Source of the DNA: Eledone cirrhosa
Lineage: Eukaryota
Assembly: GCA_964016885.1 (NCBI GenBank)
Contig: OZ024743.1
Span: forward strand, 35,712,001 to 35,776,000
Length of the DNA stretch: 64,000 nucleotides
Direction: 5' to 3'
Shown: positions 1 through 64,000 of the stretch, in pieces
Numbering within the stretch: the stretch's first letter is position 1
How the letters are laid out: each line of letters opens with the position of its first letter
The notes under the pieces: generated by a model
Told to the model about the DNA's origin: nothing
What the model saw: the letters and a program-made list of their open reading frames with translations, nothing else
Databases searched by the model: none
Translations under genes and position numbers: made by a program

Positions 1-1098
1 TAGAAACACTACACTGTGTCATTACTATACTCTGAAGACATGTAAGATATAGAAACACTACACTGTGTCATTACTATACTCTGAAGACATGTAAGATATA
101 AAAACACTACACTGTGTCATTACTATACTCTGAAGACCTATAATATATAGAAACACTACACTGTGTCATTACTATACTCTGAAGACCTGTAATATATGGA
201 AACACTACACTGTATCATTACTATACTCTGAAGACCTATAATATATAGAAACACTACACTGTGTCATTACTATACTCTGAAGAACTGTAAGATATAGAAA
301 CACCACACTGTGTCATTACTATACTGTGAAGACCTGTAATATATAGAAACACCACACTGTGTCATTACTATACTGTGAAGACCTGTAAGATATAGAAACA
401 CCACACTGTGTCATTACTATACTGTGAAGACCTGTAAGATATAGAAACGCTACACTGTATCATTACTATACTGTGAAGACCTGTAAGATATAGAAACGCT
501 ACACTGTATCATTACTATACTGTGAAGACCTGTAAGATATAGAAACGCTACACTGTATCATTACTATACTCTGAAGACCTATAATATATAGAAACACTAC
601 ACTGTGTCATTACTATACTGTGAAGACCTGTAATATATAGAAACACTACACTGTATCATTACTATACTGTGAAGACCTGTAAGATATAGAAACGCTACAC
701 TGTATCATTACTATACTGTGAAGACCTGTAAGATATAGAAACGCTACACTGTATCATTACTATACTCTGAAGACCTATAATATATAGAAACACTACACTG
801 TGTCATTACTATACTCTGAAGACCTATAATATATAGAAACACTACATTGTGTCCTTACTATACTCTGAAGAACTATAATATATAGAAACACCACACTGTG
901 TCATTACTATACTCTGAAGACCTATAATATATAGAAACAATACACCGTGTCATTACTATACTGTGAAGACCTGTAAGATATAGAAACACTACACTGTGTC
1001 ATTACTATACTGTGAAGACCTGTAAGATATAGAAACACTACAATGTGTCATTACTATACTCTGAAGACATGTAATATATAGAAACACTACACTGTGTC

Positions 1099-1158
1099 AT
1101 TACTATACTCTGAAGACCTGTAAGATATAGAAACACTACACTGTGTCATTACTATACT
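1099..1158 (+). ncRNA. Hammerhead-ribozyme-like motif (representative copy; the same layout recurs in every monomer, intact core only in CTGAAGA-type units)
   Basis: CTGAAGA 1110-1116 (C3-A9). CC-TGTA-aga-TATA 1117-1129 (non-canonical stem II). GAAA 1130-1133. Stem III ACAC 1133-1136 pairs with GTGT 1143-1146. GTC triplet ends at 1147 (C17). ATTACTATACT on both sides gives a weak stem I (3 of 4 pairs). Core order is canonical; activity is untested. Confidence 0.5.
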
Positions 1159-2850
1159 ATGAAGACCTGTAAGATATAGAAACACTACAATGTATCATTA
1201 CTATACTGTGAAGACCTGTAAGATATAGAAACACTACACTGTGTCATTACTATACTGTGAAGACCTGTAAGATATAGAAACACTACACTGTGTCATTACT
1301 ATACTCTGAAGACCTGTAAGATATAGAAACACTACACTGTGTCATTACTATACTCTGAAGACCTGTAAGATATAGAAACACTACACTGTGTCATTACCAT
1401 ACTCTGAAGACCTGTAAGATATAGAAACACTACACTGTGTCATTACTATAGTCTGAAGGCCTGTAATATATAGAAACACTACACTGTGTCATTACTATAC
1501 TCTGAAGACCTGTAAGATATAGAAACACTACACTGTGTCATTACTATACTCTGAAGACCTGTAAGATATAGAAACACTACACTGTGTCATTACTATAGTC
1601 TGAAGGCCTGTAATATATAGAAACACTACACTGTGTCATTACTATACTCTGAAGACCTGTAAAATATAGAAACACTACACTGTGTCATTACTATAGTCTG
1701 AAGGCCTGTAATATATAGAAACACTACACTGTGTCATTACTATACTCTGAAGACCTGTAAGATATAGAAACACTACACTGTGTCATTACTATACTCTGAA
1801 GACCTGTAAGATATAGAAACACTACACTGTGTCATTACTATACTCTGAAGACCTGTAAGATATAGAAACACTACACTGTGTCATTACTATACTCTGAAGA
1901 CCTGTAAGATATAGAAACACTACACTGTGTCATTACTATAGTCTGAAGGCCTGTAATATATAGAAACACTACACTGTGTCATTACTATACTCTGAAGACC
2001 TGTAAGATATAGAAACACTACACTGTGTCATTACTATACTCTGAAGACCTGTAAGATATAGAAACACTACACTGTGTCATTACTATAGTCTGAAGGCCTG
2101 TAATATATAGAAACACTACACTGTGTCATTACTATACTCTGAAGACCTGTAAAATATAGAAACACTACACTGTGTCATTACTATAGTCTGAAGGCCTGTA
2201 AGATATAGAAACACTACACTGTGTCATTACTATACTGTGAAGACCTGTAAGATATAGAAACACTACACTGTGTCATTACTATAGTCTGAAGGCCTGTAAG
2301 ATATAGAAACACTACACTGTGTCATTACTATACTGTGAAGACCTGTAAGATATAGAAACACTACACTGTGTCATTACTATAGTCTGAAGACCTGTAAGAT
2401 ATAGAAACACTACACTGTGTCATTACTATACTGTGAAGACCTGTAAGATATAGAAACACTACACTGTGTCATTACTATACTGTGAAGACCTGTAAGATAT
2501 AGAAACACTACACTGTGTCATTACTATACTGTGAAGACCTGTAAGATATAGAAACACTACACTGTGTCATTACTATAGTCTGAAGGCCTGTAATATATAG
2601 AAACACTACACTGTATCATTACTATACTGTGAAGACCTGTAAGATATAGAAACACTACACTGTGTCATTACTATACTCTGAAGACCGGTAAGATATAGAA
2701 ACACTACACTGTGTCGTTACTATACTCCGAAGACCTGTAAGACATAGAAACACTACACTGTGTCATTACTATACTATGAAGACCTGTAAGACATAGAAAC
2801 ACTACACTGTGTCATTACTATACTGTGAAGACCTGTAAGATATAGAAACA

Positions 2851-5800
2851 GTACACTGTGTCATTACTATACTCTAAAAACCTATAAGATATAGAAACAC
2901 TACACTGTATGATTACTATACTGTGAAGACCTGTAAGATATAGAAACACTACACCGTATCATTACTATACTCTGAAGACCTATAATATATAGAAACACTA
3001 CACTGTGTCATTACTATACTGTGAAGACCTGTAAGATATAGAAACGCTACACTGTATCATTACTATACTGTGAAGACCTGTAAGATATAGAAACGCTACA
3101 CTGTATCATTACTATACTGTGAAGACCTGTAAGATATAGAAACGCTACACTGTATCATTACTATACTCTGAAGACCTATAATATATAGAAACACTACACT
3201 GTGTCATTACTATACTGTGAAGACCTGTAATATATAGAAACACTACACTGTGTCATTACTATACTGTGAAGACCTGTAAGATATAGAAACACTACACTGT
3301 ATCATTACTATACTGTGAAGACCTGTAAGATATAGAAACGCTACACTGTATCATTACTATACTGTGAAGACCTGTAAGATATAGAAACGCTACACTGAAT
3401 CATTACTATACTCTGAAGACCTATAATATATAGAAACACTACACTGTGTCATTACTATACTCTGAAGACCTATAATATATAGAAACACTACATTGTGTCC
3501 TTACTATACTCTGAAGAACTATAATATATAGAAACACCACACTGTGTCATTACTATACTCTGAAGACCTATAATATATAGAAACAATACACCGTGTCATT
3601 ACTATACTGTGAAGACCTGTAAGATATAGAAACACTACACTGTGTCATTACTATACTGTGAAGACCTGTAAGATATAGAAACACTACACTGTGTCATTAC
3701 TATACTCTGAAGACCTGTAAGATATAGAAACACTACACTGTGTCATTACTATACTCTGAAGACCTGTAAGATATAGAAACACTACACTGTGTCATTACTA
3801 TACTCTGAAGACCTGTAAGATATAGAAACACTACACTGTGTCATTACTATAGTCTGAAGGCCTGTAATATATAGAAACACTACACTGTGTCATTACTATA
3901 CTCTGAAGACCTGTAAGATATAGAAACACTACACTGTGTCATTACTATACTCTGAAGACCTGTAAGATATAGAAACACTACACTGTGTCATTACTATAGT
4001 CTGAAGGCGTGTAATATATAGAAACACTACACTGTGTCATTACTATACTCTGAAGACCTGTAAAATATAGAAACACTACACTGTGTCATTACTATAGTCT
4101 GAAGGCCTGTAATATATAGAAACACTACACTGTGTCATTACTATACTCTGAAGACCTGTAAGATATAGAAACACTACACTGTGTCATTACTATACTCTGA
4201 AGACCTGTAAGATATAGAAACACTACACTGTGTCATTACTATACTCTGAAGACCTGTAAGATATAGAAACACTACACTGTGTCATTACTATACTCTGAAG
4301 ACCTGTAAGATATAGAAACACTACACTGTGTCATTACTATAGTCTGAAGGCCTGTAATATATAGAAACACTACACTGTGTCATTACTATACTCTGAAGAC
4401 CTGTAAGATATAGAAACACTACACTGTGTCATTACTATACTCTGAAGACCTGTAAGATATAGAAACACTACACTGTGTCATTACTATACTCTGAAGACCT
4501 GTAAAATATAGAAACACTACACTGTGTCATTACTATAGTCTGAAGGCCTGTAAGATATAGAAACACTACACTGTGTCATTACTATACTGTGAAGACCTGT
4601 AAGATATAGAAACACTACACTGTGTCATTACTATAGTCTGAAGGCCTGTAAGATATAGAAACACTACACTGTGTCATTACTATACTGTGAAGACCTGTAA
4701 GATATAGAAACACTACACTGTGTCATTACTATAGTCTGAAGACCTGTAAGATATAGAAACACTACACTGTGTCATTACTATACTGTGAAGACCTGTAAGA
4801 TATAGAAACACTACACTGTGTCATTACTATACTGTGAAGACCTGTAAGATATAGAAACACTACACTGTGTCATTACTATACTGTGAAGACCTGTAAGATA
4901 TAGAAACACTACACTGTGTCATTACTATAGTCTGAAGGCCTGTAATATATAGAAACACTACACTGTATCATTACTATACTGTGAAGACCTGTAAGATATA
5001 GAAACACTACACTGTGTCATTACTATACTCTGAAGACCGGTAAGATATAGAAACACTACACTGTGTCGTTACTATACTCCGAAGACCTGTAAGACATAGA
5101 AACACTACACTGTGTCATTACTATACTATGAAGACCTGTAAGACATAGAAACACTACACTGTGTCATTACTATACTGTGAAGACCTGTAAGATATAGAAA
5201 CAGTACACTGTGTCATTACTATACTCTAAAAACCTATAAGATATAGAAACACTACACTGTATGATTACTATACTGTGAAGACCTGTAAGATATAGAAACA
5301 CTACACCGTATCATTACTATACTCTGAAGACCTATAATATATAGAAACACTACACTGTGTCATTACTATACTATGAATACCTGTAAGATATAGAAACACT
5401 ACACCGTATCATTACTATACTCTGAAGACCTATAATATATAGAAACACTACACTGTGTCATTACTATACTATGAATACCTGTAAGATATAGAAACACTAC
5501 ACTGTATCATTACTATACTGTGAAGACCTGTAAGATATAGAAACACTACACTGTGTCATTACTATACTCTGAAGACATGTAAGATATAAAAACACTACAC
5601 TGTGTCATTACTATACTGTGAAGACCTGTAAGATATAGAAACACTACACTGTGTCATTACTATATTGTGAAGACCTGTAAGATATAGAAACACTACACTG
5701 TGTCATTACTATACTGTGAAGACCTGTAAGATATAGAAACACTACACTGTATCATTACTATACTCTGAAGACCTGTAAGATATAGAAACACTACACTGTG

Positions 5801-8800
5801 TCATTACTATAGTCTGAAGGCGTGTAATATATAGAAACACTACACTGTGTCATTACTATACTCTGAAGACCTGTAAAATATAGAAACACTACACTGTGTC
5901 ATTACTATAGTCTGAAGGCCGGTAAGATATAGAAACACTACACTGTGTCGTTACTATACTCCGAAGACCTGTAAGACATAGAAACACTACACTGTGTCAT
6001 TACTATACTATGAAGACCTGTAAGACATAGAAACACTACACTGTGTCATTACTATACTGTGAAGACCTGTAAGATATAGAAACAGTACACTGTGTCATTA
6101 CTATACTCTAAAAACCTATAAGATATAGAAACACTACACTGTATGATTACTATACTGTGAAGACCTGTAAGATATAGAAACACTACACCGTATCATTACT
6201 ATACTCTGAAGACCTATAATATATAGAAACACTACACTGTGTCATTACTATACTGTGAAGACCTGTAAGATATAGAAACGCTACACTGTATCATTACTAT
6301 ACTGTGAAGACCTGTAAGATATAGAAACGCTACACTGTATCATTACTATACTGTGAAGACCTGTAAGATATAGAAACGCTACACTGTATCATTACTATAC
6401 TCTGAAGACCTATAATATATAGAAACACTACACTGTGTCATTACTATACTGTGAAGACCTGTAATATATAGAAACACTACACTGTGTCATTACTATACTG
6501 TGAAGACCTGTAAGATATAGAAACACTACACTGTATCATTACTATACTGTGAAGACCTGTAAGATATAGAAACGCTACACTGTATCATTACTATACTGTG
6601 AAGACCTGTAAGATATAGAAACGCTACACTGAATCATTACTATACTCTGAAGACCTATAATATATAGAAACACTACACTGTGTCATTACTATACTCTGAA
6701 GACCTATAATATATAGAAACACTACATTGTGTCCTTACTATACTCTGAAGAACTATAATATATAGAAACACCACACTGTGTCATTACTATACTCTGAAGA
6801 CCTATAATATATAGAAACAATACACCGTGTCATTACTATACTGTGAAGACCTGTAAGATATAGAAACACTACACTGTGTCATTACTATACTGTGAAGACC
6901 TGTAAGATATAGAAACACTACAATGTGTCATTACTATACTCTGAAGACATGTAATATATAGAAACACTACACTGTGTCATTACTATACTCTGAAGACCTG
7001 TAAGATATAGAAACACTACACTGTGTCATTACTATACTATGAAGACCTGTAAGATATAGAAACACTACAATGTATCATTACTATACTGTGAAGACCTGTA
7101 AGATATAGAAACACTACACTGTGTCATTACTATACTGTGAAGACCTGTAAGATATAGAAACACTACACTGTGTCATTACTATACTCTGAAGACCTGTAAG
7201 ATATAGAAACACTACACTGTGTCATTACTATACTCTGAAGACCTGTAAGATATAGAAACACTACACTGTGTCATTACTATACTCTGAAGACCTGTAAGAT
7301 ATAGAAACACTACACTGTGTCATTACTATAGTCTGAAGGCCTGTAATATATAGAAACACTACACTGTGTCATTACTATACTCTGAAGACCTGTAAGATAT
7401 AGAAACACTACACTGTGTCATTACTATACTCTGAAGACCTGTAAGATATAGAAACACTACACTGTGTCATTACTATAGTCTGAAGGCGTGTAATATATAG
7501 AAACACTACACTGTGTCATTACTATACTCTGAAGACCTGTAAAATATAGAAACACTACACTGTGTCATTACTATAGTCTGAAGGCCTGTAATATATAGAA
7601 ACACTACACTGTGTCATTACTATACTCTGAAGACCTGTAAGATATAGAAACACTACACTGTGTCATTACTATACTCTGAAGACCTGTAAGATATAGAAAC
7701 ACTACACTGTGTCATTACTATACTCTGAAGACCTGTAAGATATAGAAACACTACACTGTGTCATTACTATACTCTGAAGACCTGTACGATATAGAAACAC
7801 TACACTGTGTCATTACTATAGTCTGAAGGCCTGTAATATATAGAAACACTACACTGTGTCATTACTATACTCTGAAGACCTGTAAGATATAGAAACACTA
7901 CACTGTGTCATTACTATACTCTGAAGACCTGTAAGATATAGAAACACTACACTGTGTCATTACTATAGTCTGAAGGCCTGTAATATATAGAAACACTACA
8001 CTGTGTCATTACTATACTCTGAAGACCTGTAAAATATAGAAACACTACACTGTGTCATTACTATAGTCTGAAGGCCTGTAAGATATAGAAACACTACACT
8101 GTGTCATTACTATACTGTGAAGACCTGTAAGATATAGAAACACTACACTGTGTCATTACTATAGTCTGAAGGCCTGTAAGATATAGAAACACTACACTGT
8201 GTCATTACTATACTGTGAAGACCTGTAAGATATAGAAACACTACACTGTGTCATTACTATAGTCTGAAGACCTGTAAGATATAGAAACACTACACTGTGT
8301 CATTACTATACTGTGAAGACCTGGAAGATATAGAAACACTACACTGTGTCATTACTATACTGTGAAGACCTGTAAGATATAGAAACACTACACTGTGTCA
8401 TTACTATACTCTGAAGACCTGTAAGATATAGAAACACTACACTGTGTCATTACTATAGTCTGAAGGCCTGTAATATATAGAAACACTACACTGTATCATT
8501 ACTATACTGTGAAGACCTGTAAGATATAGAAACACTACACTGTGTCATTACTATACTCTGAAGACCGGTAAGATATAGAAACACTACACTGTGTCGTTAC
8601 TATACTCCGAAGACCTGTAAGACATAGAAACACTACACTGTGTCATTACTATACTATGAAGACCTGTAAGACATAGAAACACTACACTGTGTCATTACTA
8701 TACTGTGAAGACCTGTAAGATATAGAAACAGTACACTGTGTCATTACTATACTCTAAAAACCTATAAGATATAGAAACACTACACTGTATGATTACTATA

Positions 8801-11800
8801 CTGTGAAGACCTGTAAGATATAGAAACACTACACCGTATCATTACTATACTCTGAAGACCTATAATATATAGAAACACTACACTGTGTCATTACTATACT
8901 GTGAAGACCTGTAAGATATAGAAACGCTACACTGTATCATTACTATACTGTGAAGACCTGTAAGATATAGAAACGCTACACTGTATCATTACTATACTGT
9001 GAAGACCTGTAAGATATAGAAACGCTACACTGTATCATTACTATACTCTGAAGACCTATAATATATAGAAACACTACACTGTGTCATTACTATACTGTGA
9101 AGACCTGTAATATATAGAAACACTACACTGTGTCATTACTATACTGTGAAGACCTGTAAGATATAGAAACACTACACTGTATCATTACTATACTGTGAAG
9201 ACCTGTAAGATATAGAAACGCTACACTGTATCATTACTATACTGTGAAGACCTGTAAGATATAGAAACGCTACACTGAATCATTACTATACTCTGAAGAC
9301 CTATAATATATAGAAACACTACACTGTGTCATTACTATACTCTGAAGACCTATAATATATAGAAACACTACATTGTGTCCTTACTATACTCTGAAGAACT
9401 ATAATATATAGAAACACCACACTGTGTCATTACTATACTCTGAAGACCTATAATATATAGAAACAATACACCGTGTCATTACTATACTGTGAAGACCTGT
9501 AAGATATAGAAACACTACACTGTGTCATTACTATACTGTGAAGACCTGTAAGATATAGAAACACTACAATGTGTCATTACTATACTCTGAAGACATGTAA
9601 TATATAGAAACACTACACTGTGTCATTACTATACTCTGAAGACCTGTAAGATATAGAAACACTACACTGTGTCATTACTATACTATGAAGACCTGTAAGA
9701 TATAGAAACACTACAATGTATCATTACTATACTGTGAAGACCTGTAAGATATAGAAACACTACACTGTGTCATTACTATACTGTGAAGACCTGTAAGATA
9801 TAGAAACACTACACTGTGTCATTACTATACTCTGAAGACCTGTAAGATATAGAAACACTACACTGTGTCATTACTATACTCTGAAGACCTGTAAGATATA
9901 GAAACACTACACTGTGTCATTACTATACTCTGAAGACCTGTAAGATATAGAAACACTACACTGTGTCATTACTATAGTCTGAAGGCCTGTAATATATAGA
10001 AACACTACACTGTGTCATTACTATACTCTGAAGACCTGTAAGATATAGAAACACTACACTGTGTCATTACTATACTCTGAAGACCTGTAAGATATAGAAA
10101 CACTACACTGTGTCATTACTATAGTCTGAAGGCGTGTAATATATAGAAACACTACACTGTGTCATTACTATACTCTGAAGACCTGTAAAATATAGAAACA
10201 CTACACTGTGTCATTACTATAGTCTGAAGGCCTGTAATATATAGAAACACTACACTGTGTCATTACTATACTCTGAAGACCTGTAAGATATAGAAACACT
10301 ACACTGTGTCATTACTATACTCTGAAGACCTGTAAGATATAGAAACACTACACTGTGTCATTACTATACTCTGAAGACCTGTAAGATATAGAAACACTAC
10401 ACTGTGTCATTACTATACTCTGAAGACCTGTAAGATATAGAAACACTACACTGTGTCATTACTATAGTCTGAAGGCCTGTAATATATAGAAACACTACAC
10501 TGTGTCATTACTATACTCTGAAGACCTGTAAGATATAGAAACACTACACTGTGTCATTACTATACTCTGAAGACCTGTAAGATATAGAAACACTACACTG
10601 TGTCATTACTATACTCTGAAGACCTGTAAAATATAGAAACACTACACTGTGTCATTACTATAGTCTGAAGGCCTGTAAGATATAGAAACACTACACTGTG
10701 TCATTACTATACTGTGAAGACCTGTAAGATATAGAAACACTACACTGTGTCATTACTATAGTCTGAAGGCCTGTAAGATATAGAAACACTACACTGTGTC
10801 ATTACTATACTGTGAAGACCTGTAAGATATAGAAACACTACACTGTGTCATTACTATAGTCTGAAGACCTGTAAGATATAGAAACACTACACTGTGTCAT
10901 TACTATACTGTGAAGACCTGTAAGATATAGAAACACTACACTGTGTCATTACTATACTGTGAAGACCTGTAAGATATAGAAACACTACACTGTGTCATTA
11001 CTATACTGTGAAGACCTGTAAGATATAGAAACACTACACTGTGTCATTACTATAGTCTGAAGGCCTGTAATATATAGAAACACTACACTGTATCATTACT
11101 ATACTGTGAAGACCTGTAAGATATAGAAACACTACACTGTGTCATTACTATACTCTGAAGACCGGTAAGATATAGAAACACTACACTGTGTCGTTACTAT
11201 ACTCCGAAGACCTGTAAGACATAGAAACACTACACTGTGTCATTACTATACTATGAAGACCTGTAAGACATAGAAACACTACACTGTGTCATTACTATAC
11301 TGTGAAGACCTGTAAGATATAGAAACAGTACACTGTGTCATTACTATACTCTAAAAACCTATAAGATATAGAAACACTACACTGTATGATTACTATACTG
11401 TGAAGACCTGTAAGATATAGAAACACTACACCGTATCATTACTATACTCTGAAGACCTATAATATATAGAAACACTACACTGTGTCATTACTATACTATG
11501 AATACCTGTAAGATATAGAAACACTACACCGTATCATTACTATACTCTGAAGACCTATAATATATAGAAACACTACACTGTGTCATTACTATACTATGAA
11601 TACCTGTAAGATATAGAAACACTACACTGTATCATTACTATACTGTGAAGACCTGTAAGATATAGAAACACTACACTGTGTCATTACTATACTCTGAAGA
11701 CATGTAAGATATAAAAACACTACACTGTGTCATTACTATACTGTGAAGACCTGTAAGATATAGAAACACTACACTGTGTCATTACTATATTGTGAAGACC

Positions 11801-14800
11801 TGTAAGATATAGAAACACTACACTGTGTCATTACTATACTGTGAAGACCTGTAAGATATAGAAACACTACACTGTATCATTACTATACTCTGAAGACCTG
11901 TAAGATATAGAAACACTACACTGTGTCATTACTATAGTCTGAAGGCGTGTAATATATAGAAACACTACACTGTGTCATTACTATACTCTGAAGACCTGTA
12001 AAATATAGAAACACTACACTGTGTCATTACTATAGTCTGAAGGCCGGTAAGATATAGAAACACTACACTGTGTCGTTACTATACTCCGAAGACCTGTAAG
12101 ACATAGAAACACTACACTGTGTCATTACTATACTATGAAGACCTGTAAGACATAGAAACACTACACTGTGTCATTACTATACTGTGAAGACCTGTAAGAT
12201 ATAGAAACAGTACACTGTGTCATTACTATACTCTAAAAACCTATAAGATATAGAAACACTACACTGTATGATTACTATACTGTGAAGACCTGTAAGATAT
12301 AGAAACACTACACCGTATCATTACTATACTCTGAAGACCTATAATATATAGAAACACTACACTGTGTCATTACTATACTGTGAAGACCTGTAAGATATAG
12401 AAACGCTACACTGTATCATTACTATACTGTGAAGACCTGTAAGATATAGAAACGCTACACTGTATCATTACTATACTGTGAAGACCTGTAAGATATAGAA
12501 ACGCTACACTGTATCATTACTATACTCTGAAGACCTATAATATATAGAAACACTACACTGTGTCATTACTATACTGTGAAGACCTGTAATATATAGAAAC
12601 ACTACACTGTGTCATTACTATACTGTGAAGACCTGTAAGATATAGAAACACTACACTGTATCATTACTATACTGTGAAGACCTGTAAGATATAGAAACGC
12701 TACACTGTATCATTACTATACTGTGAAGACCTGTAAGATATAGAAACGCTACACTGAATCATTACTATACTCTGAAGACCTATAATATATAGAAACACTA
12801 CACTGTGTCATTACTATACTCTGAAGACCTATAATATATAGAAACACTACATTGTGTCCTTACTATACTCTGAAGAACTATAATATATAGAAACACCACA
12901 CTGTGTCATTACTATACTCTGAAGACCTATAATATATAGAAACAATACACGGTGTCATTACTATACTGTGAAGACCTGTAAGATATAGAAACACTACACT
13001 GTGTCATTACTATACTGTGAAGACCTGTAAGATATAGAAACACTACAATGTGTCATTACTATACTCTGAAGACATGTAATATATAGAAACACTACACTGT
13101 GTCATTACTATACTCTGAAGACCTGTAAGATATAGAAACACTACACTGTGTCATTACTATACTATGAAGACCTGTAAGATATAGAAACACTACAATGTAT
13201 CATTACTATACTGTGAAGACCTGTAAGATATAGAAACACTACACTGTGTCATTACTATACTGTGAAGACCTGTAAGATATAGAAACACTACACTGTGTCA
13301 TTACTATACTCTGAAGACCTGTAAGATATAGAAACACTACACTGTGTCATTACTATACTCTGAAGACCTGTAAGATATAGAAACACTACACTGTGTCATT
13401 ACTATACTCTGAAGACCTGTAAGATATAGAAACACTACACTGTGTCATTACTATAGTCTGAAGGCCTGTAATATATAGAAACACTACACTGTGTCATTAC
13501 TATACTCTGAAGACCTGTAAGATATAGAAACACTACACTGTGTCATTACTATACTCTGAAGACCTGTAAGATATAGAAACACTACACTGTGTCATTACTA
13601 TAGTCTGAAGGCGTGTAATATATAGAAACACTACACTGTGTCATTACTATACTCTGAAGACCTGTAAAATATAGAAACACTACACTGTGTCATTACTATA
13701 GTCTGAAGGCCTGTAATATATAGAAACACTACACTGTGTCATTACTATACTCTGAAGACCTGTAAGATATAGAAACACTACACTGTGTCATTACTATACT
13801 CTGAAGACCTGTAAGATATAGAAACACTACACTGTGTCATTACTATACTCTGAAGACGTGTAAGATATAGAAACACTACACTGTGTCATTACTATACTCT
13901 GAAGACCTGTACGATATAGAAACACTACACTGTGTCATTACTATAGTCTGAAGGCCTGTAATATATAGAAACACTACACTGTGTCATTACTATACTCTGA
14001 AGACCTGTAAGATATAGAAACACTACACTGTGTCATTACTATACTCTGAAGACCTGTAAGATATAGAAACACTACACTGTGTCATTACTATAGTCTGAAG
14101 GCCTGTAATATATAGAAACACTACACTGTGTCATTACTATACTCTGAAGACCTGTAAAATATAGAAACACTACACTGTGTCATTACTATAGTCTGAAGGC
14201 CTGTAAGATATAGAAACACTACACTGTGTCATTACTATACTGTGAAGACCTGTAAGATATAGAAACACTACACTGTGTCATTACTATAGTCTGAAGGCCT
14301 GTAAGATATAGAAACACTACACTGTGTCATTACTATACTGTGAAGACCTGTAAGATATAGAAACACTACACTGTGTCATTACTATAGTCTGAAGACCTGT
14401 AAGATATAGAAACACTACACTGTGTCATTACTATACTGTGAAGACCTGGAAGATATAGAAACACTACACTGTGTCATTACTATACTGTGAAGACCTGTAA
14501 GATATAGAAACACTACACTGTGTCATTACTATACTCTGAAGACCTGTAAGATATAGAAACACTACACTGTGTCATTACTATAGTCTGAAGGCCTGTAATA
14601 TATAGAAACACTACACTGTATCATTACTATACTGTGAAGACCTGTAAGATATAGAAACACTACACTGTGTCATTACTATACTCTGAAGACCGGTAAGATA
14701 TAGAAACACTACACTGTGTCGTTACTATACTCCGAAGACCTGTAAGACATAGAAACACTACACTGTGTCATTACTATACTATGAAGACCTGTAAGACATA

Positions 14801-14855
14801 GAAACACTACACTGTGTCATTACTATACTGTGAAGACCTGTAAGATATAGAAACA
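2851..14855. repeat. Two-copy ~6-kb higher-order duplication (5880 bp = 120 units; 6125 bp = 125 units) built from 48-54-unit and 18-unit sub-blocks
   Basis: Marker ACAGTACAC..CTAAAAACC at 2851, 5203, 6085, 8731, 11328, 12210, 14856 (spacings 48, 18, 54, 53, 18, 54 units). Private variants CTGTACGAT (7787/13912) and CTGGAAGA (8321/14446) are both 6125 bp apart. Confidence 0.9.
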
Positions 14856-17499
14856 GTACACTGTGTCATTACTATACTCTAAAACCTATAAGATATAGAA
14901 ACACTACACTGTATGATTACTATACTGTGAAGACCTGTAAGATATAGAAACACTACACCGTATCATTACTATACTCTGAAGACCTATAATATATAGAAAC
15001 ACTACACTGTGTCATTACTATACTATGAATACCTGTAAGATATAGAAACACTACACCGTATCATTACTATACTCTGAAGACCTATAATATATAGAAACAC
15101 TACACTGTGTCATTACTATACTATGAATACCTGTAAGATATAGAAACACTACACTGTATCATTACTATACTGTGAAGACCTGTAAGATATAGAAACACTA
15201 CACTGTGTCATTACTATACTCTGAAGACATGTAAGATATAAAAACACTACACTGTGTCATTACTATACTGTGAAGACCTGTAAGATATAGAAACACTACA
15301 CTGTGTCATTACTATATTGTGAAGACCTGTAAGATATAGAAACACTACACTGTGTCATTACTATACTGTGAAGACCTGTAAGATATAGAAACACTACACT
15401 GTATCATTACTATACTCTGAAGACCTGTAAGATATAGAAACACTACACAGTGTCATTACTATACTGTGAAGACCTGTAAGATATAGAAACACTACACAGT
15501 GTCATTACTATACTGTGAAGACCTGTAAGATATAGAAACACTACACTGTGTCATTACTATACTCTGAAGACATGTAAGATATAAAAACACTACACATTGT
15601 CATTACTATACTGTGAAGACCTGTAAGATATAGAAACACTACACTGTATCATTACTATACTCTGAAGACCTGTAAGATATAGAAACACTACACAGTGTCA
15701 TTACTATACTGTGAAGACCTGTAAGATATAGAAACACTACACTGTGTCATTACTATACTGTGAAGACCTGTAAGATATAGAAACACTACACTGTATCATT
15801 ACTATACTGTGAAGACCTGTAAGATATAGAAACACTACACAGTGTCATTACTATACTCCGAAGACCTGTAAGATATAGAAACACTACACTGTGTCATTAC
15901 TATACTGGGAAGACCTGTAAGATATAGAAACACTACACTGTATCATTACTATACTGTGAAGACCTGTAAGATATAGAAACACTACACAGTGTCTTTACTA
16001 TACTGTGAAGACCTGTAAGATATAGAAACACTACACTGTATCATTACTATACTGTGAAGACCTGTAAGATATAGAAACACTACACAGTGTCATTACTATA
16101 CTGTGAAGACCTGTAAGATATAGAAACACTACACTGTATCATTACTATACTGTGAAGACCTGTAAGATATAGAAACACTACACAGTGTCATTACTATACT
16201 GTGAAGACCTGTAAGATATAGAAACACTACACTGAGTCATTACTATACTCTGAAGACCTATAATATATAGAAACACTACACTGTGTCATTACTATACTCT
16301 GAAGACCTGTAATATATGGAAACACTACACTGTATCATTACTATACTCTGAAGACCTATAATATATAGAAACACTACACTGTGTCATTACTATACTCTGA
16401 AGAACTGTAAGATATAGAAACACCACACTGTGTCATTACTATACTGTGAAGACCTGTAATATATAGAAACACCACACTGTGTCATTACTATACTGTGAAG
16501 ACCTGTAAGATATAGAAACACCACACTGTGTCATTACTATACTGTGAAGACCTGTAAGATATAGAAACACTACACTGTGTCATTACTATACTGTGAAGAC
16601 CTGTAAGATATAGAGACACTACACTGTATCATTACTATACTGTGAAGACCTGTAAGATATAGAAACACTACACTGTGTCATTACTATACTCTGAAGACAT
16701 GTAAGATATAGAAACACTACACTGTGTCATTACTATACTGTGAAGACCTGTAAGAAATAGAAACACCATACTGTGTCATTATTATACTCTGAAGACCTGT
16801 AAGACATAGAAATACTACACTGTGTCATTACTATACTCTGAAGACATGTAAGATATAAAAACACTACACTGTGTCATTACTATACTGTGAAGACCTGTAA
16901 GATATAGAAACACCACACTGTGTCATTACTATACTGTGAAGACCTGTAAGATATAGAAACGCTACACTGTATCATTACTATACTGTGAAGACCTGTAAGA
17001 TATAGAAACGCTACACTGTATCATTACTATACTGTGAAGACCTGTAAGATATAGAAACGCTACACTGTATCATTACTATACTGTGAAGACCTGTAAGATA
17101 TAGAAACGCTACACTGTATCATTACTATACTGTGAAGACCTGTAAGATATAGAAACGCTACACTGTATCATTACTATACTGTGAAGACCTGTAAGATATA
17201 GAAACACTACACTCTATCATTACTATACTGTGAAGACCTGTAAGATATAGAAACGCTACACTGTATCATTACTATACTGTGAAGACCTGTAAGATATAGA
17301 AACGCTACACTGTATCATTACTATACTGTGAAGACCTGTAAGATATAGAAACGCTACACTGTATCATTACTATACTGTGAAGACCTGTAAGATATAGAAA
17401 CGCTACACTGTATCATTACTATACTGTGAAGACCTGTAAGATATAGAAACGCTACACTGTATCATTACTATACTGTGAAGACCTGTAAGATATAGAAAC

Positions 17500-20400
17500 A
17501 CTACACTGTATCATTACTATACTGTGAAGACCTGTAAGATATAGAAACGCTACACTGTATCATTACTATACTGTGAAGACCTGTAAGATATAGAAACGCT
17601 ACACTGTATCATTACTATACTGTGAAGACCTGTAAGATATAGAAACGCTACACTGTATCATTACTATACTGTGAAGACCTGTAAGATATAGAAACACTAC
17701 ACTGTATCATTACTATACTGTGAAGACCTGTAAGATATAGAAACGCTACACTGTATCATTACTATACTCTGAAGACCTATAATATATAGAAACACTACAC
17801 TGTGTCATTACTATACTCTGAAGACCTATAATATATAGAAACACTACATTGTGTCCTTACTATACTCTGAAGAACTATAATATATAGAAACACCACACTG
17901 TGTCATTACTATACTCTGAAGACCTATAATATATAGAAACAATACACCGTGTCATTACTATACTGTGAAGACCTGTAAGATATAGAAACACTACACTGTG
18001 TCATTACTATGCTGTGAAGACCTGTAAGATATAGAAACACTACAATGTGTCATTACTATACTCTGAAGACATGTAATATATAGAAACACTACACTGTGTC
18101 ATTACTATACTCTGAAGACCTGTAAGATATAGAAACACTACACTGTGTCATTACTATACTATGAAGACCTGTAAGATATAGAAACACTACAATGTATCAT
18201 TACTATACTGTAAAGACCTGTAAGATATAGAAACACTACACTGTGTCATTACTATACTGTGAAGACCTGTAAGATATAGAAACACTACACTGTGTCATTA
18301 CTATACTATGAAGACCTGTAAGATATAGAAACACTACACTGTGTCATTACTATACTCTGAAGACCTGTAAGATATAGAAACACTACACTGTGTCATTACT
18401 ATACTCTGAAGACCTGTAAGATATAGAAACACTACACTGTGTCATTACTATAGTCTGAAGGCCTGTAATATATAGAAACACTACACTGTGTCATTACTAT
18501 ACTCTGAAGACCTGTAAGATATAGAAACACTACACTGTGTCATTACTATACTCTGAAGACCTGTAAGATATAGAAACACTACACTGTGTCATTACTATAG
18601 TCTGAAGGCCTGTAATATATAGAAACACTACACTGTGTCATTACTATACTCTGAAGACCTGTAAAATATAGAAACACTACACTGTGTCATTACTATAGTC
18701 TGAAGGCCTGTAATATATAGAAACACTACACTGTGTCATTACTATACTCTGAAGACCTGTAAGATATAGAAACACTACACTGTGTCATTACTATAGTCTG
18801 AAGACCTGTAAGATATAGAAACGCTACACTGTGTCATTACTATACTCTGAAGACCTGTAAGATATAGAAACACTACACTGTGTCATTACTATACTCTGAA
18901 GACCTGTAAGATATAGAAACACTACACTGTGTCATTACTATAGTCTGAAGGCCTGTAATATATAGAAACACTACACTGTGTCATTACTATACTCTGAAGA
19001 TCTGTAAGATATAGAAACACTACACTGTGTCATTACTATACTCTGAAGACCTGTAAGATATAGAAACACTACACTGTGTCATTACTATAGTCTGAAGGCC
19101 TGTAATATATAGAAACACTACACTGTGTCATTACTATACTCTGAAGACCTGTAAAATATAGAAACACTACACTGTGTCATTACTATAGTCTGAAGGCCTG
19201 TAAGATATAGAAACACTACACTGTGTCATTACTATACTGTGAAGACCTGTAAGATATAGAAACACTACACTGTGTCATTACTATAGTCTGAAGGCCTGTA
19301 ATATATAGAAACACTACACTGTATCATTACTATACTGTGAAGACCTGTAAGATATAGAAACACTACACTGTGTCATTACTATACTGTGAAGACCTGTAAG
19401 ATATAGAAACACTACACTGTGTCATTACTATACTGTGAAGACCTGTAAGATATAGAAACACTACACTGTGTCATTACTATACTGTGAAGACCTGTAAGAT
19501 ATAGAAACACTACACTGTGTCATTACTATAGTCTGAAGGCCTGTAATATATAGAAACACTACACTGTATCATTACTATACTGTGAAGACCTGTAAGATAT
19601 AGAAACACTACACTGTGTCATTACTATACTCTGAAGACCGGTAAGATATAGAAACACTACACTGTGTCGTTACTATACACCGAAGACCTGTAAGACATAG
19701 AAACACTACACTGTGTCATTACTATACTGTGAAGACCTGTAAGATATAGAAACAGTACACTGTGTCATTACTATACTCTAAAAACCTATAAGATATAGAA
19801 ACACTACACTGTATGATTACTATACTGTGAAGACCTGTAAGATATAGAAACACTACACCGTATAATTACTATACTCTGAAGACCTATAATATATAGAAAC
19901 ACTACACTGTGTCATTACTATACTATGAATACCTGTAAGATATAGAAACACTACACCGTATCATTACTATACTCTGAAGACCTATAATATATAGAAACAC
20001 TACACTGTGTCATTACTATACTATGAATACCTGTAAGATATAGAAACACTACATTGTGTCCTTACTATACTGTGAAGACCTGTAATATATAGAAACACTA
20101 CACTGTATCATTACTATACTGTGAAGAACTATAATATATAGAAACACTACACTGTGTCATTACTATACTGTGAAGACCTGTAAGATATAGAAACACTACA
20201 CTGTGTCATTACTATACTGTGAAGAACTATAATATATAGAAACACTACATTGTGTCATTACTATACTGTGAAGACCTGTAAGATATAGAAACACTACACT
20301 GTGTCATTACTATACTGTGAAGAACTATAATATATAGAAACACTACATTGTGTCATTACTATACTGTGAAGACCTGTAAGATATAGAAACACTACACTGT

Positions 20401-23400
20401 GTCATTACTATACTCTGAAGACCTGTAAGATATAGAAACACTACACTGTGTCATTACTATACTGTGATGACCTGTAAGATATAGAAACACTACACTGTGT
20501 CATTACTATACTGTGAAGACCTGTAAGATATAGAAACACTACACTGTGTCATTACTATACTCTGAAGACCTGTAAGATATAGAAACACTACACTGTGTCA
20601 TTACTATAGTCTGAAGGCCTGTAATATATAGAAACACTACACTGTGTCATTACTATACTCTGAAGACCTGTAAGATATAGAAACACTACACTGTGTCATT
20701 ACTATACTCTGAAGACCTGTAAGATATAGAAACACTACACTGTGTCATTACTATAGTCTGAAGGCCTGTAATATATAGAAACACTACACTGTGTCATTAC
20801 TATACTCTGAAGACCTGTAAAATATAGAAACACTACACTGTATCATTACTATACTGTGAAGACCTGTAAGATATAGAAACGCTACACTGTATCATTACTA
20901 TACTGTGAAGACCTGTAAGATATAGAAACGCTGCACTGTATCATTACTATACTGTGAAGACCTGTAAGATATAGAAACGCTACACTGTATCATTACTATA
21001 CTGTGAAGACCTGTAAGATATAGAAACACTACACTGTATCATTACTATACTGTGAAGACCTGTAAGATATAGAAACGCTACACTGTATCATTACTATACT
21101 CTGAAGACCTATAATATATAGAAACACTACACTGTGTCATTACTATACTCTGAAGACCTATAATATATAGAAACACTACATTGTGTCCTTACTATACTCT
21201 GAAGAACTATAATATATAGAAACACCACACTGTGTCATTACTATACTCTGAAGACCTATAATATATAGAAACAATACACCGTGTCATTACTATACTGTGA
21301 AGACCTGTAAGATATAGAAACACTACACTGTGTCATTACTATGCTGTGAAGACCTGTAAGATATAGAAACACTACAATGTGTCATTACTATACTCTGAAG
21401 ACATGTAATATATAGAAACACTACACTGTGTCATTACTATACTCTGAAGACCTGTAAGATATAGAAACACTACACTGTGTCATTACTATACTATGAAGAC
21501 CTGTAAGATATAGAAACACTACAATGTATCATTACTATACTGTAAAGACCTGTAAGATATAGAAACACTACACTGTGTCATTACTATACTGTGAAGACCT
21601 GTAAGATATAGAAACACTACACTGTGTCATTACTATACTATGAAGACCTGTAAGATATAGAAACACTACACTGTGTCATTACTATACTCTGAAGACCTGT
21701 AAGATATAGAAACACTACACTGTGTCATTACTATACTCTGAAGACCTGTAAGATATAGAAACACTACACTGTGTCATTACTATAGTCTGACGGCCTGTAA
21801 TATATAGAAACACTACACTGTGTCATTACTATACTCTGAAGACCTGTAAGATATAGAAACACTACACTGTGTCATTACTATACTCTGAAGACCTGTAAGA
21901 TATAGAAACACTACACTGTGTCATTACTATAGTCTGAAGGCCTGTAATATATAGAAACACTACACTGTGTCATTACTATACTCTGAAGACCTGTAAAATA
22001 TAGAAACACTACACTGTGTCATTACTATAGTCTGAAGGCCTGTAATATATAGAAACACTACACTGTGTCATTACTATACTCTGAAGACCTGTAAGATATA
22101 GAAACACTACACTGTGTCATTACTATACTCTGAAGACCTGTAAGATATAGAAACACTACACTGTGTCATTACTATAGTCTGAAGGCCTGTAATATATAGA
22201 AACACTACACTGTGTCATTACTATACTCTGAAGATCTGTAAGATATAGAAACACTACACTGTGTCATTACTATACTCTGAAGACCTGTAAGATATAGAAA
22301 CACTACACTGTGTCATTACTATAGTCTGAAGGCCTGTAATATATAGAAACACTACACTGTGTCATTACTATACTCTGAAGACCTGTAAAATATAGAAACA
22401 CTACACTGTGTCATTACTATAGTCTGAAGGCCTGTAAGATATAGAAACACTACACTGTGTCATTACTATACTGTGAAGACCTGTAAGATATAGAAACACT
22501 ACACTGTGTCATTACTATACTGTGAAGACCTGTAAGATATAGAAACACTACACTGTGTCATTACTATACTGTGAAGACCTGTAAGATATAGAAACACTAC
22601 ACTGTGTCATTACTATACTGTGAAGACCTGTAAGATATAGAAACACTACACTGTGTCATTACTATAGTCTGAAGGCCTGTAATATATAGAAACACTACAC
22701 TGTATCATTACTATACTGTGAAGACCTGTAAGATATAGAAACACTACACTGTGTCATTACTATACTCTGAAGACCGGTAAGATATAGAAACACTACACTG
22801 TGTCATTACTATAGTCTGAAGGCCTGTAATATATAGAAACACTACACTGTGTCATTACTATACTCTGAAGACCTGTAAAATATAGAAACACTACACTGTG
22901 TCATTACTATAGTCTGAAGGCCTGTAATATATAGAAACACTACACTGTGTCGTTACTATACACCGAAGACCTGTAAGACATAGAAACACTACACTGTGTC
23001 ATTACTATACTGTGAAGACCTGTAAGATATAGAAACAGTACACTGTGTCATTACTATACTCTAAAAACCTATAAGATATAGAAACACTACACTGTATGAT
23101 TACTATACTGTGAAGACCTGTAAGATATAGAAACACTACACCGTATCATTACTATACTCTGAAGACCTATAATATATAGAAACACTACACTGTGTCATTA
23201 CTATACTATGAATACCTGTAAGATATAGAAACACTACACCGTATCATTACTATACTCTGAAGACCTATAATATATAGAAACACTACACTGTGTCATTACT
23301 ATACTATGAATACCTGTAAGATATAGAAACACTACATTGTGTCCTTACTATACTGTGAAGACCTGTAATATATAGAAACACTACACTGTATCATTACTAT

Positions 23401-24100
23401 ACTGTGAAGAACTATAATATATAGAAACACTACACTGTGTCATTACTATACTGTGAAGACCTGTAAGATATAGAAACACTACACTGTGTCATTACTATAC
23501 TGTGAAGAACTATAATATATAGAAACACTACATTGTGTCATTACTATACTGTGAAGACCTGTAAGATATAGAAACACTACACTGTGTCATTACTATACTG
23601 TGAAGAACTATAATATATAGAAACACTACATTGTGTCATTACTATACTGTGAAGACCTGCAAGATATAGAAACACTACACTGTGTCATTACTATACTCTG
23701 AAGACCTGTAAGATATAGAAACACTACACTGTGTCATTACTATACTGTGATGACCTGTAAGATATAGAAACACTACACTGTGTCATTACTATACTGTGAA
23801 GACCTGTAAGATATAGAAACACTACACTGTGTCATTACTATACTCTGAAGACCTGTAAGATATAGAAACACTACACTGTGTCATTACTATAGTCTGAAGG
23901 CCTGTAATATATAGAAACACTACACTGTGTCATTACTATACTCTGAAGACCTGTAAGATATAGAAACACTACACTGTGTCATTACTATACTCTGAAGACC
24001 TGTAAGATATAGAAACACTACACTGTGTCATTACTATAGTCTGAAGGCCTGTAATATATAGAAACACTACACTGTGTCATTACTATACTCTGAAGACCTG
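17500..24100. repeat. Imperfect two-copy ~3.3-kb duplication (66-68 units); boundaries approximate
   Basis: TATGCTGTG 18011/21343 and TGTAAAGAC 18209/21541 (3332 bp), AGATCT 19001/22235 (3234 bp), ACACCGAAG 19679/22962 and TGATGA 20468/23751 (3283 bp). Confidence 0.85.
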
Positions 24101-24899
24101 TAAAATATAGAAACACTACACTGTGTCATTACTATAGTCTGAAGGCCTGTAATATATAGAAACACTACACTGTGTCATTACTATACTCTGAAGACCTGTA
24201 AGATATAGAAACACTACACTGTGTCATTACTATACTCTGAAGACCTGTAAGATATAGAAACACTACACTGTGTCATTACTATACTCTGAAGACCTGTAAG
24301 ATATAGAAACACTACACTGTGTCATTATTATACTCTGAAGACCTGTAAGATATAGAAACACTACACTGTGTCATTACTACAGTCTGAAGGCCTGTAATAT
24401 ATAGAAACACTACACTGTGTCATTACTATACTCTGAAGACCTGTAAGATATAGAAACACTACACTGTGTCATTACTATACTCTGAAGACCTGTAAGATAT
24501 AGAAACACTACACTGTGTCATTACTATAGTCTGAAGGCCTGTAATATATAGAAACACTACACTGTGTCATTACTATACTCTGAAGACCTGTAAAATATAG
24601 AAACACTACACTGTGTCATTACTATAGTCTGAAGGCCTGTAAGATATAGAAACACTACACTGTGTCATTACTATACTGTGAAGACCTGTAAGATATAGAA
24701 ACACTACACTGTGTCATTACTATAGTCTGAAGGCCTGTAATATATAGAAACACTACACTGTATCATTACTATACTGTGAAGACCTGTAAGATATAGAAAC
24801 ACTACACTGTGTCATTACTATACTGTGAAGACCTGTAAGATATAGAAACACTACACTGTGTCATTACTATACTGTGAAGATCTGTAAGATATAGAAACA

Positions 24900-27800
24900 C
24901 TACACTGTGTCATTACTATACTGTGAAGGCCTGTAATATATAGAAACACTACACTGTGTCATTACTATACTGTGAAGACCTGTAAGATATAGAAACACTA
25001 CACTGTATGATTACTATACTGTGAAGACCTGTAAGATATAGAAACACTACACCGTATCATTACTATACTGTGAAGACCTGTAAGACATAGAAACACTACA
25101 CTGTGTCATTACTATACTGTGAAGACCTGTAAGACATAGAAACACTACACTGTGTCATTACTATACCGTGAAGACCTGTAAGATATAGAAACAGTACACT
25201 GTGTCATTACTATACTCTAAAAACCTATAAGATATAGAAACACTACACTGTATGATTACTATACTGTGAAGACCTGTAAGATATAGAAACACTACACCGT
25301 ATCATTACTATACTCTGAAGACCTATAATATATAGAAACACTACACTGTGTCATTACTATACTATGAATACCTGTAAGATATAGAAACACTATACCGTAT
25401 CATTACTATACTCTGAAGACCTATAATATATAGAAACACTACACTGTGTCATTACTATACTATGAATACCTGTAAGATATAGAAACACTACATTGTGTCC
25501 TTACTATACTGTGAAGACCTGTAATATATAGAAACACTACACTGTATCATTACTATACTGTGAAGAACTATAATATATAGAAACACTACACTGTGTCATT
25601 ACTATACTGTGAAGACCTGTAAGATATAGAAACACTACACTGTGTCATTACTATACTGTGAAGACCTGTAAGATATAGAAACACTACACTGTATCATTAC
25701 TATACTGTGAAGACCTGTAAGATATAGAAACACTACACAGTGTCAATACTATACTCCGAAGACCTGTAAGATATAGAAACACTACACTGTGTCATTACTA
25801 TACTGGGAAGACCTGTAAGATATAGAAACACTACACTGTATCATTACTATACTGTGAAGACCTGTAAGATATAGAAACACTACACAGTGTCTTTACTATA
25901 CTGTGAAGACCTGTAAGATATAGAAACACGACACTGTATCATTACTATACTGTGAAGACCTGTAAGATATAGAAACACTACACAGTGTCAATACTATACT
26001 CCGAAGACCTGTAAGATATAGAAACACTACACTGTGTCATTACTATACTGTGAAGACCTGTAATATATAGAAACACTACACTGTATCATTACTATACTCT
26101 GAAGACCTGTAAGATATAGAAACACTACACAGTGTCATTACTATACTGTGAAGACCTGTAAGATATAGAAACACTACACTGTGTCATTACTATACTGTGA
26201 AGACCTGTAAGATATAGAAACACTACACTGTATCATTACTATACTGTGAAGACCTGTAAGATATAGAAACACTACACAGTGTCATTACTATACTCCGAAG
26301 ACCTGTAAGATATAGAAACACTACACAGTGTCATTACTATACTGTGAAGACCTGTAATATATAGAAACACTACACTGTATCATTACTATACTCTGAAGAC
26401 CTGTAAGATATAGAAACACTACACAGTGTCATTACTATACTGTGAAGACCTGTAAGATATAGAAACACTACACTGTGTCATTACTATACTGTGAAGACCT
26501 GTAAGATATAGAAACACTACACTGTATCATTACCATACTGTGAAGACCTGTAAGATATAGAAACACTACACAGTGTCATTACTATACTCCGAAGACCTGT
26601 AAGATATAGAAACACTACACTGTGTCATTACTATACTGTGAAGACCTGTAAGATATAGAGACACTACACTGTATCATTACTATACTGTGAAGACCTGTAA
26701 GATATAGAAACACTACACAGTGTCATTACTATACTGTGAAGACCTGTAAGATATAGAAACACTACACTGTATCATTACTATACTGTGAAGACCTGTAAGA
26801 TATAGAAACACTACACAGTGTCATTACTATACTCTGAAGACCTGTAAGATATAGAAACACTACACTGTGTCATTACTATACTCTGAAGACCTGTAAGATA
26901 TAGAAACACTACACTGTGTCATTACTATAGTCTGAAGGCCTGTAATATATAGAAACACTACACTGTGTCATTACTATACTCTGAAGACCTGTAAAATATA
27001 GAAACACTACACTGTGTCATTACTATACTCTGAAGACCTGTAAGATATAGAAACACTACACTGTATCATTACTATACTCTGAAGACCTGTAAGATATAGA
27101 AACACTACACTGTGTCATTACTATACTCTGAAGACCTGTAAGATATAGAAACACTACACTGTGTCATTACTACAGTCTGAAGGCCTGTAATATATAGAAA
27201 CACTACACTGTGTCATTACTATACTCTGAAGACCTGTAAGATATAGAAACACTACACTGTGTCATTACTATACTCTGAAGACCTGTAAGATATAGAAACA
27301 CTACACTGTGTCATTACTATAGTCTGAAGGCCTGTAATATATAGAAACACTACACTGTGTCATTACTATACTCTGAAGACCTGTAAGATATAGAAACACT
27401 ACACTGTGTCATTACTATACTCTGAAGACCTGTAAGATATAGAAACACTACACTGTGTCATTACTATACTCTGAAGACCTGTAAGATATAGAAACACTAC
27501 ACTGTGTCATTACTATACTCTGAAGACCTGTAAGATATAGAAACACTACACTGTGTCATTACTACAGTCTGAAGGCCTGTAATATATAGAAACACTACAC
27601 TGTGTCATTACTATACTCTGAAGACCTGTAAGATATAGAAACACTACACTGTGTCATTACTATACTCTGAAGACCTGTAAGATATAGAAACACTACACTG
27701 TGTCATTACTATAGTCTGAAGGCCTGTAATATATAGAAACACTACACTGTGTCATTACTATACTCTGAAGACCTGTAAAATATAGAAACACTACACTGTG

Positions 27801-30500
27801 TCATTACTATAGTCTGAAGGCCTGTAAGATATAGAAACACTACACTGTGTCATTACTATACTGTGAAGACCTGTAAGATATAGAAACACTACACTGTGTC
27901 ATTACTATAGTCTGAAGGCCTGTAATATATAGAAACACTACACTGTGTCATTACTATACTGTGAAGACCTGTAAGATATAGAAACACTACACTGTGTCAT
28001 TACTATACTGTGAAGGCCTGTAATATATAGAAACACTACACTGTGTCATTACTATACTGTGAAGACCTGTAAGATATAGAAACACTACACTGTATGATTA
28101 ATATACTGTGAAGACCTGTAAGATATAGAAACACTACACCGTATCATTACTATACTGTGAAGACCTGTAAGACATAGAAACACTACACTGTGTCATTACT
28201 ATACTGTGAAGACCTGTAAGACATAGAAACACTACACTGTGTCATTACTATACCGTGAAGACCTGTAAGATATAGAAACAGTACACTGTGTCATTACTAT
28301 ACTCTAAAAACCTATAAGATATAGAAACACTACACTGTATGATTACTATACTGTGAAGACCTGTAAGATATAGAAACACTACACCGTATCATTACTATAC
28401 TCTGAAGACCTATAATATATAGAAACACTACACTGTGTCATTACTATACTATGAATACCTGTAAGATATAGAAACACTATACCGTATCATTACTATACTC
28501 TGAAGACCTATAATATATAGAAACACTACACTGTGTCATTACTATACTATGAATACCTGTAAGATATAGAAACACTACATTGTGTCCTTACTATACTGTG
28601 AAGACCTGTAATATATAGAAACACTACACTGTATCATTACTATACTGTGAAGAACTATAATATATAGAAACACTACACTGTGTCATTACTATACTGTGAA
28701 GACCTGTAAGATATAGAAACACTACACTGTGTCATTACTATACTGTGAAGACCTGTAAGATATAGAAACACTACACTGTATCATTACTATACTGTGAAGA
28801 CCTGTAAGATATAGAAACACTACACAGTGTCAATACTATACTCCGAAGACCTGTAAGATATAGAAACACTACACTGTGTCATTACTATACTGGGAAGACC
28901 TGTAAGATATAGAAACACTACACTGTATCATTACTATACTGTGAAGACCTGTAAGATATAGAAACACTACACAGTGTCTTTACTATACTGTGAAGACCTG
29001 TAAGATATAGAAACACTACACTGTATCATTACTATACTGTGAAGACCTGTAAGATATAGAAACACTACACAGTGTCATTACTATACTGTGAAGACCTGTA
29101 AGATATAGAAACACTACACTGTATCATTACTATACTCTGAAGACCTGTAAGATATAGAAACACTACACAGTGTCATTACTATACTGTGAAGACCTGTAAG
29201 ATATAGAAACACTACACTGTGTCATTACTATACTGTGAAGACCTGTAAGATATAGAAACACTACACTGTATCATTACTATACTGTGAAGACCTGTAAGAT
29301 ATAGAAACACTACACAGTGTCATTACTATACTCCGAAGACCTGTAAGATATAGAAACACTACACTGTGTCATTACTAAACTGTGAAGACCTGTAAGATAT
29401 AGAGACACTACACTGTATCATTACTATACTGTGAAGACCTGTAAGATATAGAAACACTACACAGTGTCATTACTATACTGTGAAGACCTGTAAGATATAG
29501 AAACACTACACTGTATCATTACTATACTGTGAAGACCTGTAAGATATAGAAACACTACACAGTGTCATTACTATACTCTGAAGACCTGTAAGATATAGAA
29601 ACACTACACTGTGTCATTACTATACTCTGAAGACCTGTAAGATATAGAAACACTACACTGTGTCATTACTATAGTCTGAAGGCCTGTAATATATAGAAAC
29701 ACTACACTGTGTCATTACTATACTCTGAAGACCTGTAAAATATAGAAACACTACACTGTGTCATTACTATACTCTGAAGACCTGTAAGATATAGAAACAC
29801 TACACTGTATCATTACTATACTCTGAAGACCTGTAAGATATAGAAACACTACACTGTGTCATTACTATACTCTGAAGACCTGTAAGATATAGAAACACTA
29901 CACTGTGTCATTACTACAGTCTGAAGGCCTGTAATATATAGAAACACTACACTGTGTCATTACTATACTCTGAAGACCTGTAAGATATAGAAACACTACA
30001 CTGTGTCATTACTATACTCTGAAGACCTGTAAGATATAGAAACACTACACTGTGTCATTACTATAGTCTGAAGGCCTGTAATATATAGAAACACTACACT
30101 GTGTCATTACTATACTCTGAAGACCTGTAAAATATAGAAACACTACACTGTGTCATTACTATAGTCTGAAGGCCTGTAAGATATAGAAACACTACACTGT
30201 GTCATTACTATACTGTGAAGACCTGTAAGATATAGAAACACTACACTGTGTCATTACTATAGTCTGAAGGCCTGTAATATATAGAAACACTACACTGTAT
30301 CATTACTATACTGTGAAGACCTGTAAGATATAGAAACACTACACTGTGTCATTACTATACTGTGAAGACCTGTAAGATATAGAAACACTACACTGTGTCA
30401 TTACTATACTGTGAAGACCTGTAAGATATAGAAACACTACACTGTGTCATTACTATACTGTGAAGACCTGTAAGATATAGAAACACTACACTGTGTCATT
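24900..30500. repeat. Imperfect two-copy ~3.1-kb duplication (63 units at its start); boundaries approximate
   Basis: ACAGTAC 25194/28281, TATACCGTAT 25391/28478 and GTCAATACT 25744/28831 are all 3087 bp apart. The offset changes further right by whole-unit gains or losses. Confidence 0.8.
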
Positions 30501-33435
30501 ACTATAGTCTGAAGGCCTGTAATATATAGAAACACTACACTGTATCATTACTATACTGTGAAGACCTGTAAGATATAGAAACACTACACTGTGTCATTAC
30601 TATACTCTGAAGACCGGTAAGATATAGAAACACTACACTGTGTCGTTACTATACTCCGAAGACCTGTAAGACATAGAAACACTACACTGTGTCATTACTA
30701 TACTGTGATGACCTGTAAGATATAGAAACACTACACTGTGTCATTACTATACTGTGAAGACCTGTAAGATATAGAAACACTACACTGTGTCATTACTATA
30801 CTGTGAAGAACTATAATATATAGAAACACTACATTGTGTCATTACTATACTGTGAAGACCTGTAAGATATAGAAAAACTACACTGTGTCATTACTATACT
30901 GTGAAGAACTATAATATATAGAAACACTACATTGTGTCATTACTATACTGTGAAGACCTGTAAGATATAGAAACACTACACTGTGTCATTACTATACTGT
31001 GAAGAACTATAATATATAGAAACACTACATTGTGTCATTACTATACTGTGAAGACCTGTAAGATATAGAAACACTACACTGTGTCATTACTATACTGTGA
31101 AGACCTGTAAGATATAGAAACACTACACTGTGTCATTACTATACTGTGAAGAACTATAATATATAGAAACACTACATTGTGTCATTACTATACTGTGAAG
31201 ACCTGTAAGATATAGAAACACTACACTGTGTCATTACTATACGCTGAAGACATGTAAGATATAGAAACACTACACTGTGTCATTACTATACTGTGATGAC
31301 CTGTAAGATATAGAAACACTACACTGTGTCATTACTATACTGTGAAGACCTGTAAGATATAGAAACACTACACTGTGTCATTACTATACTCTGAAGACCT
31401 GTAAGATATAGAAACACTACACTGTGTCATTACTATACTGTGAAGACCTGTAAGATATAGAAACACTACACTGTGTCATTACTATGCTCTGAAGACCTGT
31501 AAGATATAGAAACACTACACTGTGTCATTACTATACTGTGAAGACCTGTAAGATATAGAAACACTACACCGTATCATTACTATACTGTGAAGACCTATAA
31601 TATATAGAAACACTACATTGTGTCCTTACTATACTCTGAAGAACTATAATATATAGAAACACTACACTGTGTCATTATTATACTCTGAAGACCTATAATA
31701 TATAGAAACACTACACTGTGTCATTACTATACTGTGAATACCTGTAATATATAGAAACACTACACTGTATCATTACTATACTCTGAAGACCTATAATATA
31801 TAGAAACACTACATTGTGTCCTTACTATACTCTGAAGAACTATAATATATAGAAACACTACACTGTGTCATTACTATACTCTGAAGACCTATAATATATA
31901 GAAACACTACACTGTGTCATTACTATACTCTGAAGACCTGTAAGATATAGAAACACTACACTGTGTCATTACTATACTGTGATGACCTGTAAGATATAGA
32001 AACACTACACTGTGTCATTACTATACTGTGAAGACCTATAATATATAGAAACACTACACTGTGTCATTACTATACTGTGAAGACCTGTAAGATATAGAAA
32101 CACTACACTGTATCATTACTATACTGTGAAGACCTATAATATATAGAAACACTACACTGTGTCATTACTATACTGTGAAGACCTGTAAGATATAGAAACA
32201 CTACACTGTATCATTACTATACTCTGAAGACCTATAATATATAGAAACACTACACTGTGTCATTACTATACTGTGAAGACCTGTAATATATAGAAACACT
32301 ACACTGTGTCATTACTATACAGTGTAGACCTATAATATATAGAAACACTACATTGTGTCATTACTATACTGTGAAGACCTGTAATATATAGAAACACTAC
32401 ACTGTATCATTACTATACTCTGAAGACCTGTATGATATAGAAACACCACACTGTATCACTACTATACTGTGAAGACCTATAATATATAGTAAGACTACAC
32501 TGTGTCACTACTATACTCTGAAGACCTGTAAGATATAGAAACACTACACTGTGTCATTACTATACAGTGTAGACCTATAATATATAGAAACACTACACTG
32601 TGTCATTACTATACTATGAAGACCTGTAAGATATAGAAACACTACAATGTATCATTACTATACTGTGAAGACCTGTAAGATATAGAAACACTACACTGTG
32701 TCATTACTATACTGTGAAGACCTGTAAGATATAGAAACACTACACTGTGTCATTACTATACTCTGAAAACCTATAAGATATAGAAACACTACACTGTGTC
32801 ATTACTATACTATGAAGACCTGTAAGATATAGAAACACTACAATGTATCATTACTATACTGTGAAGATCTGTAAGATATAGAAACACTACACTGTGTCAT
32901 TACTATACTGTGAACACCTGTAAGATATAGAAACACTACACTGTGTCATTACTATACTCTGAAGATCTGTAAGATATAGAAACACTACACTGTGTCATTA
33001 CTATACTCTGAAGACCTGTAAGATATAGAAACACTACACTGTGTCATTACTATACTCTGAAGACCTGTAAGATATAGAAACACTACACTGTGTCATTACT
33101 ATACTCTGAAGACCTGTAAGCTATAGAAACACTACACTGTGTCATTACTATAGTCTGAAGGCCTGTAATATATAGAAACACTACACTGTGTCATTACTAT
33201 ACTCTGAAGACCTGTAAGATATAGAAACACTACACTGTGTCAATACTATACTGTGAAGACCTGTAAGATATAGAAACACTACACTGTGTCATTACTATAC
33301 TCTGAAGACCTGTAAAATATAGAAACACTACACTGTATCATTACTATACTGTGAAGACCTGTAAGATGTAGAAATACTACACTGTGTCATTACTATACTG
33401 TGAAGACCTGTAAGATATAGAAATACTACACTGTG

Positions 33436-36400
33436 TCATTACTATACTGTGAAGACCTGTAAGATATAGAAACACTACACTGTGTCATTACTATACTGTG
33501 AAGACCTGTAAGATATAGAAACACTACACTGTGTCATTACTATACTGTGAAGACCTTGTAAGATATAGAAACACTACACTGTGTCATTACTATACTGTGA
33601 AGACCTGTAAGATATAGAAACACTACACTGTGTCATTACTATACTGTGAAGACCTGTAATATATAGAAACACTACACTGTGTCATTATTATACTCTGAAA
33701 ACCTGTAAGATATAGAAACACTACACTGTGTCATTACTATACTGTGAAGACCTGTAAGATATAGAAACACTACACTGTATCATTACTATACTCTGAAGAC
33801 CTATAATATATAGAAACACTACACTGTGTCATTACTATACTGTGAAGACCTGTAAGATATAGAAACACTACACTGTGTCATTACTATACTGTGAAGACCT
33901 GTAATATATAGAAACACTACACTGTGTTATTATTATACTGTGAAGACCTGTAAGATATAGAAACACTACACTGTGTCATTATTATACTGTGAAGACCTGT
34001 AAGATATAGAAACACTACACTGTGTCATTATTATACTGTGAAGACCTGTAAGATATAGAAACACTACACTGTGTCATTACTATACTGTGAAGACCTGTAA
34101 GATATAGAAACACTACACTGTGTCATTACTATACTGTGAAGACCTGTAAGATATAGAAACACTACACTGTGTCATTATTATACTGTGCAGACCTGTAAGA
34201 TATAGAAACACTACACTGTGTCATTACTATACTGTGAAGACCTGTAATATATAGAAACACTACACTGTGTCATTATTATACTGTGAAGACCTGTAAGATA
34301 TAGAAACACTACACTGTGTCATTACTATACTGTGAAGATCTGTAAGATATAGAAACACTACACCGTATCATTACTATACTCTGAAGACCTATAATATATA
34401 GAAACACTACACTGTGTCATTACTATACTATGAAGACCTGTAAGATATAGAAACACTACAATGTATCATTACTATACTCTGAAGACCTATAACATATAGA
34501 AACACTACATTGTGTCCTTACTATACTCTGAAGAACTATAATATATAGAAACACTACACTGTGTCATTACTATAGTCTGAAGGCCTGTAATATATAGAAA
34601 CACAACACTGTGTCATTACTATACTCCGAAGACTTGTAAGACATAGAAACACTACACTGTGTCATTACTATACTCTGAAGAGCTGTAATATATAGAAACA
34701 CTACACTGTGTCATTACTATACTCTGAAGACCTGTAAAATATAGAAACACTACACTGTGTCATTACTATAGTCTGAAGGCCTGTAATATATAGAAACACT
34801 ACACTGTATCATTACTATACTGTGAAGACCTGTAAGATATGGAAACACTACACTGTGTCATTACTATACTGTGAAGACCTGTAAGATATAGAAACACTAC
34901 ACTGTGTCATTACTATACTGTGAAGACCTGTAAGATATAGAAACACTACACTGTGTCATTACTATACTGTGAAGACCTGTAAGATATAGAAACACTACAC
35001 TGTGTCATTACTATACTGTGAAGACCTGTAAGATATAGAAACACTACACTGTGTCATTACTATAGTCTGAAGGCCTGTAATATATAGAAACACTACACTG
35101 TATCATTATTATACTGTGAAGACCTGTAAGATATAGAAACACTACACTGTGTCATTATTATACTGTGAAGACCTGTAAGATATAGAAACACTACACTGTG
35201 TCATTACTATACTGTGAAGACCTGTAAGATATAGAAACACTACACTGTGTCATTACTATACTGTGAAGACCTGTAAGATATAGAAACACTACACTGTGTC
35301 ATTATTATACTGTGCAGACCTGTAAGATATAGAAACACTACACTGTGTCATTACTATACTGTGAAGACCTGTAATATATAGAAACACTACACTGTGTCAT
35401 TATTATACTGTGAAGACCTGTAAGATATAGAAACACTACACTGTGTCATTACTATACTGTGAAGACCTGTAAGATATAGAAACACTACACCGTATCATTA
35501 CTATACTCTGAAGACCTATAATATATAGAAACACTACACTGTGTCATTACTATACTATGAAGACCTGTAAGATATAGAAACACTACAATGTATCATTACT
35601 ATACTCTGAAGACCTATAATATATAGAAACACTACATTGTGTCCTTACTATACTCTGAAGAACTATAATATATAGAAACACTACACTGTGTCATTACTAT
35701 AGTCTGAAGGCCTGTAATATATAGAAACACAACACTGTGTCATTACTATACTCCGAAGACTTGTAAGACATAGAAACACTACACTGTGTCATTACTATAC
35801 TCTGAAGACCTGTAATATATAGAAACACTACACTGTGTCATTACTATACTCTGAAGACCTGTAAAATATAGAAACACTACACTGTGTCATTACTATAGTC
35901 TGAAGGCCTGTAATATATAGAAACACTACACTGTATCATTACTATACTGTGAAGACCTGTAAGATATAGAAACACTACACTGTGTCATTACTATACTGTG
36001 AAGACCTGTAAGATATAGAAACACTACACTGTGTCATTACTATACTGTGAAGACCTGTAAGATATAGAAACACTACACTGTGTCATTACTATACTGTGAA
36101 GACCTGTAAGATATAGAAACACTACACTGTGTCATTACTATACTGTGAAGACCTGTAAGATATAGAAACACTACACTGTGTCATTACTATAGTCTGAAGG
36201 CCTGTAATATATAGAAACACTACACTGTATCATTACTATACTGTGAAGACCTGTAAGATATAGAAACACTACACTGTGTCATTACTATACTCTGAAGACC
36301 GGTAAGATATAGAAACACTACACTGTGTCGTTACTATACTCCGAAGACCTGTAAGACATAGAAACACTACACTGTGTCATTACTATACTGTGATGACCTG

Positions 36401-39400
36401 TAAGATATAGAAACATTACACTGTGTCATTACTATACTGTGAAGACCTGTAAGATATAGAAACACTACACTGTGTCATTACTATACTGTGAAGAACTATA
36501 ATATATAGAAACACTACATTGTGTCATTACTATACTGTGAAGACCTGTAAGATATAGAAAAACTACACTGTGTCATTACCATACTTTGAAGAACTATAAT
36601 ATATAGAAACACTACATTGTGTCATTACTATACTGTGAAGACCTGTAAGATATAGAAACACTACACTGTGTCATTACTATACTGTGAAGAACTATAATAT
36701 ATAGAAACACTACATTGTGTCATTACTATACTGTGAAGACCTGTAAGATATAGAAACACTACACTGTGTCATTACTATACTGTGAAGACCTGTAAGATAT
36801 AGAAACACTACACTGTGTCATTATTATACTGTGAAGAACTATAATATATAGAAACACTACATTGTGTCATTACTATACTGTGAAGACCTGTAAGATATAG
36901 AAACACTACACTGTGTCATTACTATACGCTGAAGACATGTAAGATATAGAAACACTACACTGTGTCATTACTATACTGTGATGACCTGTAAGATATAGAA
37001 ACACTACACTGTGTCATTACTATACTGTGAAGACCTGTAAGATATAGAAACACTACACTGTGTCATTACTATACTCTGAAGACCTGTAAGATATAGAAAC
37101 ACTACACTGTGTCATTACTATACTGTGAAGACCTGTAAGATATAGAAACACTACACTGTGTCATTACTATACTCTGAAGACCTGTAAGATATAGAAACAC
37201 TACACTGTGTCATTACTATACTGTGAAGACCTGTAAGATATAGAAACACTACACCGTATCATTACTATACTGTGAAGACCTATAATATATAGAAACACTA
37301 CATTGTGTTCTTACTATACTCTGAAGAACTATAATATATAGAAACACTACACTGTGTCATTATTATACTCTGAAGACCTATAATATATAGAAACACTACA
37401 CTGTGTCATTACTATACTGTGAATACCTGTAATATATAGAAACACTACACTGTATCATTACTATACTCTGAAGACCTATAATATATAGAAACACTACATT
37501 GTGTCCTTACTATACTCTGAAGAACTATAATATATAGAAACACTACACTGTGTCATTACTATACTCTGAAGACCTATAATATATAGAAACACTACACTGT
37601 GTCATTACTATACTCTGAAGACCTGTAAGATATAGAAACACTACACTGTGTCATTACTATACTGTGATGACCTGTAAGATATAGAAACACTACACTGTGT
37701 CATTACTATACTGTGAAGACCTATAATATATAGAAACACTACACTGTGTCATTACTATACTGTGAAGACCTGTAAGATATAGAAACACTACACTGTATCA
37801 TTACTATACTGTGAAGACCTATAATATATAGAAACACTACACTGTGTCATTACTATACTGTGAAGACCTGTAAGATATAGAAACACTACACTGTATCATT
37901 ACTATACTCTGAAGACCTATAATATATAGAAACACTACACTGTGTCATTACTATACTGTGAAGACCTGTAATATATAGAAACACTACACTGTGTCATTAC
38001 TATACAGTGAAGACCTATAATATATAGAAACACTACATTGTGTCATTACTATACTGTGAAGACCTGTAATATATAGAAACACTACACTGTATCATTACTA
38101 TACTCTGAAGACCTGTATGATATAGAAACACCACACTGTATCACTACTATACTGTGAAGACCTATAATATATAGTAAGACTACACTGTGTCACTACTATA
38201 CTCTGAAGACCTGTAAGATATAGAAACACTACACTGTGTCATTACTATACTGTGAAGACCTGTAAGATATAGAAACACTACACTGTGTCATTACTATACT
38301 CTGAAAACATATAAGATATAGAAACACTACACTGTGTCATTACTATACTATGAAGACCTGTAAGATATAGAAACACTACAATGTATCATTACTATACTGT
38401 GAAGACCTGTAAGATATAGAAACACTACACTGTGTCATTACTATACTGTGAAGACCTGTAAGATATAGAAACACTACACTGTGTCATTACTATACTGTGA
38501 AGACCTTGTAAGATATAGAAACACTACACTGTGTCATTACTATACTGTGAAGACCTGTAAGATATAGAAACACTACACTGTGTCATTACTATACTGTGAA
38601 GACCTGTAATATATAGAAACACTACACTGTGTCATTATTATACTCTGAAAACCTGTAAGATATAGAAACACTACACTGTGTCATTACTATACTGTGAAGA
38701 CCTGTAAGATATAGAAACACTACACTGTATCATTACTATACTCTGAAGACCTATAATATATAGAAACACTACACTGTGTCATTACTATACTGTGAAGACC
38801 TGTAAGATATAGAAACACTACACTGTGTCATTACTATACTGTGAAGACCTGTAATATATAGAAACACTACACTGTGTTATTATTATACTGTGAAGACCTG
38901 TAAGATATAGAAACACTACACTGTGTCATTATTATACTGTGAAGACCTGTAAGATATAGAAACACTACACTGTGTCATTATTATACTGTGAAGACCTGTA
39001 AGATATAGAAACACTACACTGTGTCATTACTATACTGTGAAGACCTGTAAGATATAGAAACACTACACTGTGTCATTACTATACTGTGAAGACCTGTAAG
39101 ATATAGAAACACTACACTGTGTCATTATTATACTGTGCAGACCTGTAAGATATAGAAACACTACACTGTGTCATTACTATACTGTGAAGACCTGTAATAT
39201 ATAGAAACACTACACTGTGTCATTATTATACTGTGAAGACCTGTAAGATATAGAAACACTACACTGTGTCATTACTATACTGTGAAGATCTGTAAGATAT
39301 AGAAACACTACACCGTATCATTACTATACTCTGAAGACCTATAATATATAGAAACACTACACTGTGTCATTACTATACTATGAAGACCTGTAAGATATAG

Positions 39401-42400
39401 AAACACTACAATGTATCATTACTATACTCTGAAGACCTATAACATATAGAAACACTACATTGTGTCCTTACTATACTCTGAAGAACTATAATATATAGAA
39501 ACACTACACTGTGTCATTACTATAGTCTGAAGGCCTGTAATATATAGAAACACAACACTGTGTCATTACTATACTCCGAAGACTTGTAAGACATAGAAAC
39601 ACTACACTGTGTCATTACTATACTCTGAAGAGCTGTAATATATAGAAACACTACACTGTGTCATTACTATACTCTGAAGACCTGTAAAATATAGAAACAC
39701 TACACTGTGTCATTACTATAGTCTGAAGGCCTGTAATATATAGAAACACTACACTGTATCATTACTATACTGTGAAGACCTGTAAGATATGGAAACACTA
39801 CACTGTGTCATTACTATACTGTGAAGACCTGTAAGATATAGAAACACTACACTGTGTCATTACTATACTGTGAAGACCTGTAAGATATAGAAACACTACA
39901 CTGTGTCATTACTATACTGTGAAGACCTGTAAGATATAGAAACACTACACTGTGTCATTACTATACTGTGAAGACCTGTAAGATATAGAAACACTACACT
40001 GTGTCATTACTATAGTCTGAAGGCCTGTAATATATAGAAACACTACACTGTATCATTATTATACTGTGAAGACCTGTAAGATATAGAAACACTACACTGT
40101 GTCATTATTATACTGTGAAGACCTGTAAGATATAGAAACACTACACTGTGTCATTACTATACTGTGAAGACCTGTAAGATATAGAAACACTACACTGTGT
40201 CATTACTATACTGTGAAGACCTGTAAGATATAGAAACACTACACTGTGTCATTATTATACTGTGCAGACCTGTAAGATATAGAAACACTACACTGTGTCA
40301 TTACTATACTGTGAAGACCTGTAATATATAGAAACACTACACTGTGTCATTATTATACTGTGAAGACCTGTAAGATATAGAAACACTACACTGTGTCATT
40401 ACTATACTGTGAAGACCTGTAAGATATAGAAACACTACACCGTATCATTACTATACTCTGAAGACCTATAATATATAGAAACACTACACTGTGTCATTAC
40501 TATACTATGAAGACCTGTAAGATATAGAAACACTACAATGTATCATTACTATACTCTGAAGACCTATAATATATAGAAACACTACATTGTGTCCTTACTA
40601 TACTCTGAAGAACTATAATATATAGAAACACTACACTGTGTCATTACTATAGTCTGAAGGCCTGTAATATATAGAAACACAACACTGTGTCATTACTATA
40701 CTCCGAAGACTTGTAAGACATAGAAACACTACACTGTGTCATTACTATACTCTGAAGACCTGTAATATATAGAAACACTACACTGTGTCATTACTATACT
40801 CTGAAGACCTGTAAAATATAGAAACACTACACTGTGTCATTACTATAGTCTGAAGGCCTGTAATATATAGAAACACTACACTGTATCATTACTATACTGT
40901 GAAGACCTGTAAGATATAGAAACACTACACTGTGTCATTACTATACTGTGAAGACCTGTAAGATATAGAAACACTACACTGTGTCATTACTATACTGTGA
41001 AGACCTGTAAGATATAGAAACACTACACTGTGTCATTACTATACTGTGAAGACCTGTAAGATATAGAAACACTACACTGTGTCATTACTATACTGTGAAG
41101 ACCTGTAAGATATAGAAACACTACACTGTGTCATTACTATAGTCTGAAGGCCTGTAATATATAGAAACACTACACTGTATCATTACTATACTGTGAAGAC
41201 CTGTAAGATATAGAAACACTACACTGTGTCATTACTATACTCTGAAGACCGGTAAGATATAGAAACACTACACTGTGTCGTTACTATACTCCGAAGACCT
41301 GTAAGACATAGAAACACTACACTGTGTCATTACTATACTGTGATGACCTGTAAGATATAGAAACATTACACTGTGTCATTACTATACTGTGAAGACCTGT
41401 AAGATATAGAAACACTACACTGTGTCATTACTATACTGTGAAGAACTATAATATATAGAAACACTACATTGTGTCATTACTATACTGTGAAGACCTGTAA
41501 GATATAGAAAAACTACACTGTGTCATTACCATACTTTGAAGAACTATAATATATAGAAACACTACATTGTGTCATTACTATACTGTGAAGACCTGTAAGA
41601 TATAGAAACACTACACTGTGTCATTACTATACTGTGAAGAACTATAATATATAGAAACACTACATTGTGTCATTACTATACTGTGAAGACCTGTAAGATA
41701 TAGAAACACTACACTGTGTCATTACTATACTGTGAAGACCTGTAAGATATAGAAACACTACACTGTGTCATTATTATACTGTGAAGAACTATAATATATA
41801 GAAACACTACATTGTGTCATTACTATACTGTGAAGACCTGTAAGATATAGAAACACTACACTGTGTCATTACTATACGCTGAAGACATGTAAGATATAGA
41901 AACACTACACTGTGTCATTACTATACTGTGATGACCTGTAAGATATAGAAACACTACACTGTGTCATTACTATACTGTGAAGACCTGTAAGATATAGAAA
42001 CACTACACTGTGTCATTACTATACTCTGAAGACCTGTAAGATATAGAAACACTACACTGTGTCATTACTATACTGTGAAGACCTGTAAGATATAGAAACA
42101 CTACACTGTGTCATTACTATACTCTGAAGACCTGTAAGATATAGAAACACTACACTGTGTCATTACTATACTGTGAAGACCTGTAAGATATAGAAACACT
42201 ACACCGTATCATTACTATACTGTGAAGACCTATAATATATAGAAACACTACATTGTGTTCTTACTATACTCTGAAGAACTATAATATATAGAAACACTAC
42301 ACTGTGTCATTATTATACTCTGAAGACCTATAATATATAGAAACACTACACTGTGTCATTACTATACTGTGAATACCTGTAATATATAGAAACACTACAC

Positions 42401-43446
42401 TGTATCATTACTATACTCTGAAGACCTATAATATATAGAAACACTACATTGTGTCCTTACTATACTCTGAAGAACTATAATATATAGAAACACTACACTG
42501 TGTCATTACTATACTCTGAAGACCTATAATATATAGAAACACTACACTGTGTCATTACTATACTCTGAAGACCTGTAAGATATAGAAACACTACACTGTG
42601 TCATTACTATACTGTGATGACCTGTAAGATATAGAAACACTACACTGTGTCATTACTATACTGTGAAGACCTATAATATATAGAAACACTACACTGTGTC
42701 ATTACTATACTGTGAAGACCTGTAAGATATAGAAACACTACACTGTATCATTACTATACTGTGAAGACCTATAATATATAGAAACACTACACTGTGTCAT
42801 TACTATACTGTGAAGACCTGTAAGATATAGAAACACTACACTGTATCATTACTATACTCTGAAGACCTATAATATATAGAAACACTACACTGTGTCATTA
42901 CTATACTGTGAAGACCTGTAATATATAGAAACACTACACTGTGTCATTACTATACAGTGAAGACCTATAATATATAGAAACACTACATTGTGTCATTACT
43001 ATACTGTGAAGACCTGTAATATATAGAAACACTACACTGTATCATTACTATACTCTGAAGACCTGTATGATATAGAAACACCACACTGTATCACTACTAT
43101 ACTGTGAAGACCTATAATATATAGTAAGACTACACTGTGTCACTACTATACTCTGAAGACCTGTAAGATATAGAAACACTACACTGTGTCATTACTATAC
43201 TGTGAAGACCTGTAAGATATAGAAACACTACACTGTGTCATTACTATACTCTGAAAACATATAAGATATAGAAACACTACACTGTGTCATTACTATACTA
43301 TGAAGACCTGTAAGATATAGAAACACTACAATGTATCATTACTATACTGTGAAGACCTGTAAGATATAGAAACACTACACTGTGTCATTACTATACTGTG
43401 AAGACCTGTAAGATATAGAAACACTACACTGTGTCATTACTATACT
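33436..43446. repeat. Near-perfect tandem duplication, period 4950 bp (101 units + 1 bp), with an internal 1127-bp (23-unit) duplication
   Basis: AGACCTTGTA 33551/38501, AACATATAGA 34491/39441, AGCTGTAATA 34681/39631, AAACATTACA 36411/41361 and ATACTTTGAA 36581/41531 are all exactly 4950 apart. TGTGCAGACC 34188/35315 and CACAACAC 34604/35731 are 1127 apart. Confidence 0.93.
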
Positions 43447-46400
43447 CTGAAAACCTATAAGATATAGAAACACTACACTGTGTCATTACTATACTATGAA
43501 GACCTGTAAGATATAGAAACACTACAATGTATCATTACTATACTGTGAAGATCTGTAAGATATAGAAACACTACACTGTGTCATTACTATACTGTGAACA
43601 CCTGTAAGATATAGAAACACTACACTGTGTCATTACTATACTCTGAAGACCTGTAAGATATAGAAACACTACACTGTGTCATTACTATACTCTGAAGACC
43701 TGTAAGACATAGAAACACTACACTGTGTCATTACTATACTCTGAAGACCTGTAATATATAGAAACACTACACTGTGTCATTACTATACTCTGAAGACCTG
43801 TAAAATATAGAAACACTACACTGTGTCATTACTATAGTCTGAATGCCTGTAAGATATAGAAACACTACACTGTGTCATTACTATACTGTGAAGACCTGTA
43901 AGATATAGAAACACTACACTGTGTCATTACTATAGTCTGAAGGCCTGTAATATATAGAAACACTACACTGTGTCATTACTATACTCTGAAGACCTGTAAG
44001 ATATAGAAACACTACACTGTATCATTACTATACTCTGAAGACATGTAAAATATTGAAATACTACACTGTATCATTACTATACTGTGAAGACCTGTAAGAT
44101 ATAGAAACACTACACTGTGTCATTACTATACTGTGAAGACCTGTAAGATATAGAAACACTGCACTGTGTCATTACTATACTGTGAAGACCTGTAAGATAT
44201 AGAAACACTACACTGTGTCATTACTATACTGTGAAGAACTATAATATATAGAAACACTACATTGTGTCATTACTATACTGTGAAGACCTGTAAGATATAG
44301 AAAAACTACACTGTGTCATTACTATACTGTGAAGAACTATAATATATAGAAACACTACATTGTGTCATTACTATACTGTGAAGACCTGTAAGATATAGAA
44401 ACACTACACTGTGTCATTACTATACTGTGAAGAACTATAATATATAGAAACACTACATTGTGTCATTACTATACTGTGAAGACCTGTAAGATATAGAAAC
44501 ACTACACTGTGTCATTACTATACCGTGAAGACCTGTAAGATATAGAAACACTACACTGTGTCATTACTATACTGTGAAGAACTATAATATATAGAAACAC
44601 TACATTGTGTCATTACTATACTGTGAAGACCTGTAAGATATAGAAACACTACACTGTGTCATTACTATACGCTGAAGACATGTAAGATATAGAAACACTA
44701 CACCGTGTCATTACTATACTGTGATGACCTGTAAGATATAGAAACACTACACTGTGTCATTACTATACTGTGAAGACCTGTAAGATATAGAAACACTACA
44801 CTGTGTCATTACTATACTGTGAAGACCTGTAAGATATAGAAACACTACACTGTGTCATTACTATACTGTGAAGACCTGTAAGATATAGAAACACTACACT
44901 GTGTCATTACTATACTCTGAAGACATGTAAGATATAGAAACACTACACTGTGTCATTACTATACTCTGAAGAACTATAATATATAGAAACACTACACTGT
45001 GTCATTATTATACTCTGAAGACCTATAATATATAGAAACACTACACTGTGTCATTACTATACTGTGAATACCTGTAATATATAGAAACACTACACTGTAT
45101 CATTACTATACTCTGAAGACCTATAATATATAGAAACACTACATTGTGTCCTTACTATCCTCTGAAGAAATATAATATATAGAAACACTACACTGTGTCA
45201 TTACTATACTCTGAAGACCTATAATATATAGAAACACTACATTGTGTCCTTACTATACTCTGAAGAACTATAATATATAGAAACACTACACTGTGTCATT
45301 ATTATACTCTGAAGACCTATAATATATAGAAACACTACACTGTGTCATTACTATACTGTGAATACCTGTAATATATAGAAACACTACACTGTATCATTAC
45401 TATACTCTGAAGACCTATAATATATAGAAACACTACATTGTGTCCTTACTATCCTCTGAAGAAATATAATATATAGAAACACTACACTGTGTCATTACTA
45501 TACTCTGAAGACCTATAATATATAGAAACACTACACTGTGTCATTACTATACTCTGAAGACCTGTAAGATATAGAAACACTACACTGTGTCATTACTATA
45601 CTGTGATGACCTGTAAGATATAGAAACACTACACTGTGTCATTACTATACTGTGAAGACCTATAATATATAGAAACACTACACTGTGTCATTACTATACT
45701 GTGAAGACCTGTAAGATATAGAAACACTACACTGTATCATTACTATACTGTGAAGACCTATAATATATAGAAACACTACACTGTGTCATTACTATACTGT
45801 GAAGACCTGTAAGATATAGAAACACTACACTGTATCATTACTATACTCTGAAGACCTATAATATATAGAAACACTACACTGTGTCATTACTATACTGTGA
45901 AGACCTGTAATATATAGAAACACTACACTGTGTCATTACTATACAGTGAAGACCTATAATATATAGAAACACTACATTGTGTCATTACTATACTGTGAAG
46001 ACCTGTAATATATAGAAACACTACACTGTATCACTACTATACTGTGAAGACCTATAATATATAGTAAGACTACACTGTGTCACTACTATACTCTGAAGAC
46101 CTGTAAGATATAGAAACACTACACTGTGTCATTACTATACTGTGAAGACCTGTAAGATATAGAAACACTACACTGTGTCATTACTATACTCTGAAAACAT
46201 ATAAGATATAGAAACACTACACTGTGTCATTACTATACTATGAAGACCTGTAAGATATAGAAACACTACACTGTATCATTACTATACTGTGAAGACCTAT
46301 AATATATAGAAACACTACACTGTGTCATTACTATACTGTGAAGACCTGTAAGATATAGAAACACTACACTGTATCATTACTATACTCTGAAGACCTATAA

Positions 46401-49400
46401 TATATAGAAACACTACACTGTGTCATTACTATACTGTGAAGACCTGTAATATATAGAAACACTACACTGTGTCATTACTATACAGTGAAGACCTATAATA
46501 TATAGAAACACTACATTGTGTCATTACTATACTGTGAAGACCTGTAATATATAGAAACACTACACTGTATCATTACTATACTCTGAAGACCTGTATGATA
46601 TAGAAACACCACACTGTATCACTACTATACTGTGAAGACCTATAATATATAGTAAGACTACACTGTGTCACTACTATACTCTGAAGACCTGTAAGATATA
46701 GAAACACTACACTGTGTCATTACTATACTGTGAAGACCTGTAAGATATAGAAACACTACACTGTGTCATTACTATACTCTGAAAACATATAAGATATAGA
46801 AACACTACACTGTGTCATTACTATACTATGAAGACCTGTAAGATATAGAAACACTACAATGTATCATTACTATACTGTGAAGACCTGTAAGATATAGAAA
46901 CACTACACTGTGTCATTACTATACTGTGAAGACCTGTAAGATATAGAAACACTACACTGTGTCATTACTATACTCTGAAAACCTATAAGATATAGAAACA
47001 CTACACTGTGTCATTACTATACTATGAAGACCTGTAAGATATAGAAACACTACAATGTATCATTACTATACTGTGAAGATCTGTAAGATATAGAAACACT
47101 ACACTGTGTCATTACTATACTGTGAACACCTGTAAGATATAGAAACACTACACTGTGTCATTACTATACTCTGAAGACCTGTAAGATATAGAAACACTAC
47201 ACTGTGTCATTACTATACTCTGAAGACCTGTAAGACATAGAAACACTACACTGTGTCATTACTATACTCTGAAGACCTGTAATATATAGAAACACTACAC
47301 TGTGTCATTACTATACTCTGAAGACCTGTAAAATATAGAAACACTACACTGTGTCATTACTATAGTCTGAATGCCTGTAAGATATAGAAACACTACACTG
47401 TGTCATTACTATACTGTGAAGACCTGTAAGATATAGAAACACTACACTGTGTCATTACTATAGTCTGAAGGCCTGTAATATATAGAAACACTACACTGTG
47501 TCATTACTATACTCTGAAGACCTGTAAGATATAGAAACACTACACTGTATCATTACTATACTCTGAAGACATGTAAAATATTGAAATACTACACTGTATC
47601 ATTACTATACTGTGAAGACCTGTAAGATATAGAAACACTACACTGTGTCATTACTATACTGTGAAGACCTGTAAGATATAGAAACACTGCACTGTGTCAT
47701 TACTATACTGTGAAGACCTGTAAGATATAGAAACACTACACTGTGTCATTACTATACTGTGAAGAACTATAATATATAGAAACACTACATTGTGTCATTA
47801 CTATACTGTGAAGACCTGTAAGATATAGAAAAACTACACTGTGTCATTACTATACTGTGAAGAACTATAATATATAGAAACACTACATTGTGTCATTACT
47901 ATACTGTGAAGACCTGTAAGATATAGAAACACTACACTGTGTCATTACTATACTGTGAAGAACTATAATATATAGAAACACTACATTGTGTCATTACTAT
48001 ACTGTGAAGACCTGTAAGATATAGAAACACTACACTGTGTCATTACTATACCGTGAAGACCTGTAAGATATAGAAACACTACACTGTGTCATTACTATAC
48101 TGTGAAGAACTATAATATATAGAAACACTACATTGTGTCATTACTATACTGTGAAGACCTGTAAGATATAGAAACACTACACTGTGTCATTACTATACGC
48201 TGAAGACATGTAAGATATAGAAACACTACACCGTGTCATTACTATACTGTGATGACCTGTAAGATATAGAAACACTACACTGTGTCATTACTATACTGTG
48301 AAGACCTGTAAGATATAGAAACACTACACTGTGTCATTACTATACTGTGAAGACCTGTAAGATATAGAAACACTACACTGTGTCATTACTATACTGTGAA
48401 GACCTGTAAGATATAGAAACACTACACTGTGTCATTACTATACTCTGAAGACATGTAAGATATAGAAACACTACACTGTGTCATTACTATACTCTGAAGA
48501 ACTATAATATATAGAAACACTACACTGTGTCATTATTATACTCTGAAGACCTATAATATATAGAAACACTACACTGTGTCATTACTATACTGTGAATACC
48601 TGTAATATATAGAAACACTACACTGTATCATTACTATACTCTGAAGACCTATAATATATAGAAACACTACATTGTGTCCTTACTATCCTCTGAAGAAATA
48701 TAATATATAGAAACACTACACTGTGTCATTACTATACTCTGAAGACCTATAATATATAGAAACACTACATTGTGTCCTTACTATACTCTGAAGAACTATA
48801 ATATATAGAAACACTACACTGTGTCATTATTATACTCTGAAGACCTATAATATATAGAAACACTACACTGTGTCATTACTATACTGTGAATACCTGTAAT
48901 ATATAGAAACACTACACTGTATCATTACTATACTCTGAAGACCTATAATATATAGAAACACTACATTGTGTCCTTACTATCCTCTGAAGAAATATAATAT
49001 ATAGAAACACTACACTGTGTCATTACTATACTCTGAAGACCTATAATATATAGAAACACTACACTGTGTCATTACTATACTCTGAAGACCTGTAAGATAT
49101 AGAAACACTACACTGTGTCATTACTATACTGTGATGACCTGTAAGATATAGAAACACTACACTGTGTCATTACTATACTGTGAAGACCTATAATATATAG
49201 AAACACTACACTGTGTCATTACTATACTGTGAAGACCTGTAAGATATAGAAACACTACACTGTATCATTACTATACTGTGAAGACCTATAATATATAGAA
49301 ACACTACACTGTGTCATTACTATACTGTGAAGACCTGTAAGATATAGAAACACTACACTGTATCATTACTATACTCTGAAGACCTATAATATATAGAAAC

Positions 49401-49798
49401 ACTACACTGTGTCATTACTATACTGTGAAGACCTGTAATATATAGAAACACTACACTGTGTCATTACTATACAGTGAAGACCTATAATATATAGAAACAC
49501 TACATTGTGTCATTACTATACTGTGAAGACCTGTAATATATAGAAACACTACACTGTATCACTACTATACTGTGAAGACCTATAATATATAGTAAGACTA
49601 CACTGTGTCACTACTATACTCTGAAGACCTGTAAGATATAGAAACACTACACTGTGTCATTACTATACTGTGAAGACCTGTAAGATATAGAAACACTACA
49701 CTGTGTCATTACTATACTCTGAAAACATATAAGATATAGAAACACTACACTGTGTCATTACTATACTATGAAGACCTGTAAGATATAGAAACACTACA
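42713..49798. repeat. Tandem duplication, period 3528 bp (72 units)
   Basis: TATTGAAATA 44051/47579, TACCGTGAAG 44521/48049, AGTAAGAC 43125/46653 and 46065/49593. Confidence 0.9.
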
Positions 49799-52700
49799 AT
49801 GTATCATTACTATACTGTGAAGACCTGTAAGATATAGAAACACTACACTGTGTCATTACTATACTGTGAAGACCTGTAAGATATAGAAACACTACACTGT
49901 GTCATTACTATACTCTGAAAACCTATAAGATATAGAAACACTACACTGTATCATTACTATACTGTGAAGATCTGTAAGATATAGAAACACTACACTGTGT
50001 CATTACTATACTGTGAACACCTGTAAGATATAGAAACACTACACTGTGTCATTACTATACTCTGAAGACCTGTAAGATATAGAAACACTACGCTGTGTCA
50101 TTACTATACTCTGAAGACCTGTAAGATATAGAAACACTACACTGTGTCATTACTATACTCTGAAGACCTGTAAGATATAGAAACACTACACTGTGTCATT
50201 ACTATACTCTGAAGACCTGTAAGCTATAGAAACACTACACTGTGTCATTACTATAGTCTGAAGGCCTGTAATATATAGAAACACTACACTGTGTCATTAC
50301 TATACTCTGAAGACCTGTAAGATATAGAAACACTACACTGTGGCAATACTATACTGTGAAGACCTGTAAGATATAGAAACACTACACTGTGTCATTACTA
50401 TACTCTGAAGACCTGTAAAATATAGAAACACTACACTGTATCATTACTATACTGTGAAGACCTGTAAGATATAGAAATACTACACTGTGTCATTACTATA
50501 CTGTGAAGACCTGTAAGATATAGAAATACTACACTGTGTCATTACTATACTGTGAAGACCTGTAAGATATAGAAACACTACACTGTGTCATTACTATACT
50601 GTGAAGAACTATAATATATAGAAACACTACATTGTGTCATTACTATACTGTGAAGACCTGTAAGATATAGAAAAACTACACTGTGTCATTACTATACTGT
50701 GAAGAACTATAATATATAGAAACACTACATTGTGTCATTACTATACTGTGAAGACCTGTAAGATATAGAAACACTACACTGTGTCATTACTATACTGTGA
50801 AGAACTATAATATATAGAAACACTACATTGTGTCATTACTATACTGTGAAGACCTGTAAGATATAGAAACACTACACTGTGTCATTACTATACCGTGAAG
50901 ACCTGTAAGATATAGAAACACTACACTGTGTCATTACTATACTGTGAAGAACTATAATATATAGAAACACTACATTGTGTCATTACTATACTGTGAAGAC
51001 CTGTAAGATATAGAAACACTACACTGTGTCATTACTATACGCTGAAGACATGTAAGATATAGAAACACTACACCGTGTCATTACTATACTGTGATGACCT
51101 GTAAGATATAGAAACACTACACTGTGTCATTACTATACTGTGAAGACCTGTAAGATATAGAAACACTACACTGTGTCATTACTATACTGTGAAGACCTGT
51201 AAGATATAGAAACACTACACTGTGTCATTACTATACTGTGAAGACCTGTAAGATATAGAAACACTACACTGTGTCATTACTATACTCTGAAGACATGTAA
51301 GATATAGAAACACTACACTGTGTCATTACTATACTCTGAAGAACTATAATATATAGAAACACTACACTGTGTCATTATTATACTCTGAAGACCTATAATA
51401 TATAGAAACACTACACTGTGTCATTACTATACTGTGAATACCTGTAATATATAGAAACACTACACTGTATCATTACTATACTCTGAAGACCTATAATATA
51501 TAGAAACACTACATTGTGTCCTTACTATCCTCTGAAGAAATATAATATATAGAAACACTACACTGTGTCATTACTATACTCTGAAGACCTATAATATATA
51601 GAAACACTACATTGTGTCCTTACTATACTCTGAAGAACTATAATATATAGAAACACTACACTGTGTCATTATTATACTCTGAAGACCTATAATATATAGA
51701 AACACTACACTGTGTCATTACTATACTGTGAATACCTGTAATATATAGAAACACTACACTGTATCATTACTATACTCTGAAGACCTATAATATATAGAAA
51801 CACTACATTGTGTCCTTACTATCCTCTGAAGAAATATAATATATAGAAACACTACACTGTGTCATTACTATACTCTGAAGACCTATAATATATAGAAACA
51901 CTACACTGTGTCATTACTATACTCTGAAGACCTGTAAGATATAGAAACACTACACTGTGTCATTACTATACTGTGATGACCTGTAAGATATAGAAACACT
52001 ACACTGTGTCATTACTATACTGTGAAGACCTATAATATATAGAAACACTACACTGTGTCATTACTATACTGTGAAGACCTGTAAGATATAGAAACACTAC
52101 ACTGTATCATTACTATACTGTGAAGACCTATAATATATAGAAACACTACACTGTGTCATTACTATACTGTGAAGACCTGTAAGATATAGAAACACTACAC
52201 TGTATCATTACTATACTCTGAAGACCTATAATATATAGAAACACTACACTGTGTCATTACTATACTGTGAAGACCTGTAATATATAGAAACACTACACTG
52301 TGTCATTACTATACAGTGAAGACCTATAATATATAGAAACACTACATTGTGTCATTACTATACTGTGAAGACCTGTAATATATAGAAACACTACACTGTA
52401 TCACTACTATACTGTGAAGACCTATAATATATAGTAAGACTACACTGTGTCACTACTATACTCTGAAGACCTGTAAGATATAGAAACACTACACTGTGTC
52501 ATTACTATACTGTGAAGACCTGTAAGATATAGAAACACTACACTGTGTCATTACTATACTCTGAAAACATATAAGATATAGAAACACTACACTGTGTCAT
52601 TACTATACTATGAAGACCTGTAAGATATAGAAACACTACAATGTATCATTACTATACTGTGAAGACCTGTAAGATATAGAAACACTACACTGTGTCATTA

Positions 52701-53449
52701 CTATACTGTGAAGACCTGTAAGATATAGAAACACTACACTGTGTCATTACTATACTCTGAAAACCTATAAGATATAGAAACACTACACTGTATCATTACT
52801 ATACTGTGAAGATCTGTAAGATATAGAAACACTACACTGTGTCATTACTATACTGTGAACACCTGTAAGATATAGAAACACTACACTGTGTCATTACTAT
52901 ACTCTGAAGACCTGTAAGATATAGAAACACTACGCTGTGTCATTACTATACTCTGAAGACCTGTAAGATATAGAAACACTACACTGTGTCATTACTATAC
53001 TCTGAAGACCTGTAAGATATAGAAACACTACACTGTGTCATTACTATACTCTGAAGACCTGTAAGCTATAGAAACACTACACTGTGTCATTACTATAGTC
53101 TGAAGGCCTGTAATATATAGAAACACTACACTGTGTCATTACTATACTCTGAAGACCTGTAAGATATAGAAACACTACACTGTGGCAATACTATACTGTG
53201 AAGACCTGTAAGATATAGAAACACTACACTGTGTCATTACTATACTCTGAAGACCTGTAAAATATAGAAACACTACACTGTATCATTACTATACTGTGAA
53301 GACCTGTAAGATATAGAAATACTACACTGTGTCATTACTATACTGTGAAGACCTGTAAGATATAGAAATACTACACTGTGTCATTACTATACTGTGAAGA
53401 CCTGTAAGATATAGAAACACTACACTGTGTCATTACTATACTGTGAAGA
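47690..53449. repeat. Tandem duplication, period 2842 bp (58 units), overlapping the previous one
   Basis: TACGCTGTG 50091/52933, TGGCAATACT 50341/53183, AGTAAGAC 49593/52435. Confidence 0.9.
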
Positions 53450-56400
53450 CCTGTAAGATATAGAAACACTACACTGTGTCATTACTATACTGTGAAGACC
53501 TTGTAAGATATAGAAACACTACACTGTGTCATTACTATACTGTGAAGACCTGTAAGATATAGAAACACTACACTGTGTCATTACTATACTGTGAAGACCT
53601 GTAATATATAGAAACACTACACTGTGTCATTATTATACTCTGAAAACCTGTAAGATATAGAAACACTACACTGTGTCATTACTATACTGCGAAGACCTGT
53701 AAGATATAGAAACACTACACTGTATCATTACTATACTCTGAAGACCTATAATATATAGAAACACTACACTGTGTCATTACTATACTGTGAAGACCTGTAA
53801 GATATAGAAACACTACACTGTGTCATTACTATACTGTGAAGACCTGTAATATATAGAAACACTACACTGTGTCATTATTATACTGTGAAGACCTGTAAGA
53901 TATAGAAACACTACACTGTGTATTTATTATACTGGGAAGACCTGTAAGATATAGAAACACTACACTGTGTCATTATTATACTGTGAAGACCTGTAAGATA
54001 TAGAAACACTACACTGTGTCATTACTATACTGTGAAGACCTGTAATATATAGAAACACTACACTGTGTCATTATTATACTGTGAAGACCTGTAAGATATA
54101 GAAACACTACACTGTGTCATTACTATACTGTGAAGACCTGTAAGATATAGAAACACTACACTGTGTCATTACTATACTGTGAAGACCTGTAAGATATAGA
54201 AACACTACACTGTGTCATTATTATACTGTGAAGACCTGTAAGATATAGAAACACTACACTGTGTCATTACTATACTGTGAAGACCTGTAATATATAGAAA
54301 CACTACACTGTGTCATTATTATACTGTGAAGACCTGTAAGATATAGAAACACTACACTGTGTCATTACTATACTGTGAAGACCTGTAAGATATAGAAACA
54401 CTACACCGTATCATTACTATACTCTGAAGACCTATAATATATAGAAACACTACACTGTGTCATTACTATACTATGAAGACCTGTAAGATATAGAAACACT
54501 ACAATGTATCATTACTATACTCTGAAGACCTATAATATATAGAAACACTACATTGTGTCCTTACTATACTCTGAAGAACTATAATATATAGAAACACTAC
54601 ACTGTGTCATTACTATAGTCTGAAGGCCTGTAATATATAGAAACACAACACTGTGTCATTACTATACTCCGAAGACTTGTAAGACATAGAAACACTACAC
54701 TGTGTCATTACTATACTCTGAAGACCTGTAATATATAGAAACACTACACTGTGTCATTACTATACTCTGAAGACCTGTAAAATATAGAAACACTACACTG
54801 TGTCATTACTATAGTCTGAATGCCTGTAAGATATAGAAACACTACACTGTGTCATTACTATACTGTGAAGACCTGTAAGATATAGAAACACTACACTGTG
54901 TCATTACTATAGTCTGAAGGCCTGTAATATATAGAAACACTACACTGTGTCATTACTATACTCTGAAGACCTGTAAGATATAGAAACACTACACTGTATC
55001 ATTACTATACTCTGAAGACATGTAAAATATTGAAATACTACACTGTATCATTACTATACTGTGAAGACCTGTAAGATATAGAAACACTACACTGTGTCAT
55101 TACTATACTGTGAAGACCTGTAAGATATAGAAACACTGCACTGTGTCATTACTATACTGTGAAGACCTGTAAGATATAGAAACACTACACTGTGTCATTA
55201 CTATACTGTGAAGAACTATAATATATAGAAACACTACATTGTGTCATTACTATACTGTGAAGACCTGTAAGATATAGAAAAACTACACTGTGTCATTACT
55301 ATACTGTGAAGAACTATAATATATAGAAACACTACATTGTGTCATTACTATACTGTGAAGACCTGTAAGATATAGAAACACTACACTGTGTCATTACTAT
55401 ACTGTGAAGAACTATAATATATAGAAACACTACATTGTGTCATTACTATACTGTGAAAACCTGTAAGATATAGAAACACTACACTGTGTCATTACTATAC
55501 CGTGAAGACCTGTAAGATATAGAAACACTACACTGTGTCATTACTATACTGTGAAGAACTATAATATATAGAAACACTACATTGTGTCATTACTATACTG
55601 TGAAGACCTGTAAGATATAGAAACACTACACTGTGTCATTACTATACGCTGAAGACATGTAAGATATAGAAACACTACACCGTGTCATTACTATACTGTG
55701 ATGACCTGTAAGATATAGAAACACTACACTGTGTCATTACTATACTGTGAAGACCTGTAAGATATAGAAACACTACACTGTGTCATTACTATACTCTGAA
55801 GACCTGTAAGATATAGAAACACTACACTGTGTCATTACTATACTGTGAAGACCTGTAAGATATAGAAACACTACACTGTGTCATTACTATACTCTGAAGT
55901 CATGTAAGATATAGAAACACTACACTGTGTCATTACTATACTGTGAAGACCTGTAAGATATAGAAACACTACACCGTATCATTACTATACTGTGAAGACC
56001 TATAATATATAGAAACACTACATTGTGTCCTTACTATACTCTGAAGAACTATAATATATAGAAACACTACACTGTGTCATTATTATACTCTGAAGACCTA
56101 TAATATATAGAAACACTACACTGTGTCATTACTATACTGTGAATACCTGTAATATATAGAAACACTACACTGTATCATTACTATACTCTGAAGACCTATA
56201 ATATATAGAAACACTACATTGTGTCCTTACTATCCTCTGAAGAACTATAATATATAGAAACACTACACTGTGTCATTACTATACTCTGAAGACCTATAAT
56301 ATATAGAAACACTACACTGTGTCATTACTATACTCTGAAGACCTGTAAGATATAGAAACACTACACTGTGTCATTACTATACTGTGATGACCTGTAAGAT

Positions 56401-59400
56401 ATAGAAACACTACACTGTGTCATTACTATACTGTGAAGACCTATAATATATAGAAACACTACACTGTGTCATTACTATACTGTGAAGACCTGTAAGATAT
56501 AGAAACACTACACTGTATCATTACTATACTGTGAAGACCTATAATATATAGAAACACTACACTGTGTCATTACTATACTGTGAAGACCTGTAAGATATAG
56601 AAACACTACACTGTATCATTACTATACTCTGAAGACCTATAATATATAGAAACACTACACTGTGTCATTACTATACTGTGAAGACCTGTAATATATAGAA
56701 ACACTACACTGTGTCATTACTATACAGTGAAGACCTATAATATATAGAAACACTACATTGTGTCATTACTATACTGTGAAGACCTGTAATATATAGAAAC
56801 ACTACACTGTATCACTACTATACTGTGAAGACCTATAATATATAGTAAGACTACACTGTGTCACTACTATACTCTGAAGACCTGTAAGATATAGAAACAC
56901 TACACTGTGTCATTACTATACTGTGAAGACCTGTAAGATATAGAAACACTACACTGTGTCATTACTATACTCTGAAAACATATAAGATATAGAAACACTA
57001 CACTGTGTCATTACTATACTATGAAGACCTGTAAGATATAGAAACACTACAATGTATCATTACTATACTGTGAAGACCTGTAAGATATAGAAACACTACA
57101 CTGTGTCATTACTATACTCTGAAAACCTATAAGATATAGAAACACTACACTGTATCATTACTATACTGTGAAGATCTGTAAGATATAGAAACACTACACT
57201 GTGTCATTACTATACTGTGAACACCTGTAAGATATAGAAACACTACACTGTGTCATTACTATACTCTGAAGACCTGTAAGATATAGAAAAACTACATTGT
57301 GTCATTACTATACTCTGAAGACCTGTAAGATATAGAAACACTACACTGTGTCATTACTATACTCTGAAGACCTGTAAGATATAGAAACACTACACTGTGT
57401 CATTACTATACTCTGAAGACCTGTAAGCTATAGAAACACTACACTGTGTCATTACTATAGTCTGAAGGCCTGTAATATATAGAAACACTACACTGTGTCA
57501 TTACTATACTCTGAAGACCTGTAAGATATAGAAACACTACACTGTGTCAATACTATACTGTGAAGACCTGTAAGATATAGAACACTACACTGTGTCATTA
57601 CTATACTCTGAAGACCTGTAAAATATAGAAACACTACACTGTATCATTACTATACTGTGAAGACCTGTAAGATATAGAAATACTACACTGTGTCATTACT
57701 ATACTGTGAAGACCTGTAAGATATAGAAATACTACACTGTGTCATTACTATACTGTGAAGACCTGTAAGATATAGAAACACTACACTGTGTCATTACTAT
57801 ACTGTGAAGACCTGTAAGATATAGAAACACTACACTGTGTCATTACTATACTGTGAAGACCTTGTAAGATATAGAAACACTACACTGTGTCATTACTATA
57901 CTGTGAAGACCTGTAAGATATAGAAACACTACACTGTGTCATTACTATACTGTGAAGACCTGTAATATATAGAAACACTACACTGTGTCATTATTATACT
58001 CTGAAAACCTGTAAGATATAGAAACACTACACTGTGTCATTACTATACTGCGAAGACCTGTAAGATATAGAAACACTACACTGTATCATTACTATACTCT
58101 GAAGACCTATAATATATAGAAACACTACACTGTGTCATTACTATACTGTGAAGACCTGTAAGATATAGAAACACTACACTGTGTCATTACTATACTGTGA
58201 AGACGACCTGTAATATATAGAAACACTACACTTTGTCATTATTATACTGTGAAGACCTGTAAGATATAGAAACACTACACTGTGTCATTATTATACTGGG
58301 AAGACCTGTAAGATATAGAAACACTACACTGTGTCATTATTATACTGTGAAGACCTGTAAGATATAGAAACACTACACTGTGTCATTACTATACTGTGAA
58401 GACCTGTAATATATAGAAACACTACACTGTGTCATTATTATACTGTGAAGACCTGTAAGATATAGAAACACTACACTGTGTCATTACTATACTGTGAAGA
58501 CCTGTAAGATATAGAAACACTACACTCTGTCATTACTATACTGTGAAGACCTGTAAGATATAGAAACACTACACTGTGTCATTATTATACTGTGAAGACC
58601 TGTAAGATATAGAAACACTACACTGTGTCATTACTATACTGTGAAGACCTGTAATATATAGAAACACTACACTGTGTCATTATTATACTGTGAAGACCTG
58701 TAAGATATAGAAACACTACACTGTGTCATTACTATACTGTGAAGACCTGTAAGATATAGAAACACTACACCGTATCATTACTATACTCTGAAGACCTATA
58801 ATATATAGAAACACTACACTGTGTCATTACTATACTATGAAGACCTGTAAGATATAGAAACACTACAATGTATCATTACTATACTCTGAAGACCTATAAT
58901 ATATAGAAACACTACATTTTGTCCTTACTATACTCTGAAGAACTATAATATATAGAAACACTACACTGTGTCATTACTATAATCTGAAGGCCTGTAATAT
59001 ATAGAAACACAACACTGTGTCATTACTATACTCCGAAGACTTGTAAGACATAGAAACACTACACTGTGTCATTACTATACTCTGAAGACCTGTAATATAT
59101 AGAAACACTACACTGTGTCATTACTATACTCTGAAGACCTGTAAAATATAGAAACACTACACTGTGTCATTACTATACTGTGAAGACCTGTAAGATATAG
59201 AAACACTACACTGTGTCATTACTATAGTCTGAAGGCCTGTAATATATAGAAACACTACACTGTGTCATTACTATAGTCTGAATGCCTGTAAGATATAGAA
59301 ACACTACACTGTGTCATTACTATACTCTGAAGACCTGTAAGATATAGAAACACTACACTGTATCATTACTATACTCTGAAGACCTGTAAAATATTGAAAT

Positions 59401-59500
59401 ACTACACTGTATCATTACTATACTGTGAAGACCTGTAAGATATAGAAACACTACACTGTGTCATTACTATACTGTGAAGACCTGTAAGATATAGAAACAC
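53450..59500. repeat. Older, more diverged repeat of period ~4361 bp (89 units); boundaries approximate
   Basis: +T insertion 53501/57862, CTGCGAAG 53690/58051, ACTGGGAAG 53931/58295. The right-hand copy carries private changes (AGACGACC 58201, CTTTGTC, CTCTGTC, AATCTGA). Confidence 0.8.
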
Positions 59501-59699
59501 TGCACTGTGTCATTACTATACTGTGAAGACCTGTAAGATATAGAAACACTACACTGTGTCATTACTATACTCTGAAGACCTGTAAAATATAGAAACACTA
59601 CACTGTATCATTACTATACTGTGAAGACCTGTAAGATATAGAAACACTGCACTGTGTCATTACTATACTGTGAAGACCTGTAAGATATAGAAACACTAC

Positions 59700-62600
59700 A
59701 CTGTGTCATTACTATACTGTGAAGACCTGTAAGATATAGAAACACTACACTGTGTCATTACTATACTGTGAAGACCTGTAAGATATAGAAACACTACACT
59801 GTGTCATTACTATACTGTGAAGACCTGTAAGATATAGAAACACTACACTGTGTCATTACTATACTGTGAAGACCTGTAAGATATAGAAACACTACACTGT
59901 GTCATTACTATACTGTGAAGACCTGTAAGATATAGAAACACTACACTGTGTCATTACTATACTGTGAAGACCTGTAAGATATAGAAACACTACACTGTGT
60001 CATTACTATACTGTGAAGACCTGTAAGATATAGAAACACTACACTGTGTCATTACTATACTGTGAAGACCTGTAAGATATAGAAACACTACACTGTATCA
60101 TTACTATACTCTGAAGACCTATAATATATAGAAACACTACACTGTGTCATTACTATACTCTGAAGACCTGTAAGATATAGAAACACTACACTGTGTCATT
60201 ACTATATTTGAAGACCTGTATGATATAGAAACACCACACTGTATCATTACTATACTGTGAAGACCTATAATATATAGTAAGACTACACTGTGTCATTACT
60301 ATACTCTGAAGACCCGTAAGATATAGAAACACTACACTGTGTCATTACTATACTGTGAAGACCTGTAAGATATAGAAACACTACACTGTGTCATTACTAT
60401 ACTCTGAAGACCTGTAATATATAGAAACACTACACTGTGTCATTACTATACTCTGAAGACCTATAATATATAGAAACACTACACTGTGTCATTACTATAC
60501 TCTGAAGACCTATAATATATAGAAACACTACACTGTGTCATTACTATACTGTGAAGACCTGTAAGATATAGAAACACTACACTGTGTCATTACTATACTC
60601 TGAAGACCTGTAATATATAGAAACACTACACTGTGTCATTACTATACTCTGAAGACCTATAATATATAGAAACACTACACTGTGTCATTACTATACTCTG
60701 AAGACCTATAATATATAGAAACACTACACTGTGTCATTACTATACTCTGAAGACCTATAATATATAGAAACACTACACTGTGTCATTACTATACTCTGAA
60801 GACCTATAATATATAGAAACACTACACTGTATCATTACTATACTGTGAAGACCTATAATATATAGAAACACTACACTGTGTCATTACTATACTCTGAAGA
60901 CCTGTAAGATAGAGAAATACTACACTGTGTCATTACTATACTCTGAAGACCTGTAAGATATAGAAACACTACACTGTGTCATTACTATACTCTGAAGACC
61001 TGTAAGATATAGAAACACTACACTGTGTCATTACTATACTCTGAAGACCTGTAAGATAGAGAAATACTACACTGTGTCATTACTATACTCTGAAGACCTG
61101 TAAGATATAGAAACACTACACTGTGTCATTACTATACTCTGAAGACCTATAATATATAGAAACACTACACTGCATCATTACTATACTCTGAAGACCTATA
61201 ATATATAGAAACACTACACTGTGTCATTACTATACGCTGAAGACCTGTAAGATATAGAAACACTACACTGTGTCATTACTATACTCTGAAGACCTGTAAG
61301 ATATAGAAACACTACACTGTATCATTACTATAGTCTGAATGCCTGTAAGATATAGAAACACTACACTGTGTCATTACTATACTGTGAAGACCTGTAAGAT
61401 ATAGAAACACTACACTGTGTCATTACTATACTGTGAAGACCTGTAAGATATAGAAACACTACACTGTATCATTACTATACTGTGAAGACCTGTAAGATAT
61501 AGAAACACTACACTGTGTCATTACTATACTGTGAAGACCTGTAAGATATAGAAACACTACACTGTGTCATTACTATACTGTGAAGACCTGTAAGATATAG
61601 AAACACTACACTGTGTCATTACTATACTGTGAAGACCTGTAAGATATAGAAACACTACACTGTGTCATTACTATACTGTGAAGACCTGTAAGATATAGAA
61701 ACACTACACTGTGTCATTACTATACTGTGAAGACCTGTAAGATATAGAAACACTACACTGTATCATTACTATACTCTGAAGACCTATAATATATAGAAAC
61801 ACTACACTGTGTCATTACTATACTCTGAAGACCTGTAAGATATAGAAACACTACACTGTGTCATTACTATATTTGAAGACCTGTATGATATAGAAACACC
61901 ACACTGTATCATTACTATACTGTGAAGACCTATAATATATAGTAAGACTACACTGTGTCATTACTATACTCTGAAGACCTGTAAGATATAGAAACACTAC
62001 ACTGTGTCATTACTATACTGTGAAGACCTGTAAGATATAGAAACACTACACTGTGTCATTACTATACTCTGAAGACCTGTAATATATAGAAATACTACAC
62101 TGTGTCATTACTATACTCTGAAGACCTATAATATATAGAAACACTACACTGTGTCATTACTATACTCTGAAGACCTATAATATATAGAAACACTACACTG
62201 TGTCATTACTATACTGTGAAGACCTGTAAGATATAGAAACACTACACTGTGTCATTACTATACTCTGAAGACCTGTAATATATAGAAACACTACACTGTG
62301 TCATTACTATACTCTGAAGACCTATAATATATAGAAACACTACACTGTGTCATTACTATACTCTGAAGACCTATAATATATAGAAACACTACACTGTGTC
62401 ATTACTATACTCTGAAGACCTATAATATATAGAAACACTACACTGTATCATTACTATACTCTGAAGACCTGTAAGATAGAGAAATACTACACTGTGTCAT
62501 TACTATACTCTGAAGACCTGTAAGATATAGAAACACTACACTGTGTCATTACTATACTCTGAAGACCTGTAAGATATAGAAACACTACACTGTGTCATTA

Positions 62601-62900
62601 CTATACTCTGAAGACCTGTAAGATAGAGAAATACTACACTGTGTCATTACTATACTCTGAAGACCTGTAAGATATAGAAACACTACACTGTGTCATTACT
62701 ATACTCTGAAGACCTATAATATATAGAAACACTACACTGCATCATTACTATACTCTGAAGACCTATAATATATAGAAACACTACACTGTGTCATTACTAT
62801 ACGCTGAAGACCTGTAAGATATAGAAACACTACACTGTGTCATTACTATACTCTGAAGATCTGTAAGATATAGAAACACTACACTGCATCATTACTATAC
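59700..62900. repeat. Terminal two-copy duplication, period 1567-1665 bp (32-34 units); boundaries approximate
   Basis: 1-bp-deleted TATTTGAAG unit at ~60207 and ~61872, AGTAAGAC 60278/61943, GATAGAGAAATAC pairs 60911+61058 and 62478+62625. Confidence 0.85.
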
Positions 62901-63435
62901 TCTGAAGACCTATAATATATAGAAACACTACACTGTGTCATTACTATACTCTGAAGACCTGTAAGATATAGAAACACTACACTGTGTCGTTACTATACCG
63001 TGAAGACCTGTAAGATATAGAAACACTAGACTGTATCATTACTATACTGTGAAGACCTGTAAGATATAGAAACACTACACTGTGTCATTACTATACTGTG
63101 AAGACCTGTAATATATAGAAACACTACACTGTGTCATTACTATACTGAGAAGACCTGTAATATATAGAAACACTACACTGTATCATTACTATACTCTGAA
63201 GACCTGTAAGATATAGAAACACTAGACTGTATCATTACTATACTGAGAAGACCTGTAAGATATAGAAACACTACACTGTATCATTACTATACTCTGAAGA
63301 CCTGTAAAATATAGAAACACTACACTGTGTCATTACTATACTGTGAAGACCTGTAAAATATAGAAACACTACACTGTGTCAAAGAAAATATTTAATATTA
63401 AATGAGTAAACGATATAACACCTTGAGTGAATTAC

Positions 63436-63769
63436 TTTTTTCATATTGTTATTAATAATTTAGCTTTATTCACAATAATTTATAACTTTGCCTATTAATC
63501 CGTATGGTGAGCAAATGGGGTCCCACGTGCTGGCCTCCACACAGCCCCGGCGGACAGGATGGAGAAGGCGTTTCCCCGGAGGATGGTAAGGGAGATGCGC
63601 TGGAAGAGCCATTCCAACTCGTGAGGCTCACACCTGCGGCTGGCCAGCTCAGTACCTATGGTGGTGAATAGGGAGGTAGCCCTAGGACCAAGGACACCAG
63701 AAGTCTCCACTGCCAAGGGTACGACCGGTACTTGGAGAGTTTGACCTCCTCAGCCCGACGTGCAGCAGT
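63436..63769 (-). mobile_element. 5'-truncated remnant of a non-LTR retrotransposon with restriction-like endonuclease (CRE-clade-like): endonuclease C-terminus plus putative 3' UTR
   Basis: GC-rich island in AT-rich flank. The minus strand gives TAARRAEEVKLSKYR (63769-63725), then in another frame VPLAVETSGVLG...WLFQRISLTILRGNAFSIL. From memory this matches the AA..AE..K..KY / VP.AVET.G / QRIS..I.RGNA pattern of CRE-type ORF ends. Stop at 63495-63497, AATAAA at 63470-63465, A6 at 63441-63436. No database search was run. Confidence 0.78.
63495..63769 (-). pseudogene. Frameshifted coding fragment of the retrotransposon ORF (includes the supplied 73-aa ORF)
   Basis: The ORF 'start' at 63716 is a TTG (Leu) inside GTA CCC TTG GCA (VPLA). 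The upstream conserved motif lies in a different frame, with the break at 63724/63722. No RT or PD..D catalytic part remains. Confidence 0.78.
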
Positions 63770-63797
63770 ACATTTTACTTATAATGATAATTTCGAG

Positions 63798-63822
63798 AAA
63801 AAAAGAAAAGAAAAAAAGAAAA
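63798..63822 (+). repeat. A-rich low-complexity tract (AAAAAAAGAAAAGAAAAAAAGAAAA)
   Basis: Directly visible: 22 A and 3 G. Confidence 0.9.
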
Positions 63823-64000
63823 TATATAATTTTCATAGGTTTTGAATTATATATGAGGCAATTACAATATCGCTTATATAAGGAAATATAGATGTATTAG
63901 TCATTATAGTGAGAGGTTATCATTCACACGATGGAGGTCATGGCATGCTATATTCACAGACGTTGATCCAGAAACAACACCAGAAGACCAAGTGTATGTA

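Follow-up and report, generated by a model that had tools for sequence, protein, structure and literature searches.

Introduction

Satellite DNAs that carry hammerhead ribozymes are found in the newt, Schistosoma and the cricket, the cases named in the first-pass annotation of the DNA studied here. In retrozymes and hammerhead satellites, each unit contains a folded hammerhead, the RNAs are about 170-400 nt, and monomers are dispersed (PMC7229834; bioRxiv 10.64898/2026.07.22.740005); the latter, a 2026 retrozyme survey, gives consensus lengths between 51 and 972 bp, with arrays reaching 300 units. The minimal hammerheads of Penelope-like elements are short and without tertiary loops, and keep G10.1-C11.1 and a well-formed helix II; their helix I measures 4-5 bp, and helix III is either palindromic or missing (PMC4209133).

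Here, we analyse a 49-bp tandem repeat in a 64,000-nt stretch of Eledone cirrhosa DNA (the window). As in ordinary satellites and long minisatellites, its units run head to tail with 93% mean identity at one 152-kb locus, with block duplications and neutral-looking variation; unlike in those, a minority allele of the array spells a hammerhead core. The array is reminiscent of non-LTR retrozymes and hammerhead satellites in that it is an animal tandem repeat whose core letters follow the type I order (PMC7229834), but differs in having ~3,090 units at one locus, core plus stem III in 24% of them, neither helix I nor helix II, and no dispersed copies. This copy number is ten times that of the largest retrozyme array in the 2026 survey. 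Compared with the Penelope-type minimal hammerheads, the unit is likewise short and free of tertiary loops, but it lacks their helix features and lies outside any pLTR. We consider it probable that the locus is an ordinary satellite whose hammerhead-like core is a chance lookalike; there is one array with block repeats, its core letters are polymorphic and unselected, and the computed folds contain no helix I or II. In this most likely case, it is a lineage-specific satellite of little wider significance.

The 49-bp repeat forms a single long array

The array fills almost the whole window:

1..63381, plus strand: 49-bp tandem satellite, the right-hand 63 kb of the array, from period detection and array counts
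63382..64000, no strand: right flank, AT-rich over a short distance and, from about 63,440, occupied by a high-copy dispersed repeat

Tandem Repeats Finder (TRF) reports a period of 49, 1293.4 copies and 93% matches across 1-63381, in agreement with the first-pass annotation. The array extends beyond the window to a total of ~152 kb and ~3,090 units (G000:C4, about 35,623,654-35,775,381), and thus has the long, homogeneous, head-to-tail organisation of satellite DNA. Blocks within it are duplicated, the lags being 72-149 units. All 629 pattern matches in the genome fall in the local array, which indicates a single locus. Furthermore, a genome-wide 21-mer search allowing up to 2 mismatches gave 3,032 forward matches and 1 reverse match (control, 1 and 0). 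Neither dispersed monomers nor short arrays were found elsewhere in the genome with the exact and ≤2-mismatch patterns, which more diverged copies could escape. In the flanks, Rfam gave solely microsatellite-driven miRNA and snoRNA matches among the 150 of 153 matches listed. Titles and abstract openings yielded no publication on this satellite.

Core letters are polymorphic and not conserved

The first-pass annotation had divided the monomer, without remainder, into the parts of a hammerhead, and these are indeed present, as in the following unit:

1110..1158, plus strand: example C-allele unit, the monomer of the first-pass annotation, identical in 109 of 1,279 units
1110..1116, plus strand: CTGAAGA box, lookalike of C3-A9, with G as first base in 621 of 1,279 units
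1117..1129, plus strand: 13-nt helix II region, without a 10.1-11.1 pair, best helix 4 bp with no G-C
1130..1147, plus strand: GAAA box, 4-bp stem III in register, 6-nt non-palindromic loop and GTC
1148..1158, plus strand: 11-nt linker, would-be helix I, with 3 of the first 4 pairs and none beyond

The letters of this parse stand, but they fit a minority allele. The C-allele monomer is the second commonest variant in the window, while the commonest (197 of 1,279 units) begins GTGAAGA and so has G at C3, as does the TRF consensus. At the C3 position, the window has 621 G, 606 C, 47 A and 5 T (n=1,279), and the whole array has 1,788 G and 1,208 C (n=3,059). Intact core letters (CUGANGA, GAAA and UH in order) occur in 437 of the 1,279 window units, 403 of which also have stem III; across the array, the counts are 914 and 736 of 3,059. 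The claim of more than 1000 concatenated bare cores was accordingly too high, the number being about 400 in the window and about 740 in the array.

The retention of core plus stem III in those 403 units, and in both members of 261 adjacent pairs in the array, favours a functional, retrozyme-like concatemer of minimal hammerheads, whose plus-strand transcript would self-cleave, perhaps via dimer folds, to 49-nt multiples. We regard this reading as very improbable. The majority allele lacks C3, and the core positions are not conserved (variability 0.065, versus 0.037 elsewhere in the unit; p=0.96). Core-breaking changes fall on the C3 background (A9, 143 of 146; U4, 71 of 94 on C3 units), and only 4 of the 686 units with G16.2A carry C15.2T (p=1.0). 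The variability and covariation tests thus detect neither purifying selection on the core nor compensatory change. Diversity is higher on the C background than on the G background (3.25 versus 2.66 differences), a result that does not favour G as the ancestral C3 base.

Computed folds lack helices I and II

Stem III, including A15.1-U16.1, can form its 4 bp in 995 of the 1,279 units, with a pair probability of 0.43-0.48 in the monomer and 0.02 in the trimer; loop III is UACACU. Helix II is absent from the computed folds even under folding constraint, and the folding energy of its region is 0. Specifically, position 10.1/11.1 is C.A in 1,185 of the 1,279 window units, G10.1-C11.1 occurs in 0 of 3,091 units, and any pair at this position together with an intact core occurs in 4 units. 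Consequently, no satellite unit shows the Penelope pLTR combination of G10.1-C11.1 with a palindromic helix III. Helix I is likewise absent under constraint; its three pairs among the first four, expected by chance in 12% of cases, count against a chance lookalike. The stem I mismatch is U.C in 1,139 and U.G in 113 of the 1,279 units. Both weaknesses, the missing G10.1-C11.1 and the U-C mismatch, had been anticipated in the first-pass annotation. The window unit variants contain none that points to an ancestral GACCT/AGGTC helix II.

The preferred fold pairs both G12 and the GUC site. The three-way fold is computed at +5.3 kcal/mol, compared with -7.8 kcal/mol for the preferred fold, a cost of about 13 kcal/mol, and the probability that G12 is unpaired is 0.01-0.06; both values argue against the functional concatemer, as does the near absence of 10.1-11.1 pairs. 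With the core held open and stem III forced, helices I and II form in 0 of 3 satellite contexts, compared with 7 of 9 hammerhead controls from the genome. The cost of merely opening the core (4.3-6.5 kcal/mol for the satellite, 3.4-15.5 kcal/mol for the controls) does not discriminate; what separates the two is whether helices I and II form, together with the full junction. Retrozymes have a complete type I hammerhead in each of several successive units; none was found here, the 261 core-bearing pairs being without helices I and II.

On the side of activity, minimal hammerheads cleave weakly as dimers and trimers (PMC4209133), and hammerhead-bearing tandem families with units down to 51 bp are already on record (bioRxiv 10.64898/2026.07.22.740005). 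On the other side are the single locus without dispersed copies and a real tandem hammerhead array in the same genome, which is unlike the satellite in having a 469-bp unit and intact cores in 15 of 15 units. It is similarly hard to credit that a hammerhead of Penelope origin was cut down to 49 bp and multiplied to ~3,090 tandem copies, ~740 of which keep the core and cleave slowly in multimers; that such an array would chop read-through transcripts to 49-nt multiples is, as a component of that reading, highly unlikely. A self-processing ribozyme concatemer, as first proposed, is thus unsupported, with C3 missing from most units, the core unconserved and helices I and II unformed. Only demonstrated cleavage would make the locus notable, as a very large ribozyme array of very short units.

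The parse is rare in shuffles, and model R2 scores the unit at noise level

In circular dinucleotide shuffles, the core order with a stem III of at least 4 bp and UH arose in 102 of 200,000 (~5e-4 per monomer), in 15 of 200,000 when restricted to Watson-Crick pairs and UC, and in 201 of 200,000 when any base was permitted at C3. The hammerhead-like parse exceeds single-monomer chance, which counts against a chance lookalike. So does the right end of the array, which lies one base past GTC, by our estimate roughly a 1-in-25 coincidence.

Rfam gave 0 matches in the window at the gathering score, and in 320 bases at E<=10 it gave no hammerhead and one snoRNA match (E 2.8). Model R2, built from the genome's own hammerheads with satellite letters kept out of training, scores the C-allele monomer at 7.6 bits and the best unit at 9.6 bits, compared with 20-55 for clear family copies; by this model, the satellite unit is at noise level. 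Model R1 gave 15.9 bits for the C-allele monomer and up to 23.7 bits for intact-core C variants, and was set aside as biased, satellite letters having been used to pick about half of its training rows.

The genome is rich in hammerheads, and no sampled family is a parent

Genome-wide, generic hammerhead cores number 55,338, versus 4,123 in the control, an excess of about 51,000, and the ACAC/GTGTC version has 14 reverse-strand matches, versus 1-2; because of these excesses, hammerhead-derived DNA is a common seed. Penelope-type minimal hammerheads are abundant in the genome and beside the array: on the right, at 6-15 kb, is a Penelope-like element whose repeats bear hammerheads, and on the left, at 1.4 kb, is a type I hammerhead. 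The excess of cores and the neighbouring Penelope-like element make hammerhead ancestry plausible. Specifically, a decayed Penelope-type type I hammerhead may have undergone a 49-bp tandem duplication and neutral amplification, leaving ancestry without present activity, a reading that we hold to be possible, though distinctly doubtful. If true, it would illustrate, in a modest way, how a ribozyme motif can seed a large satellite.

Further support for such ancestry comes from the shuffle frequency of about 5e-4, the greater diversity of the C background, and several local hammerhead families that likewise lack a 10.1-11.1 pair, some with a 13-nt helix II region. With N7 free, cores of the satellite geometry are also in excess by ~12:1 (315 reverse, versus 26 and 27 in controls), but with N7=A the excess falls to only about 2.3:1. 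Chance cores are common in the genome, because same-geometry cores with CTGAAGA number 25 on the array-free strand, versus 5 and 10 in controls, and we estimate that a tandem unit offers chance ~4x the placements (49 versus 12). Moreover, the best helix II of the satellite contains no G-C pair, which is also true of 56% of simulated chance cores, compared with 2 of 26 cores sampled from the genome. Where a genome contains about 50,000 hammerhead cores, a match in core order requires tests of helix I/II and of selection.

The search for a parent covered sampled hammerhead families, a subset of all. The neighbouring Penelope repeats are unrelated to the satellite (best E 1.3), the best E was 0.093 when the dimer was compared by blastn with 343,626 bases outside the array, and none of 10 dispersed pattern matches was closer to the unit than pattern-forced random sequence (P>=0.12). 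On the plus strand, the unit at first seemed similar to three families (4-12 of 300 shuffles), a similarity that vanished after the forced-pattern correction, which covered the 10 pattern matches. Seven sampled families show no pLTR or pLTR-derived homology beyond the core. The idea of a decayed hammerhead amplified as a satellite has the core-rich genome in its favour, but none of the sampled elements is related and the R2 score is at noise. An 11-mer in common between the monomer and a C-rich pentamer array in L014 was treated as low-complexity.

A repeat junction may have assembled the core

The unit contains an internal repeat:

61507..61533, plus strand: internal 11-nt direct repeat with 16-nt spacing, whose copies agree at 10 of 11 positions in the G allele and at 9 of 11 in the C allele

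The repeat is significant with G (104 of 3,000 shuffles) and not with C (789 of 3,000). A paralogue (L150) of the left flank (G000:C4, 35,623,470-35,623,672) is colinear into the first unit and lacks both the CTGA box and GAAA (P 0.004-0.06); in a less targeted test the match is weak (806 and 2,836 of 20,000), and searches found no further copies of its family. The internal repeat and the flank paralogue, which point away from a decayed hammerhead, modestly suggest that the core was assembled by a repeat junction and a G-to-C change.

For the preferred reading of a chance lookalike, we propose that 49 bp of local DNA was likely tandemly duplicated, giving birth to the satellite, and that the array would then have been enlarged by block duplication at the DNA level. 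The duplication junction may have placed the G of the GAAA box beside AAAC; the unit that opens the array on its left side reads TTA-AAAC. C3 would be a G-to-C variant of the older internal repeat, and the resulting core is predicted neither to fold nor to cleave.

Contigs of four runs also contain the 49-bp repeat. None spans from the repeat into the flank, and the low-depth X3, X5 and X6 are uninformative on ancestry; X1 and X6 show both alleles of the C3 position.

The satellite occupies a single locus

The 49-bp array is an ordinary satellite. It covers positions 1-63381 of the window with a period of 49 bp (1293.4 copies, 93% matches); the window lies at G000:C4:35,712,001-35,776,000 in the 3.0-Gb genome, and the neighbouring stretches of this contig extend the array, uninterrupted, from ~35,623,654 to 35,775,381 (~152 kb, 3,092 anchors). 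The core pattern matches 629 times in the whole genome and 629 times in the local array, and a 21-mer with up to two mismatches occurs genome-wide 3,032 times in forward and once in reverse orientation (control, 1 and 0), so the satellite is confined to one locus. Peaks in unit-to-unit identity, at lags of 72-149 units, reveal kilobase block duplications, i.e. array growth at the DNA level. Directly past the array, at window positions 63,440-63,800, lies a dispersed high-copy repeat (746 candidates), and a few kb left of the array are long simple repeats of CACCAC and CACCA type (L014:3073-10000, continuing into L013; L numbers denote stretches fetched from the genome). In their SINE and microsatellite style, the flanks resemble those of an octopus genome.

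Hammerhead core letters in the unit

The first-pass annotation parsed the monomer as a minimal hammerhead. That monomer is a real sequence (window 1110-1158) and its core arrangement is indeed rare, appearing in 102/200,000 circular dinucleotide shuffles with a stem III of at least 4 bp, 15/200,000 under strict rules and 201/200,000 with any base allowed at C3. However, it is only the second commonest variant (109 of 1,279 window units, against 197 for the commonest). The hammerhead requires C3-G8, and the 1,279 units have G at position C3 in 621 cases but C in 606. U3-A8 has been described as a covariant of C3-G8 (PMC4209133). The annotation envisaged, as one of two readings, more than 1000 concatenated bare cores; the window holds 437 intact cores, or 403 when stem III is also demanded (n = 1,279), and the whole array 914/3,059 and 736/3,059, respectively. 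Of the features examined for hammerheads, retrozymes and Penelope-like element terminal repeats (pLTRs), the satellite offers stem III and, in fewer than half of its units, the core letters; it does not match the rest.

Predicted folding and variation of the core

In the preferred predicted fold, the strand containing G12, the general base of the hammerhead (PMC6155905), pairs with the strand containing GUC, leaving G12 a predicted unpaired probability of 0.01-0.06. This fold is no more stable than those of shuffles (z = -0.65, -0.04, 0.20; trimer, -1.64), and the full three-way fold is predicted at +5.3 versus -7.8 kcal/mol for the preferred one. When folding is constrained to an open core and a paired stem III, helix I or II is predicted in 0/3 satellite contexts, and both helices form in 7/9 genome hammerhead controls under the same constraint; the core-opening cost by itself does not separate the satellite from these controls. 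Furthermore, the G10.1-C11.1 pair is found in 0/3,091 units. Minimal Penelope hammerheads are described as retaining this pair and a palindromic helix III, and as cleaving weakly as dimers (PMC4209133).

The core shows no sign of selection. Its variability is no lower than that of other positions (0.065 versus 0.037, p = 0.96), and G16.2A, which disrupts stem III in 686 units, is compensated in 4, the chance expectation (p = 1.0). Changes at A9 and U4 fall on the C3 background in 143/146 and 71/94 cases, respectively. The linkage of C3 to intact G16.2 (odds ratio 2.4) counts in favour of selection, but is best read as haplotype structure, because the array is clonal. Judged from sequence, a candidate array of active, self-cleaving ribozymes would be very improbable.

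Hammerheads elsewhere and the question of ancestry

The generic core pattern occurs 55,338 times in the genome versus 4,123 for the reversed control, an excess of ~51,000 cores. Rfam Hammerhead_1 matches 18 of 74 scored candidates; the 12 loci inspected belong to a family that has no relation to the satellite. Helices I-III show covariation in the sampled families (96 doubly changed cells versus 43 in shuffles, a difference inflated by relatedness), and several of these families, like the satellite, lack the 10.1-11.1 pair. Three loci are relevant:

G000:C4 35,781,800-35,790,400 (L011:6786-7357 and L012:566-5416): Penelope-like element, 6-15 kb right of the array
L013 ~7190-7270 (minus strand), 1.4 kb to the left of the array: type I hammerhead, well formed, with a long helix II and the triplet GUA
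G000:C1 14,044,300-14,051,200 (L260:1308-8210): retrozyme-like tandem array, 469 bp x 14.7, 99% matches

An open frame of 654 aa in the Penelope-like element (1/40 frames scanned) combines RT with a C-terminal GIY-YIG; the element also has three identical repeats, one inverted, each with a minimal hammerhead and palindromic helix III. Hammerheads have been located in pLTRs, often beside an inverted truncated copy (bioRxiv 10.1101/2021.04.23.441226). The satellite is unlike the 469-bp array, in which all 15 cores are intact. Retrozyme RNAs are reported at 170-400 nt, in coral as dimers to 62-mers (PMC7229834), and tandem hammerhead families at 51-972 bp with up to 300 units (bioRxiv 10.64898/2026.07.22.740005).

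Because the genome is rich in hammerhead cores and families, and the Penelope-like element and type I hammerhead lie nearby, the prior for descent from a decayed hammerhead is high. Yet no parent element was found among the sampled families and neighbouring Penelope repeats. A covariance model of the genome's own hammerheads (R1, 40 rows, about half chosen using satellite letters) gives the unit 15.9 bits and its variants at most 23.7; a model with no row so chosen (R2, 25 rows) gives 7.6 and at best 9.6 bits, against 20-55 for clear family copies, although real copies of some poorly covered families reach just 10-12. Many unselected places in the genome score at the unit's R2 level. Cores of satellite geometry exceed the control 12:1 with any N7, but only ~2.3:1 with CTGAAGA (25 versus a mean of 7.5 per strand). 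A tandem unit offers ~49 chance placements versus 12 in a captured 38-nt core, and the odds of ancestry therefore become ~0.6:1 by our own estimate. Helix features roughly cancel: a helix II without any G-C pair occurs in 2/26 sampled genome cores and 56% of chance cores, a stem III of at least 4 bp in 0/26 and 8%, and a partial helix I in 31% and 12%. Taken together, we consider such descent possible but doubtful, and the core letters are probably a chance lookalike.

A mundane origin of these letters has modest support. Specifically, the monomer contains an 11-nt internal direct repeat, matching at 10/11 positions with G at C3 (104/3,000 shuffles) and 9/11 with C (789/3,000). Left-edge units 1-14 all carry G at C3, and the first starts TTA-AAAC, without G12. 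The left flank has a diverged paralogue on another contig:

G000:C1 426.06 Mb (L150:1545-1770): left-flank paralogue, apparently continuous with the first satellite unit

The two share blocks of 47/56 and 20/24 bases, after which the paralogue matches the first unit exactly over 11 bases, continues with AGACC and has no CTGA box; for the colinear match, P is 0.004-0.06 according to the scoring used, and 0.04-0.14 under a looser test. Against a mundane origin, diversity is higher among C units than among G units, and the right end of the array lies one base past GTC.

Other hammerhead-like families

In abundant families (e.g. in L095, L124 and L126), the foot of helix II has an unpaired base on each side in place of G10.1-C11.1. 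Helix II is 3 bp long in the commonest family sampled, whose copies often form close inverted pairs. A family in L077, L078 and L082 carries a hammerhead-like core that is predicted not to fold as a hammerhead; in L078 an endonuclease-like frame follows ~300 nt downstream, and the core-bearing stretch is likely a LINE 5' region. On another contig (G000:C25), one 23-mer is repeated without change at intervals of 2-30 kb across 19.1-21.9 Mb and further (L209-L231). Its copies form long runs on one strand, which suggests a large cluster of tandem genes or repeats.
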